Program-made: the position numbers and the translations under genes
In this document: piece after piece, positions 1 through 64,000 of the stretch
Layout: every line of letters begins with the position of its first letter
Position numbering within the stretch: the stretch's first letter is position 1
NCBI GenBank assembly: GCA_032718475.1
Contig: JAUCBJ010000321.1
Coordinates: 30,994-94,993, forward strand
Length of the DNA: 64,000 bases
Reading direction: 5' to 3'
Origin: Nemertoderma westbladi
Lineage: Eukaryota > Animalia > Xenacoelomorpha
The notes under the pieces: generated by a model
What the model was told of the DNA's origin: nothing
Databases searched by the model: none
Seen by the model: only the letters and a program-made list of their open reading frames with translations

Positions 1-883
1 GCTTTCCAGGATTTAGAAGTCACCGAGAATTAATCGGAAACTTAAGGTTCGATTATTTAGAGCAGCAGTAGTTCCAGTACTCCTCTATGGGAGTCCATGC
101 TGGGCTCTAACTGCTGATGACACCAAATCTCTGGATGGCACATTCACAAGAATGCTACGCCGGGTTCATCGCCGAGTACAATGCACACATCCATTTGAAA
201 GTCATCAGCAAGTCTCTGATCGGATGAGCATAAGCTCAAAGGATGGTATGCTTGAGCATGTGGACGACTTCTGTTACCTGGTATCATGGATCCGGAAGTC
301 TGGTGAGGACCTTCGAATACGTAAGGCAAAGGCATGGGCAGCCTTGGATAGGCTTTCCAGGATTTAGAAGTCACCGAGAATTAATCGGAAACTTAAGGTT
401 CGATTATTTAGAGCAGCAGTAGTTCCAGTACTCCTCTATGGGAGTCCATGCTGGGCTCTAACTGCTGATGACACCAAATCTCTGGATGGCACATTCACAA
501 GAATGCTACGCCGGGTTCATCGCCGAGTACAATGCACACATCTCCAACCAGACACTATATAACATTGGAGGTGTCTCATTGGTTCCATACCAAGCTTGAC
601 ACAAGAACAAAATCGCCTCCGCTTTGCAGGACATTGCTTTCGCCGTGGAGACCAGCCAGTGCATAATCTTGTACTTTGGCAGCCTCATGGAGTGAATAAG
701 CATGGTGGACAGCCCATGACTTTCTTGAGACGCATCTTAAAGGACACTGGCCTTGAAAATTCGGATAATCTAGTAAATGTCATGGGTGATAGGGAGTTGT
801 GGCGGCGCAATTTTGTCGACAAGCAGGTACAGCATTCTTAAAAATGCAGCTGCAATGCAGCATGCCGATCCTAGTAGTAGTAG
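1..883 (+). mobile_element. 3' fragment of RTE-clade non-LTR retrotransposon, degenerate, with internal ~351-bp tandem duplication and (TAG)n tail
   Basis: Broken ORFs give LEHVDDFCYL, IRKAKAWAAL and RLRFAGHCFR (post-RT region of RTE LINEs). Near-identical to 6713-7165. Bases 1-190 recur at 352-541. Ends in ctagtagtagtagt at ~871-883. Confidence 0.8.
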
Positions 884-2372
884 TCGGAAATAAAAAGCGG
901 GCCCGGAGCAACGTACAGTAATTGTGGAAAATCCGGGAGGCCCCCTTTATATTTTATGTGAAATAATTACTTGAATTACTTACACCAATTGTCAAAAAAC
1001 TGTTTTATTAACATTGGAGTGAAGGGGATGTCCCTTCCCTGCTTTGCGCCCTCACTCAACTCGGCTATCCGAGTCAGTTGTCAGCTTGATATGCAGGAAG
1101 CCAGATTTCAGATAACCAATAGACTTATAGAATCAACTCATCTTTACATCAAACTGGTCCACCAATTGTTAAATTATTTTAATGTTCTGGAATGAATATT
1201 TACGAAGTTGTCTCGTTTTAATCAACATGAAGGGATCCGAATAACAAGGTGATGGTTTAACTACTGTAGTCTAAGTTAAGAAAATTGCCCAGGGGGCCAT
1301 TTCCGGGCCTCCTGGGCATCTCCCGGGCCCGGAGATTTTGCCCCCCTCCTCTCGGGAGCGCTGCCCCCCCCCCCCCCCCCCCCTCCCCACTATCTGCCAA
1401 AAATATATAAAGCAACGTGTCTTTCTATTATTTGAATTTCATTGGCTATGGAGTAGTATGGAACCTTTTAGGATGATCTACCTATGGATGGAGGGAAATT
1501 TGAAAAAGTAGGTAAAGAGCTAAATCACTCCTACCATAATATAGTGATACAGCTGGATAGGCCTAGCAGCCCTGCAGTCTCAGAATCTCTAGCCTAGCAT
1601 ACATACACTAGTACACATAACTACAGACGAGGACCGGTATGTTTTCATATCTATATTTACCACACATCCATACATCTGATCTATGTACAATTTGTTATTT
1701 ATAAAATATACAATTTTATTATACAATATACAATTTTGTTATAAAATATACAATTTTATTATACAATATACAATTTGGTTCTACTTCATGTCAGATAGGG
1801 AGTGGGGGGGGGGGGGGGGGGGGGGGCTGGTCTCAATAAAAATTCATCCCTCACCAGGGGAAATTCGACGCAAATAATAGCTGTTTACTCTCAAAAATAA
1901 AACTGTAACCTGTTCTATTGTAGGTATTTAGTTTATTGTTTTGGTTAAAATAACGTGCCACTCTAACCTGCTCCTTTTCCTAAATTGAGAATTTAACATT
2001 GAGGCGGGATATTAATTCGCCAAGATGGGATTTGCGTCCAGTCACCCCCTCCCCTGTCTCACATCAGTACTGGCACATTTAACCAAAACAATATAGGCCC
2101 TACTAAACTTTACTTGTTGATATGCGACCAATTTGCGGTGGAGAACACTTTTTAGTCAATGTGCGCCACTATTCGCGTTATATGAATTTCAGTGTTTGAC
2201 AGAGGACATAGATACAAAGATTACAGTATTTATTTATAATAATATTATAATTTTTTCTTATAATACACAGCAGTAATTATTGATTTATTATTGTAATATT
2301 ATGTTGACTGCGTACCACCGGTACCTCAGCGCTCGGTTGATGATGCACTGATACAGTTTGCTAGTTTTGGAT

Positions 2373-3068
2373 ATGACTTACAACGCTTTTGTCGCCAGTC
2401 GTAAAACATGGTTGGGGTCCGTACTAAACAACGGAATGGGCCGATATGTTCCGCAGTGTTCTAGAATAACTTTACGATTCAGTCAGAACGGCGGTGGTAG
2501 TAAAGGAATTCGTGATTACATACAGAACGAAATGGTTGAGTTTGCTAAAGCGAATCCTTCTATTGTGGTTTATCTAGACCCCCGGTTTACCCACTGTCCC
2601 CTAATAATCGGGGAATTTATGAACGGCACGACAAGAGAAATACTCGCTAATAAGTTTACACTCAAACACGTTGCAGAAACGCTTTACTTAATGCGAGGGA
2701 TGTCTGGACTAGAAGTTCTACGAACAATTAAACCTAATCGATCAAACTCCCCGTCTATACAGGGACAGTGGCATCCGTTCGCGTGGCTACCGGTACCGGG
2801 GGGGCGGGCTGACTGGCCGGAGTTGGATGTCGGCCCGTCCCGCTCCGTGGAACGAGTTGGGATATCTCCGGACCACCTCGGGGCTGCAGTAGAGACCCCG
2901 CTTCGCTCCAATCCCGAGAACGTCTCCAAGGGATCCAGGGATCGCAGTAGGGATTGGGATCCGGCCAGTAGAGATCCAGATTATGCCGTTAATGTGATTC
3001 ACACAAAGAGGACGACAGACACGAAACAGTATTGGAGGAAAATAGGAAAGACAAAGAGGATGAAGTAA
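2373..3068 (+). CDS. MRPL43: 39S mitochondrial ribosomal protein L43 (mL43), intronless, with ~95-aa C-terminal extension
   Basis: Protein has NGMGRYVPQCSRITLRF, SKGIRDYI, FAKANPSIVVY, GEFMNG and SPSIQGQWHPF, the recognisable MRPL43 motifs. First in-frame ATG is 2373 (the ORF-track start at 2358 is TTG). Stop TAA at 3066-3068. Confidence 0.92.
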   Translation: MTYNAFVASRKTWLGSVLNNGMGRYVPQCSRITLRFSQNGGGSKGIRDYIQNEMVEFAKANPSIVVYLDPRFTHCPLIIGEFMNGTTREILANKFTLKHVAETLYLMRGMSGLEVLRTIKPNRSNSPSIQGQWHPFAWLPVPGGRADWPELDVGPSRSVERVGISPDHLGAAVETPLRSNPENVSKGSRDRSRDWDPASRDPDYAVNVIHTKRTTDTKQYWRKIGKTKRMK

Positions 3069-3552
3069 TGTACCAGTAGTCTCGATTTCCTAACTTTATT
3101 TGTAGTAACTCAATGAAACCATAGTCCACTGTATGTTGCAATTATGCGCTTCATACAATTATTTACATGAGATGAACTTTTATAGTATTGTTGTAAATAT
3201 GATTTCTCTGGTTCTTCACAATCGAATTTACAAACTGAATATATAAAACTTGAAAATTTATAGGTACCGGTCTCATATTCTTCGACCGCTGTTTTCAATG
3301 TTGATAGCCAAGCAATATTTTTTGTGAACCTGAAATTTTGGCCATATAATTTAATCGCAAAATCCTAAATATTGAAAAACATTAATTTTCAAATTCTAAG
3401 AGATCTGAGTCGTTATATTTTTGTCGCAATTACGACAAGCAAGCCCCATTCGCTGTCGAACCAAACCCCTTTAGAGGCCTGTGGTACGTTTAATCTCTAT
3501 CGAAGTAAAAATCTACAAAGTAAATTAACTAAAATAACTATTTATTTACATC

Positions 3553-3677
3553 AAATTGTGTGAAATGTGACACTTTTTGACCCGAGAGTATTTATGTACC
3601 AGGTGAGCGCAGCGAGGGATGTTTACATAAATAAATAAGGGTCGATCAAGGCAGAATAGTGACCTTTTCATACAATT
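3553..3677. repeat. Imperfect palindromic non-autonomous element with central GAGCGCAGCGAG motif
   Basis: aattgtgtgaaa..cact..gaccc..tatttatgta on the left is mirrored by tacataaata..gggtc..agtg..tttcatacaatt on the right. Confidence 0.45.
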
Positions 3678-3757
3678 ACGTGTGTTTGTGTGTTCGAAGT
3701 ATTATAATTCAATTCCATCGCTTCCTCAGAGTATATAGGGTGCATTCACAAAGGTGT

Positions 3758-4275
3758 TAGGCCCGGGTCACACATGAGCTTTCAACTTTCGGATAACTAA
3801 GTCCCGGTTCACACATAAACATTCAACTTTCAGCTCATAAAAATTATTGTATATATTGCTTAGACCAGATATAAAGGGTTGAACAATATTCAGTTGGCAG
3901 TTATAAAAATCTGTATTGTTTTCTATATTATAAGTGTTTTTTATTTTATCTAAAGTGATAATTTTTAATATGGATAACTAAATCGATGACGTAATATTAG
4001 CATAATTCTGCCTTACATAGGCGGCGAAATAAACGCCGATATTGGGTTGAACTGATCAATCAAAAAAGGTTGTTGTACTGCGTTATCGAAAAACTTTATC
4101 AAGATTTGCGGGCAGATGTTATAAAAGAAATAAAGGGAATTTTTTAATTACATATACGAGAATGTCAATTTCATCCTTTGATGAATTACTCTCATCTATA
4201 GAACCCCATATATAGAGAGAGATACCAACTGAAGGAAGTTTATACCGGGCAATGCAAGACTTCTAACTTTAAAGG
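3758..4275 (+). mobile_element. Degenerate PIF/Harbinger transposon fragment (terminal motif plus transposase remnant)
   Basis: Two ggcccg(g/t)tcacac-like termini near 3760 and 3800. Bases ~4158-4275 translate, with a stop and a frameshift, to RMSISSFDELLSSIEPHI*..DTN*RKFIP..RLLTL, resembling the N-terminal part of HARBI1-like transposases. Confidence 0.55.
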
Positions 4276-4289
4276 TAATACCTATTTAC

Positions 4290-4912
4290 ATACTTTGTGT
4301 GTAAAGTAGCACTTTACAGTGTGATGATCCGAGTGCTGTAACACGAACGAATGTAGTGAGTGAGTGAATGGAAATAAAGCCACGAGGATCAGAACACTTT
4401 AAAGTACTTTGCAACAAGTATGCATGTTGTTTTATTCCAAAATTTTAACATTACGAAATGATTGTACATATACATTATAAGTGATAGAAACTGCACAAAT
4501 TAAATTAGTTTCTGTATAAAATAAATGTAAAAATGACATAAATTATGTTATGAATAAGTTAGCTTATATTTATGGTGGCGTTTGGAGCCATGTTATAATA
4601 ATATAGCTAGGCCCAACTGGTTATTAATAGCTATACCCCGCCTACCGGTAGGTAATGCAGTAGGCCTATCTGGCTGTCAGGCAAATTTCTACCTATTGTT
4701 TACGTGGTAACCAATGACGGCGTTAAGTAATGTCCCCTTAGTGGACATTACTTAACGGCGTCATTGGTTACCACGTTACCAATAACACCAAATACAATAC
4801 TAAATGTACAGGCCAATACAATGCTGTAATGTCCTCTAAAGTTGTAAAGTTGTAAATAACAACTCGCTGTTAATACTAACGGCGTTGAGGAATGTTACAA
4901 TTTTGGAATAAA
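4290..4912. repeat. Nested inverted-repeat element including a 34-bp-arm hairpin (4702-4776)
   Basis: acgtggtaaccaatgacggcgttaagtaatgtcc / ggacattacttaacggcgtcattggttaccacgt has 1 mismatch and a 7-nt loop. Outer arms tttattccaaaattttaacatt (~4432) and aatgttacaattttggaataaa (~4891). A further imperfect palindrome lies at ~4290-4421. Confidence 0.7.
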
Positions 4913-5283
4913 GTATATAACATAAATCGTATATACTGTAGCTGCTATAATTTATAAACATTACTTACTTCTGATTGGTTGTCAATGCTGGGAATGCCAG
5001 CTTTCAACTTTCAACTTTAAGAAAGATAGAACATAGGACGGGTGCATTTTGAAAGTCCCCATAGGCTACAATATGTTATATCTTTTAGTTGAAAGTTGAA
5101 AATTGAAATTGGTGTGATAATATGGTTTATTTATTAAATAGAATAAAATAGCCTCGCACAGTTGCAAAACCATGTAACTTTTGAACGCCTGTATCTCAGA
5201 TATTTTACGACGAAATTCAGATTGTGTTACATATTTGGAATCCTTGCACGGCACGGTCAGGTATTCTAGGTCATTGATCAAGA

Positions 5284-7167
5284 AAATTTGCCACCTCCAT
5301 GCAGCATAAAGGAGGTGCCACCTGTGGCTGCATAGACCCTTTCACTAGGGCAAATCTGGTCCGGTAACTAGGACCCCCTTCGTTCTGGGATAAGGACGCC
5401 CTTGGTCCTGGATTAAGGACCCATATACTTGGCTGCAGGGGTATATGGCCTGGCCAGGCAGATGGTGATCTACCAATGGCTGGTCAGGAGTAGAGTATTC
5501 TCATGTCCACTCTGAGTGCACTTCACTGCGACCTGCACCTGGCAGCAGGGGTAGGCCTACAGCGCATGGTCCAGCAAATGAGCTGCACAGCCAATGGTGG
5601 GTCATGTGCGTCAGAGTAGGTATGGGTGATGGGCCTCATATCTGACTCCACTGCGACACCCACCCTGTGGAATGGCAAACCAGGGTGTCCTTTCTGACCC
5701 AAACCCTGGGTCACCAGGGAGGCCAGATTGTGAGGGGGAGAGGGATTCTGGAGTTGGAGGCTACTCTCATGTTCCACCCCGACCAACTAAGCCATTGGTG
5801 AATCTGAGGCAAGTCACTAGACTAGCCTCACTTAACACCCTAACACTCAGGTGAGCTGACTGCCTTGGCAGATAAGCTTTCTCTTAGTGCATTAGCGGAG
5901 TGGTAATTCAAGAGCACCGAATGCAGACTGGACAGACTGATGAGGTTCTGATTAAGGACATGGGGGGTGGTTGGCGACTCGCCCTCGCATCAGCAGATGA
6001 TAGTGGCAATGGTGGAATTGGTCTATTGCTGAATCCAACTGCACATGCAGCATTGGAATCTCATTAATAGAACTAAACAATAGAATTCTATTAAATCGTA
6101 TCAGGGATCCCATTGAGAGACTGCTCCGTGGAAACCAGAATGGGTTCCGTAAAGGTCGTGGGACCACGGAGCCCATTTTGGCACTTAGAAGGATAATTTA
6201 AGAGTTATCAAAAAAGAAAGACAGACATCTGGCTGTTATCTTTGTTGACTTCTTCAAGGCCTTTGATTCAGTCTCTCGCTCACGTATGTTCAGCATACTT
6301 TCATTATATTGGATTCCTGGTGAAATTATTGCAGCAATCAGATCAGTATACGATGGTTCGACAACATTTGTGTCTACTGTTGATGGTGAGACAGAACCAT
6401 TTGAAGTATTATGGGGAGTCTTCCAAGGAGACACACTTGCGCCATTCTTGTTCCTAATTGTGGTTGACTAATGTTCTACACATGTCCTTAGATCATCATA
6501 ATGATGATGGGGTGATGATAACTCCACCTACTGGTTCCAGAAGTCGAGGAAATCCTGCCAAGTACCTAACTGATCTTGACTTTGCTGATGACTTAGGAGT
6601 ACTCTCAGAATCACTAGACGGAGCCCAACGGCTCCTTAGCTCTTTAGAACAGACTGCTTCTAGTGTTGGTCTTTTTATTAACTCCAAAAAGACCAAAATT
6701 TTGACAGTTAACTTTGAAAGTCCTCAGCAAGTCTCTGACCGGATGAGCATAAGCTCAAAGGATGGTATACTTGAGCATGTGGACGACTTCTGTTACCTGG
6801 GATCCGGAAGTCAGGTGAGGACCTTCGTATACGTAAGGGAAAAGCATGGGCATCCTTGAATAGGCTTTCCAGGATTTGGAAGTCACAGAGAATTAATCGA
6901 AAACTTAAGGTCCGATTATTTAGAGCAGCAGTAGTTACAGTACGCCTCTATGGGAGTCCATGCTGGGCTCTAACTGCTGAGGACACCAAATCTTTGGATG
7001 GCACATTCACAAGAATGCTACGCCGTTTTCATTGTGTCAAGTACAATGCACACATCTTCAACCAGCCACTATATAACATTGGAGATGTCTCATTGGTTTC
7101 CCCAAGCGTGACACTGGATCAAAGTCGCCTCCGCTTTGCAGGACATTGCTTTCGCCGTGAGGACCAG
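5284..7167 (+). mobile_element. RTE-clade LINE, internally deleted and frameshifted (GC-rich 5' region plus RT domain)
   Basis: Fragments NQNGFRKGR, IFVDFFKAFDS, GVFQGDTLAPFLF, LTDLDFADD, DFCYLGS and RLRFAGHCFRR across several frames. The endonuclease region appears to be missing. The 5' boundary is approximate. Confidence 0.85.
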
Positions 7168-7647
7168 GGGACTGGTGCAATATCTCAGGAGATACTTTTT
7201 TTAAAGGCTTGTAACTAAAGATTGAAATAAAAAATAGGGGGGGGGGGATGTGTAATAGAATTACTGTACGACACTATATTCCGGGGCATGGCGTTGTTGT
7301 ATGTATAAAACGATACAATTATCCCAGTTCAATAACTTCTCAAATTAGCACGAAATTCCGTAACGATCTGGTTTGAAATTCCGTAACGATACCAATAAAG
7401 CTGTAACTCCAAATTGCTCAGTAAATCTGCTTAATCTTTACCATGACGGGCATTTTGAACATCTCTTCTTACGCGCAATATGTTTAGTTAAAATTCAAAA
7501 CTCAATAATTCGCAGAACTTTCACTTTAAAAAAATTCCAAAAACCTCTTGTCTTTTTTTGTTTAATTCCGTGTGTAATTCTTATCAGAATAATTTTTCGC
7601 CAAGGAAAGGAACAGGTTGCAGAGACAGGTGGGGGAAGTTATGAACG

Positions 7648-7932
7648 CCCATGTGAAGAATACCAGGATTTCACTTTTCGGTCGACTTTTTATTGGAATT
7701 TTATATATGAAGATTTTATATTTTTTTAAATTTATCTTTATTAAGTGTTTTATTGAGCTTATTACTGTCGTATCTGTACATACTGTATACTAATTAGTTT
7801 ATTGTTTTGGTTAGATTTCAGCCCTTCTGGCCTTCTGTAAACTTTGTTTTTGGTGAAAACCTGGTATTCTTCACATGGGGGTACCTTCAAGGTGAAATAT
7901 AACGGCAGAAAGTCTGGTATTCTTCACATGGG
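7648..7932. mobile_element. MITE-like element with cccatgtgaagaataccagg terminal inverted repeats (copy 1)
   Basis: cccatgtgaagaataccagg at 7648 is inverted at ~7860-7879 and partly again at ~7914-7932. A related copy lies at 46965-47282. Confidence 0.6.
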
Positions 7933-8960
7933 CCGTTATGAACATTGTATAGTTCAATTGAATTCGAAATCTCCAAGAAAAATGCTTTATGCCAATGTGG
8001 CTTCATTGGTTAGCGACTCTGGTGAAGCCTAAAACGCGTATAGCGCTCGATCAACCAGCGACCCAGTGACGTGCTTCCTCATTATTTACATTTCTGAACA
8101 AAATGTTATAACATAGTTTTTAAGCCATGCCAATAATATTAATATCTACTGTATCAAGGCCTAACTCCTTTGTCTTGACTATGTGGTAAATATATAAGTT
8201 ATATCGGGTCAGGTCTCAGGTGTATTGCGAACAGTCTGGTTAGAGTTTCTTAATTGGATGGAAATTAAGTAGATCTCGGAGGGGAATGATTACTTGTTTT
8301 AAATACTTCGTCAGCTGATTTAATACGTACTGCCAAAGTCAATGTTCGTTGCCTGGCACCATATACAACTGTCCGCTAAATCAACTATTCTGATAACATA
8401 GGCATACAGTGTACTGCTGTAGGCCTAATATTGTACCCGGTATCGGTAACGCCATGGCCAAGGTACTACTGCTGTACTCTAGTTGTACCCTAGTACCCAA
8501 GCATGTATGTATAATATTGATAGATGTTAGGCCCTACAACTACAGACAGCAGTTATTACAGCCGTAATAGTTAATTAAATCTAAATTACAACAAATTGAG
8601 CAGCAAGAACAGTAGTTTAGAGATCAGTTACAGCAGTACGGTAGCGGTGGGTAGGTCTACGCCTCGCATACAGTAAATGCACGTCATTCATCACTAACCC
8701 AGAATTTAAAGGCCCTTTTAAGTAAACCTTTGAGGTTTGCGATATTGATTTAGTTCCACCACAATACTACCGGTACACGTGTATGTCTGAATTTATTCAC
8801 CAACGATCAACGACTAACGACACTGTTCAGCAATCTGTATTTATAGTTCAGTAGTTCACTTGCTCGTTTTAAGTAGCCGGCAACATTGTGGCCCACTACC
8901 GTAGTGTAGCGGCGCTAGTTTACGCGAAATTGTTATACTCTCTATCTGTTCATTATATTT

Positions 8961-9722
8961 ATGGCGTCAATTAACCCGCTTTCCAACCCAAAAGGCGTCC
9001 AGCTGCTATGCGAACTCTGTAAGAAACCAGCTTACCTACAATGCACGCGGTGTCGAGTTGCGTACTACTGTAGCTCAGAACACCAAAGGATTGACTATGT
9101 CGGCATCCACGAGAAGATATGCCAGTTGCTGATCCCGCTCCGACAGACAGGAGAGCCTTTCCTACAATCGGAGGAAGAGAGAGAGAACCGCAGACTCGCG
9201 TTGCTTACCCGCAAACAGCATATGATCGACCTTACGCGAACCACAGGTCAGAAACTCCTGTTCCAGGGATCCTTCACTGAGGCTGTCCCGGCAGCTCTAC
9301 AGTCGCTTGCGTTCAGCATCGACGTCTACGGACTGACTAGCGTCGAGTTGGTTCCTTCCTACCTGATCCTCGGTGAGGCGTCTATCGGCCTGGGACGGCT
9401 GGAACAGGCCGAGGAGTATCTCTCTCAGGCCCAGTGGACCGTCCTAAAATCTATCGACTGCGGGAACTTCTTTAAATCCCGTCTCTACCGCATTCTCGGT
9501 CTCCTCTACTCAACCAAGGGGGATTGCGACGAGGCGCTTAGGAACTTTGCCGACGACGTCTTCCACGCTTCAGAGGAATTTGGTACCGACGATATTCGCA
9601 CATCCGGTGGATATTACCATATGGCAAATGTGTTCTGGAAGTTGGAACAACCGGAAACCGCAAACAGTTTGTATCAACACGTTACTGAAATTTGGGCTGG
9701 TCATTTACGTCGAATGGTAAAG
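8961..9722 (+). CDS. ZMYND12: Zinc finger MYND domain-containing protein 12, exon 1
   Basis: NPLSNPKGVQLLCELCKKPAYLQCTRCRVAYYCSSEHQRIDYVGIHEKICQLL (MYND finger) followed by TPR-like helices (ELVPSYLILGEASIGLGRLEQAEEYLSQAQWTVLKS). Donor AAG|GTTGGT at 9722/9723, phase 0. Confidence 0.9.
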
Positions 9723-9812
9723 GTTGGTCAATTAATATTAGAGAGTAGAGGAATCCGGATGAGATTTACAAACTTCCATTGTATTTATTTTCCCAATTTT
9801 CTACCTTGGCAG

Positions 9813-9983
9813 ATACGATTACAGACTCCTGCGACACCCAAAGGCGTCGGACCCGAAGGCTCCGACAATGGGGTTGAGAAGCAGTTGGATGAGATGCTTG
9901 ACGAAGCCCAAGAGGCGGAGGCAGTGCAAGTTCTCTCCCACATATACAATCAGAGACGGGACGATACCGACACAAAAGCCGAT
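9813..9983 (+). CDS. ZMYND12: ZMYND12 exon 2
   Basis: Polypyrimidine tract plus CAG ends at 9812 (90-nt intron). Encodes IRLQTP...LDEAQEAEAVQVLSHIYNQR...KAD, including the conserved LDEAQEAEA motif. Donor GAT|GTTAGT at 9983/9984, phase 0. Confidence 0.78.
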
Positions 9984-10497
9984 GTTAGTAACCCAAACTA
10001 CTCAGTGAGGGGGGCTGTAAAGGGGCGAAACACAACTGAAAAGCACTGTCACTTTAACCTGCTTCTTTCCCACAATATTAAATATGAAACAAATGCACTA
10101 CTGTAATACCTACGACTGTATAATAGACTTCATGTTTTAATTAAATTTAATGGAATATCTTATTTATTACTTTACTAATTCTCACACCGCGCGGGGGTGT
10201 ATCTTTACTTTAATTTAAAAAATTAACTAAAAAAATATCCTCGCACAAATGCAACTTTCGAACGCCAATATTCGCCCTATTTTGCAACGAAATCGAGATT
10301 GTGTTTCATATTTGGAGTCCTTGCGTGGCCAGGATTCCGAACAATGACCTACTACAATATTATTATTATAATTAGTTATATTTTAATATATCTTAAAACT
10401 TATGAATCCTTCGCTTCATTATCTGTATAAAGCGCTATTTTCTCTGTATTTTCATTATGTGGTTCGAATTCATTTTATTTTATTTATGCTGAACAGC

Positions 10498-13400
10498 AAT
10501 TTGTCACTATCTCGCTGCAGAGGTTATGATGTTAATTTGCCACTATCTCGCTACAGGTAATCATGTTAATTTGCCACTATCTTGCTACAGATAATGATGT
10601 TAATTTGCCACTATCTCGCTACAGGTAATAATGTTAATTTGCCACTATCTCGCTGTGGGTAATGATGTTAATTTGCCACTATCTCGCTACAGGTAATGAT
10701 GTTAATTTGCCACTATCTCGCTACAGGTAATCATGTTAATTTGCCACTATCTCGCTACAGGTAATCATGTTAATTTGCCACTATCTTGCTACAGGTAATG
10801 ATGTTAATTTGCCACTATCTCGCTACAGGTAATAATGTTAATTTGCCACTATCTCGCTGTGGGTAATGATGTTAATTTGCCACTATCTCGCTACAGGTAA
10901 TGATGTTAATTTGCCACTATCTCGCTACAGGTAATCATGTTAATTTGCCACTATCTTGCTACAGGTAATCATGTTAATTTGCCACTATCTCGCTACAGGT
11001 AATAATGTTAATTTGCCACTATCTCGCTGTGGGTAATGATGTTAATTTGCCACTATCTCGCTACAGGTAATGATGTTAATTTGCCACTATCTCGCTACCG
11101 GTAATCATGTTAATTTGCCACTATCTCGCTACAGGTAATCATGTTAATTTGCCACTATCTGGGCTACAGGTAATCATGTTAATTTGCCACTATCTCGCTG
11201 TAGGTTATGATGTTAATTTGCCATATCTCGCTACAGGTAATCATGTCAATTTGCCACTATCTCGCTACAGGTAATCATGTTAATTTGCCACTATCTTGCT
11301 ACAGGTAATGATGTTAATTTGACACTATCTCGCTGTGGGTAATGATGTTAATTTGCCACTATCCCGCTACAGTTTATGATGTTTATTTGCCACTATCTTG
11401 CTATTATCTTGCTACGGGTAATGATGTTAATTTTCCACTATCTTGCTACAGGTAATGATGTTAATTTGCCACTATCCCGCTACAGGTTATGATGTTAATT
11501 TGCCACTATCTCGCTGTAGGTAATGATGTTAATTTGCCACTATCTCGCTACAGGTTATGATGTTAATTTGCCACTATCTGGGATACAGGTAATGATGTTA
11601 ATTTGCCACTATCTGGGCTACAGGTAATCAGGTTAATTTGCCACTATCTCGCTACAGGTAATCAGGTTAATTTGCCACTATCTCGCTGTAGGTAATGATG
11701 TTAATTTGCCACTATCTCGCTACAGGTAATCATGTTAATTTGCCACTATCTTGCTATTATCTTGCTACGGGTAATGATGTTAATTTGCCACTATCTTGCT
11801 ACAGGTAATGATGTTAATTTGCCACTATCTCGCTACTGGTAATGATGTTAATTTGCCACCATATCTCTACAGGTTATGATGTTAATTTGCCACTATCCTG
11901 CTACAGGTTATGATGTTAATTTGCCACTATCTTGCTACGGGTAATGATGTTAATTTGCCACTATCTTGCTACAGGTAATGATGTTAATTTGCCACTATCT
12001 CGCTACAGGTAATCATGTTAATTTGCCACCATCTCTCTACAGGTTATGATATTAATTTGCCACTATCTCGCTACAAGTAATAATGATGTTAATTTGCCAC
12101 TATCTCGCTACAGGTAATGATGTTAATTTGCCATTATCTTATTACAGTTTATGATGTTAATTTGCCACTATCTCGCTACAGGTAATAATGATGTTAATTT
12201 GCCACTATCTCGCTACAGGTAATAATGATGTTAATTTGCCACTATCCCACTACAGGTTATGATGTTAATTTGCCACTATCCCGCTACAGGTTATGATGTT
12301 AATTTGTCATTATCTTGCTACAGGTTATGATGTTAATTTGCCACTATCTGGGCTACTGGTAATCATGTTAATTTGCCACTATCTCGCTGTAGGTAATGAT
12401 GTTAATTTGCCACCATCTCTCTACAGGTTATGATGTTAATTTGCCACTATCTCGCTGTAGGTAATGATGTTAATTTGCCACTATCTCGCTACAGGTTATG
12501 ATGTTAATTTGCCACTATCCCGCTACAGGTTATGATGTTAATTTGCCACTATTCCGCTACTGGTTTTGATGTTAATTTGCCACTATCCCGCTACAGGTAA
12601 TAATGATGTTAATTTGCCACTATCTCGCTGTAGGTAATGATGTTAATTTGCCACTATCTCGCTGTAGGTAATGATGTTAATTTGCCACTATCCGCTACAG
12701 GTTATGATGTTAATTTGCCACTATCCCGCTACAGGTTTTGATGTTAATTTGCCTCTATCCCGCTACAGGTAATAATGATGTTAATTTGCCACTATCTTGC
12801 TACAGGTAATGATGTTAATTTGCCACTATCTCGCTACAGGTTATGATGTTAATTTGCCTCTATCCCGCTACAGGTTTTGATGTTAATTTGCCTCTATCCC
12901 GCTACAGGTTTTGATGTTAATTTGCCACTATCCCGCTACAGGTTTTGATGTTAATTTGCCTCTATCCCGCTACAGGTAATAATGATGTTAATTTGCCACT
13001 ATCTTGCTACAGGTAATGATGTTAATTTGCCACTATCCCGCTACAGGATATGATGTTAATTTGCCACTATCCCGCTACAGGTTATGATGTTAATTTGCCA
13101 CTATCCCGCTACAGGTTATGATGTTAATTTGCCACTATCCCGCTACTGGTTTTGATGTTAATTTGCCACTATCCCGCTACAGGTAATAATGATGTTAATT
13201 TGCCACTATCTCGCTGTAGGTAATGATGTTAATTTGCCACTATCTCGCTGTAGGTAATCATGTTAATTTGTCACTATCCCGCTACAGGTTATGATGTTAA
13301 TTTGCCACTATCTCGCTGTAGGTAATGATGTTAATTTGCCACTATCTCGCTGCAGGTAATGATGTTAATTTGCCACTATCCCGCTACAGGTTATGATGTT

Positions 13401-15788
13401 AATTTGCCACTATCCCGCTACAGGTTATGATGTTAATTTGCCACTATCCCGCTACAGGTTTTGATGTTAATTTGCCACTATCCCGCTACAGGTAATAATG
13501 ATGTTAATTTGCCACTATCCCGCTACATGTTATGATGTTAATTTGCCACTATCCCGCTACAGGTTTTGATGTTAATTTGCCACTATCCCGCTACAGGTTA
13601 TAATGATGTTAATTTGCCACTATCCCGCTACAGGTTATGATGTTAATTTGCCACTATCCCGCTACAGGTTTTGATGTTAATTTGCCACTATCCCGCTACA
13701 GGTAATAATGATGTTAATTTGCCACTATCTCGCTGTAGGTAATGATGTTAATTTGCCACTATCTCGCTGTAGGTAATGATGTTAATTTGCCACTATCTCG
13801 CTGTAGGTAATGATGTTAATTTGCCACTATCTCGCTACAGGTTATGATGTTAATTTGCCACTATCCCGCTACAGGTTATGATGTTAATTTGCCACTATCC
13901 CGCTACTGGTTTTGATGTTAATTTGCCACTATCCCGCTACAGGTTATGATGTTAATTTGCCACTATCCCGCTACAGGTTTTGATGTTAATTTGCCACTAT
14001 CCCGCTACAGGTAGTAATGATGTTAATTTGCCACTATCCCGCTACAGGTAATAATGATGTTAATTTGCCACTATCTCGCTGTAGGTAATGATGTTAATTT
14101 GCCACTATCTCGCTGTAGGTACTGATGTTAATTTGCCACTATCCCGCTACAGGTTATGATGTTAATTTGCCACTATCCCGCTACAGGTTTTGATGTTAAT
14201 TTGCCACTATCCCGCTACAGGTAGTAATGATGTTAATTTGCCACTATCTTGCTACAGGTAATGATGTTAATTTGCCACTATCCCGCTACAGGTTATGATG
14301 TTAATTTGTCACTATCCCGCTACAGGTTATGATGTTAATTTGCCACTATCTCGCTGTAGGTAATGATGTTAATTTGCCACTATCTCGCTGCAGGTAATGA
14401 TGTTAATTTGCCACTATCCCGCTACAGGTTATGATGTTAATTTGCCACTATCCCGCTACAGGTAATAATGATGTTAATTTGCCACTATCCCGCTACATGT
14501 TATGATGTTAATTTGCCACTATCCCGCTACAGGTTTTGATGTTAATTTGCCACTATCCCGCTACAGGTTTTGATGTTAATTTGCCACTATCCCGCTACAG
14601 GTAATAATGATGTTAATTTGCCACTATCTTGCTACAGGTAATGATGTTAATTTGCCACTATCCCGCTACAGGTTATGATGTTAATTTGTCACTATCCCGC
14701 TACAGGTTATGATGTTAATTTGCCACTATCTCGCTGTAGGTAATGATGTTAATTTGCCACTATCTCGCTGCAGGTAATGATGTTAATTTGCCACTCTCCC
14801 GCTACAGGTTATTATGTTAATTTGCCACTATCCCGCTACAGGTTATGATGTTAATTTGCCATTATCCCGCTACAGGTTATGATGTTAATTTGCCACTATC
14901 CCGCTACAGGTTATGATGTTAATTTGCCACTATCCCGCTACAGGTAATCATGTTAATTTGCCACTATCTCGCTGCAGGTAATCATGTTAATTTGCCATTA
15001 TCTTGCTACAGGTTATGATGTTAATTTGCCACTATCTCGCTGTAGGTAATGATGTTAATTTGCCACTATCCCGCTACAGGTAATCATGTTAATTTGCCAT
15101 CATTTCTCTACAGGTTATGATGTTAATTTGACACTATCTCGCTGTAGGTAATGATGTTAATTTGCCACTATCTCGCTACAGGTTATGATGTTAATTTGCC
15201 ACTATCTTGCTACAGGTGATCATGTTAATTTGCCACTATCTCGCTACAGGTAATGATGTTAATTTGCCACTATCTCGCTGCAGGTAATCATGTTAATTTG
15301 CCATTATCTTGCTACAGGTTATGATGTTAATTTGCCACTATCTCGCTGTAGGTAATGATGTTAATTTGCCACTATCCCGCTACAGGTAATCATGTTAATT
15401 TGCCATCATTTCTCTACAGGTTATGATGTTAATTTGCCACTATCTCGCTGAAGGTAATGATGTTAATTTGACACTATCCCGCTACAGGTTATGATGTTAA
15501 TTTGCCACTATCTCGCTGTAGGTAATGATGTTAATTTGCCACTATCCCGCTACAGGTAATCATGTTAATTTGCCATCATTTCTCTACAGGTTATGATGTT
15601 AATTTGCCACTATCTCGTTGTAGGTAATGATGTTAATTTGACACTATCCCGCTACAGGTTATCATGTTAATTTGCCACTATCTCTCTACAGGTTATGATG
15701 TTAATTTGCCACTATCTCTCTACAGGTTATGATGTTAATTTGCCACTATCTTGCTACAGGTTATGATGTTAATTTGCCATTGTCTCGC
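10498..15788 (+). repeat. 34-bp minisatellite (~155 copies) built from the ZMYND12 intron 2 / exon 3 junction
   Basis: Unit gt(t/a)at(g/c)atgttaatttgccactatc(t/c)cgctacag. The last partial copy is the start of exon 3 (gttatgatgttaatttgccattgtctcgc). Confidence 0.97.
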
Positions 15789-15987
15789 GATGCTACGGAA
15801 CATCCAGAGAATCGACGTAGAATCCTTGGCTTTCGCTCGAGAGGCTCGTGGATACGCTGAGACGATAACCGGTAACCAAGGGAGACGATTGGTTACAGAT
15901 GTTATTGAGTTTGCCAGCATGTTGGAGCCCTACAAGCCGCCAACGCCAATCGCTGGGGATGAGACAGATGTTATAGGCGCCGCCTAG
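15760..15987 (+). CDS. ZMYND12: ZMYND12 exon 3 (terminal)
   Basis: CAG|GTTATG at 15759/15760, phase 0, matches the exon 2 donor phase. Encodes VMMLICHCLAMLRNIQ...SLAFAREARGYAE..., which fits the expected C-terminal helices. TAG at 15985-15987 is followed by AT-rich UTR-like sequence. Confidence 0.78.
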   Translation, partial: VMMLICHCLAMLRNIQRIDVESLAFAREARGYAETITGNQGRRLVTDVIEFASMLEPYKPPTPIAGDETDVIGAA

Positions 15988-16260
15988 AGAACAGATCAGA
16001 AAGTTAATAAACCATATTTTTATCGCAAAAAAACATAATTTGATTTAAAATATCAATTATCATTGTAAATATTTGTATATATTGTAGAATGTTTATAACA
16101 TTGTAATTGTATTATATATTGTATAAATTGTTTATAATATTATAATTGTATATATTGAAATATATTTATTGTAATTATTTAACGAACCATCACCAAATTA
16201 ATATTTAACTTTTAAATTTATTGACATTATTTTAATTACTTTTGTTTCGCATTGCTTGTT

Positions 16261-18651
16261 ATATTAGGTGTATCGTATACCTCCGATATAAAAAAACATT
16301 GGCGCTATAATATTAGGTGTATCGTATATATACCTCCGATATAAAAAAACATTGGCGCTATAATATTAGGTGTATCGTATAACTCCAATATAAAAAAACA
16401 TTGGCGCTATAATATTAGGTGTATCGTATACCTCCGATATAAAAAAACATTGGCGCTATAATATTAGGTGTATCGTATACCTCCGATATAAAAAAACATT
16501 GGCGCTATAATATTAGGTGTATCGTATACCTCCGATATAAAAAAACATTGGCGCTATAATATTAGGTGTATCGTATACCTCCGATATAAAAAAACATTGG
16601 CGCTATAATATTAGGTGTATCGTATACCTCCGATATAAAAAAAACATTGGCGCTATAATATTAGGTGTATCGTATACCTCCGATATAAAAAAAACATTGG
16701 CGCTATAATATTAGGTGTATCGTATACCTCCGATATAAAAAAAACATTGGCGCTATAATATTAGGTGTATCGTATACCTCCGATATAAAAAAAAACATTG
16801 GCGCTATAATATTAGGTGTATCGTATACCTCCGATATAAAAAAACATTGGCGCTATAATATTAGGTGTATCGTATACCTCCGATATAAAAAAAACATTGG
16901 CGCTATAATATTAGGTGTATCGTATACCTCCGATATAAAAAAAAACATTGGCGCTATAATATTAGGTGTATCGTATACCTCCGATATAAAAAAACATTGG
17001 CGCTATAATATTAGGTGTATCGTATACCTCCGATATAAAAAAAACATTGGCGCTATAATATTAGGTGTATCGTATACCTCCGATATAAAAAAACATTGGC
17101 GCTATAATATTAGGTGTATCGTATAACTCCGATATAAAAAAAACATTGGCGCTTTAAAATTAGGTGTATCGTATACCTCCCATATAAAAAAACCATTGGC
17201 GCTATAATATTGGGTGTATCGTATACCTCCGATATAAAAAAAAACATTGGCGCTATAATATTAGGTGTATCGTATACCTCCGATATAAAAAAACATTGGC
17301 GCTATAATATTAGGTGTATCGTATACCTCCGATATAAAAAAAACATTGGCGCTATAATATTAGGTGTATCGTATACCTCCGATATAAAAAAACATTGGCG
17401 CTATAATATTAGGTGTATCGTATACCTCCGATATAAAAAAAACATTGGCGCTATAATATTAGGTGTATCATATACCTCCGATATAAAAAAAACATTGGCG
17501 CTATAATATTAGGTGTATCGTATACCTCCGATATAAAAAAAACATTGGCGCTATAATATTAGGTGTATCGTATAACTCCAATATAAAAAAAACATTGGCG
17601 CTATAATATTAGGTGTATCGTATACCTCCGATATAAAAAAACATTGGCGCTATAATATTAGGTGTATCGTATACCTCCGATATAAAAAAACATTGGCGCT
17701 ATAATATTAGGTGTATCGTATAACTCCGATATAAAAAAAACATTGGCGCTATAATATTAGGTGTATCGTATAACTCCGATATAAAAAAAACATTGGCGCT
17801 ATAATATTAGGTGTATCGTATACCTCTGATATAAAAAAACATTGGCGCTATAATATTAGGTGTATCGTATACCTCCGATATAAAAAAACATTGGCGCTAT
17901 AATATTAGGTGTATCGTATACCTCCGATATAAAAAAAACATTGGCGCTATAATATTAGGTGTATCGTATACCTCCGATATAAAAAAACATTGGCGCTATA
18001 ATATTAGGTGTATCGTATACCTCCGATATAAAAAAACATTGGCGCTATAATATTAGGTGTATCGTATACCTCCGATATAAAAAAAACATTGGCGCTATAA
18101 TATTAGGTGTATCATATACCTCCGATATAAAAAAACATTGGCGCTATAATATTAGGTGTATCATATACCTCCGATATAAAAAAACATTGGTGCTATAATA
18201 TTAGGTGTATCGTATACCTCCGATATAAAAAAAAACATTGGCGCTATAATATTAGGTGTATCGTATACCTCCGATATAAAAAAACATTGGTGCTATAATA
18301 TTAGGTGTATCGTATACCTCCGATATAAAAAAACATTGGCGCTATAATATTAGGTGTATCGTATACCTCCGATATAAAAAAACATTGGCGCTATAATATT
18401 AGGTGTATCGTATACCTCCGATATAAAAAAAACATTGGCGCTATAATATTAGGTGTATCATATACCTCCGATATAAAAAAACATTGGCGCTATAATATTA
18501 GGTGTATCATATACCTCCGATATAAAAAAACATTGGTGCTATAATATTAGGTGTATCGTATACCTCCGATATAAAAAAAAACATTGGCGCTATAATATTA
18601 GGTGTATCGTATACCTCCGATATAAAAAAAACATTGGCGCTATAATATTAG
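16261..18651. repeat. 49-51-bp minisatellite (~48 copies)
   Basis: Unit atattaggtgtatcgtatacctccgatat(a)7-9cattggcgctata. Length varies mostly in the A-run. Confidence 0.97.
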
Positions 18652-18654
18652 TAA

Positions 18655-19030
18655 GGGGCCGTCCAAGTATGACGTCAGCACTTTAGGGGGGGGGGGGGTT
18701 GGGAAAATCTGATGACGCGCTGATGATGGGAGGGGAGGGGGTCAGCCAAAATCTGACGTCAGTATGTTCATTTATAGGTGCTAGAATAGATATAGCAGAA
18801 GAGTAATTAGCTTGCCTATTTTAATTGTTCGAAGCCCCCGAAGGCCCGTAGCCGACCTTCTGTTTCAGTTACCAGTCACCATGTTTCAGTGATTAGGACG
18901 CGAAAATTTATTTAATCTGATTTAGGGGAGGGGGGGGGGGGGTCAATGCCTATCTGATGACATCTGATTTAGGGGAGGGAGGGGGTCAACATTTTGGGGA
19001 AAAGTGCAGACGCCATACTTGGACGGCCCC
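18655..19030. mobile_element. PIF/Harbinger-type MITE
   Basis: ~29-bp terminal inverted repeats (TIRs) ggggccgtccaagtatgacgtcagcactt / aagtgcagacgccatacttggacggcccc, flanked by TAA at 18652-18654 and 19031-19033 (3-bp TWA TSD). Confidence 0.85.
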
Positions 19031-19419
19031 TAAAGTATCAACCAACCTGCTCCTTCCCCTTATATGGTGGGGTGGTCATTGGCTTTTGAAATTTTCCTAT
19101 TCATTTAGAGGAAATTTTTATAAAAATTCCAAATTTTAAAACCGTTTATCAAGATCTGTACCCGTATGCTAAGCTCGCTGACTTTCGTGGCTCGTCCCAC
19201 AACCATCCAGTTGTTTTCCATTTTCACACCATTGTTTATTATCCAATTTTCTGGTAAAGAAAATATAACCTTTCTAATCAATGTCATTTTTAATTCATTT
19301 TCCATATTGAAATCCACAGAATATTAATTTATAAAATCTATGGACAAAAAGGGAAATTTATACACTTACACAAAGGTGCTTAGTTTAAAGAAAGGTTGGG
19401 CATAAATGACAGGCAGAAA

Positions 19420-19991
19420 GACTGCGTAAGAGCCAAAACGGATTTCGACCAAGTAGATCAACAATAGCTCAGATACTTGCACTACGGAGATTGATTGAAG
19501 GAATTAAGTCAAAGAATCTCCCCGCAGTCATGACTTTTGTGGACTTCAAGAAGGCATTCGACTCCATCCATAGAGGTAAAATGCTTGAAATCCTAAGAGC
19601 TTATGGAATACCAGAAGTAATTGTTGCTGGCATTGGATTGTTATATTGTGACACAGAAGCGCAGGTACTCTCACCAGATGGTGAAACTGAGTTTTTCTCA
19701 ATCCTGGCTGGCGTACTGCAAGGTGACACATTAGCACCATTACTATTTGTAATTGTGCTGGATTATGCAATGAGGACGGCCACAAAGGGTGAAGATCTGG
19801 GATTCACACTTCAAGAACGCAGAAGTAGTAGGAAAGCGTAGTCGTGGACGACCTGCCATAACATATATAGTCAACTTGAAAGGGATACTGAACTTGGGAG
19901 AAACGAAATTGCGACAACTATGGAGAGTCGGGAAGCCTGGAAGGATCTCATTTCCACTGTCCGAGTTCGCTCGACCTAGTAGTAGTAGTAG
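19420..19991 (+). mobile_element. RTE-clade LINE fragment (second family): RT portion joined to the 3' end
   Basis: QNGFRP, FVDFKKAFDSIHRGKM and GVLQGDTLAPLLF, then a jump to RSRGRPAITY (RTE C-terminus) and a (TAG)n tail at ~19977-19991. Confidence 0.8.
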
Positions 19992-20145
19992 GGCATAGAG
20001 ATTTGGGGGACCCTTAAACAGAAAAATTTACAGAAACATTGCTGATTTTTTATACTCCATTTTCTGGTAAAAAGAAACATTACCTTTTAAATCAACGGCA
20101 TTTTATATTAGTTACCATATTGAAATCCATGGAATATTAAGTTAA

Positions 20146-23100
20146 CATTGCTGCCACTTACACCAAGGTATTTAGAGATACATTGCCGCCACTTACACTA
20201 AGGAAGGTATTTAGAGATACATTGCTGCCACTTACACCAAGGTATTTAGAGATACATTGCTGTCACTTACACTAAGGTATTTAGAGATACATTGCTGTCA
20301 CTTACACTAAGGTATTTAGAGATACATTGCTGCCACTTACACAAAGGTATTTAGAGATACATTGCTGCCACTTACACCAAGGTATTTAGAGATACATTGC
20401 TGTCACTTACACTAAGGTATTTAGAGATACATTGCTGCCACTTGCACAAAGGTATTTAGAGATACATTGCCGCCACTTACACTAAGGTATTTAGAGATAC
20501 ATTGCTGCCACTTACACTAAGGTATTTAGAGATACATTGCTGTCACTTACACTAAGGTATTTACAGATATATTGCTGCCACTTACACTAAGGTATTTAGA
20601 GATACATTGCTGCCACTTACACAAAGGTATTTAGAGATACATTGCTGCCACTTACACTAAGGTATTTAGAGATACATTGCTGCCACTTACACTAAGGTAT
20701 TTACAGATATATTGCTGCCACTTGCACAAAGGTATTTAGAGATACATTGCCGCCACTTACACAAAGGTATTTAGAGATACATTGCTGTCACTTACACTAA
20801 GGTATTTAGAGATACATTGCTGTCACTTACACTAAGGTATTTAGATATACATTGCTGCCACTTGCACAAAGGTATTTAGAGATACATTGCCGCCACTTAC
20901 ACTAAGGTATTTAGAGATACATTGCTGCCACTTACACTAAGGTATTTAGAGATACATTGCTGCCACTTGCACAAAGGTATTTAGAGATACATTGCCGCCA
21001 CTTACACTAAGGTATTTAGAGATACATTGCTGCCACTTACACTAAGGTATTTAGAGATACATTGCTGTCACTTACACTAAGGTATTTACAGATATATTGC
21101 TGCCACTTACACTAAGGTATTTAGAGATACATTGCTGCCACTTACACAAAGGTATTTAGAGATACATTGCTGCCACTTACACTAAGGTATTTAGAGATAC
21201 ATTGCTGCCACTTACACTAAGGTATTTAGAGATACATTGCTGTCACTTACACTAAGGTATTTACAGATATATTGCTGCCACTTACACTAAGGTATTTAGA
21301 GATACATTGCTGCCACTTACACAAAGGTATTTAGAGATACATTGCTGCCACTTACACTAAGGTATTTAGAGATACATTGCTGTCACTTACACTAAGGTAT
21401 TTACAGATATATTGCTGCCACTTACACTAAGGTATTTAGAGATACATTGCTGCCACTTACACAAAGGTATTTAGAGATACATTGCTGCCACTTACACCAA
21501 GGTATTTAGAGATACATTGCTGTCACTTACACTAAGGTATTTAGAGATACATTGCTGTCACTTACACTAAGGTATTTAGAGATACATTGCTGCCACTTAC
21601 ACAAAGGTATTTAGAGATACATTGCTGCCACTTACACCAAGGTATTTAGAGATACATTGCTGTCACTTACACTAAGGTATTTAGAGATACATTGCTGCCA
21701 CTTGCACAAAGGTATTTAGAGATACATTGCCGCCACTTACACTAAGGTATTTAGAGATACATTGCTGCCACTTACACTAAGGTATTTAGAGATACATTGC
21801 TGTCACTTACACTAAGGTATTTACAGATATATTGCTGCCACTTACACTAAGGTATTTAGAGATACATTGCTGCCACTTACACAAAGGTATTTAGAGATAC
21901 ATTGCTGCCACTTACACTAAGGTATTTAGAGATACATTGCTGCCACTTACACTAAGGTATTTAGAGATACATTGCTGTCACTTACACTAAGGTATTTAGA
22001 GATACATTGCTGCCACTTACACAAAGGTATTTAGAGATACATTGCTGCCACTTACACCAAGGTATTTAGAGATACATTGCTGTCACTTACACTAAGGTAT
22101 TTAGAGATACATTGCTGCCACTTGCACAAAGGTATTTAGAGATACATTGCCGCCACTTACACTAAGGTATTTAGAGATACATTGCTGCCACTTACACTAA
22201 GGTATTTAGAGATACATTGCTGTCACTTACACTAAGGTATTTACAGATATATTGCTGCCACTTACACTAAGGTATTTAGAGATACATTGCTGCCACTTAC
22301 ACAAAGGTATTTAGAGATACATTGCTGCCACTTACACTAAGGTATTTAGAGATACATTGCTGCCACTTACACTAAGGTATTTACAGATATATTGCTGCCA
22401 CTTGCACAAAGGTATTTAGAGATACATTGCCGCCACTTACACAAAGGTATTTAGAGATACATTGCTGTCACTTACACTAAGGTATTTAGAGATACATTGC
22501 TGTCACTTACACTAAGGTATTTAGAGATACATTGCTGCCACTTGCACAAAGGTATTTAGAGATACATTGCCGCCACTTACACTAAGGTATTTAGAGATAC
22601 ATTGCTGCCACTTACACAAAGGTATTTAGAGATACATTGCCGCCACTTACACTAAGGTATTTAGAGATACATTGCTGCCACTTACACTAAGGTATTTAGA
22701 GATACATTGCTGTCACTTACACTAAGGTATTTACAGATATATTGCTGCCACTTACACTAAGGTATTTAGAGATACATTGCTGCCACTTACACAAAGGTAT
22801 TTAGAGATACATTGCTGCCACTTACACTAAGGTATTTAGAGATACATTGCTGCCACTTACACTAAGGTATTTAGAGATACATTGCTGTCACTTACACTAA
22901 GGTATTTACAGATATATTGCTGCCACTTACACTAAGGTATTTAGAGATACATTGCTGCCACTTACACAAAGGTATTTAGAGATACATTGCTGCCACTTAC
23001 ACTAAGGTATTTAGAGATACATTGCTGTCACTTACACTAAGGTATTTACAGATATATTGCTGCCACTTACACTAAGGTATTTAGAGATACATTGCTGCCA

Positions 23101-24243
23101 CTTACACAAAGGTATTTAGAGATACATTGCTGCCACTTACACCAAGGTATTTAGAGATACATTGCTGTCACTCACACTAAGGTATTTAGAGATACATTGC
23201 TGTCACTTACACTAAGGTATTTAGAGATACATTGCTGCCACTTACACAAAGGTATTTAGAGATACATTGCTGCCACTTACACCAAGGTATTTAGAGATAC
23301 ATTGCTGTCACTTACACTAAGGTATTTAGAGATACATTGCTGCCACTTGCACAAAGGTATTTAGAGATACATTGCCGCCACTTACACTAAGGTATTTAGA
23401 GATACATTGCTGCCACTTACACTAAGGTATTTAGAGATACATTGCTGTCACTTACACTAAGGTATTTACAGATATATTGCTGCCACTTACACTAAGGTAT
23501 TTAGAGATACATTGCTGCCACTTACACAAAGGTATTTAGAGATACATTGCTGCCACTTACACTAAGGTATTTAGAGATACATTGCTGCCACTTACACTAA
23601 GGTATTTAGAGATACATTGCTGTCACTTACACTAAGGTATTTACAGATATATTGCTGCCACTTACACTAAGGTATTTAGAGATACATTGCTGCCACTTAC
23701 ACAAAGGTATTTAGAGATACATTGCTGCCACTTACACTAAGGTATTTAGAGATACATTGCTGCCACTTACACTAAGGTATTTACAGATATATTGCTGCCA
23801 CTTACACTAAGGTATTTAGAGATACATTGCTGCCACTTACACAAAGGTATTTAGAGATACATTGCTGCCACTTACACTAAGGTATTTAGAGATACATTGC
23901 TGCCACTTACACTATAAGGTATTTATAGATACATTGCTGCCACTTACACTAAGGTATTTAGAGATACATTGCTGCCACTTACACAAAGGTATTTAGAGAT
24001 ACATTGCTGCCACTTACACTAAGGTATTTAGAGATACATTGCTGCCACTTACACTAAGGTATTTAGAGATACATTGCTGCCACTTACACTAAGGTATTTA
24101 CAGATACATTGCTGCCACTTGCACAAAGGTATTTAGAGATACATTGCCGCCACTTACACAAAGGTATTTAGAGATACATTGCTGTCACTTACACTAAGGT
24201 ATTTAGAGATACATTGCTGTCACTTACACTAAGGTATTTAGAA
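20146..24243. repeat. 35-bp minisatellite (~117 copies) with higher-order patterning
   Basis: Unit attgctgccacttacactaaggtatttagagatac, with recurring ordered variants (tgtca, caaa, ccaa, cagatat). Confidence 0.97.
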
Positions 24244-24943
24244 ATATATTACATACAATATGGACTTTAGCGATACAGCAATAAAAATGGATTGATCTGG
24301 TTGGATGATAAACTTCATATTAATCAATTATACAATAAAGATGTTGAAACTCGGTAATAACTGTAGAAAGTATAATGTAACAAAGATCCTTGGAGATAAA
24401 ATCCTCATAACCTGACGACCTAATATTAATTAATTTCGAAAAACTTCGAAACACTCTACATAAAATTATATTAAATACAACAAATTAATAACATTCGAAG
24501 TAATGGTTGGATATAATACAACTAATTAAGTAACTATAAACAAAAAAAAATATAAATACAAATAAGTAATGAACATTAATCATATCAATACATTTTATAG
24601 GTTAATATATAACAGATTTATAGAGAAAATATTAAATTAAAAGGAAAACTCGATTCGGAATATAAATAATTATTACAGGGACACCATGGTACCATGGAAA
24701 CCCTGATGGACACACCAGCAACGGGATAAATGATATTCTAATTAAAATGTATCTAAACAATGATTGTTGAACAATAATTAATTAAAGAAACTAACCTTAG
24801 TCAAATATATGAATTACTTGGAAAAAAATAACACAAAACTATAAATAATTGTTGACGATTAAGAATCTGTTGAATTTATTGGGGTAAATTAGAAAACATT
24901 TAAACTGAAAATATTTAAACAATTGGAACATTTTATAATAAAT

Positions 24944-27900
24944 ATACGGGACCTACCAATGTACTGCAGATATAACAGGTTGTATAACGGGACCTACCAA
25001 TGTACTGCAGATATAACAGGTTGTATAACGGGACCTACCAATGTACTGCAGATATAACAGGTTGTATAACGGAACCTACCAATGTACTGCAGATATAACA
25101 GGTTGTATAACGGGACCTACCAATGTACTGCAGATATAACAGGTTGTATAACGGGACCTACCAATGTACTGCAGATATAACAGGTTGTATAACGGGACCT
25201 ACCAATGTACTGCAGATATAACAGGTTGTATAACGGGACCTACCAATGTACTGCAGATATAACAGGTTGTATAACGGGACCTACCAATGTACCGCAGATA
25301 TAACAGGTTGTATAACGGGACCTACCAATGTACTGCAAATATAACAGGTTGTATAACGGGACCTACCAATGTACTGCAGATATAACAGGTTGTATAACGG
25401 GACCTACCAATGTACTGCAGATATAACAGATTGTATAACGGGACCTACCAATGTACTGCAGATACAACAGGTTGTATAACGGGACCTACCAATGTACTGC
25501 AGATATAACAGGTTGTATAACGGGACCTACCAATGTACTGCAGATATAACAGGTTGTATAACGGGACCTACCAATGTACTGCAGATACAACAGGTTGTAT
25601 AACGGGACCTACCAATGTACTGCAGATATAACAGGTTGTATAACGGGACCTACCAATGTACTGCAAATATAACAGGTTGTATAACGGGACCTACCAATGT
25701 ACTGCAGATATAACAGATTGTATAACGGGACCTACCAATGTACAGCAGATATACAGTAACAGGTTGTATAACGGGACCTACCAATGTACTGCAGATATAC
25801 AGTAACAGGTTGTATAACGGGACCTACCAATGTACTGCAAATATAACAGGTTGTATAACGGGACCTACCAATGTACTGCAGATATACAGTAACAGGTTGT
25901 ATAACGGGACCTACCAATGTACAGCAGATATACAGTAACAGGTTGTATAACGGGACCTACCAATGTACAGCAGATATACGGACAGGTTGTATAACGGGAC
26001 CTACCAATGTACTGCAAATATAACAGGTTGTATAACGGGACCTACCAATGTACTGCAGATATAACAGGTTGTATAACGGGACCTACCAATGTACTGCAGA
26101 TATAACAGGTTGTATAACGGGACCTACCAATGTACTGCAGATATAACAGGTTGTATAACGGGACCTACCAATGTACTGTAGATACAACAGGTTGTATAAC
26201 GGGACCTACCAATGTACTGCAAATATAACAGGTTGTATAACGGGACCTACCAATGTACTGCAGATATACAGTAACAGGTTGTATAACGGGACCTACCAAT
26301 GTACAGCAGATATACAGTAACAGGTTGTATAACGGAACCTACCAATGTATTGCAGATATACAGTAACAGGTTGTATAACGGGACCTACCAATGTACTGCA
26401 AATATAACAGGTTGTATAACGGGACCTACCAATGTACTGCAGATATAACAGGTTGTATAACGGGACCTACCAATGTACTGCAGATATAACAGGTTGTATA
26501 ACGGGACCTACCAATGTACTGCAGATATAACAGGTTGTATAACGGGACCTACCAATGTACAGCAGATATAACAGGTTGTATAACGGGACCTACCAATGTA
26601 CTGCAGATATACAGTAACAGGTTGTATAACGGGACCTACCAATCTACTGCAGATATAACAGGTTGTATAACGGGACCTACCAATGTACTGCAGATATAAC
26701 AGGTTGTATAACGGGACCTACCAATGTACTGCAGATATACAGTAACAGGTTGTATAACGGGACCTACCAATGTACTGCAGATATAACAGGTTGTATAACG
26801 GGACCTACCAATGTACTGCAGATATACAGTAACAGGTTGTATAACGGGACCTACCAATGTACAGCAGATATAACAGGTTGTATAACGGGACCTACCAATG
26901 TACAGCAGATATACAGTAACAGGTTGTATAACGGGACCTACCAATGTACTGCAGATATAACAGGTTGTATAACGGGACCTACAAATGTACTGCAGATATA
27001 ACAGGTTGTATAACGGGACCTACCAATGTACTGCAGATATACAGTAACAGGTTGTATAACGGGACCTACCAATGTACAGCAGGTATAACAGGTTGTATAA
27101 CGGGACCTACCAATGTACTGCAGATATACAGTAACAGGTTGTATAACGGGACCTACCAATGTACTGCAGATATACAGTAACAGGTTGTATAACGGGACCT
27201 ACCAATGTACTGCAGATATAACAGGTTGTATAACGGGACCTACCAATGTACTGCAGATATAAAGTAACAGGCTGTATAGCGAGACCTACCGATGTACTGC
27301 AGATATAACAGGTTGTATAACGGGACCTACCAATGTACTGCAGATATAAAGTAACAGGCTGTATAGCGGGACCTACCAATGTACTGCAGATATAACAGGT
27401 TGTATAACGGGACCTACCAATGTACTGCAGATATACAGTAACAGGTTGTATAACGGGACCTACCAATGTACTGCAAATATAACAGGTTGTATAACGGGAC
27501 CTACCAATGTACTGCAGATATAACAGGTTGTATAACGGGACCTACCAATGTACTGCAGATATAACAGGTTGTATAAGGGGACCTACCAATGTACTGCAGA
27601 TATAACAGGTTGTATAACGGGACCTACCAATGTACTGCAGATATAACAGGTTGTATAACGGGACCTACCAATGTACTGCAGATATAACAGGTTGTATAAC
27701 GGGACCTACCAATGTACTGCAGATATAACAGGTTGTATAACGGGACCTACCAATGTACTGCAGATATAACAGGTTGTATAACGGGACCTACCAATGTACT
27801 GCAGATATAACAGGTTGTATAACGGGACCTACCAATGTACTGCAGATATACAGTAACAGGTTGTATAACGGGACCTACCAATGTACTGCAGATATAACAG

Positions 27901-28826
27901 GTTGTATAACGGGACCTACCAATGTACTGCAGATATAACAGGTTGTATAACGGGACCTACCAATGTACTGCAGATATAACAGGTTGTATAACGGGACCTA
28001 CCAATGTACTACAGATATAACAGGTTGTATAACGGGACCTACCAATGTACTGCAGATATAAAGTAACAGGCTGTATAGCGAGACCTACCAATGTACTGCA
28101 GATATAACAGGTTGTATAACGGGACCTACCAATGTACTGCAGATATAACAGGTTGTATAACGGGACCTACCAATGTACTGCAGATATAACAGGTTGTATA
28201 ACGGGACCTACCAATGTACTGCAGATATAACAGGTTGTATAACGGGACCTACCAATGTACTGCAGATATAACAGGTTGTATAACGGGACCTACCAATGTA
28301 CTGCAGATATAACAGGTTGTATAACGGGACCTACCAATGTACTGCAGATATACAGTAACAGGTTGTATAACGGGACCTACCAATGTACTGCAGATATAAC
28401 AGGTTGTATAACGGGACCTACCAATGTACTGCAGATATAACAGGTTGTATAACGGGACCTACCAATGTACTGCAGATACAACAGGTTGTATAACGGGACC
28501 TACCAATGTACTGCAGATATAACAGGTTGTATAACGGGACCTACCAATGTACTGCAGATATAACAGGTTGTATAACGGGACCTACCAATGTACTGCAGAT
28601 ATAACAGGTTGTATAACGTGACCTACCAATGTACTGCAGATATAACAGGTTGTATAACGGGACCTACCAATGTACTGCAGATATAACAGGTTGTATAACG
28701 GGACCTACCAATGTACTGCAGATATAACAGGTTGTATAACGGGACCTACCAATGTACTGCAGATATAACAGGTTGTATAACGGGACCTACCAATGTACTG
28801 CAGATATAACAGGTTGTATAACGGGA
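24944..28826. repeat. 41/46-bp minisatellite (~93 copies)
   Basis: Unit acgggacctaccaatgtactgcagatataacaggttgtata. The 46-bp variant carries a 5-nt cagta insertion. Confidence 0.97.
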
Positions 28827-29557
28827 AAGCCAATCCCTCAGGTGGAAGTAAATCCTTTTATAATAGCCTTCTTGTTAATAATGATGTTAATACAGCGGCG
28901 ACCATAAACGAAGGAGTTGACATATAAAACACTAAATATGTGAAGTTAATAAAGTATGTGCGGTAAATATAGTATAGTAAAGAAAATATAGGAAATCCAT
29001 TACATACAACAGCATTTCGGTGACGGCAGGTACATTGAATGAACAGTTTCTAACATTTAGTACTCGAGTAACGTAACCTGTTGGAAATAAACTCACGTAG
29101 TATAAAAAAGGTCGGACGATATGATATGGGAAATTTTTACAAACAAAAAAAGGTATAAATTATAAGCGGCTTTAACTATTTATCAGCACCCACTAGATGG
29201 TATTGGGAATGGGTGATCTTTTAGAAACTTGTTATTGTAATATTGTAAACTATTATAAAATAAATTGAAACCATTAATGGCCCATCAACCGATTTATACT
29301 AATACTATACGTGTTGGTGTTTTCATCTTTATTAGTAATATGAATCAAATATATTTCCTGAATAACTGTGTTTATTTCACAACGAGTTGCTAATTTATCA
29401 TTCGTTAAAAAATTATAAAAAAAATCAGAATGATAAACAATACGAAAAAAACAAGCGATTTCCCATTAAAGGTAATAATTCTTGTGACACGAAATATTAC
29501 TGCGGAGTTCCTTATTAAATGAGAATAAAGTTGGGGGAATTTAGTTAAAGTAATTGT

Positions 29558-30250
29558 TTAGTTCGAAGCGATGGGGACTGTTCCCTTGGTGATCCTAATG
29601 TCCCCGTAGGGTTCCCTTTGCATCACCTCGATGACAGACTGTTTCTTTAACTGAAGAATCGTGTACAACTTAGCCGCCGCCTGGGAGCGGTTGTTCCGGT
29701 GCGCCAACGTAAAGAAGGACGTCGCCGATGAACCCGCTAACAACGCCGACAACGTCCTCGACATGAAGGCCGTCCGTTTGGAGCAGCGACGCTCATCGAA
29801 CTCCTCCGCGGTCTCTCCCTCCTCCTGCTGCTCCTCCTCGCAGACGGCGGACTCCGGAGCCGGACTCGGTGCTCCGGCCGGACTCGGAACGCCGGCCGGA
29901 CTCGGAACGCCGGCCGACGGATCCGAGTCCCCGTCCGACTCCGAGTCGCCCTCGTCGTAGTAGCCATGGTAACCGCCACCGTCCTCGCTGTCGCTGTCCG
30001 GATGCAGGATGGGGAGGGTGAGGGGCGGCACTCTGAGTTCGGTTTGGCTCGGCTCGGTCGCGCTCGGCTCGGTAGCGACGTCCAGGCGGGGCGACTTGGC
30101 GGGCGGCGGGAGGAGCGAATCGGCTTCCATGACGGCGGGCGGAAGGATTCCGGAGTCGGAACCCCGGATGCCGGAGCCGCAATCGACGCGGAATCCCTCG
30201 ATCGAGTCGGTGGAACGCAGGGATTGGACCGGAGCGAGAACGTTCTCAAC
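29558..30250 (-). CDS. RAD21: Cohesin kleisin subunit RAD21/SCC1, exon 2 (terminal)
   Basis: Acceptor tttccgttttcggtccgCAG|GTTGAG at 30251/30250 is in frame with ORF 29558-30130. The C-terminal winged helix reads FFTLAHRNNRSQAAAKLYTILQLKKQSVIEVMQREPYGDIRITKG. The spliced product is ~662 aa. Confidence 0.88.
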   Translation of the reverse strand, partial: VENVLAPVQSLRSTDSIEGFRVDCGSGIRGSDSGILPPAVMEADSLLPPPAKSPRLDVATEPSATEPSQTELRVPPLTLPILHPDSDSEDGGGYHGYYDEGDSESDGDSDPSAGVPSPAGVPSPAGAPSPAPESAVCEEEQQEEGETAEEFDERRCSKRTAFMSRTLSALLAGSSATSFFTLAHRNNRSQAAAKLYTILQLKKQSVIEVMQREPYGDIRITKGTVPIASN

Positions 30251-32203
30251 CTGCGGACCGAAAACGGAAATGTAGATGAGTAAATAATCAGAGTTTCCGC
30301 CGCCGAATGGATTAATATATACCGGTACCGGATCCGTAATATATTTTTCTACAAATCTTTATCTTATTGCTTAAGATTTGGAACACAACTAGTTCCACTC
30401 ACCGTCGTTGTTACCATGAAGCCGGGATTTTTGAGATTTGGATTTTAAAATATTTTTATATAAAAGCGCTTTAAAAAAGTGACACTTGCGAAATTACAAC
30501 CATCGTGTCGCAGTAATTCTTCACATTGCCCTTAGTTTGTACATATTGGAAAGCTTACGTTGAATACAAAATGTTCTGGAACATTTTGTTTATGTATGCG
30601 CAAGTAAATACGCAATATAGATATTGCATTGTCAGCTCGTAACACGTTCTAGAATTTTGCGTAAAAAAAAATGCCTATATCTCAGCTGTTTCTACATTGT
30701 TACATATTTGGAATCCTGGCAACGAAAGCTTTCTAACGATATAAATAAATCAACTAAGGGTGCAATTCCGCAAGACACTTCTTTAAAACGCTTATAAAAT
30801 TATTTAAAGGCTAAATCGAATACTCCGGGTTCAAGGGGTCCTCGACGGCGAGTTAAGAACTAATTGTACCGGTATTTAAAATATAAGTCTATTATTGTAA
30901 TGATTGTAGAAATACCCCCCAGTAGTAATGGTTACCCCTTTTCGGCGACAGTTTAGTCCAACTTCACACCTTGGGTGTTAAGTAGGTCATTAATTAATTA
31001 AACAATTAATTAATTGGTCGATTAAACAATTAATTAATTGTTTAATCAATCGATTTGTATCAAATAATGTTGCCAAAGGCAATTTAATTTGACACAAATC
31101 AATCAGATAGGGACGCGAGATGAATAAATTGTACTACAGTAGATAAAATATACAACACAATAGGAACCATACAATATAATATACAATACATTTGTATTAT
31201 TTTTGCCATACAGTAGGTAAAGGTAGAATTAAATATAAACATGCGAGCGGGGCCCAAAACATAAATTACCCTCACCCGAAAATAAAGTGGACCAGTTTGG
31301 CCCTGAGTCATCCCTCAATAATCTGCGGTCGTTGGGCTCTTATTAACCGTAGCATGACTAATCCAAACATCGAATCCTATACTGTATGTCAACGCGTGAA
31401 TGGGACCTGCGATAGAGTTTAAATTATTCAAACCTACAGCTGTGGGTGGGGACTGCCTTGGTATGTTGCCTTGATAGCCTTTAGCTTCGTTATCATGTAA
31501 GATTGGAAACCTTCGGTTTGCATCTTACGCGCCAGCATCACCTCAATCGCACATAGGCCAACTACAACCATTAATTACCGCATATGCGAGCGCATATGTT
31601 AATTTAAACCTGCGCGCCTGATCGCACATAATTAAATAAGGCCCTCTTTTAATACATAAGTTATATACAGTTTATCTTCAATTTATTGAATTTGTTTTTA
31701 TTTACAACCCTAATTGTTCTACTGTATTATAATTTAAGTTTTATTATAACAAGCTATATCCTGTTAATCTTATTAATTTTATTTGTACTGAGGTTTTCGA
31801 AGGCGCTGTTTCCAATGGTCCTACTCTCAAAACGATCTAACCTACTGTATAATTAATTACTCAAGTCTGCGAGGTATGCGTAAGTAACAAATCTCGTTTA
31901 CCAGTTTTCCTTAAAAAATATGAAGCTATATTGCTTAAGATTTCTGAGGGGCGAGCCATGAGGTAAGATGTTTGAGACTTTTTTAGATATATTATTACTT
32001 AATTTTGACCCCCCAGTCGATATCTATTACAATATAGGCTATATCTTTTTGCGGAGTCACAGAGTAGTCTGAAGATTCGAGTCTGCTGCTAGAGGGTGAA
32101 ATGTCTCAAAGTAAAAACCATACGGTAGCTATGAACTGGTTACTAGGCAATAATACTACATTTTGTATAGTTAGGCCTATTGCTGATCGAACGAAAACTG
32201 CCC

Positions 32204-32277
32204 TGGTCCATGTGAGGATTGAACCCACGACCTATTGGAGATGTGAATTCAAAGCAACCACTACACCAAGGTGGAAC
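32204..32277 (-). pseudogene. tRNA-like sequence (Val-CAC-like pseudogene or SINE head)
   Basis: The minus strand has A box tggtgtagtgg, loop ttcacat and B box ggttcaatcc, and ends atggacca. Acceptor and anticodon stems are imperfect. Confidence 0.5.
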
Positions 32278-32342
32278 AACGTTTGAATTTGTTCGTTAAC
32301 GTTCGAATTTGTAAGACTCTGATTTAAGACCTGAGGCACTCC

Positions 32343-32612
32343 CCACAACCACAGCCACAGCCACAGCCACAACCACAGCCACAGCCACAGCCACAACCAC
32401 AGCCACAACCACAGCCACAGCCACAGCCACAGCCACAGCCACAGCCACAACCACAGCCACAACCACAGCCACAACCACAGTCACAACCACAGCCACAGCC
32501 ACAACCACAGCCACAGCCACAACCACAGCCACAACCACAGCCACAGCCACAACCACAACCACAACCACAGCCACAGCCACAACCACAGCCACAACCACAG
32601 CCACAGCCACAG
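32343..32612. repeat. (CCACAR)n hexanucleotide microsatellite, ~45 copies
   Basis: Interspersed ccacag and ccacaa units, continuous with the inner end of the right TIR. Confidence 0.95.
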
Positions 32613-33022
32613 CTGTAGGTTTGAATAATTTAAACTCTATCGCAGGTCCCATTCACGCGTTGACATAGACATTCCACGGCTGTAGGCAGGACGTAGGATT
32701 AAGTCGAACCTGTGAGCGACCTTGGGGTCCGATCGGATGGAGGCATTGTCACTTATTTGCTTTGATTCTGGTTGGATCGGTGCAGATGATTTTGACGCAA
32801 TTATTGGCGTCTTCCCCTTACAGAAACCGCGGCGAATAAATTATGTTGTAAATAACTATTTATTTTACAAAAATAAGTAACTATTTTTTTGTCCGACTTG
32901 TTTATCCACATTTTCGAGGAATAGTAGAATGTGGAATAATAATGCACATTCTACAAAGCTGATTGGATAAATAAATATTATATTATCCGCATTTTTGGAA
33001 GATTGAATGGATAATAACTTTT

Positions 33023-36000
33023 ACCTGTAGGAACTGCTGTCTCTGGAACTCTCCTATAAACTCACCTGTAGGAACTGCTGTCTCTGGAACTCCCCTATAA
33101 ACTCACCTGTAGGAACTGCTGTCTCTGGAACTCCCCTAAACTCACCTGTAGGAACTGCTGTCTCTGGAACTCCCCTAAACTCACCTGTAGGAACTGCTCT
33201 CTCTGGAACTCTCCTAAACTCACCTGTAGGAACTGCTGTCTCTGGAACTCTCCTATAAACTCACCTGTAGGAACTGCTGTCTCTGGAACTCCCCTAAACT
33301 CACCTGTAGGAACTGCTGTCTCTGGAACTCTCCTATAAACTCACCTGTAGGAACTGCTGTCTCTGGAACTCCCCTAAACTCACCTGTAGGAACTGCTGTC
33401 TCTGGAACTCTCCTATAAACTCACCTGTAGGAACTGCTGTCTCTGGAACTCTCCTATAAACTCACCTGTAGGAACTGCTGTCTCTGGAACTCTCCTATAA
33501 ACTCACCTGTAGGAACTGCTGTCTCTGGAACTCTCCTATAAACTCACCTGTAGGAACTGCTGTCTCTGGAACTCCCCTAAACTCACCTGTAGGAACTGCT
33601 GTCTCTGGAACTCTCCTATAAACTCACCTGTAGGAACTGCTGTCTCTGGAACTCTCCTATAAACTCACCTGTAGGAACTGCTGTCTCTGGAACTCTCCTA
33701 TAAACTCACCTGTAGGAACTGCTGTCTCTGGAACTCTCCTATAAACTCACCTGTAGGAACTGCTGTCTCTGGAACTCTCCTATAAACTCACCTGTAGGAA
33801 CTGCTGTCTCTGGAGCTCTTCTAAACTCACCTGTAGGAACTGCTGTCTCTGGAGCTCTCCTATAAACTCACCTGTAGGAACTGCTGTCTCTGGAACTCTC
33901 CTATAAACTCACCTGTAGGAACTGCTGTCTCTGGAACTCTCCTATAAACTCACCTGTAGGAACTGCTGTCTCTGGAACTCTCCTAAACTCACCTGTAGGA
34001 ACTGCTGTCTCTGGAACTCTCCTATAAACTCACCTGTAGGAACTGCTGTCTCTGGAACTCTCCTATAAACTCACCTGTAGGAACTGCTGTCTCTGGAACT
34101 CTCCTATAAACTCACCTGTAGGAACTGCTGTCTCTGGAACTCTTCTAAACTCACCTGTAGGAACTGCTGTCTCTGGAACTCTCCTATAAACTCACCTGTA
34201 GGAACTGCTGTCTCTGGAACTCTCCTATAAACTCACCTGTAGGAACTGCTGTCTCTGGAGCTCTTCTAAACTCACCTGTAGGAACTGCTGTCTCTGGAGC
34301 TCTCCTATAAACTCACCTGTAGGAACTGCTGTCTCTGGAGCTCTTCTAAACTCACCTGTAGGAACTGCTGTCTCTGGAGCTCTCCTATAAACTCACCTGT
34401 AGGAACTGCTAGTCTCTGCAACTCTCCTAAACTCACCTGTAGGAACTGCTGTCTCTGGAGCTCTCCTATAAACTCACCTGTAGGAACTGCTGTCTCTGGA
34501 ACTCTCCTATAAACTCACCTGTAGGAACTGCTGTCTCTGGAACTCTCCTATAAACTCACCTGTAGGAACTGCTGTCTCTGGAACTCTCCTAAACTCGCCT
34601 GTAGGAACTGCTGTCTCTGGAACTCTCCTATAAACTCACCTGTAGGAACTGCTGTCTCTGGAACTCTCCTATAAACTCACCTGTAGGAACTGCTGTCTCT
34701 GGAACTCTCCTATAAACTCACCTGTAGGAACTGCTGTCTCTGGAACTCTTCTAAACTCACCTGTAGGAACTGCTGTCTCTGGAACTCTCCTATAAACTCA
34801 CCTGTAGGAACTGCTGTCTCTGGAACTCTCCTATAAACTCACCTGTAGGAACTGCTGTCTCTGGAGCTCTTCTAAACTCACCTGTAGGAACTGCTGTCTC
34901 TGGAGCTCTCCTATAAACTCACCTGTAGGAACTGCTAGTCTCTGCAACTCTCCTAAACTCACCTGTAGGAACTGCTGTCTCTGGAGCTCTCCTATAAACT
35001 CACCTGTAGGAACTGCTGTCTCTGGAACTCTCCTATAAACTCACCTGTAGGAACTGCTGTCTCTGGAACTCTCCTATAAACTCACCTGTAGGAACTGCTG
35101 TCTCTGGAACTCTCCTATAAACTCACCTGTAGGAACTGCTGTCTCTGGAACTCTCCTATAAACTCACCTGTAGGAACTGCTGTCTCTGGAACTCTCCTAT
35201 AAACTCACCTGTAGGAACTGCTGTCTCTGGAACTCTTCTAAACTCACCTGTAGGAACTGCTGTCTCTGGAACTCTCCTATAAACTCACCTGTAGGAACTG
35301 CTGTCTCTGGAACTCTCCTATAAACTCACCTGTAGGAACTGCTGTCTCTGGAACTCCCCTAAACTCACCTGTAGGAACTGCTCTCTCTGGAACTCTCCTA
35401 AACTCACCTGTAGGAACTGCTGTCTCTGGAACTCTCCTATAAACTCACCTGTAGGAACTGCTGTCTCTGGAACTCCCCTAAACTCACCTGTAGGAACTGC
35501 TGTCTCTGGAACTCTCCTATAAACTCACCTGTAGGAACTGCTGTCTCTGGAACTCTCCTAAACTCACCTGTAGGAACTGCTGTCTCTGGAACTCTCCTAT
35601 AAACTCACCTGTAGGAACTGCTGTCTCTGGAACTCTCCTATAAACTCACCTGTAGGAACTGCTGTCTCTGGAACTCTCCTATAAACTCACCTGTAGGAAC
35701 TGCTGTCTCTGGAACTCTTCTAAACTCACCTGTAGGAACTGCTGTCTCTGGAACTCTCCTATAAACTCACCTGTAGGAACTGCTGTCTCTGGAACTCTCC
35801 TATAAACTCACCTGTAGGAACTGCTGTCTCTGGAGCTCTTCTAAACTCACCTGTAGGAACTGCTGTCTCTGGAGCTCTCCTATAAACTCACCTGTAGGAA
35901 CTGCTGTCTCTGGAGCTCTTCTAAACTCACCTGTAGGAACTGCTGTCTCTGGAGCTCTCCTATAAACTCACCTGTAGGAACTGCTAGTCTCTGCAACTCT

Positions 36001-39000
36001 CCTAAACTCACCTGTAGGAACTGCTGTCTCTGGAGCTCTCCTATAAACTCACCTGTAGGAACTGCTGTCTCTGGAACTCTCCTATAAACTCACCTGTAGG
36101 AACTGCTGTCTCTGGAACTCTCCTATAAACTCACCTGTAGGAACTGCTGTCTCTGGAACTCTCCTAAACTCACCTGTAGGAACTGCTGTCTCTGGAACTC
36201 TCCTATAAACTCACCTGTAGGAACTGCTGTCTCTGGAACTCTCCTATAAACTCACCTGTAGGAACTGCTGTCTCTGGAACTCTCCTATAAACTCACCTGT
36301 AGGAACTGCTGTCTCTGGAACTCTTCTAAACTCACCTGTAGGAACTGCTGTCTCTGGAACTCTCCTATAAACTCACCTGTAGGAACTGCTGTCTCTGGAA
36401 CTCTCCTATAAACTCACCTGTAGGAACTGCTGTCTCTGGAGCTCTTCTAAACTCACCTGTAGGAACTGCTGTCTCTGGAGCTCTCCTATAAACTCACCTG
36501 TAGGAACTGCTGTCTCTGGAGCTCTTCTAAACTCACCTGTAGGAACTGCTGTCTCTGGAGCTCTCCTATAAACTCACCTGTAGGAACTGCTGTCTCTGCA
36601 ACTCTCCTAAACTCACCTGTAGGAACTGCTGTCTCTGGAGCTCTCCTATAAACTCACCTGTAGGAACTGCTGTCTCTGGAACTCTCCTATAATCTCACCT
36701 GTAGGAACTGCTGTCTCTGGAACTCTCCTATAAACTCACCTGTAGGAACTGCTGTCTCTGGAACTCTCCTATAAACTCACCTGTAGGAACTGCTGTCTCT
36801 GGAACTCTTCTAAACTCACCTGTAGGAACTGCTGTCTCTGGAACTCTCCTATAAACTCTACTGTAGGAACTGCTCTCTCTGGAACTCTCCTAAACTCACC
36901 TGTAGGAACTGCTGTATCTGGAACTCTCCTATAAACTCACCTGTAGGAACTGCTGTCTCTGCAACTCTCCTAAACTCACCTGTAGGAACTGCTGTCTCTG
37001 GAGCTCTCCTATAAACTCACCTGTAGGAACTGCTGTCTCTGGAACTCTCCTATAATCTCACCTGTAGGAACTGCTGTCTCTGGAACTCTCCTATAAACTC
37101 ACCTGTAGGAACTGCTGTCTCTGGAACTCTCCTATAAACTCACCTGTAGGAACTGCTGTCTCTGGAACTCTTCTAAACTCACCTGTAGGAACTGCTGTCT
37201 CTGGAACTCTCCTATAAACTCACCTGTAGGAACTGCTGTCTCTGCAACTCTCCTAAACTCACCTGTAGGAACTGCTGTCTCTGGAGCTCTCCTATAAACT
37301 CACCTGTAGGAACTGCTGTCTCTGGAACTCTCCTATAATCTCACCTGTAGGAACTGCTGTCTCTGGAACTCTCCTATAAACTCACCTGTAGGAACTGCTG
37401 TCTCTGGAACTCTCCTATAAACTCACCTGTAGGAACTGCTGTCTCTGGAACTCTTCTAAACTCACCTGTAGGAACTGCTGTCTCTGGAACTCTCCTATAA
37501 ACTCTACTGTAGGAACTGCTGTCTCTGCAACTCTCCTAAACTCACCTGTAGGAACTGCTGTCTCTGGAGCTCTCCTATAAACTCACCTGTAGGAACTGCT
37601 GTCTCTGGAACTCTCCTATAATCTCACCTGTAGGAACTGCTGTCTCTGGAACTCTCCTATAAACTCACCTGTAGGAACTGCTGTCTCTGGAACTCTCCTA
37701 TAAACTCACCTGTAGGAACTGCTGTCTCTGGAACTCTTCTAAACTCACCTGTAGGAACTGCTGTCTCTGGAACTCTCTTAAACTCACCTGTAGGAACTGA
37801 TGTCTCTGGAACTCTCCTATAAACTCTACTGTAGGAACTGCTCTCTCTGGAACTCTCCTAAACTCACCTGTAGGAACTGCTGTATCTGGAACTCTCCTAT
37901 AAACTCTACTGTAGGAACTGCTCTCTCTGGAACTCTCCTAAACTCACCTGTAGGAACTGCTGTCTCTGGAACTCTCATATAAACTCACCTGTAGGAACTG
38001 CTGTCTCTGGAACTCTCCTATAATCTCACCTGTAGGAACTGCTGTCTCTGGAACTCTCATATAAACTCACCTGTAGGAACTGCTGTCTCTTGAACTCTCC
38101 TATAAACTCACCTGTAGGAACTGCTGTCTCTGGAACTCTCCTATAAACTCTACTGTAGGAACTGCTGTCTCTGGAACTCTCCTAAACTCACCTGTAGGAA
38201 CTGCTGTCTCTGGAACTCTCATATAAACTCACCTGTAGGAACTGCTGTCTCTTGAACTCTCCTATAAACTCACCTGTAGGAACTGCTGTCTCTGGAACTC
38301 TCCTATAAACTCACCTGTAGGAACTGCTGTCTCTGGAACTCTCCTATAATCTCACCTGTAGGAACTGCTGTCTCTGGAGCTCTCCTATAAACTCACCTGT
38401 AGGAACTGCTGTCTCTGGAACTCTCCTATAATCTCACCTGTAGGAACTGCTGTCTCTGGAACTCTCCTATAAACTCACCTGTAGGAACTGCTGTCTCTGG
38501 AACTCTCCTATAAACTCACCTGTAGGAACTGCTGTCTCTGGAACTCTTCTAAACTCACCTGTAGGAACTGCTGTCTCTGGAACTCTCTTAAACTCACCTG
38601 TAGGAACTGATGTCTCTGGAACTCTCCTATAAACTCTACTGTAGGAACTGCTCTCTCTGGAACTCTCCTAAACTCACCTGTAGGAACTGCTGTATCTGGA
38701 ACTCTCCTATAAACTCTACTGTAGGAACTGCTCTCTCTGGAACTCTCCTAAACTCACCTGTAGGAACTGCTGTCTCTGGAACTCTCATATAAACTCACCT
38801 GTAGGAACTGCTGTCTCTGGAACTCTCCTATAATCTCACCTGTAGGAACTGCTGTCTCTGGAACTCTCATATAAACTCACCTGTAGGAACTGCTGTCTCT
38901 TGAACTCTCCTATAAACTCACCTGTAGGAACTGCTGTCTCTGGAACTCTCCTATAAACTCTACTGTAGGAACTGCTGTCTCTGGAACTCTCCTAAACTCA

Positions 39001-42000
39001 CCTGTAGGAACTGCTGTCTCTGGAACTCTCATATAAACTCACCTGTAGGAACTGCTGTCTCTTGAACTCTCCTATAAACTCACCTGTAGGAACTGCTGTC
39101 TCTGGAACTCTCCTATAAACTCACCTGTAGGAACTGCTGTCTCTGGAACTCTCCTATAAACTCTACTGTAGGAACTGCTGTCTCTGGAACTCTCCTAAAC
39201 TCACCTGTAGGAACTGCTGTCTCTGGAACTCTCCTATAAACTCACCTGTTGGAACTGCTGTCTCTTGAACTCTCATATAAACTCACCTGTAGGAACTGTT
39301 GTCTCTGGAACTCTCCTATAAACTCACCTGTAGGAACTGCTGTCTCTGGAACTCTCCTATAAACTCACCTGTAGGAACTGCTGTCTCTGGAACTCTCCTA
39401 TAATCTCACCTGTAGGAACTGCTGTCTCTGGAACTCTCCTATAAACTCACCTGTAGGAACTGCTGTCTCTGGAACTCTCCTATAAACTCACCTGTAGGAA
39501 CTGCTGTCTCTGGAACTCTTCTAAACTCACCTGTAGGAACTGCTGTCTCTGGAACTCTCTTAAACTCACCTGTAGGAACTGATGTCTCTGGAACTCTCCT
39601 ATAAACTCTACTGTAGGAACTGCTCTCTCTGGAACTCTCCTAAACTCACCTGTAGGAACTGCTGTATCTGGAACTCTCCTATAAACTCTACTGTAGGAAC
39701 TGCTCTCTCTGGAACTCTCCTAAACTCACCTGTAGGAACTGCTGTCTCTGGAACTCTCATATAAACTCACCTGTAGGAACTGCTGTCTCTGGAACTCTCC
39801 TATAATCTCACCTGTAGGAACTGCTGTCTCTGGAACTCTCATATAAACTCACCTGTAGGAACTGCTGTCTCTTGAACTCTCCTATAAACTCACCTGTAGG
39901 AACTGCTGTCTCTGGAACTCTCCTATAAACTCTACTGTAGGAACTGCTGTCTCTGGAACTCTCCTAAACTCACCTGTAGGAACTGCTGTCTCTGGAACTC
40001 TCATATAAACTCACCTGTAGGAACTGCTGTCTCTTGAACTCTCCTATAAACTCACCTGTAGGAACTGCTGTCTCTGGAACTCTCCTATAAACTCACCTGT
40101 AGGAACTGCTGTCTCTGGAACTCTCCTATAATCTCACCTGTAGGAACTGCTGTCTCTGGAGCTCTCCTATAAACTCACCTGTAGGAACTGCTGTCTCTGG
40201 AACTCTCCTATAATCTCACCTGTAGGAACTGCTGTCTCTGGAACTCTCCTATAAACTCACCTGTAGGAACTGCTGTCTCTGGAACTCTCCTATAAACTCA
40301 CCTGTAGGAACTGCTGTCTCTGGAACTCTTCTAAACTCACCTGTAGGAACTGCTGTCTCTGGAACTCTCTTAAACTCACCTGTAGGAACTGATGTCTCTG
40401 GAACTCTCCTATAAACTCTACTGTAGGAACTGCTCTCTCTGGAACTCTCCTAAACTCACCTGTAGGAACTGCTGTATCTGGAACTCTCCTATAAACTCTA
40501 CTGTAGGAACTGCTCTCTCTGGAACTCTCCTAAACTCACCTGTAGGAACTGCTGTCTCTGGAACTCTCATATAAACTCACCTGTAGGAACTGCTGTCTCT
40601 GGAACTCTCCTATAATCTCACCTGTAGGAACTGCTGTCTCTGGAACTCTCATATAAACTCACCTGTAGGAACTGCTGTCTCTTGAACTCTCCTATAAACT
40701 CACCTGTAGGAACTGCTGTCTCTGGAACTCTCCTATAAACTCTACTGTAGGAACTGCTGTCTCTGGAACTCTCCTAAACTCACCTGTAGGAACTGCTGTC
40801 TCTGGAACTCTCATATAAACTCACCTGTAGGAACTGCTGTCTCTTGAACTCTCCTATAAACTCACCTGTAGGAACCGCTGTCTCTGGAACTCTCCTATAA
40901 ACTCACCTGTTGGAACTGCTGTCTCTGGAACTCTCCTATAAACTCTACTGTAGGAACTGCTGTCTCTGGAACTCTCCTAAACTCACCTGTAGGAACTGCT
41001 GTCTCTGGAACTCTCCTATAAACTCACCTGTTGGAACTGCTGTCTCTTGAACTCTCATATAAACTCACCTGTAGGAACTGTTGTCTCTGGAACTCTCCTA
41101 TAAACTCACCTGTAGGAACTGCTGTCTCTGGAACTCTCCTATAAACTCACCTGTAGGAACTGGTCTCTGGAACTCTCCTATAATCTCACCTGTAGGAACT
41201 GCTGTCTCTGGAACTCTCATATAAACTCACCTGTAGGAACTGCTGTCTCTTGAACTCTCCTATAAACTCACCTGTAGGAACTGCTGTCTCTGGAACTCTC
41301 CTATAAACTCTACTGTAGGAACTGCTGTCTCTGGAACTCTCCTAAACTCACCTGTAGGAACTGCTGTCTCTGGAACTCTCCTATAAACTCACCTGTAGGA
41401 ACTGCTGTCTCTGCAACTCTCCTAAACTCACCTGTAGGAACTGCTGTCTCTGGAACTCTCCTATAAACTCACCTGTAGGAACTGCTGTCTCTGGAACTCT
41501 CCTAAACTCACCTGTAGGAACTGCTGTCTCTGGAACTCTCCTATAAACTCACCTGTAGGAACTGCTGTATCTGGAACTCTCCTAAACTCACCTGTAGGAA
41601 CTGCTGTCTCTGGAGCTCTCCTATAAACTCACCTGTTGGAACTGCTGTCTCTGGAACTCTCCAATAAACTCACCTGTAGGAACTGCTGTCTCTGGAACTC
41701 TCCAATAAACTCACCTGTAGGAACTGCTGTCTCTGGAACTCTCCTAAACTCACCTGTAGGAACTGCTGTCTCTGGAACTCTCCTATAAACTCACCTGTAG
41801 GAACTGCTGTCTCTGGAACTCTCCTATAAACTCACATATAGGAACTGCTGTCTCTGGAACTCTCCTAAACTCACCTGTAAGAACTGCTGTCTCTGGAACT
41901 CTCCTATAAACTCACCTGTAGGAACTGCTGTCTCTGGAACTCTCCAATAAACTCACCTGTAGGAACTGCTGTCTCTGGAACTCTCCTATAAACTCACCTG

Positions 42001-44037
42001 TAGGAACTGCTGTCTCTGGAACTCTCCTATAAACTCACCTGTAGGAACTGCTGTCTCTGGAACTCTTCTAAACTCACCTGTAGGAACTGCTGTCTCTGGA
42101 ACTCTCTTAAACTCACCTGTAGGAACTGATGTCTCTGGAACTCTCCTATAAACTCTACTGTAGGAACTGCTCTCTCTGGAACTCTCCTAAACTCACCTGT
42201 AGGAACTGCTGTCTCTGGAACTCTCCTATAAACTCTACTGTAGGAACTGCTCTCTCTGGAACTCTCCTAAACTCACCTGTAGGAACTGCTGTCTCTGGAA
42301 CTCTCATATAAACTCACCTGTAGGAACTGCTGTCTCTGGAACTCTCCTATAATCTCACCTGTAGGAACTGCTGTCTCTGGAACTCTCATATAAACTCACC
42401 TGTAGGAACTGCTGTCTCTTGAACTCTCCTATAAACTCACCTGTAGGAACTGCTGTCTCTTGAACTCTCCTATAAACTCACCTGTAGGAACTGCTGTCTC
42501 TGGAACTCTCCTATAAACTCACCTGTAGGAACTGCTGTCTCTGGAACTCTCCTATAAACTCTACTGTAGGAACTGCTGTCTCTGGAACTCTCCTAAACTC
42601 ACCTGTAGGAACTGCTGTCTCTGGAACTCTCCTATAAACTCACCTGTTGGAACTGCTGTCTCTTGAACTCTCATATAAACTCACCTGTAGGAACTGTTGT
42701 CTCTGGAACTCTCCTATAAACTCACCTGTAGGAACTGCTGTCTCTGGAACTCTCCTATAAACTCACCTGTAGGAACTGCTGTCTCTGGAACTCTCCTATA
42801 ATCTCACCTGTAGGAACTGCTGTCTCTGGAACTCTCATATAAACTCACCTGGAGGAACTGCTGTCTCTTGAACTCTCCTATAAACTCACCTGTAGGAACT
42901 GCTGTCTCTGGAACTCTCCTATAAACTCTACTGTAGGAACTGCTGTCTCTGGAACTCTCCTAAACTCACCTGTAGGAACTGCCGTCTCTGGAACTCTCCT
43001 ATAAACTCACCTGTAGGAACTGCTGTCTCTGCAACTCTCCTAAACTCACCTGTAGGAACTGCTGTCTCTGGAACTCTCCTATAAACTCACCTGTAGGAAC
43101 TGCTGTCTCTGGAACTCTCCTAAACTCACCTGTAGGAACTGCTGTCTCTGGAACTCTCCTATAAACTCACCTGTAGGAACTGCTGTATCTGGAACTCTCC
43201 TAAACTCACCTGTAGGAACTGCTGTCTCTGGAGCTCTCCTATAAACTCACCTGTAGGAACTGCTGTCTCTGGAACTCTCCAATAAACTCACCTGTAGGAA
43301 CTGCTGTCTCTGGAACTCTCCAATAAACTCACCTGTAGGAACTGCTGTCTCTGGAACTCTCCTAAACTCACCTGTAGGAACTGCTGTCTCTGGAACTCTC
43401 CTATAAACTCACCTGTAGGAACTGCTGTCTCTGGAACTCTCCTATAAACTCACATATAGGAACTGCTGTCTCTGGAACTCTCCTAAACTCACCTGTAGGA
43501 ACTGCTGTCTCTGGAACTCTCCTATAAACTCTCCTGTAGGAACTGCTGTCTCTGGAACTCTCCAATAAACTCACCTGTAGGAACTGCTGTCTCTGGAACT
43601 CTCCTAAACTCACCTGTAGGAACTGCTGTCTCTGGAACTCTCCTTTAAACTCACCTGTAGGAACTGCTGTCTCTGGAACTCTCCTATAAACTCACTGTAG
43701 GAACTGCTGTCTCTGGAACTCTCCTAAACTCACCTGTAGGAACTGCTGTCTCTGGAACTCTCCTAAACTCACCTGTAGGAACTGCTGTCTCTGGAACTCT
43801 CCTAAACTCACCTGTAGGAACTGCTGTCTCTGGAACTCTCCTAAACTCACCTGTAGGAACTGCTGTCTCTGGAACTCTCCTAAACTCACCTGTAGGAACT
43901 GCTGTCTCTGGAACTCTCCTTAAACTCACCTGTAGGAACTGCTGTCTCTGGAACTCTCCTAAACTCACCTGTAGGAACTGCTGTCTCTGGAACTCTCCTA
44001 AACTCACCTGTAGGAACTGCTGTCTCTGGAACTCTCT
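33023..44037 (-). repeat. 39/41-bp minisatellite (~270 copies, ~11 kb) built from the RAD21 exon 1 end plus 5' splice site
   Basis: Minus-strand unit gagagttccagagacagcagttcctaCAG|GTGAGTtt(at)ag. The first copy is coding sequence (EFQRQQFLQ). Confidence 0.97.
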
Positions 44038-45303
44038 CTCGGTTTCGCGCTCCTTGTCTTCTCTGTCCATCAACCCAGTCGGTATCCGATGGTGCAGATT
44101 CTTCTGGTAGAACTGCTGGATCCCCAGACTGGAATCCCGTCCTGGAATCGTAAACAACTTCTCTACCCCGCCTACGTCCTTCCAATGCATGAGACGCTTG
44201 GTAGGGGGCGCTAAATCCAGGGTGGACACGATGTCCGAGGTATCCTCTATCTGGGATCGCATCGTCTGTCCGGTGATCTTTATCGCCTCGTCGACGATCA
44301 GCTTTCGTTTCCGTCGGACTTTCGGGACCTCCGTTGACGCCGCGGTTCCCGCGTCCAGCGGTTCCAACGCGAACTCCCCGCCGGGTTTATCCCGTTCTTC
44401 CGTCAGAGTTGAGAGCTCCGGGTGGACAATCGGGGCGTCGGCGGGGATGGCGTAGGAGTCTACGGGTCGGGGCTGTTCCGTGGACTCCCCGGCGGGTCGC
44501 GTGGGCTCCTCCTCCCGCCGCTCCTCCACCTCCGTTACGTCCCGAGCCGGCGTCAACGGAGGCGCGACCAGCACACTCGCCTCTTCTCGCGACTCCTCCA
44601 CGGGTTTAGCCTCACTCATTAGAACCTCCTCGTGTTCCTCGAAGAGTTTCCCCTTGAGGACTCCCCCGAGTATTCCGTCGTCTCCGAACCCCTCATCCCC
44701 AAATCCCGCCGCAGGGGTTCGGGGCTCTTCCAGTAGGAAATCCCGAGAGGCGTCCCGGGACTCCTCCGGAAGCTGGGCCCGGAAGAGTTCCTGTTCCGTG
44801 AGGTGCATGTCCCCGAAGGTGTCCTGCTCCGGAGCGAGCGATATCGTCCCGAGGTCTTCCTTCAACGTGATGTCCTCCACACGCGACTGATTAAGAGAGA
44901 AATGCATCTCCAAATCCTGGAGATCCCCAAGGCCGATCTCGAAAGCGGCGTCGAACTCGCTGAATACGTCCGGAAGGGTTATCTGATTGAGTACCGCCTC
45001 CCGATTCTCCTCTGGCAGATCGACGGCACCGGGTCGGAAGGCCATCTTAATCTTGAGGAAGGCCTCATTGCAGTCGGCGAGCAGGTACTTGGCCTTCCGA
45101 CTGTAGATGCGGACGACGCCCAGCAGTAAATGGCCGCTGGTTCGCAGCGCGAGGTTCACTTTCGGTTCGAGGATGTTGCAAACACTGTCCTCAAGATTAG
45201 TTTCGTAGATTTGATTTTTCGTAAGTTTTTTGTCCCAATGAGCTGCCAACCAAATCTTGGCCAAAGGGCCTTTTTTTGTTAAAATTAAATTGGCGTAAAA
45301 CAT
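44008..45303 (-). CDS. RAD21: Cohesin kleisin subunit RAD21/SCC1, exon 1
   Basis: MFYANLILTKKGPLAKIWLAAHWDKKLTK...LRTSGHLLLGVVRIYSRKAKYLLADCNEAFLKIKMAFRPG (Rad21/Rec8 N-domain), RKRKLIVDE and LDLAPPTKRLMHWKD (PDS5/STAG-binding region). 432 codons to the first donor CAG|GTGAGT at 44008/44007, phase 0. Confidence 0.95.
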
Positions 45304-45596
45304 TTTACTTAGAGCATAGAGCTGTAGAGTTCAGTTTACCGGTAGGAAGTTAGATTGTAGATACTGCAGTACTGAGATAGGCCTATCAACTATCAGCCTA
45401 TGGCCAATGGCAGTATGGGAATACTGGAATACTGGAATATGGAAAAGTTACCGGCTCTGCCGGTGGCGTACAAAGCTGCAAAGCAGAAATGTCTGACTGT
45501 CTGAAGGTTGAACAGTTGAAATAATAATTATATAATACTAATACATGTCAGCTCAGCATGTACCGGCTGACCGGTAACGGTACCGTACTAATGCGA

Positions 45597-46161
45597 CCAG
45601 ACTGGAATCTCTATGTTCAGCACGCCGGAGGTGCGCCGGGCGTAAAATAATTTGCGCCAACCGACACTAAATTTACGCCTACCACAAAACTATGTCCCTA
45701 GCACATATAAAATGTGCGCCAACAAAGAAAGTTTAAAAATTAATATTAATTACCTTATATCGTATTGAATTGAATTGAGTTTATACTTTTTATAGTAAAT
45801 AAGATATTTAGTAGATATACCATATACAAGATTACAAGAATACAAATTGTACACTTCAACAATAACAAAGTGAGAAATAACAGTTTGCTGTAAGAGTTTT
45901 AACAAATTACTATAAAAATACCAACAATAATAACATGGTAACTGGTTGAGTTTGAGTTAATCTGATACATAGCTAGGCATGGACACTTCTCAGATTGAGA
46001 GCCTAGTTGGTCCACAACCTTACTAATTTCTACGCCAGCACTTGCTGACTTGCTTATATGCCTCGGCTGCGCCGAGGCATTAGTTTCTGCGCCGGCCTGC
46101 GCCGGCACTTGCTTCTGTGCGCCAGAGATCTCCCTGAAAGTGCCGAGAGATTCCAGTCTGG
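45597..46161. mobile_element. Non-autonomous DNA transposon with 8-bp TSD (hAT-like)
   Basis: 16-bp perfect TIR ccagactggaatctct / agagattccagtctgg. TSD taatgcga at 45589-45596 and 46162-46169. Subterminal gcgcc repeats. Confidence 0.88.
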
Positions 46162-46964
46162 TAATGCGATGTATGGTTAATGCTTAATGGTTTGAATTGA
46201 CCAGAACGACGTTGTTCGTGCACTGTATTATACTGTTATAACGAACCTGCCTTTAGGTACTGTAGGGTAGTTTTTGTACTAAGTTGGAGGCTGAAAGAAA
46301 TTGGGGATCTATCTATGTGGCGGTGGCGGGAGGGCTTTATTGTTTCTCCACAAAATGGCTCGGCCGCACGAGCATTTAAAGAAAAACTGTGAAACAGGTA
46401 TCGAATGACATGTTCTATAGTTAGTTGGTGAGAAAAAAGTTTGAAAATTTTAGTCCAAAGGGTGCCGAGAAATTCGCACATATTGGCTTTTTGCACAGGT
46501 CCTATGAGGTTTAAAATACGCATTTCACCTGATTTTTAGCGGTTCTACAAGTGGGAACTAATTATTTTACATGGTAAGAATAACTTATATTTATTAAAAA
46601 TTATATTGCTAGATTCCCCATATCGCATTATATCGAAGTCTTTTAATTTAATTCATTTAAGAAATTTATGTTAAGAATGTACATGTTTTTAATTTTAATT
46701 GATTGAAATGATTTATTGATATTTATTGTTGAATTTTCAATGCTGGACACATCTCTCCATTGCCCAGGTAGATTAGCCTTCTTAATTCAGCCGCCTAGCT
46801 AGAACTCCAGCCTTGCTTGCTTCCATCCAATCACAGACTAATAATTACCTACTATTATCTAATGAATAATGTATTGACAATAGATATCATATTGCCGGTA
46901 GGTTCAATGAACTGTGTTTATTACACGAACGGATGAAGTGGTACAGTAGTCAGTCATTAACCCG

Positions 46965-47282
46965 CCAATGTGAAGAATACCATGATTTCACTTTTCAGTC
47001 GACTTTTTATTGGAATTTATTAATTAAATATAATAGTCTGATGCAGACCGGTAGGTCGAAAACGTTTACTATTGTTATCTGTAATTAATATAATAAAGCA
47101 GCTAAAGACCCTCAATATTTTATTTCTATCAACCACACTATGTTACCGCTGGTTATTGGGTTTTATAGCGCTTATTTCTGTCTTATAACTTGTACATATA
47201 CTAATTCGTTTATTGTTTTGGTTAAATTCAACCCTTCTGTAACCTGTGTTTTTGGTGAAAGCCTGGTATTCTTCACATAGGG
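46965..47282. mobile_element. MITE-like element (copy 2 of the 7648-7932 family)
   Basis: atgtgaagaatacca.gatttcacttttc.gtcgactttttattggaattt ... gtgaaagcctggtattcttcacat is shared with copy 1. Confidence 0.6.
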
Positions 47283-47539
47283 ATAACTGTACATCTTCAC
47301 ATCTTGACATGGGCTGTTCATTCATTTTCGAAAAGTAGGTAATGCAAGTTAACTCATTTTCTTTTTTTTTGGGGGGGGGGGGGGGGGGGGGGGGTCCGTT
47401 TTATCAGAAAATGACACTAATTACGGGTCTTGATGTACTAACACCTTAGAACATTGAGTTTGAAGTTGATATGCTGAGTAAAGCTAAGGGATGATGGTAT
47501 GGTTGTAGAGTAATCCGAGGTATTCATACTCGTTTTGAA

Positions 47540-50500
47540 TTATAACTGGGTTGCCATCATAATGTGAATTTATCATTCCGAGCGAGATGGTCAGCGAAAC
47601 GACGGGATAACAATTGCATAAGTTGCCAAGTTTGCCGGCAGTATTCGTCTCCGTCTGTGATCTCCGATCGTGGGAGCATGGCTACAGGTTTCTTCAGTAG
47701 GAAGTGCGCGGGTGTTAGCGCTTCCAGGGAATCGGGACTCGATGAGACTGGCATAAGCGGTCTCTCATTGAGATAGGCGGCGATTTCCTCCATTAACGTC
47801 CGCAAAAGTTTGTCGGTGAGATACGCGCGGCATGGCACTATAAAGTGAAATGCTGTCTTCACGCTTTGGATTAATCTCTCCCAACTTCCTCCCCACCAAG
47901 GGGCGTCGGCGGAGTTGAAGGTCCAGCTAGATGCTGTTACCCTTAGCTGATCGTCCACCTGTCTTTGGTTCCAATCTTTTACGTAAGCCTGGATTTCGTT
48001 GTTGGCGCCAATGAAGTTCGTTCCCTTATCAGATCTCATCGTGTTACTAGTTCCAAAGCGAGCGATCTGTCAGCGTAAACTTAATACGAAGCTGTTGGTA
48101 GATAGATCGTTCACCATATCGACATGGATAGCTCTACAAGTCATACAGACAAAGATGACACACCATCTCATGACTATAGTCCTAGCATGATATACTTCAA
48201 TAGGGCCAAATAAATCCACATCGGTATTAGTAAAGGGTGGTTCATAGAAGCTTACTCGTTCCCTAGGTAATTCTGCCTCTCGCTGTGTTAAAGGCCTACT
48301 GGCCTACTCGAATTTCGCTAAGAACTCGTTCTCTGCCAGCATGATAAAGCTTACTGTGAACATCTACAATCATCTTGATTTGTATTTCAATGGGAAACTT
48401 AGTGTCAAAGGATAATGGAGCATTAGTTAGTCTTCCTCCAACACGTATTAACCCATCTATCATTGTGCTAGAGAAACGATCCCTTAAGCGCATCTGTGGA
48501 TTTCTCAACAACTGGAAATACTTATCGGAATCCTCATAGCATTGTAAGAGTCTCAGTATCTGCTTATTGGTTTCTTCATGCTCTTGGTAACTGATCTTCT
48601 CCTTTAGAAACCTATCGGATATCTTGTATTTGGGAAGATCTTTAACAACATGAACTTGTGCAGATGTCAGTGGAGCGGTATCACTAGTGGTCTTCGTCCT
48701 GGAGTAATGATGATGAAAACATCGCTTTAAATATGTGACGGCTTTACAGAGCCGATTCCAGGAACTATAGTGACGTATCGCTCTCTGCAGGAGAGGTGAG
48801 AGTCCTTGAGAGACGTCTGGTATTCCAGATTTCCAATCTCTCTCACGGATTTCCACAACAGACTTATTTGTGGCTGGGAATTTCGGATCCAAAGCGTCGT
48901 CTCCGGAAGTGTATAGTACAGACAGATCAGTCACGGGTTTAAATAATTTCGATTTACTCGCCCGAGTTTTAGGTTTGACTTTCTCCGCTCCCTTGGCTTG
49001 TCTAATCTCAGCCGTAGTAAGATGAGGAGGCCATTCATCCTCTTCCTTGCTTAGGAAGTCGGGTCTGCCTAACCAGTCTGGAGTATCTATCAGTTCTTGT
49101 GGAGTTGCTCCTCTGGAGGCGATGACGGCTGGATTAATCGTTCCGGGGCAATGTCTCCATTGATCTATCTTCGTACGACTAAGTATAATGGCTACTCTGT
49201 TGGTAACGAAGACGCTGAACTGACAGACTTCATTGGTTAGATACTCCAAAACGAGTAAAGCGTCGGTCCAATAGACAGTTTTCTCCAGTGGGTAGTCGAT
49301 CTGTTCTGATACATTCCGGCCGATGGCTGTAGCATATAGAGCCGCTTTTAACTCCGCTCGAGGAACTTTCAACTTGTTGTTAATCAAAGCCTTAGAGGTA
49401 ACCAATGCGACCTTGATTCCATCCGGAGTTTCAACTCTCAAGTAGGCTACTATACCTATTCCCATATCGCTGGCGTCTCCAAACACATGGAGTTGATAGG
49501 AATATGTAGGGAGAACATGACCAAAATATGAACGGGAAATTATAAAGTTCTCAATGGATGGTAGAGAATCTTCCCATTTCATCCACTTATTTAATAGTTC
49601 TCCCTTTAGTAGATCTTCCCATGAGTGATTTTCAAGCCATATTTGTTGTACTAAACTCCGAGCAATCAATATAACTGGGCTAATAAATCCCAATGGATCG
49701 AAATAAGTGCTCCGGATACTTAGACAAATCCGTTTAGTCCGAACTGGATTATCCCGCGGTTTTAGCTGGAAAAACAGGACATCTCTCTCCGTGTCCCATT
49801 TCAAGCCAAGCATCTTGGTTTCTGGAAGATTGTCATTGATTAGGTCTAGATCTTTTGCTCCTCGGTCTTCCACCATAATCGATTCCAGAAACTCACGGGA
49901 GTTGCTGGTGAATTTAGTCAATCGAAATCCACCTCTTTTCAAGCACTCTACCGTTCCTTTGGCAACGTCAATGGCTTCTTCCACCGATGGGAGGGACTTT
50001 AGATTGTCGTCCATGTATATATCCCATTTGATGTTGTCGATAACCTCTTTGGAGAAGGCGTCCCGGTTGTCGTCACCAGTGGTACGCACTACTGAGCAGG
50101 CGTTTGAAGGGCTCGAGATGATCCCAAAAGCCTGGATGGTCATCCAGTACTCCACCGGTTTCTGGTTGAGGTCTCCTTCAGGCCACCACAGAAATCGTAG
50201 GCTGTCTTGATCTCTATCCAGCGCCTTAACTTGTAAGAACATGCCTTCTATATCTGAGGCAAAAGCGATGGAATATTGTCGTAATCTTAAGAGTATTCCC
50301 AACAAGGATTGTAGTAAGTTGGGTCCTGGCAACAACTCGGAATTAAGGGATTGGCCCATGTAGAGGGCGGAGCCGTCAAATACTACACGTACTTCATTGG
50401 GTTTACCGGGTTTGGGAACGTAATGGTGTGTTAAATAGTACTTTAACTCAGTTATGGGTGTTCCTTCCGGTACTCGCTCCGCATATCCCTTATTTATGAA

Positions 50501-52900
50501 TTTCTTCAGCTGTGTCTTGTACATCTCTCTAGCTGAAGCGTTTGCCGTAAGGCGTCGATGTAATTGAGCGATTCTTGTCTCCGCCAAGGGTCGGTTGTTT
50601 ATAAATTTAGGTTCTCGTTTTTGAAATGGCAGACCAATCTCATATCTACCTTGATCTTTAAGAAAATGTATAGTTGTCGCTTGGATCTGCTTGGCTCTTT
50701 CTTCTTCTACTGATAGGGCCTTATCGTAGGAATTGGGCTCTATAGCCTCTTGAGTAAAGAATTGTACGGCGTGTTCATCACGAGTCTTTGCATTGTAACG
50801 ATCTATCACTTCATTCAGCTCGTCGTTGTAATTCATTTGTTCCTCTGGATGAATGAGGTGACATAAGTTCACTTGGTTTTGCCAAGTTTCATTTTCCGTA
50901 AGGAGGTCGATGGTATTCTCCTCGTCAAAGAGTTGGTAGATATCATCATTATCTGAGGAGTATGGTGTTCCCTCAGTTGGGTCGTCTCCCTCACTGGTCT
51001 CATCTTCCCATTCACTCACCTGGTAGATGCGATCTTTGGGCAGCCTTTCCATGAGAGTTCTACGGGAAGGTCCAGTAAAGTACCAACCTACTCTAGTTCT
51101 TCCCGCATAGGTTTGTAGTGGTTGCGGTTGAGCAGGCCGTTTCTCCAATGTCTCAAGCGCCTCATGCGCATTTTGGCCGATGAGTATTTGTACTCCAGGA
51201 TAATCGGTGTTGAATCTAGGTATCTCATACTGTTGGGTGAATTCATCCTCATCCCAGTTATAAGGTTCCACTTGACTGGTAGCGAAGTTCTTTATCGCCA
51301 CCATTTTTACTGACCTTATGCTGTGTTCTCCTAGTTTATCCTGGGGGGGGGGGGGGGGGGGGGACAACGCGCCTACATAGTAATCTGTAGCTACTGTAGA
51401 TTTCCAAACCTGCATAATTCCTGACATGTTCAACTTAGTTCGGAACTTGGGTTGTCCAGCAAAGATGTCCTTGGCTAGTTCTTTGTCGATGAATGTTCCT
51501 GTGCTGCCAGAGTCAAGGAGAGCGTTCACCACATACCTCTTTTTAGGCCCGTGGACTCTCAACTGCACTACAGGAAATTCTCGGATTCGTACGTTGGAAG
51601 TTGGTGCTTTCCAAGATGGTTGTAGGTCAGAATTAGTTAGGGGGAGCTCATTGTCGGTTTCCTTCTCATACGTAAGTGCTCGATACACTGCGGTATTTAT
51701 TAGGTAACAGGATTCGTTTTCGTCGGAGAATTCGTCCGTATAGAATCCTTCCATCTCAGAACTTTGGTCAGTGTCGTTCACATCACTGAATTGGACATGT
51801 AGTTCGGGTTCACTTACCTGACTCGGGTTAGTTTTTTCAAATTCTGCGTGCAGCAAAATATGATGTTTCGCACCGCACTAAGCGCACCTAGTATCGGGGC
51901 GCAGTAATAAGGGGTGGCTTCGAGAACAGGCCTAATTATTTCATGTTCATCTATTAAAGTAGGAAGTCTTTCTACCCTAATAATTTGGTCTGTGGGTTCT
52001 GTACTACCTAAGTCTGTGCTAGCGAGTTGTCTTCTAACAGCTGGGGGCAAATCAGGCAATTTCTGATGGTGAAGCATTCTTCTACGCCTGCTTAGACGAG
52101 ATCTATTTCCTCCGCCTTCAGGATCGGTGGTATCGCCTTCATCAGATGATGTAAATCCCTGCCTTTTGGGTGTAGATCGACTTATCATCTGCATTTGACT
52201 AGCTGTTAACTGTTCATTTACTCAGTCTTGCGTCTCTTGAAGATTTTCCAACTCCAGTTGGAAATCCCTGTACATATCCTGCTGCCGACCTCTTCCACAC
52301 AGCTGGATCCATTGTGTCTTTTGTGACTCCTATCCTGTGTATGTCTTCCCAGGTAGCTTCTGATAAGTCAAACGGGAGTCCGGGTCCGGGGAAGTTCAAT
52401 TGCAACTCGACAATAGACATCAGTTCCTCCCTTGTGTATCCCGCATAACTGTCTTTGGTCGATCGCTTACTTCTCGCCCAATCGATTCCTCCACCGCAAT
52501 CAATACCGTAGTTAGTACTGCTGCAGGAAGAATGAGAAGGGGATCCGAATAAACTGTATCCGCCATCTTCGCTCCGCGTTCGGGTGTCAGCTCTACAGTA
52601 TCCGAACTACTGGAGCTATCGGGCCACTGAGAACTAAGTTCTTGACTAGGATGTTGCTGCTGTTTGACAGCTGCTTCTTGATCCCGCTTGACTTGGGCCC
52701 GAGTGCCGATGATAGACCTACAGTGTTGGACTAGCCTAGGGTCTGATACTACGATTGGAGGGATGACTTTTCTTACAGTAGGAGGTGAGCTGAACTTCGG
52801 TCTCAAAAGTTCCACACTCCTTTCTGGGTCACAAATGGTTGTATCTAGGAGACTGTCTGACAGGTTCTGCTTTGTGTCAGACATGTTTGTTTGTACAGTT
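47540..52900 (-). mobile_element. BEL/Pao LTR retrotransposon, degenerate (protease-RT-RNaseH-integrase; gag mostly deleted)
   Basis: ORF 48296-51856 has ALLDSGS (protease), VRVVFDGS, SLNSELLPGPNL, DIEGMFLQV, YMDD, FGDAS, KVPRAEL and WRHCPGTINPA. The integrase core SDKGTNF..APWWGGSWERLI is in a shifted frame (47557-48039). A Gag knuckle remnant CA*CGAKHHILLH lies near 51850-51890. No LTRs identified. Confidence 0.92.
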
Positions 52901-53736
52901 GAATGCCTGCTGCTATAATTACAGTTAAAGCAAGTCTAGTAATTCAGTATCATTGTTAGCCTAGTAATTAATTACCGATATCGTTACTCTATGTAACGTG
53001 ATATATATACACAATATATTAGAATACCCAAAAAAACCAAACCTGTTGTAGTCTCCAATCGCCATTATAAGTGTGCAAAAGTGCAAATTTTTTAATAAGG
53101 TCAAATTATATAGCATTGGGTTCTTTTCTTTGCAGATACTTTATTTTCATATTAATATGTTGTTTGGCTCATACTGAGCGCATTAGGGATATGCGTACAA
53201 ATAACCGGCCCTTATTAAGGCTTCGATTGGGTTAATAAATAAAACATAGGATTGTAATATTCTAAAAAACCAGTGTGATATTAAATGCACTTTAAACAAT
53301 AAATAGAGATCAAATAACAAATGGACTACACAATTAAAAACTCGCACAATTTTCTACTTATTATATTGCTTCAAATTAATTTAACAGTGGATATTTGGGG
53401 GAAGGGGGAAGTTACAGTGTGCATTCGGGGGAAGTTTGGTGAACTGCATTTATGCAGTGAATCCAAACTTCCCCCTTTGATATATCATATACTTAAGACA
53501 TGCTAGGGTGACGGGGAAATATTTGTTACTGTCACACTTTGCTTCCATTTATCCTATCCTTTATTATTACCCCAGTCAGATAAGAGATAATAATCAGTAA
53601 AAACCAAACTAAACTGTCTTTCATGCAAACAAATTTCTAATTAAAGACGGGTGAATGACCATGACCATGGAAATGATTTTAAATATAATCGTATATCAAC
53701 TCTTTGGGGAGGCTTCCAAACCCAAAAACAATTATT

Positions 53737-56700
53737 GGCTCATTCCATGAAAAGGTCAACCTCCCCACTAATTTCTAGAATTGAGATGTAGCTTTGAATT
53801 TATACTTATTTTAAATCAAAATTTATCGTACTTCCTGAATTCAGTGCTAAAAATTGTATCAACACAGGTGGTTTATCAAAAATAGTGGAATTACAAATTA
53901 TGCACCTGCTCTGCACAAAATGTGAATAAAAGTGTGCAAAAGTTTGGTTTCCTGTAGGCACTTCCTATGACCAATAAATTAACATTTCTGAGCATGTACC
54001 AAATCAAAAACAAACCCATTTTCGAATTTTTTAGGTTTTATTTAATTTCACCAGTGTTTCATTCCTCTGTAATGAAATCGATAAAGTTAATCTTGTGATG
54101 TCCCATACTTTACCTAAAATAGTGAAATTTTTCGTTTATTCACAGAGATGTAACTCAGCCTAATCACCCAGTGGAATGCAAAGCACATTTGTGTTGCGTC
54201 ATCGTATAAAACAATTAGTTTCATCTTCACTCCCTCAGAAATATCATGGCGGCCAATTGAAAATTGTCCCATACTTTACCATCAAAATGGCGATTATATT
54301 AGTGCACTGTATTAATGTAATATGTGAAGCCATGAGTGTTATAATACTCTAAGGTCATAGTCGGCCGTAAGAATAGGAGTCTATATTTGAACTGAGAATC
54401 ATTCCTCTGTCAAGAAATCTTTGGGTTTATATGCATGTAAAGTCCCATACTTTACCAAAAAATAGTGAAATTGTTAATTTATACACGGAGAAGTAGTCTA
54501 ACTCAGCCAAATCACCCAGTGGAATGCAAAGCACGTTTGTGTTGCTTCATCTTAAGAAACAATTACCTGTAGTTTAATAATCTACTCCCTCAGAAACATC
54601 ATGGTGGCCAATTGAAAATTGTCCCATACTTTACCATTATAATGGAGATTACATTTTAGTGCACTGTATTAATGTAATATATGAAACCTGGAGGGCAGGA
54701 GTGTTATTAATGCTTTAGGGTGATAGTAGTGGGAAGCATAGAAGTATGTTTGACTTCTGTTTTGAGGTCTGTTTGCTTGACTTTTCCGATCACGAGTTTA
54801 TAGCTACAATTATTTCAAAAGAAGCAATTAAATTAGAACCGAAAACGGTAGATAAAGAATATATTCAGTATCGTGATTTTTCAAAATTTAACGAACAGCT
54901 ATTTATAAATCTATTAATGGAAATTGACTGGTTTCTAATTTATACTATGGTAGACATCGAACATCAAATGACTTACTTTGAACAAAGTATTGCATTTCAT
55001 CTAAACAATGTGGCACCGCTTAAATACAAATTACACTCAACACAAAGAAAATTATTACAAAACTGCAAATGGTCAAACGAGTTGTTAGAAGTTCTTCGTA
55101 AAGAAAAATATATCTTATTTGCTAAATGGCGGGAAACTAACTTCGAAAACGATTTCAAGTTATTTAAAAAAGCCAGAAACAAGTTTAACAATCTAAATAA
55201 AAAATTAAAAAACCAATATGTCAATAACACATATGCAACATGCACTACAAGTAAGGGGCGGTGGAAAGTAATAAATCAAATACTAAATAAATCAACTGAA
55301 AGAAATAATATATCAGAAATCAAATACAAGGGAATATTTTATACAGATCCAACAGAAATTGCGCGGGTATTTAATGAAGTCTACATAGATATAGGGGATT
55401 TTACAAAGGCAAACAACATATTTAGTGAAATCCAAAACCATCAAAAACCAATGCAATCATCGCCAAACAATGGGCCCTCCTTTAGTTTCAATACTGTTAC
55501 ATCACTACAAATGTATGAAATAATTAATAAGCTAAATGTCTCAAAGTCATCTGGACCTTCTGATATTCCAATTAAAATATTCAAATTAATGTCACCACAC
55601 ATATGTGAACCCCTCACAGCTATCTTTAATAATTGTATAACACAATCAAAATTTCCTAGCTCATTAAAAATATCACAAATAACACCAATATATAAAAAGG
55701 AGAACCATCTAGATCCAGCTAACTACAGACCTATAGCAGTTACTCAACCAATAGCAAAAATATTCGAACGTCATTTAGTTAATCAAATTAATACATATTT
55801 GTATCAAAATAACCTACTAAATCCATACCAGTTCGGCTTTCGAAAGAAATATTCTACAGTAGACGCCATTACGTACGCTACGGAGCAGTGGAGAGCTGAA
55901 CTCAACCAAGGTAAGTATGTTGCCGTGGCGTTCCTCGACCTCAGCAAGGCCTTTAACTCTCTCAGACACGATACTTTACTAAAAGAGCTCGATTCATTAG
56001 GATTTAATTCAACGGCTTTAAAATTAATTAAAAATTACCTCTCAGACCGCAAACAGAAAGTTAAAATCGGAAACATTTCTTCGACATATTTGACCGAAAA
56101 AAGGGGTGTCCCTCAAGGTACCCTAATGGGGCCTTTAATGTACACACTCTATACTAACACTATGCCATCTCTAGTAACTAAAAATACGTCCATGGTACAA
56201 TACGCTGACGACACAGCCATATATATATCAGGAAAAGATCCGGTCTACTTAGCAAGCGAATTAAAAAACATCATACATAATATTTCAAACATTTTCCAGG
56301 CATACAGTCTTCAAGTTAATCCAGATAAAACAGAACTTTTACTTCTACATCCACATAAAAATATAGACAATAATATTCCAAAAATAAAAATTAAATTAAA
56401 CGAAGAATGTATAATAGAACAATCGACTAGCGTACGATATTTAGGTATAAAAATAGACCATAAACTAGAATGGAAAGAGCAGATTGATTCAGTTATTAGT
56501 AAAATGGGTATGGCAATTTCGGGTCTAAGAAAAATTAAAGGGCAATTACCACTAAAAACGAAAATTACTTTATATAAAGCATTGGTTTTACCATACCATA
56601 ATTATTGTTGCCAGCTGCTGTTATCTTTACACAACGAATATGGACACAAAAAAATACTGTACCGTTTGGAAAAAATGCAGAACTTAGCACTACGTTGCAT

Positions 56701-58383
56701 ATTTAGCAAAAAACCAAAAGATTGTTCTGCTACCGAACTTCGCACAAAAGCTAAAATTCCAACTCTTTATGCATCTCGCGAATACTACGGCATCACCTTT
56801 TTACACAAATATTTACTAGGAATAGCAGAACCATTCAAACATCTCGACCTACCATTCTTAAAAAATGAAAACAAACAAATAAACCCACGAACATTTAAAA
56901 TCAAAATGCCAAAAACTAAAAATTATTACGGTCATACATCATTAACATATAAATTAATACAAATGTGGAATGAACTACCACAGGCAGTAACTTCCCAATA
57001 CCAACACTTGAAAGAATTTAATGCAACCCTAAAAAAACATTACCTAACTCAGTACCACCGGGATGATACAACATAACGCAAAAAACAATTACCTTTTTTT
57101 CATAGCATCTCGTAAATTGTGTACACTCAGTGATTCATATATTATAATATAATTTGTGCAATATCTAGCTAGGGGTGTAGTAATTCATTAGGGATTAGAG
57201 TAAGTTTATATACATACTGTAGAACCCAACATTAAATGTCTGGGCGGGCCAGTCTGACGTATATTCATTATTACCAGTTACCTTGTGTAACTGCCTGTTT
57301 TTGTGCAATTATTGCTAATGATTACACAATGCAGTTTGAATATGAATTATTAAAAAAAAAAAAAAAAAAAAAATGTATTTGAACTAAGAATCATTCCTCA
57401 GTTAACTAATCTTTGAGTTTATGCATGTAAAGTTGCCGTACTTTACAACAAATTTCAAAAAATTTAGTTTTTTTAGCAGATAAGAAGATCGGTATGTACA
57501 GTAATTGATACATTTTCAGAAAAATGGAAAGAATTTCTAAACTTTTTACAGACTACATGTGTACCAAGTTTGGTTATATTTCATCAATGATTGGCAGACT
57601 TATTTCGGTTTTTATCAAAATTTTGAAACTATCGGTACCAACAGACAGACTGTCTGATATGTGACCTTTGATTCCTTAAATTTCAGATTCTTTCCAAACT
57701 TTTGACAGACTTCATACGTACCAGGTCTGATTTAATTTCATCTAAAAATGACCGAGTTATACAGTATTAGCGATCAAAAATTAGACAGATGACATACAAC
57801 TCCTAAGGGCACCCATATGCTAAGACTTCGGGTCAACTTGTGGGCCGCCCCACATTTTGTATCCATATCTTGGTTTGAAATACTTAGTTGCAGTTTATTA
57901 TCACTAATTATCCAGAAATTACTGTTAGGTTAAGTGTAAGAGACCATTTTGACCATAAAATTCGTACAGGTCCCGTACTTTACCTAGCAATGTCCCATAC
58001 TTTACCACACACACCACACTGTAAAAAATTAGCAATGTAGCAATTCGTCTGATATTTATATTTTTATTTAAGCTTAATAATACAGCTCTATACTAAACAT
58101 CAACTCAACACCGTACCTGCGCACAATTCGCTAAATTTTAGAATTGAAATCATAAAATAAAAAAAACCATTTCGTACGAATCCGTACTTTACCTTAATTG
58201 GACAAGCTGGCGTTTTCTCAAAAGTGACTAAGTCCCGCCATAAGCTTCGCGAAATCAAAGCTGATATTCGAAAGTTTAATCCAAGCACAATTTTGTGCAC
58301 ATATGTGCTGTGGATAACATTGTACAGGCAATCAAAGTTCAAAATTGTGTACGAATGTCCCGTACTTTACTTTGGAATGAGCC
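53737..58383. mobile_element. Non-autonomous DNA transposon (11-bp TIR, 4-bp TSD) hosting a LINE insertion
   Basis: ggctcattcca (53737-53747) and tggaatgagcc (58373-58383), with tatt on both flanks. The internal motif gtccc(a/g)tactttacc recurs about 8 times, and ~340-370-bp internal tandem units are present. Confidence 0.7.
54750..57372 (+). mobile_element. 5'-truncated CR1/L2-group LINE with uninterrupted RT ORF and poly(A) tail
   Basis: ORF 54746-57076 begins at the SDH end of the APE domain and has KSSGP, NYRPIAV, QFGFRK, FLDLSKAFNS, GVPQG, YADD and RYLGIKID. Poly(A) at 57352-57373. Likely atgt TSD at 54746-54749 and 57373-57376. Confidence 0.92.
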
Positions 58384-60476
58384 TATTTCGTTACATATAA
58401 TATAGTAAATAACGTTGTATGTTCTTCTTCCTCTCATAATAAAATATATATGAAATATCTCTGATCGCTGTGCCCTGAACATTTCACAACCAAAATGTTT
58501 CAGTGTGAAAAGTGTATGTCTACCACACCCCGCCCAAACAGCCGCAAACGCATAGCCAACAAATTTATCAAAAGTTTACATACATGTTGTGTTCATGACG
58601 AGATGAGTGAAAATTGATCGCGTAATATAAACTAAAAAATTGAGAGTCGGGCTGGCTCTTCTCCACTTTCTTACCCAATGGAAATGTTGTTGTTATAATC
58701 TAATATTGGGGCGGCTTTCTCTCGTTTGCTTGTTTGCCTGTTGAAGTAATGTGCAGTTTGTTCGGTAATCCATTAACACCTTTTATATTGGTTGAATTTC
58801 GGTGTATAAAAACTATAGTTATGGGATTCATTCTTCAGTAGCCTACGAACCCCAGCCAACTGTCATGCCATTTAATTAAATGTTTTTGGTCCCGGCCGGA
58901 CCGGTAATTTTATTATTATTATTAATGCAATATCCGCACGAATTTTTACTGTCTGATTGAAATTAAATAAAAATTAAACCTCTGCACTGAATTATTTAAC
59001 TGTTTTTCTTTACGTTTTTGTCATGGTGAAAATGAATCACGGGCTCCCCAATCTCTAGACCAAGGAAGTAAACCACCCGGATAACCCCCACCCCCCCCCC
59101 CCCCCCCCCCTACCCCTCTCGTATAGGCCTATTCTTTAAAGAAGGGCAAGCACATACCAGGCTACCGCACTCCCCACACACTCCACGAACCTTATAGGGA
59201 ATCGAAGGCAACCACACGCTGGCCTGGTAGATAGTCTGCAAAACCCCCTTTTTAGACTTATATATACTAAGATAAGTAAAGAAATCCCATTCAAAAGAGC
59301 CCATTCAAAGAAATCGCCAAAGTAGCCTCCACCACAAGACCTAAACTCAAACAACAATTAATAAGAACATCTCTTAACCCCCAACGTTCAGTATCCTTAA
59401 ATAAAGCCTGTTATACTTGTTCGTTAGGCGTTCCAAATTTTAACACGAAAAACATCACTTACCAACTAAATTGTACAATATGCAGTGCAGGAGAAAAATA
59501 GACCCAATAAGAGTTCTATTAAGCAGACACAAATACTGTATCTTTACATATAAAAACATATTATCCATGTTAAAACACGTGACAGTGACACGTACTGTGC
59601 ACGTCCAGTGGCGGAGATCTGTATTTGTGAGTGGGGGAACAGAAAGATAATTAACTTTTTTATTTACTTGAATTTAAAGGGTGGGGGGGGGGGGGGGGGG
59701 GGGGGTGGTAAGGGGTGGCAAACTCAAATACAACTTCTCATTGTGATGTTTCCGCAGCCTAAAATTGAGTGAAAAGTTTAGGAATGGCCAATCCTAATCC
59801 AATTTCTTTAAAAAAAAGTCACCATGATGGCACTTTAGCGGCTAAAAGGGCCTATTTCTTGAACAATATTGCTGTTATTGAGTTCAAATTATACAAACTT
59901 GAAATCGCATTAATAGCGATGAAAACATATCCAAATAAATTTACTATTTAAATGTGGTTAGAATGTCATTATTATACAAAAAATACAGGTCTTTAATTTT
60001 TGGAGGTCCCATTTTACAATGTGGCCCCGAGGCCGAGGCCATGGCCTTGTTATCCTAGGCGGTAATCAGGCCCTGCTTACGGAGGCTAGTATACAAAGAG
60101 GCAATAAACCAACGTTGCCGTGTTTTATGTAGGTAACTACCGCTATAATTATTTTTAACCAATAATGGATCAATGAGACCGCCAGTGTAATCAGGACTGA
60201 ATGAAAAAACTAACTATCTTTACTATTATCACTGATTCTAAAAAGTCAGGATTTCAGCCACTGTACACGTCAACACACCAATAAAAACCATCAACATTTA
60301 AACGGTCAACATTGGCACATAGAATGCGAATGTTATATTATAATCAGTGTTGTTCTTTTAGAATTAATCAACACCATAAAACGTGAGACTTGAGCAGCCA
60401 ACTGTAACAAGTCATAGGTCAACACTGGCGTATTCGCCCCAAATGAATATACACTAATTCGAATATACACTAATTC

Positions 60477-60690
60477 GATTTGTAACCTCATACGCGTAGC
60501 CTATTTCATACAGCATAGGGCTTTAGAAGGTTTTACAGGGGGCAGTAGTCTGACGGGGGCTATGGGAATACTCGTTTGGTTAAATGTTTTATTGGTCGGG
60601 GTTTTTGATTTGTAACCTCATACGCGTAGCCTATTTCATACAGTACAGGGCTTTAGGGAGTTTTACAGGGGACAGTAGTCTGACTGGGGC
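60477..60690 (+). repeat. ~85-bp direct repeat pair (130-bp period) upstream of the Penelope ORF
   Basis: gatttgtaacctcatacgcgtagcctatttcatacag...ttttacagggg.cagtagtctgac.ggggct occurs at ~60477 and ~60607. Confidence 0.8.
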
Positions 60691-60946
60691 TGTCTGCAGG
60701 TAGTATGCGGGCATGTGGTTTGCAGCTTGACCGGCGGTATTTGGGTGCCATCCCTAGGCGACCGGTACTGCTGTATGGAGGGAGGGGGAAATATATATTT
60801 TGGTGTATTACTGTATTTAAAATATTAAGGTATATCTATTTATACTTTTTCTATTTAGGCTAGTGCTGTCCGACTATGGTCCTTGGGTGGAGGGAGCTTT
60901 TATTATGTAATTAACTATGTAACGTGTAAATATTATTTAATTTGAA

Positions 60947-60983
60947 ACCTTGATAAAGGGCCGAGTGCCAGAAATCGATCGGT
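60947..60983 (+). ncRNA. Candidate minimal type I hammerhead ribozyme (U3-A8 variant), Penelope-associated
   Basis: acc-TTGATAA-agggccgagtgcca-GAAA-tcga-TC-ggt: stem I acc/ggt, core UUGAUAA, short stem II ggc/gcc, GAAA, palindromic stem III ATCGAT, AUC cleavage triplet. Confidence 0.6.
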
Positions 60984-61099
60984 AAACTCTAATCTTGTTT
61001 AGTATTCAGGGGAGTCCCCAGCGGTTAATTATAATTCTTACGATGATCAACCAACCCCTAAAGTCGGCATGCCGTACCATCTCAATGTTTAATCTTAAT

Positions 61100-63448
61100 A
61101 ACGGGGCAACTTACGGCTATACGGCATCCGCAACTTATTTAGGCTGAAACAAAAGATTATTAGGATACCTCTTATGATAAAATTTAATAGGGAATGTCGG
61201 ACTAGGAAACTCGTACCAAAGTACCTGGCTGCCTGGGGGATGTTTACATGAAAGGGAGCCGGCTACACTGGACCTTGGCAACGGACTTTGTGAGAAGAGC
61301 TCTATCTCGGGATTTAGGGGCCTTGTACGCGAGATTGAAAATCGTGAGGAGGGAGTGGGAAACTGAGTTTAATAGCTTCCTGCGGCTGATCCGTAACATC
61401 GACCGGAGGAACCGTAGGGAAGGGGAGGCACAGTTCTTGTTCGGCTTCGTTATGTGGTGGTCGGATATGATAGCGGAATGCGAGACGAGGGAGCGTTCGA
61501 GTATTCATGGGAGGAAACTAAGGTCCTTAATCACAATGGACCGCCCACCGGGGGAAACTCGCGGGGTTCAGGGATGGGCGGTGAGGAGTCGCCTCGCGGG
61601 AGGGGGTTTACAGGGTGAAGGAGCGCTCGGAGGGAAGCCGAAACCGGCGGGGACGAGAGTACTCAACCTCTCCTCCAAAGAGATTTGCGACGCACAGAGG
61701 GAGGTCCTGGGTTTGGGGTTTGGTTTTGTTCAAGTACCCGCGGGGGGGAGTAATGAACTTATCGACACCCACACAGCCATTTCCAGATGTGGTTCGCGTA
61801 TCAGCAGGAACCACGTCCGCAGACAGATACAGAGATCTGAGGATACAGTGATTATGGGAGCTGCAACAGCGGAGGGCAGCGGGCCGGACCCGTTACCGGA
61901 CGAGACGCAGGTCTCATTCGACAGTCGCCCGCTTACGCCGGGCGGAACCAAACCGGATTTCCCATATTTAGCGACGGTGGGGAATGAAGATCTCTCGGAG
62001 GGGGATTTCGGGGAATCGATCGTAGGTTCTAACGGGGAAGGGATGTGGGTTTCGACACCGACAGATACCAATCTGTTTGGGAGGGGGGCCGTTTCGAGGA
62101 ATCTGTTCGGTTTCCCCGGAGGGGAAGTGAGCGGAGTGAGCGGACGGGAAACGACGGAGAAGGAGTTCCCACCGACTACGCAGGGGAGTCCCATAATACC
62201 GGAGTTGGGTACCGGGGGGGCGACACCGAGGCGTTCCTACGGAGCCAGACGGGAGGGTTTGTCAACCGGGATGCCGATCACGATGCCGGAGGCGAGGGCT
62301 CTACCTTTCCTCTCCGACGGGGGAGGGGGTAGGGAGGGCCAGACGGGAAACGCAATCCCTTTGAATTATAAACCTCTTCTAGTTCCCTATAAGTGTAGAT
62401 ACGTGGCAGCAGCGTCTGTGGATGACAGCGTGGAAGCGTTTATAGGGGACCTACACAGGGTAGCGGAGAAGACCGTGGGTAGAATTAAACCCAAACCAAA
62501 CCTGACTGTTTCCCAACTTAAGGGGATAAAAGACCTGAGGAAAGATTCATCTTTGTCGGTTGTACGGGGGGACAAGACGGGGAATGTTATAATTATCGAT
62601 GCGAGTATAAAGAAGAAGGAGATACAGAGAGCATTGGAGGATAAATCGACGTATGAGGTTTTACGCGAGGATCCAACCAATAAGTTTGCGGCGGAATTAA
62701 GGAGGATTTTGATTAAGCACGAGGTTGGAGATAAACCTTTACGTACCTATATCGTACCGAAGAGACCCGTAACGGGTTACGTGTTTCCCCTTTTCAAGGA
62801 TCATAAAGACCCGTCGGAGTGGATACTTTGGGAGGGTGGAGTTAGAATCCCGAAAGCGAGACTGATTATCGCCGCCACGGGAACAGTGTCGGAGCGCGCG
62901 GCGCAGCTCCTGAACACCTTGTTACAACCCCTTTTGGAGAGAATGGCACATTTCATCCCGGACTCGGCATCAGCGAGGAAGAGTTTACCACGGGAGCCAC
63001 ATGAGCACATCACCTTTATGGCTTTGGATGTTAAGGATATGTATCCTTCCATTGACCATGCAATGGCAATGGACGCCATAACTTTATCCCTACAGGAGAA
63101 TCCGGACGTGATGGAGGTCACTGGTTACTCAATTGAACAAATAACTGTGTTATTGCAATACGTGCTAACCCATACTTATTTTCGTGTTGAAAAAATATTT
63201 TATTTGCTTATAAAAGGTGTAGCTATGGGGGGCCCAGCAGGAAAATCGATAGCCGTACTGACCGTGGATAGGGTACACACACACATTGGAATTATTACAT
63301 TACGTAGTGCTACGTACTTTAAAACCTTTGTGGACGACGCTGAAGGTATTTTTAACAAGATCCTAACAGAGACGGAGAAGCAAGACATAGTCGACAGGTA
63401 CAACGGGGCTAGTGGGGTGGTGTTTGGGCGGGGTGCGATACAATTTAC
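61100..63448 (+). mobile_element. Penelope-like element RT ORF, 3'-truncated
   Basis: VLNLSSKEI..QREVLGLGFGF, RGDKTGNVIIID, YEVLREDPT, KDHK, LDVKDMYPSI, KGVAMG and FVDD. An upstream shifted frame gives IKFNRECRTRKLVPKY (PLE N-terminal motif). No GIY-YIG domain is reached. Confidence 0.85.
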
Positions 63449-63838
63449 AGTTTAATAGCTTCCTGCGGCTGATCCGTAACATCGACCGGAGCCGGAGGAA
63501 CCGTAGGCATGGTAGGGAAGGGGAGGCACAGTTCTTGTTCGGCTTCGTTATGTGGTGGTCGGATAGGATAGCGGAATGCGAGACGAGGGAGCGTTCGAGT
63601 ATTCATGGGAGGAAACTAAGGTCCTTAATCACAATGGACCGCCCACCGGGGGAAACTCGCGGGGTTCCGGGATGGGCGGTGAGGAGTCGCCTCGCGGGAG
63701 CGGGTTTACAGGGTGAAGGAGCGCTCGGAGGGAAGCCGAAACCGGCGGGGACGAGAGTACTCAACCTCTCCTCCAAAGAGATTAGCGACGCACAGAGGGA
63801 GGTCCTGGGTTTGGGGTTTGGTTTTGTTCCTGTACCCG

Positions 63839-63890
<52 letters not shown>

Positions 63891-64000
63891 GGGGGGGGGG
63901 GGGGGGGGGGAGTAATGAACTTATCGACACCCACACAGCCATTTCCAGATGTGGTTCGCGTATCAGCAGGAACCACGTCCGCAGACAGATACAGAGATCG
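63449..64000 (+). mobile_element. Second tandem partial copy of the Penelope-like element
   Basis: From 63449 the sequence repeats 61366 onward almost exactly, with two 9-nt insertions and an expanded G-run. It runs off the window end. Confidence 0.88.

Follow-up and report, generated by a model that had tools for sequence, protein, structure and literature searches.

The window (the whole 64,000-nt stretch of DNA analysed) contains two neighbouring genes, ZMYND12 and RAD21, each of which carries a long minisatellite that overlaps an exon boundary. The features of this region are as follows:

8961..9722, + strand: ZMYND12 coding exon 1 (ATG at 8961; spliced contig of run X4)
9723..9812, + strand: ZMYND12 intron 1, 90 nt, without an array (X4 joint skips 90 nt, GT..AG)
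9813..9983, + strand: ZMYND12 exon 2 (X4 contig; orthologue alignment)
9984..10497, + strand: non-repeat 5' part of ZMYND12 intron 2, with the donor (sequence)
10498..15788, + strand: ZMYND12 acceptor array, 34-nt unit, about 153 copies (TRF; high unit depth in X1 and X2)
15760..15987, + strand: ZMYND12 coding exon 3, terminal; acceptor used at 15759 (X4 contig)
16261..18651, no strand assigned: 49-nt minisatellite, 48 copies, no known exon boundary (TRF)
20145..24250, no strand assigned: 35-nt minisatellite, 117 copies, no known exon boundary (TRF)
24946..28826, no strand assigned: 41-nt minisatellite, 92 copies, no known exon boundary (TRF)
29558..30250, - strand: last coding exon of RAD21, exon 2 (a loose end of X4 falls at 30219+)
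30251..33022, - strand: non-repeat 3' portion of the RAD21 intron, which includes its acceptor (sequence)
33023..44036, - strand: RAD21 donor array, 39/41-nt unit, 273 copies (TRF; length variants in X1, X2 and X3)
44008..45303, - strand: RAD21 coding exon 1; donor used at 44007 (ATG at 45303; spliced contig; orthologues)

The ZMYND12 reading frame ends with a stop codon at 15985-15987 and encodes a product of 386 aa, in which MYND and TPR domains were found and whose best matches show 69-70% identity; its exon junctions are colinear with those of the aligned orthologues. Within intron 2 (9984-15759), TRF reported a period of 34 and 153.5 copies on 10498-15788. Each unit consists of the last 5 nt of the intron and the first 29 nt of the exon, the last copy being the start of exon 3, and the array ends 29 nt into this exon (15760-15788). 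YAG|GT is found at 131 of the 152 unit junctions, and these 131 are each preceded by a branch-like TTAAT and a pyrimidine stretch in the sequence. The array makes up 91% of intron 2 (the remaining 514 nt are non-repeat); its first copy is degenerate and its last one diverges from the consensus. A T-rich acceptor-like site at 10496, before the array, is likely to be the ZMYND12 acceptor that existed before the duplication.

RAD21 encodes a product of 662 aa (stop at 29560-29558), whose matches show 41-71% local identity, none of them close, and has a single intron (44007-30251). For 33023-44036, TRF gave a period of 41 and 272.8 copies. Here the unit comprises 29 nt of exon end and 10 or 12 nt of intron start; exon 1 ends in the first copy, and the array therefore starts 29 nt inside this exon (44036-44008). 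CAG|GT is kept in 247 of the 273 copies, and the same perfect-consensus 9-mer, CAG|GTGAGT, is present in 230 of these 247 donors; the AG|GT of the units is the ordinary MAG|GT donor consensus. Dispersed along the array are 21 donor-less variant units. The GT..AG spacer within the units is just 10-12 nt, the copies have no clear pyrimidine tract in their sequence, and a different donor follows the last copy. This array accounts for 80% of the intron, with the other 2,772 nt being non-repeat.

The splice sites in use were read from run X4, which is labelled 'DNA?' and was taken as RNA solely from its spliced contigs; it represents one RNA-like run of one sample, in contigs from which rare forms are dropped, and the array state of the individual was not seen as DNA. 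X4 skips three GT..AG introns exactly, has no long contig inside those introns and contains no array contig. Its RAD21 contig (812 nt, depth 142) joins a single exon-end copy to exon 2, while its ZMYND12 contig (1,652 nt, depth 328) joins exon 2 to the last array copy, passing from 9983 to the exon-3 start with two diagnostic letters present and then on into 15789+. In X4, RAD21 is spliced from its first donor and ZMYND12 to its last acceptor, both of them exon-adjacent copies. RAD21 donors 2 and 3 would yield in-frame proteins longer by 13 and 26 aa, free of premature stops, and with the penultimate ZMYND12 acceptors the stop would fall in the last exon; the products of these near alternatives should thus not be hidden by the decay of faulty mRNA, and their contigs are absent among the X4 pieces listed (four of five records for RAD21, two of two for ZMYND12). 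A first-come rule fails for the ZMYND12 acceptor, because 135 AG acceptors are transcribed ahead of the used one.

Two further candidate selectors were rejected. RNA structure does not single out the used sites: the last ZMYND12 acceptor has an accessibility of 0.51 vs 0.49 ± 0.07, with 67 of 132 others as open, and the first RAD21 donor 0.54 vs 0.50 ± 0.09, with 11 of 49 as open (50 of the 247 donors folded). Donor strength is ruled out for RAD21 by the identical 9-mer in 230 copies.

These findings bear on a sequence-only reading made earlier from the same DNA. Two arrays at exon boundaries of neighbouring genes, as it proposed, are borne out by TRF, the spliced contigs and the orthologue alignment, and its estimate of about 29-30 nt of exon plus a splice signal per unit corresponds to 29 nt in both arrays. 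The X4 contigs agree with its exon boundaries and show the exon-adjacent copy in use at both arrays, in keeping with its view that amplified junctions need a rule for choosing one site. The YAG|GT junctions that it described hold for the counts given above and not for the remaining units; the introns that it called filled retain their non-repeat parts, and its 'hundreds' of copies are really about 153 and 273. The genes are neighbours as stated, but they are separated by 13.6 kb and by three arrays that it overlooked. That these three of the five arrays have no known exon boundary tempers its suggestion of a lineage-wide process. With these three extra arrays, which bring the total for the five to 26,683 of 33,539 nt, the region appears to amplify local sequence generally. 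No convincing parent copies of the array units were found elsewhere in the window, the best matches being 15-19 nt.

Taking these results together, we consider it likely that both arrays are junction ('mirage') minisatellites, amplified like their neighbours and tolerated via exon-adjacent splicing, an explanation that builds on the observed anatomy and copy numbers and on the first-donor and last-acceptor use in one run. A short duplication across the splice site of a pre-existing intron would have seeded each array, and block duplications would then have expanded it; slippage and unequal exchange, as for the three intergenic arrays, likely amplified the 34-41 nt junction stretches. Marker units reappear at spaced positions (29+49 pairs at units 47, 90, 110, 134 and 154; donor-less units at 21 positions), which agrees with the prediction of block duplication, and the boundary copies depart from the array consensus in both arrays. 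Arrays lying fully within coding exons would be purged while junction-spanning ones survive, and the latter are likely tolerated as splicing at the exon-adjacent copy removes all extra copies with the intron. Recognition from the exon side may let this copy win: on the donor side (RAD21) by an upstream-first choice like that of human F7, and on the acceptor side, in the terminal exon of ZMYND12, probably through exon enhancers or by a coupling with the poly(A) site. Both arrays are probably neutral passengers.

The two arrays are of a kind for which lancelet and human genes have provided earlier examples, so that the earlier suggestion of a system not yet described gives way to the published amphioxus 'mirages' (PMC3087553, PMC3902484) and human junction VNTRs (PMC1557585), as far as the available portions of these reports go. 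In both arrays the unit spans a real exon-intron boundary and the terminal copy is part of the exon; the splice signal occurs in many, not all, units; normal splicing with the exon-adjacent copy is undisturbed (in contigs of one RNA-like run); and there is concerted evolution within the array from which the boundary copies are excluded. According to the accessible text of the amphioxus papers, the mirage genes Adh3, the globins BflGb6 and BflGb9, troponin C and PGBD5 likewise have tandem repeats that straddle the exon-intron boundary, whether at the 5' or at the 3' site, with AG/GT kept by many but not all units and with regular splicing undisturbed, and their boundary copies escape homogenisation and differ from the consensus (PMC3087553). 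On the other hand, BflGb6 has 3-6 copies compared with 153 and 273 in ZMYND12 and RAD21, and these two genes, unlike the amphioxus cases, are intron-poor, with the array taking up 80-91% of the intron. The host is also not a cephalochordate; a quick tree placed the query beside acoels with weak support (SH-aLRT 66).

The closest human counterparts are donor-spanning VNTRs, for which the parts of PMC1557585 at hand list F7 intron 7 (37 bp, 5-9 copies), IFI6/6-16 (25 pseudo-sites), CBS intron 13 (15-20), LMNB2 (10-15) and PDGF intron 4 (16-18). As in RAD21, the first unit lies across the exon-intron boundary and is followed by identical donors, and in F7, LMNB2 and PDGF the most upstream donor alone is used; in IFI6 and CBS splicing also takes two additional donors, so a clean choice is not universal (PMC1557585). 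RAD21 has about ten times more copies than these VNTRs and perfect-consensus decoys at 230 of 247 donors, and the ZMYND12 array is one of acceptors, whereas the F7 study, in its available portion, deals with donors alone (PMC1557585). Human segmental-duplication genes also have internal tandem repeats, with minisatellite units of roughly 30 bp, that sit at exon-intron boundaries and lengthen introns, but these average about 4 copies, occur in paralogous families and in some cases change the protein (PMC2812944, available text).

The standout feature of the two arrays is therefore their scale, about ten times the copy number found in the published accounts at hand. Outside subscription journals, the literature search found no junction array above about 26 copies and no mechanism study of an acceptor array. 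With the present arrays, a known oddity is found in a further animal group, and ZMYND12 provides a clean acceptor-side case, in which 135 earlier AGs and the acceptor-like site before the array are bypassed for the last one. Its intron 2 is a ready substrate for tests of acceptor choice at a terminal exon, and arrays of 150-270 copies would put exon-side splice-site choice, that of acceptors in particular, to perhaps the severest natural test known.

One result that counts against random seeding followed by clean splicing is that two of the five arrays lie at splice sites, which exceeds random placement. Array seeding in this lineage could instead be aimed at splice junctions or at AGGT sequence, with splicing-linked R-loops or a motif preference at the DNA level as possible routes; this view is compatible with the exon-adjacent splicing rule and differs in how an array starts. 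The probability that at least two of five random seeds fall at the six splice sites is 3-4e-4 for the whole window and 4-6e-3 for the gene span only, values that are post hoc, for a window picked for the feature, and do not constitute a genome-wide test. AGGT is present in all five array units (expectation 0.20-0.26 per unit), including all three intergenic ones (about 0.014 jointly, by shuffling), and both junction units contain exactly 29 nt of exon. However, 23% of ordinary 42-mers in the window carry AGGT on one strand, and the exon share differs among the published cases described in the available part of PMC1557585 (4 nt in F7). Given the two arrays at splice sites and the AGGT in all five units, there may be a seeding bias; that it explains the arrays in place of random seeding and filtering seems unlikely to us. 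We are just as doubtful of a wider version, in which the genome would preferentially seed minisatellites at junctions or AG|GT with a fixed exon footprint of about 29 nt, splicing would mark the amplified DNA and the intergenic arrays would lie at junctions of unannotated transcripts. If a genome-wide bias towards junctions or AGGT were true, it would offer a mechanism for mirages, whose origin is called unclear in the accessible text of PMC3087553, and link splicing to the birth of repeats.

Improbable, in our judgement, is stepwise (recursive) splicing, which the sequence-only reading had raised and in which internal ZMYND12 acceptors would be used, their GT regenerating a donor, until the last acceptor is reached. 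In the ZMYND12 units, an acceptor that directly abuts a donor exists as sequence: like ratchet sites, the 131 YAG|GT junctions lie behind the branch-like motif and pyrimidine stretch, and in-array junctions match 5-7 of the 9 donor-consensus positions. The known ratchet sites are single and conserved; they lie in very long introns, and intermediates prove their use. The ZMYND12 junctions, in contrast, are repeated and not better conserved, and X4 contigs contain no intermediate, weak evidence since contigs drop rare forms. Moreover, donors regenerated after joining to exon 2 fit just 3-5 of 9 positions, compared with 6 for the native donor. AG|GT is conserved no better than the rest of the unit, with variant counts of 10/2/3/1 of 129 and 0/2/21/23 of 256 modal-length units against medians of 1 and 0 at other positions (the units not being independent), and purifying selection on AG|GT was not detected in the units of either array. 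The final steps would need introns of 34 nt, and RAD21 ones of 10-12 nt, both under the usual animal limits. The related proposal that each unit can be spliced out is not supported, given this short RAD21 spacer, the spread of the 21 donor-less units and the same lack of any preferential conservation of AG|GT.

Very unlikely is a sloppy choice concealed by surveillance, with many internal sites used and the products degraded. Such degradation would fit the finding that all 135 upstream ZMYND12 AG acceptors lead to a stop within 141 nt and that 244 of the 247 RAD21 donors would not yield a full-length protein, but the nearest alternatives would escape junction-based decay and are nevertheless unseen in the listed X4 contigs.

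We give very little credence to the idea that the assembler inflated short repeats. No read or contig spans either array, and the DNA sample X1, which shows 0 differences over 1,610 nt, may from its sequence be the source sample of the assembly. Array units nevertheless occur at high depth both in X1 and in the independent DNA sample X2 (15 differences over about 1,600 nt), where summed unit depth, which is not a copy number, is 1,299 vs 21 at RAD21 and 1,641 vs 23 at ZMYND12. Both the 39 and 41 length variants of RAD21 are present in X1, X2 and X3, and both arrays show structured variant gradients along their length.

There is a negligible chance that these introns arose as in the tandem-duplication (Rogers) model of intron gain, also part of the earlier reading, in which a duplicated exonic stretch with AGGT becomes an intron. 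The spliced RAD21 junction is CAG|GT and ZMYND12 exon 3 starts with GT, but the units contain intron-type sequence, and both introns have their second splice site beyond the repeat, 514 nt or 2,772 nt past the array in non-repeat sequence. This leaves the model unsupported, as the exonic segment must provide both splice sites in the account given in the available part of PMC4974935.

The non-repeat part of the RAD21 intron (30251..33022) also contains an element with inverted ends of 67 nt, as well as a (CCACAG)45 tract.

ZMYND12 and RAD21, the two convergent genes carrying splice-junction arrays, were both identified with backing from Pfam domains. The ZMYND12 pieces aligned end to end with orthologues, crossing both exon junctions, and showed the closest identity (69–70%) to a hemichordate and molluscs; a quick tree placed the query beside acoels with weak support. 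The gene models and the minisatellites between them are as follows.

Coding exons and intergenic arrays (window positions)
8961–9722, 9813–9983, 15760–15987, plus strand: the three coding exons of ZMYND12
45303–44008, 30250–29558, minus strand: the two coding exons of RAD21
16261–18651: intergenic minisatellite, 49-nt unit
20145–24250: intergenic minisatellite, 35-nt unit
24946–28826: intergenic minisatellite, 41-nt unit

Between 10.5 and 44 kb of the window, Tandem Repeats Finder detected five long arrays, with periods of 34, 49, 35, 41 and 41 nt and 153, 48, 117, 92 and 273 copies, respectively, which together occupy 26,683 of 33,539 nt. The first lies within ZMYND12 and the last within RAD21. 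A sequence-only reading had proposed that each of these two starts exactly at an exon boundary; in both, the terminal copy spans the boundary, and the unit holds 29 nt of exon plus the splice signal, namely the acceptor in ZMYND12 and the donor in RAD21. The same reading described introns filled with copies; the arrays (about 153 and 273 copies) account for 91% of the ZMYND12 and 80% of the RAD21 host intron, while the remainder of both is non-repeat and bears the opposite splice site. In ZMYND12, the unit is made up of five intron-end bases followed by 29 nt from the start of exon 3, and 129 of 152 units are 34 nt long. The RAD21 unit comprises 29 nt from the end of exon 1 and 10 or 12 intron bases, its 273 copies being spaced mostly at 41 nt (182 intervals) or 39 nt (75). 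The YAG|GT unit junctions claimed for both arrays were found in most units but not in all: 131/152 in ZMYND12 (AG retained in 136/152) and, as CAG|GT, 247/273 in RAD21, with the perfect consensus CAG|GTGAGT in 230 of these 247. The 5'-most ZMYND12 copy is degenerate and preceded by a T-rich tract with a terminal CAG at 10496, which was probably the acceptor before duplication. The final RAD21 copy is succeeded by a donor-like sequence of another kind. Uncommon marker units reappear at intervals, and this recurrence points to expansion of the arrays through block duplication.

The RAD21 exon was present in four of eight listed sequencing runs. In X1 (possibly the source sample) and X2 (which, with X3, represents one other sample), exons and introns were covered alike. 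Summed unit depth, which is not equal to copy number, reached 5,868 (X1) and 1,299 (X2) for RAD21 versus 16–21 on the exon, and 1,634 (X1) and 1,641 (X2) for ZMYND12 versus 23 on the exon. Both RAD21 length variants (39 and 41) were found in X1, X2 and X3. These data demonstrate the presence of both arrays; their length is the assembly value only, no sequence from X1–X4 spanning either one.

The run X4, labelled 'DNA?', omits three GT..AG introns exactly and was therefore taken as RNA. Its 812-nt RAD21 contig (depth 142) contains a single exon-end copy running into exon 2, so the donor used is the first one. For ZMYND12, two positions separate the exon copy from the array consensus and make that copy identifiable in RNA. 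The 1,652-nt X4 contig (depth 328) omits intron 1, fuses 9983 to the start of exon 3 with both diagnostic letters present, and continues into sequence unique to the region after the last copy; the acceptor used is the last one. Array units were absent from the listed X4 pieces (4/5 RAD21 records, 2/2 for ZMYND12), this splicing evidence being that of one run, whose contigs lose rare forms and in whose individual the arrays were not seen. Hypothetical use of RAD21 donors 2 and 3 would keep the reading frame, with products of 675 and 688 aa, and with the ZMYND12 acceptors just before the last the stop stays in the terminal exon; the lack of internal-site products therefore exceeds what decay of faulty mRNA would account for.

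Thus, one site is indeed picked among near-identical decoys, and it is the exon-adjacent copy at both ends. Sequence strength was ruled out as the selector because the copies are identical, and predicted RNA structure did not set the used sites apart from the others. We infer that the exon side determines which copy is used. Terminal exon definition is well established, and for the terminal ZMYND12 exon, with a poly(A) signal nearby at 16006, exon enhancers or poly(A)-site coupling would be the favoured cue. The use of the first RAD21 donor agrees with the upstream-first donor scanning demonstrated in human F7 (PMC1557585). Under an exon-side rule, duplication across a junction would be silent and free to expand, in a region that amplifies local sequence in any case.

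The sequence-only reading knew of no description of such arrays as a system. However, two reports describe amphioxus repeats across exon–intron boundaries, at 5' and 3' sites, under the name 'mirages' (PMC3087553; PMC3902484), which leave splicing undisturbed and whose origin is described as unclear (PMC3087553). Donor-spanning minisatellites in human F7, IFI6, CBS, LMNB2 and PDGF have 5–26 copies (PMC1557585), as against 153 and 273 here. The ZMYND12 and RAD21 arrays are real and belong to this known class; what gives the finding its worth is their scale, together with a clean outcome on the acceptor side.

A lineage-wide process that amplifies splice junctions had also been suggested. On the most far-reaching view, the genome would seed amplification preferentially at splice junctions or AG|GT, with an exon footprint of ~29 nt and splicing marking the sites. 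We consider this unlikely, and the counts from this window are post hoc hints: two of five arrays lie at splice sites (six sites, P 3e-4 to 6e-3); AGGT occurs in all five units, on one strand in each of the three intergenic ones (expectation 0.20–0.26 each); and the exon content is 29 nt in both junction units (15760–15788 and 44008–44036), an equality that may be coincidence. Recursive (ratchet) splicing of the ZMYND12 units, whose junctions resemble ratchet points, is very improbable, since the donors re-created by joining to exon 2 agree with the consensus at 3–5/9 positions versus 6/9 for the native donor, the AG|GT positions show no higher conservation than others within the unit in both arrays, and RAD21 units that lack a donor, 21 in all, have spread. 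Intron gain under the Rogers model, which requires an exonic segment giving both splice sites (PMC4974935), is not supported, as this does not hold here.

Several further observations were made. AATAAA at 16006 lies 3' of the ZMYND12 coding end; the X4 ZMYND12 contig, if colinear, ends beyond it at ~16306, within the opening unit of the 49-mer array, and the ZMYND12 3' UTR may therefore extend that far. A 1,029-nt X1 DNA contig begins in ZMYND12-type units (10532–10600) and then extends 960 nt further, whereas the window has ~470 nt of non-repeat sequence past the array; it may represent a different allele or a second locus, and no register at the array end reproduced its reported four differences. 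At 43958, the loose end of an X3 contig fuses a RAD21-type unit to 108 nt foreign to the window (as checked for the first 20 nt). Candidate readings are an insertion within the array, an array that ends differently in this sample, and a separate locus.

No known exon lies at the three intergenic arrays. The 49-mer array is preceded by an acceptor-like T-rich tract ending in TAG|GT, and a MITE-like element of ~380 nt (18654–19031; 31-nt inverted ends, 94%; TAA on either side), presumably PIF/Harbinger, sits exactly at its right end. The 35-mer unit contains GTAAGT on the minus strand. An AT-rich stretch occurs in two copies (19231–19331 and 20045–20144, 80% similar), the second adjoining the 35-mer array, whose unit has 15–19 nt matches nearby; this array may thus stem from a dispersed element.

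Gene structure appears intron-poor (2352–3068, 8961–15987, 29558–45303). The frame at 2352–3068 runs without interruption and encodes an L51/S25/CI-B8 domain (mitochondrial ribosomal protein). The first RAD21 coding exon is 1,296 nt long, whereas the gene in vertebrates comprises about a dozen exons; exon 2 here contains an in-frame coding tandem repeat (29859–29916; 18 nt, ~3 copies). Three retroelement frames were also found.

Retroelement frames
48296–51877, minus strand: Pao-type peptidase (Pfam PF05380)
54719–57076, plus strand: reverse transcriptase (Pfam PF00078), A-run near 57350
61206–63455, plus strand: 749 aa, no Pfam match, adjoining a direct repeat

The RAD21 intron itself holds an element at 31385–32667 with 67-nt inverted ends (97%), one of which continues into a (CCACAG)45 tract.

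Follow-up and report, generated by a model that had tools for sequence, protein, structure and literature searches.

Intron 2 of a ZMYND12 gene in Nemertoderma westbladi carries a minisatellite of 153 units, each of which copies the junction between intron 2 and exon 3. The array lies in a 64,000-nt stretch of DNA that was analysed as a whole (hereafter the window). We regard it as a mirage minisatellite, in which a contig that is probably derived from mRNA uses the last of the 153 copies and the acceptor adjoining the terminal exon is likely chosen in one step. We put the probability of this reading at roughly two in three. Positions below are those of the window, and the slash in AG/GT marks the junction.

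8961..9722, + strand: coding part of exon 1 of ZMYND12, with zf-MYND and TPR repeats (Pfam zf-MYND and TPR_12 above cut-off)
9723..9812, + strand: intron 1, 90 nt, GT-AG, the top-scoring donor/acceptor pair tried; skipped in X4 contig 25
9813..9983, + strand: exon 2, from the homolog profile and X4 contig 25
9984..10497, + strand: 5' portion of intron 2, in unique sequence, with GTTAGT as donor; dispersed repeat near 10277-10332
10468..10496, + strand: T-rich tract ending in AG, a putative ancestral acceptor, lying 5.26 kb 5' of the acceptor in use
10498..15788, + strand: 34-nt minisatellite, 153 units copying the intron 2/exon 3 junction; AG retained at 136 decoy junctions and AG/GT at 132
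15735..15759, + strand: used 3' splice site, with branch-point-like TTAAT (A at 15738, -22; putative branch point), pyrimidine stretch and CAG
15760..15987, + strand: coding part of exon 3, 75 codons and stop, from homolog alignment and X4 contig 25; the last repeat copy makes up its first 29 nt
15988..16309, + strand: 3' UTR to the limit of the X4 contig, AATAAA at 16006

Gene model and the join of exon 2 to exon 3

Pfam domains, homologs and a contig from the sequencing data X4 agree on the gene and on the exon structure given by the first-pass annotation. The best homologs among the matches listed in a protein search are 69-70% identical and named ZMYND12, and donor/acceptor pairs were scored against a profile of 114 homologs. 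A ZMYND12 or Rad21 protein of the same species was not found among the matches listed (120 per search).

Contig 25 of X4, which is 1652 nt long and has a depth of 328, leaves out intron 1 at its GT..AG borders and runs from position 9983 directly into 15760 with zero letters in between (positions 1105/1106 of the record), as the first-pass annotation had proposed for exons 2 and 3. It also has the exon-specific bases of the exon 3 copy. X4 is on record as 'DNA?', which is a guessed entry; we infer that it is RNA because both introns are lost exactly. Contig 25 is therefore likely to be mRNA, although a processed retrocopy would look alike. This splice evidence is one contig from one sample, contigs drop rare variants, and the mature join fits one-step and multi-step removal of the intron alike. 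Two X4 contigs lie on 15695-16330, neither of them on array units, and 10000-10274 has no cover; such contig gaps carry no weight, whether for decoy use or for the ATTAAA motifs of the intron given below.

There are 154 AG dinucleotides in 9990-15800, 144 of them in 10490-15759, and a direct join to exon 2 yields the complete C-terminus for that at 15759 and for no other. Joining exon 2 to any of the remaining 143 array AGs leads to a stop after 0-47 codons. The earlier claims that only the last acceptor yields the full protein and that preceding acceptors frameshift or terminate thus hold. Acceptor 15759 produces a protein of 386 aa that is colinear with the homologs, with a 23-residue spacing as in 101 of 114. 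On paper, 164 in-frame, stop-free AG..GT mini-exons are possible inside the array, nearly all through GTs outside the junctions and a few through units of variant length. The 13 coding differences among runs comprise 9 synonymous ones and no stops, and every listed indel is non-coding.

Array anatomy and the used acceptor

Tandem-repeat detection gives the array a period of 34, 153.5 copies and 89% matches, and 153 unit anchors could be parsed. A unit consists of the last 5-7 nt of the acceptor and the first 27-29 nt of exon 3; most units have the 34 nt described earlier, within a range of 33-45 nt. AG is kept at 137 of the 153 junctions, AG/GT at 133, CAG/GT at 109 and CAG/GTAAT at 51. Since the 137 include the true site, the decoy acceptors number 136. 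The first-pass annotation was thus right about the array, while its count of about 155 decoys was too high and its statement that each copy offers CAG/GT went too far. It had also set CAG/GTAAT in the decoys against CAG/GTTATG at the true site, a contrast that is not general because GTTATG follows 43 array AGs including the true one.

Variant units are clustered along the array, and the exon 3 copy stands apart from them. Its G at unit position 23 occurs in 0 of 152 array copies and its T at position 21 in 9 of 152. The array base at position 23 would encode Tyr in the exon 3 copy, where 113 of 114 homologs have A, T, S, G or N, in agreement with the earlier view that the exon copy is constrained.

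The used site is ordinary among its copies. A branch-point-like motif is present at -21 to -23 in 135 of the 137 acceptors; at the used site it is at -22, with no AG between the motif and the used AG. The used site has 12 pyrimidines in 17 positions, the same as 117 of the 137 acceptors, and a stronger pyrimidine tract was not seen there in the comparison of all 137. Over -30..-1, 35 of the 136 decoys are predicted to be more open than the used site. This ordinariness in pyrimidine content and predicted accessibility points to position, not strength, as what distinguishes the used acceptor. RNA structure is not supported as the selector: 131 of 136 decoys are predicted to be more open at the AG than the used site, whose branch region is average. 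AG scanning begins at the branch point, and from the branch-point-like motif at -22 the first AG reached is that of the used acceptor. Scanning from branch point to first AG is therefore not contradicted, and the earlier statement that a first-AG scanning model fails was overstated. The nearest decoys are only 34 and 68 nt from the true acceptor, a closeness that counts against our main reading.

Upstream of the array, the AG at 10496 was rejected as a working acceptor, being out of frame and missing in run X3. The unique part of the intron also contains two ATTAAA motifs, at 10077 and 10140.

Probable choice of the last copy and alternative readings

As the only copy that abuts the real terminal exon, the last one is likely picked in a single step. 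The array may have originated in a 34-nt duplication that took in 7 nt from the end of the acceptor and 27 nt from the start of exon 3, with expansion and turnover thereafter through slippage or unequal exchange; the old T-rich tract would thereby have been cut off from the exon, on the 5' side of the array. The terminal exon would be defined through signals inside the exon and through its 3' end (AATAAA), U2 would bind the branch-point-like motif in the adjacent unit, and the next AG would be used. A decoy would be followed by a donor-like site 34 nt on and then by more repeat, and the resulting pseudo-exon probably lacks the length needed for exon definition. The array itself is probably near-neutral DNA that is tolerated and serves no regulatory function.

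Two other readings accept the same mature product, and we consider each of them unlikely. The units might splice among themselves, CAG/GTAAT donors joining to downstream decoys so that whole units are lost and AG/GT is rebuilt before exon 2 is joined to the remainder. The X4 contig fits this, because unit-to-unit splices leave the mature mRNA unaltered, and 118 of the 132 AG/GT decoys, scored within their own surroundings, agree with the donor consensus at 6-7 of 9 positions, which is as good as the 6 of 9 found for both true donors of this gene. However, G at +5 is found in none of the 132 decoys as against all 3 probable real donors of the two spliced genes in the window, and the process is superfluous for explaining the product. 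With a similarly low probability, the choice may be leaky, decoys often being used and the wrong products degraded, so that the correct form alone accumulates. The 136 near-identical acceptors, the stops within 47 codons after every wrong join and the partial use of the nearest pseudo-sites of the IFI6 and CBS donors in human (PMC1557585) speak for such leakage. On the other side, contig 25 is unbroken across the exon 2-exon 3 junction. A join to one of the nearest decoys would make the 3' UTR only slightly longer and, by the rules of nonsense-mediated decay, should largely escape it, since exon 3 is the last exon and premature stops have no junction downstream.

The first-pass annotation took the array copies for ratchet points, so that exon 2 would move along the array through zero-length exons at AG/GT. 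This recursive splicing is quite improbable, although 132 decoys have the juxtaposed AG/GT that forms the core of a ratchet point. After splicing, the exon side of the regenerated donor is the GAT of exon 2 and not CAG, so that the regenerated donors match the consensus at 3-5 of 9 positions (+5 G again in 0 of 132). Compared with the regenerated donor, the intact donor that follows after 34 nt is stronger at 118 of the 132 sites, equal at 11 and weaker at 3, strength being a plain match count to a 9-nt consensus and not the output of a trained model. When the donor of a ratchet point is the weaker one in Drosophila, the cryptic exon is included (PMC8605326); here that would mean a frameshift. 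The GTTATG of the true site, shared with other array AGs, does not in general set it apart from the decoys.

That the array was collapsed or inflated by assembly, or is private to one individual, with a real gene of few copies, is least credible of all. In its favour, no contig spans the array. Against it stand rich unit variation (1968 distinct 31-mers, the longest exact internal repeat being 191 nt) and the summed depth of unit contigs, which is 400-2160 as compared to 7-55 in the flanks in all three DNA-like runs, although summed depth is not copy number. This variation and depth make an assembly artefact unlikely. The high depth comes from runs of two samples, and both flanks run into units. 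In the second sample (X3) the array is also there, with a different first junction; the stretch is carried by 4 of the 8 sequencing runs listed, and a run recorded as RNA is not among these carriers, a blank that counts neither way.

Relation to known junction arrays and a mirror array in Rad21

The ZMYND12 array consists of head-to-tail units spanning a real exon-intron boundary, keeps the splice signal in many but not all copies, is spliced regularly at the exon-adjacent copy if X4 is RNA as we infer, and evolves in concert inside while the boundary copy is excluded (position 23 and the clustering of variants). The term 'mirage' for such arrays reportedly comes from Canestro et al. in 2002. 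Amphioxus mirage minisatellites are described in Adh3, troponin C, the globins BflGb6 and BflGb9 and PGBD5, and leave splicing intact (PMC3087553, PMC3902484). The amphioxus and ZMYND12 arrays share boundary-spanning tandem copies (at acceptors or at donors in amphioxus), AG or GT retained in many copies though not in all, normal splicing, and a boundary copy that escapes homogenisation. BflGb6 similarly copies the 3' end of an intron and the start of an exon. Amphioxus haplotypes differ, and in the ZMYND12 array the first junction differs between samples. The copies number 153 here as compared to 3-6 in BflGb6 and 2-7 in PGBD5. In contrast to the amphioxus mirages, the ZMYND12 unit combines a dual AG/GT with a branch-point-like motif of its own, and the array precedes a terminal exon in an intron-poor host. 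In a ZMYND12 tree of 30 rows, with 29 named homologs picked from the 120 listed, the host sequence has a long branch and does not cluster with Branchiostoma.

Human junction-spanning VNTRs are listed in F7 intron 7 (37 bp), CBS intron 13 (31 bp), IFI6, LMNB2 and PDGF, and in F7 identical donor copies are functional while the exon-adjacent one alone is used (PMC1557585). There, as in ZMYND12, the intron contains repeats of an identical site, splicing relies solely or nearly solely on the one next to the exon, and position matters more than strength. The human VNTRs of that list are donor arrays of 5-25 copies, whereas ZMYND12 is their acceptor-side mirror, about six times the largest listed. 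Drosophila ratchet points are conserved sites that occur singly in long introns, and their donor outcompetes the one downstream (PMC8605326). The ZMYND12 units share their juxtaposed AG/GT and a downstream donor nearby, but they are repeat copies with a regenerated donor that is weaker at 118 of 132 sites. In the Rogers model of intron gain by tandem duplication of AGGT, a unit with AG/GT can provide both donor and acceptor, and repeats turn into intron sequence (PMC2812944); the ZMYND12 unit could act in the same way. However, the two splice sites of intron 2 do not both come from unit copies: the intron start and the exon 3 start have only 4 nt (GTTA) in common, the array begins 514 nt downstream of the intron 2 donor (9984), which is in unique DNA, and exon 2 sequence is absent from the unit. 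The unique donor and such a unit indicate that the array lengthened the intron; creation of the intron by the array is not supported.

A second junction array is present in the window:

33023..44036, - strand: mirror minisatellite of Rad21, 39-41-nt units copying the end of exon A and its donor; 247 CAG/GT sites, candidate donors

The human VNTRs match this array in kind, as both are donor arrays. Two of the three introns in the two spliced genes of the window thus carry junction arrays (153 and 247 sites). At the 35-, 41- and 49-nt arrays of the window, edge translations inspected by eye gave no convincing exon of a hidden gene. AGGT is found on one strand in all five array consensus units, and also in 21-28% of random unique 35-49-mers. 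It is doubtful, but conceivable, that minisatellites in this intron-poor animal are seeded preferentially at splice junctions and that dual AG/GT units act as a self-collapsing, splice-neutral satellite; growth would be near-limitless because unit-to-unit splices would remove whole units and rebuild the same site.

The ZMYND12 array is a mirage, a kind already described, and models of splicing are therefore not overturned; its scale and the Rad21 mirror array are what stand out. Reports of arrays of this size, genome-wide or on the acceptor side, were not found in a search that missed most subscription literature, and we do not claim it as the largest. The classical experiments with duplicated splice sites are reportedly those of Reed and Maniatis in 1986. 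The 136 near-identical acceptors are an extreme natural test of splice-site choice. Small variant haplotypes tell the decoys apart, so that the copy used, and how usage decays with distance from the exon, could be read from long reads or junction reads. Junction-copy arrays are also a warning to gene prediction and short-read assembly. Together, the ZMYND12 acceptors and the 247-donor Rad21 array offer both directions of such a test in one organism and in the same window.

Gene model of ZMYND12 and the array in intron 2

The reading frame from 8961 encodes zf-MYND and TPR domains, and its best homologs, at 69–70% identity, are named ZMYND12. Gene models were scored against a profile of 114 homologs and the best one, predicting a product of 386 amino acids, was kept:

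8961–9722 (+), ZMYND12 exon 1
9723–9812 (+), ZMYND12 intron 1, 90 nt
9813–9983 (+), ZMYND12 exon 2
9984–15759 (+), ZMYND12 intron 2
15760–15987 (+), ZMYND12 exon 3

The exon 2/3 junction is gap-free, with conserved anchors 23 residues apart as in 101 of the 114 homologs. Intron 1 (9723–9812) has an open frame, so that retention of its 90 nt would add 30 residues and no stop. GTTA starts both intron 2 (9984–9987) and exon 3 (15760–15763), a 4-nt direct repeat which may be a trace that an insertion could leave, or chance. The lineage of the host ZMYND12 is animal, on a long branch without firm placement, and introns are few in this window's genes (no intron in an MRPL43-like frame, two in ZMYND12 and one in Rad21).

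Tandem Repeats Finder reports the array (10498–15788) with period 34, 153.5 copies and the consensus AATTTGCCACTATCTCGCTACAGGTAATGATGTT. Parsing into units gave 153 of them, 33–45 nt long and mostly 34. AG is present at 137/153 junctions and lost at 16/153, and AG|GT is present at 133/153. The first-pass annotation had described the array correctly, but its count of ~155 decoy acceptors comes down to 136. Its claim that only the last acceptor gives the full protein is borne out: among 154 AGs in 9990–15800, direct joining yields the full C-terminus at 15759 alone, and from the remaining array AGs the reading frame stops within 47 codons. Within the array no exact repeat exceeds 191 nt, which counts against a simple assembly loop.

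Splicing evidence from public sequencing runs

Four public runs contain the gene as assembled contigs (X1–X4); X2 and X3 represent one sample, X4 a third sample, and X1 is possibly the source of the window sequence. Short unit contigs in X1–X3 have a summed depth, which is not a copy number, of 400–2160 versus 7–55 on the flanks, consistent with a high-copy array in two samples. In an X3 contig the first array junction differs from the window and the AG at 10495–10496 is gone.

Contigs of X1, X2 and X3 read through the introns. One X4 contig (1652 nt, depth 328) skips the 90 nt of intron 1 at GT..AG and departs from the window after exon 2, into the exon-specific last copy. On its 3' side the match starts exactly at 15760, the loose part being the end of exon 2. 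Record positions 1105 and 1106 correspond to 9983 and 15760 and are adjacent, so no letters lie between exons 2 and 3. Although X4 is recorded as 'DNA?' (a guess), this contig is likely a transcript because two introns are exactly lost; a processed retrocopy would record a spliced mRNA equally well. The first-pass annotation had considered, among other outcomes, an exon 3 unjoined to exon 2; the X4 contig, read as probable mRNA, favours the gene model. The join is known from a contig, and contigs drop rare variants such as rare decoy joins.

The runs show 13 coding differences, 9 of them synonymous and none creating a stop codon, and the listed indels are all confined to intron, array or UTR. 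In exon 3 and its UTR (15884–16005), five shared differences separate all four runs from the window, and X1 is identical to the window in exons 1–2; at 15884–16005 the window may represent the alternative haplotype, or its haplotype may change between the two sides of the array. At 16275, the X1 and X2 contigs leave the window 15 nt into a 49-mer array for other unique DNA, possibly an allele without that array there, or an insertion; the X4 contig stays with the window to 16309.

Choice of the last acceptor

Neither pyrimidine content nor predicted accessibility sets the used site apart. Unique to it are a real terminal exon downstream and an AATAAA at 16006; the array contains no AATAAA. A YTRAY motif whose A falls between −21 and −23 is present in 135/137 acceptors, and no AG lies between this motif and the used site, so that, given selection of the last unit, scanning from the branch point would arrive at the correct AG. 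The expectation that first-AG scanning would fail therefore goes too far. We favour, at a probability of roughly two in three, an exon-anchored choice of the last acceptor in one step. Selection would be anchored by terminal exon 3, scanning from the branch-point-like motif of the last unit would stop at 15759 as its first AG, and intron 2 would be removed at once.

The first-pass annotation had instead read the array AG|GT sites as ratchet points for recursive splicing. After a ratchet step exon 2 would supply the exon side of the regenerated donor, which then matches at 3–5 of 9 positions, scores being plain match counts to a 9-nt consensus; +5G occurs in 0/132 and the next intact donor is stronger in 118/132. 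In Drosophila, a regenerated donor weaker than the downstream one leads to cryptic exon inclusion (PMC8605326). Taken together, these features make ratcheting highly improbable here. Nested unit-to-unit splicing could draw on the intact junction donors, which match the consensus at 6–7/9 in 118/132, and would leave no trace in the mRNA; we nevertheless consider this route unlikely. Leaky acceptor choice followed by decay of the wrong products is similarly doubtful, the terminal position of exon 3 speaking against it.

Origin of the array and relation to known mirages

The unit joins the final 7 nt of an acceptor to the opening 27 nt of exon 3. Directly 5' of the array, a long T-rich tract (10468–10496) ends in AG and is likely the ancestral acceptor, and we infer that the branch-point-like motif and pyrimidine stretch of the used acceptor derive from copied exon sequence. 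Bases 33–39 of exon 3 resemble the last 7 bases of the unit at 6/7 positions, which opens a second possible route, an exon-derived unit with a 5-nt deletion. The G of the exon 3 copy occurs in 0/152 array copies, and the A of the array would encode Tyr at residue 319, where 113/114 homologs carry A, T, S, G or N. This is consistent with constraint on the exon copy, as the first-pass annotation suggested.

The remaining features include, in Rad21, a donor-side mirror of the ZMYND12 array:

45303–44008 (−), Rad21 exon A, ending at 44008
33023–44036 (−), Rad21 array after exon A, 39–41-nt units, ~11 kb
30250–29558 (−), Rad21 exon
16261–18651, 49-nt minisatellite, between converging ZMYND12 and Rad21
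20145–24250, 35-nt minisatellite, between the same genes
24946–28826, 41-nt minisatellite, between the same genes
2376–3068 (+), intronless MRPL43-like gene (Pfam L51_S25_CI-B8)

The Rad21 array has 247 CAG|GT sites, 230 of them CAG|GTGAGT. With acceptor 30251, candidate donors 1–3 keep the frame and predict proteins of 662, 675 and 688 aa; donors beyond these do not keep it. The first two spacings of the array, 39 nt each, preserve the frame, and elsewhere a spacing of 41 nt predominates. The intron has CAG|GT at both ends and contains 45 copies of a CCACAG/CCACAA hexamer (32343–32613). AGGT occurs in the consensus unit of each of the 49-, 35- and 41-nt arrays, and the 35-mer has GTAAGT on the minus strand; no exons were found at the edges of these three arrays. 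Together the five arrays occupy 26.7 of 64 kb. Several frames resemble retroelements: by their motifs we take 48296–51877 (−) to be a BEL/Pao-like pol (1193 aa), 54719–57076 (+) a LINE-like RT (785 aa), 61206–63455 (+) a Penelope-like RT (749 aa), and 1–840, 6000–7200 and 19400–19850 broken LINE pieces. Under uniform seeding, at least two of five arrays would fall on the 6 junctions with a chance of ~4e-4, a figure for a single window chosen post hoc. That arrays are seeded with a bias towards junctions and then grow in a self-collapsing way, neutral to splicing, is the boldest reading and an improbable one.

Tandem copies of exon-intron boundaries, termed mirages, are described in amphioxus Adh3, globins, troponin C and PGBD5, on acceptor and donor sides both, with normal splicing undisturbed (PMC3087553, PMC3902484). 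Donor-spanning VNTRs of 5–25 copies occur in human F7, CBS, IFI6, LMNB2 and PDGF; in F7 the copies are functional, yet the exon-adjacent one alone is used, and IFI6 and CBS partially use the nearest copies (PMC1557585). Human boundary repeats can also create new introns (PMC2812944). The ZMYND12 array shares four of the five features of mirages compared; bearing on the fifth, length instability, the first junction differs in X3, and no contig spans the array. Its 153 units, and the 247 sites of Rad21, compare with the 2–25 copies given in the cited papers. The ZMYND12 array is a further mirage, of a kind already known, which stands out by its size.

What the first reader, a model, noticed from the sequence alone, without database searches (positions are those of the whole stretch)
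33016..44037. RAD21: ~270 tandem copies of the exon-1 end and its GTGAGT donor over 11 kb
Seen: each unit is a 29-nt exon copy followed by GTGAGTTT(AT)AG, resembling a 10-12-nt GT..AG micro-intron, so each repeat has a strong donor and two AG sites. Use of distal donors would bring in frameshifts and TAG stops. The most distal copy has a different donor (CAG|GTAAAA at 33025/33024), possibly the ancestral intron start. Known: RAD21 is essential, so correct splicing should be efficient if this is the functional copy. Inference: such an array could bind large amounts of U1 snRNP, tune RAD21 output through NMD, or be removed stepwise.
Basis: partly seen in the sequence, partly recalled or inferred. 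Interest (0 to 1): 0.85.

Follow-up and report, generated by a model that had tools for sequence, protein, structure and literature searches.

The report
Giant splice-donor minisatellite in RAD21
The last 29 bases of the first exon of a cohesin (RAD21) gene, with the splice signal behind them, stand 273 times in a row over 11 kb, yet the one spliced contig seen joins the exons at the first signal, so this is likely a harmless but unusually large example of a repeat type already known from lancelet and human genes.

Summary
Confirmed: 273 copies of the 29-nt end of RAD21 exon 1, 249 followed by GT, fill 80% of the gene's single 13,757-nt intron. The head-to-tail junction is present at high depth in three DNA runs from two studies. 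One 812-nt contig of an RNA-like run joins exon 1 to exon 2 at the first donor, and 16 of 16 listed coding variants are synonymous, so the gene is likely functional. The array is a junction-spanning ('mirage') minisatellite like human F7/CBS and lancelet Adh3/globins, where the authentic site is used. I found no sign of function: donors mutate like the rest of the unit, the repeated AGs are poor acceptors, and structure does not mask them. Five long arrays make up 42% of the window, and neighbouring ZMYND12 has an acceptor-spanning one. The scan has noted this kind many times in other genomes, with up to 67 copies among those shown; only the size is new here. Low-level use of distal donors could not be measured.

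The parts
44008..45303 (-). RAD21 exon 1, coding part (432 codons); RNA-like contig begins about 45340
   Evidence: ORF; PF04825 E 1e-40; X4 records 24 and 25
44008..44036 (-). Authentic 29-nt exon end that is the template of the repeat; encodes E424-F-Q-R427-Q-Q-F-L-Q432, a candidate separase ExxR site
44002..44007 (-). First (authentic) donor GTGAGT, the one used in the spliced contig
33025..44007 (-). 272 intronic units of 39-41 nt (10-12 nt intron start + 29-nt exon copy); 248 distal GT donors
43684..43686 (-). First in-frame stop (TAG, codon 540) on read-through into the array
37600..40865 (-). Higher-order duplication: a run of 37 units starting at 40865 recurs identically 44 units on, starting at 39083 (lower bound approximate)
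33019..33024 (-). Distal boundary: last exon copy followed by GTAAAA, a weaker donor-like site, then unique intron
   Evidence: U1 duplex -8.3 against -12.2 kcal/mol
30251..33024 (-). Part of the intron outside the array (holds a 271-nt hexamer microsatellite at 32343-32613 and dispersed repeats), ending in a pyrimidine-rich acceptor
29558..30250 (-). RAD21 exon 2, coding part to the stop; joined in phase 0, giving 662 aa
   Evidence: PF04824 E 4e-13; X4 records 17 and 18
10498..15788 (+). Companion array: 34-nt unit spanning the acceptor of the last ZMYND12 exon, about 150 copies

Best explanation
This is a donor-spanning minisatellite: 273 tandem copies of the RAD21 exon-1 end and splice donor, likely made by one local duplication followed by slippage and unequal exchange, in which the first donor is used in the one spliced contig seen and the other 248 likely stay nearly silent and leave with the intron. 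Shown: the anatomy, the tandem junction in independent DNA runs, the exon 1-exon 2 join at 44008/30250. Inferred: the origin by duplication and block amplification; that choice of the first site follows the upstream-first rule described for human F7 (early commitment of the site nearest the exon body); that the array is a tolerated passenger of an array-rich genome. It survives because it grew into the intron, behind the working donor.
For: One 812-nt contig of run X4 (depth 142.5) lies on 44006-44618 and on 30050-30253, and its loose end matches 44011-44040, the exon's own upstream context and not a repeat spacer. 16 of 16 listed coding variants are synonymous against 0.24 expected, P about 1e-10. 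Higher-order blocks of up to 37 units and 35 unit variants are typical of tandem turnover. Substitutions are not depleted in the donor (4 distinct in 6 sites; 14 in 26 sites of the exon copy), and 24 of 273 copies have lost GT. Five long arrays cover 26,683 of 64,000 bases, three of them outside recognised genes. Precedent: F7 IVS7, CBS, 6-16, LMNB2, PDGF (PMC1557585) and lancelet mirages (PMC3087553; PMC3902484).
Against: The splicing evidence is one contig from one run; the run is labelled 'DNA?' (guessed) and is read as RNA by inference; contigs drop rare variants, so leakage to distal donors is not excluded. In human CBS and 6-16 the next two pseudo-sites are also used (PMC1557585 Introduction), and here the next two are in frame. 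The mutation test has little power (23 distinct substitutions). 249 of 273 copies keep GT and 230 keep a site predicted to pair well with U1 (-12.2 kcal/mol), so a passive effect on U1 or on splicing speed is possible. The published arrays I read about have at most 25 pseudo-sites, so the rule is extrapolated tenfold.
Confidence: 0.8

Rival explanations
1. Length-dependent rheostat: the array diverts a share of transcripts to distal donors or binds U1 snRNP, so that array length would tune RAD21 dose through NMD.
For: 248 distal GT donors, 229 identical to the used one; 240 of 249 lie more than 55 nt behind the in-frame TAG and would be classical NMD targets (the 55-nt rule is recalled), so leakage would be invisible in steady-state contigs. 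Distal donors are predicted as open as the used one. Joint depth over flank depth differs between samples (about 68 against 29), a weak hint of length variation.
Against: No distal-donor product seen; no protection of the donor from mutation; a similar array sits at an unrelated neighbour gene and three more outside genes; in F7, pseudo-sites do not compete (PMC1557585).
Confidence: 0.09
2. Recursive (stepwise) removal: each CAG|GT unit boundary would act as acceptor and then as donor, ratcheting through the array and giving the same final mRNA.
For: Every intact boundary is a juxtaposed AG|GT; the final mRNA would look the same; tandem AGGT sites are spliced in human UBC (PMC10809524, abstract); the intron is long (13,757 nt).
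Against: The unit's terminal CAG has 41% pyrimidine upstream and 8 other AGs within 40 nt; the spacer AG 53% and 8; two ordinary acceptors of the window have 71-76% and none. The CAG is simply the last codon of the exon. A 10-12-nt spacer is below known animal intron sizes (recalled).
Confidence: 0.05
3. Assembly inflation: a real but much shorter array was over-expanded in this assembly.
For: No read or contig spanning the array was seen; depth ratios of about 68 and 29 are below the 83-112 copies of the corresponding 31-mers in the window.
Against: The tandem junction stands at depth 1328, 613 and 561 in three DNA runs from two studies against 19-21 on the unique flank in two of them; 35 unit variants in nested blocks are not what collapse or inflation gives.
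Confidence: 0.05
4. The intron itself was gained by tandem duplication of an exonic AG|GT segment (Rogers model), the array being its founding sequence.
For: Both the unit and exon 2 begin with GT and GAG follows within one base; the genes of this window have few introns (RAD21 1, ZMYND12 2); the mechanism is in print (PMC4974935, search listing only; PMC2812944, passages).
Against: The intron has 2.8 kb of non-array sequence with its own pyrimidine-rich acceptor unlike the exon end; beyond GT-GAG the spacer does not match the start of exon 2.
Confidence: 0.04

Closest known systems
Human F7 IVS7 37-bp VNTR, and CBS IVS13, 6-16 intron 2, LMNB2, PDGF intron 4 (PMC1557585; abstract, Introduction and Discussion read)
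   Same: First unit spans the exon-intron boundary; identical donors follow in the intron; the most upstream donor is used.
   Different: 5-9, 15-20, 25, 10-15 and 16-18 copies there against 273 here; the unit here is mostly exon (29 of 39-41 nt; F7: 4 of 37); array is 80% of the only intron of a cohesin gene.
Lancelet 'mirage' minisatellites: Adh3, globins BflGb6/BflGb9, troponin C, PGBD5 (PMC3087553 and PMC3902484, passages read; the original Adh3 paper was not held)
   Same: Tandem duplication of exon-intron boundaries at both donors and acceptors, many but not all copies keep AG/GT, regular splicing apparently intact, homogenised interior with diverged boundaries; here also two neighbouring genes carry one each.
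   Different: 3-6 units for BflGb6 against 273 and about 150 here; length instability is shown there, only hinted here.
Drosophila ratchet points / recursive splice sites (PMC8605326, passages read) and UBC dual-specific splice sites (PMC10809524, abstract read)
   Same: Juxtaposed AG|GT; in UBC in a tandem array.
   Different: Acceptor half is poor here; no intermediates or variable-unit mRNA seen; most units break the frame, unlike UBC monomers.

Membership tests
Junction-spanning ('mirage') minisatellite | Head-to-tail minisatellite unit of roughly 10-160 bp | tested here: met
   39-41-nt units, 272.8 copies
Junction-spanning ('mirage') minisatellite | Terminal unit contains the authentic exon-intron boundary | tested here: met
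   First unit = coding end of exon 1 plus the donor used in the X4 contig
Junction-spanning ('mirage') minisatellite | Copies lie in the intron; many but not all keep the splice signal | tested here: met
   249 of 273 keep GT
Junction-spanning ('mirage') minisatellite | Regular mRNA is still made from the authentic site | tested here: met
   One contig, one run; minor products not measurable
Junction-spanning ('mirage') minisatellite | Length instability between alleles | tested here: inconclusive
   Joint/flank depth about 68 in X1 and 29 in X2; contig depth is no copy number
Junction-spanning ('mirage') minisatellite | Concerted evolution inside the array | tested here: met
   Mean 1.4 differences to consensus; repeated blocks of 12-37 units
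Recursive splice sites (ratchet points) | Juxtaposed acceptor and donor, AG|GT | tested here: met
Recursive splice sites (ratchet points) | Acceptor half looks like a real 3' splice site (pyrimidine tract, no competing AG; criterion recalled) | tested here: not met
   41% pyrimidine and 8 AGs against 71-76% and 0
Recursive splice sites (ratchet points) | Splicing intermediates or lariats at the site | not testable with these tools
   Only contigs were available
Dual-specific splice-site arrays (UBC type) | In-frame coding repeats kept in variable number in mRNA | tested here: not met
   2 of 248 distal donors in frame and stop-free; the contig seen has no extra unit
Intron gained by tandem duplication | Intron start matches the downstream exon start and intron end matches the upstream exon end | tested here: not met
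   Only GT-GAG and the final CAG are shared
Intron gained by tandem duplication | Intron absent in relatives | not testable with these tools
   No genome of this organism or of animal relatives held
RAD21 (mitotic alpha-kleisin), functional copy | N- and C-terminal kleisin domains and STAG-binding segment in one intact frame, purifying selection | tested here: met
   16 of 16 listed variants synonymous

The most novel reading that the evidence does not exclude
In this animal, splice junctions seed giant minisatellites as a genome-wide habit, the spliceosome picks the site next to the exon body at both ends (first of 249 donors in RAD21, last of about 150 acceptors in ZMYND12), and allele length sets a measurable leak into NMD or into in-frame RAD21 forms with extra separase-type ExxR motifs, so that repeat length tunes cohesin dose.
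Probability: 0.08. Interest if true: 0.75.

Novelty: new member of a known kind. Interest (0 to 1): 0.3.

Why it matters
As a class it is known and, on present evidence, without function. Its value is as an extreme natural test: all 249 donors are transcribed before the acceptor appears 13.8 kb downstream, 229 are identical to the used one, and yet the first is chosen. With the mirror-image acceptor array in ZMYND12 next door, a single long-read cDNA set could separate 5'-to-3' scanning (predicts first donor and first acceptor) from exon-proximal choice (first donor, last acceptor), and measure how far splice-site choice leaks as decoy number grows into the hundreds.

Tried and rejected
No genome is held for this window, so no genome-wide census or paralogue search was possible. 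The run search listed no holder on record as RNA; that blank is no evidence. No X4 contig besides the spliced one was laid on the repeat unit (first-bin depth 119.9 = 142.5 x 85/101), but contigs show presence, not absence, so this is not counted against leakage. X3 has no cover on most of exon 1 and could not be normalised. Structural masking of distal donors rejected: the used donor is no more open than the other 229 in two of three window sizes (share more open 0.66, 0.11, 0.32, which corrects, where a fuzzy match at 44103 was taken as the first donor), and 201 nt of array fold worse than all 200 shuffles (z +2.97). Micro-intron removal rejected: it would leave 29-nt copies in the mRNA. Selection to keep or to destroy donors: no signal, low power. 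No close relative of the proteins was found (RAD21 hits 41-51% identical where 90% or more of the query is covered; ZMYND12 at most 62%), so the organism is only placed as an animal and intron positions could not be compared. Paper searches for a VNTR-donor link to expression gave 0 hits, a search for genome-wide or hundreds-copy junction arrays gave 1 unrelated review; two wanted papers were not held. No supplements were read. The scan's notes held nothing for this genome or this protein.
Full report
Observation. The array is as described. Tandem Repeats Finder gives 33023-44036, 272.8 copies of a 41-nt period, score 19348. Parsed on the minus strand, there are 273 copies of the last 29 nt of RAD21 exon 1, each but the last followed by a 10-12-nt spacer; 272 intronic units fall into 35 variants (185 of 41 nt, 82 of 39, 5 of 40). 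249 of 273 junctions keep GT: 230 CAG|GTGAGT, 16 CAG|GTGAGA, 2 TAT|GTGAGT and the distal CAG|GTAAAA at 33024. 164 of 272 intronic copies equal the real exon end.

The gene. Exon 1 (45303-44008) carries PF04825 and exon 2 (30250-29558) PF04824; the STAG-binding segment aligns with human RAD21 316-401. Joined in phase 0 they give 662 aa without internal stop. The intron is 13,757 nt, 80% of it array. No close relative was found: RAD21 hits covering 90% or more of exon 1 are 41-51% identical, so I place the organism only as an animal; its genome is not held.

Is the array real? Four of 8 listed runs hold exon 1. In DNA-like runs X1 and X2 (two studies) the unique exon-1 contigs begin exactly at 44007, where the graph enters the array, and a joint going back from 44036 to 43999, the head-to-tail junction of the 41-nt unit, has depth 1328 (X1), 613 (X2) and 561 (X3, same sample as X2) against 19.4 and 21.2 on the flank in X1 and X2. 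The ratios, about 68 and 29, are of the order of the 83-112 copies of such 31-mers in the window, but the tool warns that contig depth is no copy number. X1 and X2 differ from the window at several places, so they are likely other individuals. The 11-kb length is not spanned by any read I could see.

Which donor is used? Run X4 is labelled 'DNA?' (guessed) but behaves as RNA: its cover stops 37 nt upstream of the ATG and at the acceptor where X1 and X2 go on, and a high-copy repeat at 46919-47000 is only about 15 times deeper than exon 1, against 2000-2900 times in X1 and X2. One X4 contig of 812 nt, depth 142.5, lies with letters 200-812 on 44006-44618 and with letters 1-204 on 30050-30253; the five shared letters are the CAG and GT common to both ends. 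Its loose end matches 44011-44040, the exon's own context, whereas a distal donor would show spacer letters at the last four places. So the first donor is used. This is one contig from one run; rare forms are dropped from such contigs. An intronless genomic copy would look similar but does not explain the low repeat depth.

Is it the functional copy? All 16 coding differences listed are third-position and synonymous (expected share 0.24, P about 1e-10). One search left 4 further differences unlisted, so the count is of those shown.

What would distal donors do? Donors 2 and 3 add 13 and 26 residues in frame; 5 shift the frame into a TGA just inside the last exon; 241 lie behind a TAG at codon 540, 240 of them more than 55 nt behind it. 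The used donor and the common repeat donor are the same sequence (U1 duplex -12.2 kcal/mol with a recalled U1 end; distal site -8.3), so strength cannot explain the choice. Nor can structure: predicted opening of the used donor is inside the range of the other 229, and the array folds worse than 200 of 200 shuffles. Position is what is left, as in F7, where pseudo-sites are functional but the most upstream is selected (PMC1557585; abstract, Introduction, Discussion read).

Signs of function? None found. Distinct substitutions per site: 4 in 6 donor sites, 3 in 6 spacer sites, 14 in 26 exon-copy sites, 2 in the last 3; low power, but no protection. A block of 37 units recurs 44 units on, with further blocks of 12-19, as expected from unequal exchange. 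The AGs of the unit are poor acceptors (41-53% pyrimidine, 8 AGs in 40 nt) next to the ordinary acceptors of RAD21 and ZMYND12 intron 1 (76% and 71%, none), which argues against recursive splicing (ratchet points: PMC8605326, passages) though only nascent RNA can exclude it.

Context. Five arrays of 2.4-11 kb cover 41.7% of the window. One is the mirror image of this one: the last intron of ZMYND12 ends in about 150 copies of a 34-nt unit made of the acceptor and the first 29 nt of the last exon. Of 432 spliced models, the one using the last acceptor scored best against an HMM of 120 homologues (535.8 bits; next 526.8), and 14 of 120 homologues hit that exon weakly; no RNA was laid on it. The other three arrays lie between the 3' ends of the two genes, and the flank of one is part of a repeat found again at 19231-19331.

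Comparison. Donor-spanning minisatellites are described for human F7, CBS, 6-16, LMNB2 and PDGF with 5-25 copies, and as 'mirages' at donors and acceptors in lancelet Adh3, globins, troponin C and PGBD5, where regular splicing appears intact (PMC3087553, passages; PMC3902484, one passage). The array meets five of six features tested for that class, the sixth (length instability) being inconclusive. The scan's own notes list 16 findings in at least 12 genomes and 30 in at least 6 for such words; among the 16 shown the largest have about 56 and 67 copies. These are unchecked notes and give no support; they only show the kind is common. I found no paper on a junction array with hundreds of copies, in a library that lacks most subscription papers.

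A side point. The amplified exon piece encodes E424-F-Q-R427. It aligns with an ExxR in 10 of 11 chosen deuterostome and spiralian homologues but in only 28 of all 120; 54 of 120 have an ExxR 25-55 residues behind the STAG-binding end against 8% of linker windows. Human separase site 2 is R427 with E424 at P4 (PMC12609080, passages); the local alignment with human RAD21 ends before it, so equivalence is inferred. Donors 2 and 3 would add one or two more such motifs without the upstream acidic residue; no use of them was seen.

Verdict. A real, very large member of a known class, likely neutral (0.8). New only in size and in the donor/acceptor pair in neighbouring genes. Interest 0.3.

Noticed in passing
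window 10498-15788 (+): Acceptor-spanning array of about 150 x 34 nt at the end of the last ZMYND12 intron; unit = acceptor + first 29 nt of the last exon, the same exon length as in the RAD21 unit; many boundaries read AG|GTAAT. Only the last acceptor gives the homologous C-terminus. No RNA tested.
   Followed up: partly
window 16261-18651, 20145-24250, 24946-28826: Three more long minisatellites (49, 35, 41 nt) between the 3' ends of ZMYND12 and RAD21. All three units hold AGGT on the + strand; chance per unit 0.11-0.15 on one strand, 0.21-0.28 on either, noticed after the fact. Two begin close behind a gene end; the X4 contig of the RAD21 3' UTR would reach about 28814, the edge of one.
   Followed up: partly
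window 45591-46163: 573-nt element with 16-nt terminal inverted repeats about 290 nt upstream of the RAD21 start codon, skipped in contigs of X1 and X2: a polymorphic MITE-like insertion near the promoter.
   Followed up: partly
window 44008-44036 (-): The amplified exon piece encodes a candidate separase site (E424-x-x-R427), moderately conserved.
   Followed up: partly
window 2352-3068, 8961-15987, 29558-45303: Genes here have few introns: a mitochondrial ribosomal protein gene (PF05047) in one ORF, ZMYND12 with 2, RAD21 with 1; vertebrate orthologues have many more (recalled).
   Followed up: no
window 18652-19033: Inverted-repeat-bounded element (TAA at both ends) directly at the right end of the 49-nt array, MITE-like.
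   Followed up: no
window 48296-51877 (-), 54719-57076 (+), 61206-63455 (+): Long retroelement-like ORFs (1193, 785, 749 aa from stop to stop), by eye a Bel/Pao-type LTR element, a LINE and a Penelope-like element (labels recalled, not searched).
   Followed up: no
window 44104-44118 (-): A near copy (13 of 15 letters by the fuzzy match) of the last 15 nt of exon 1 lies 96 nt upstream inside the exon, without GT behind it.
   Followed up: no
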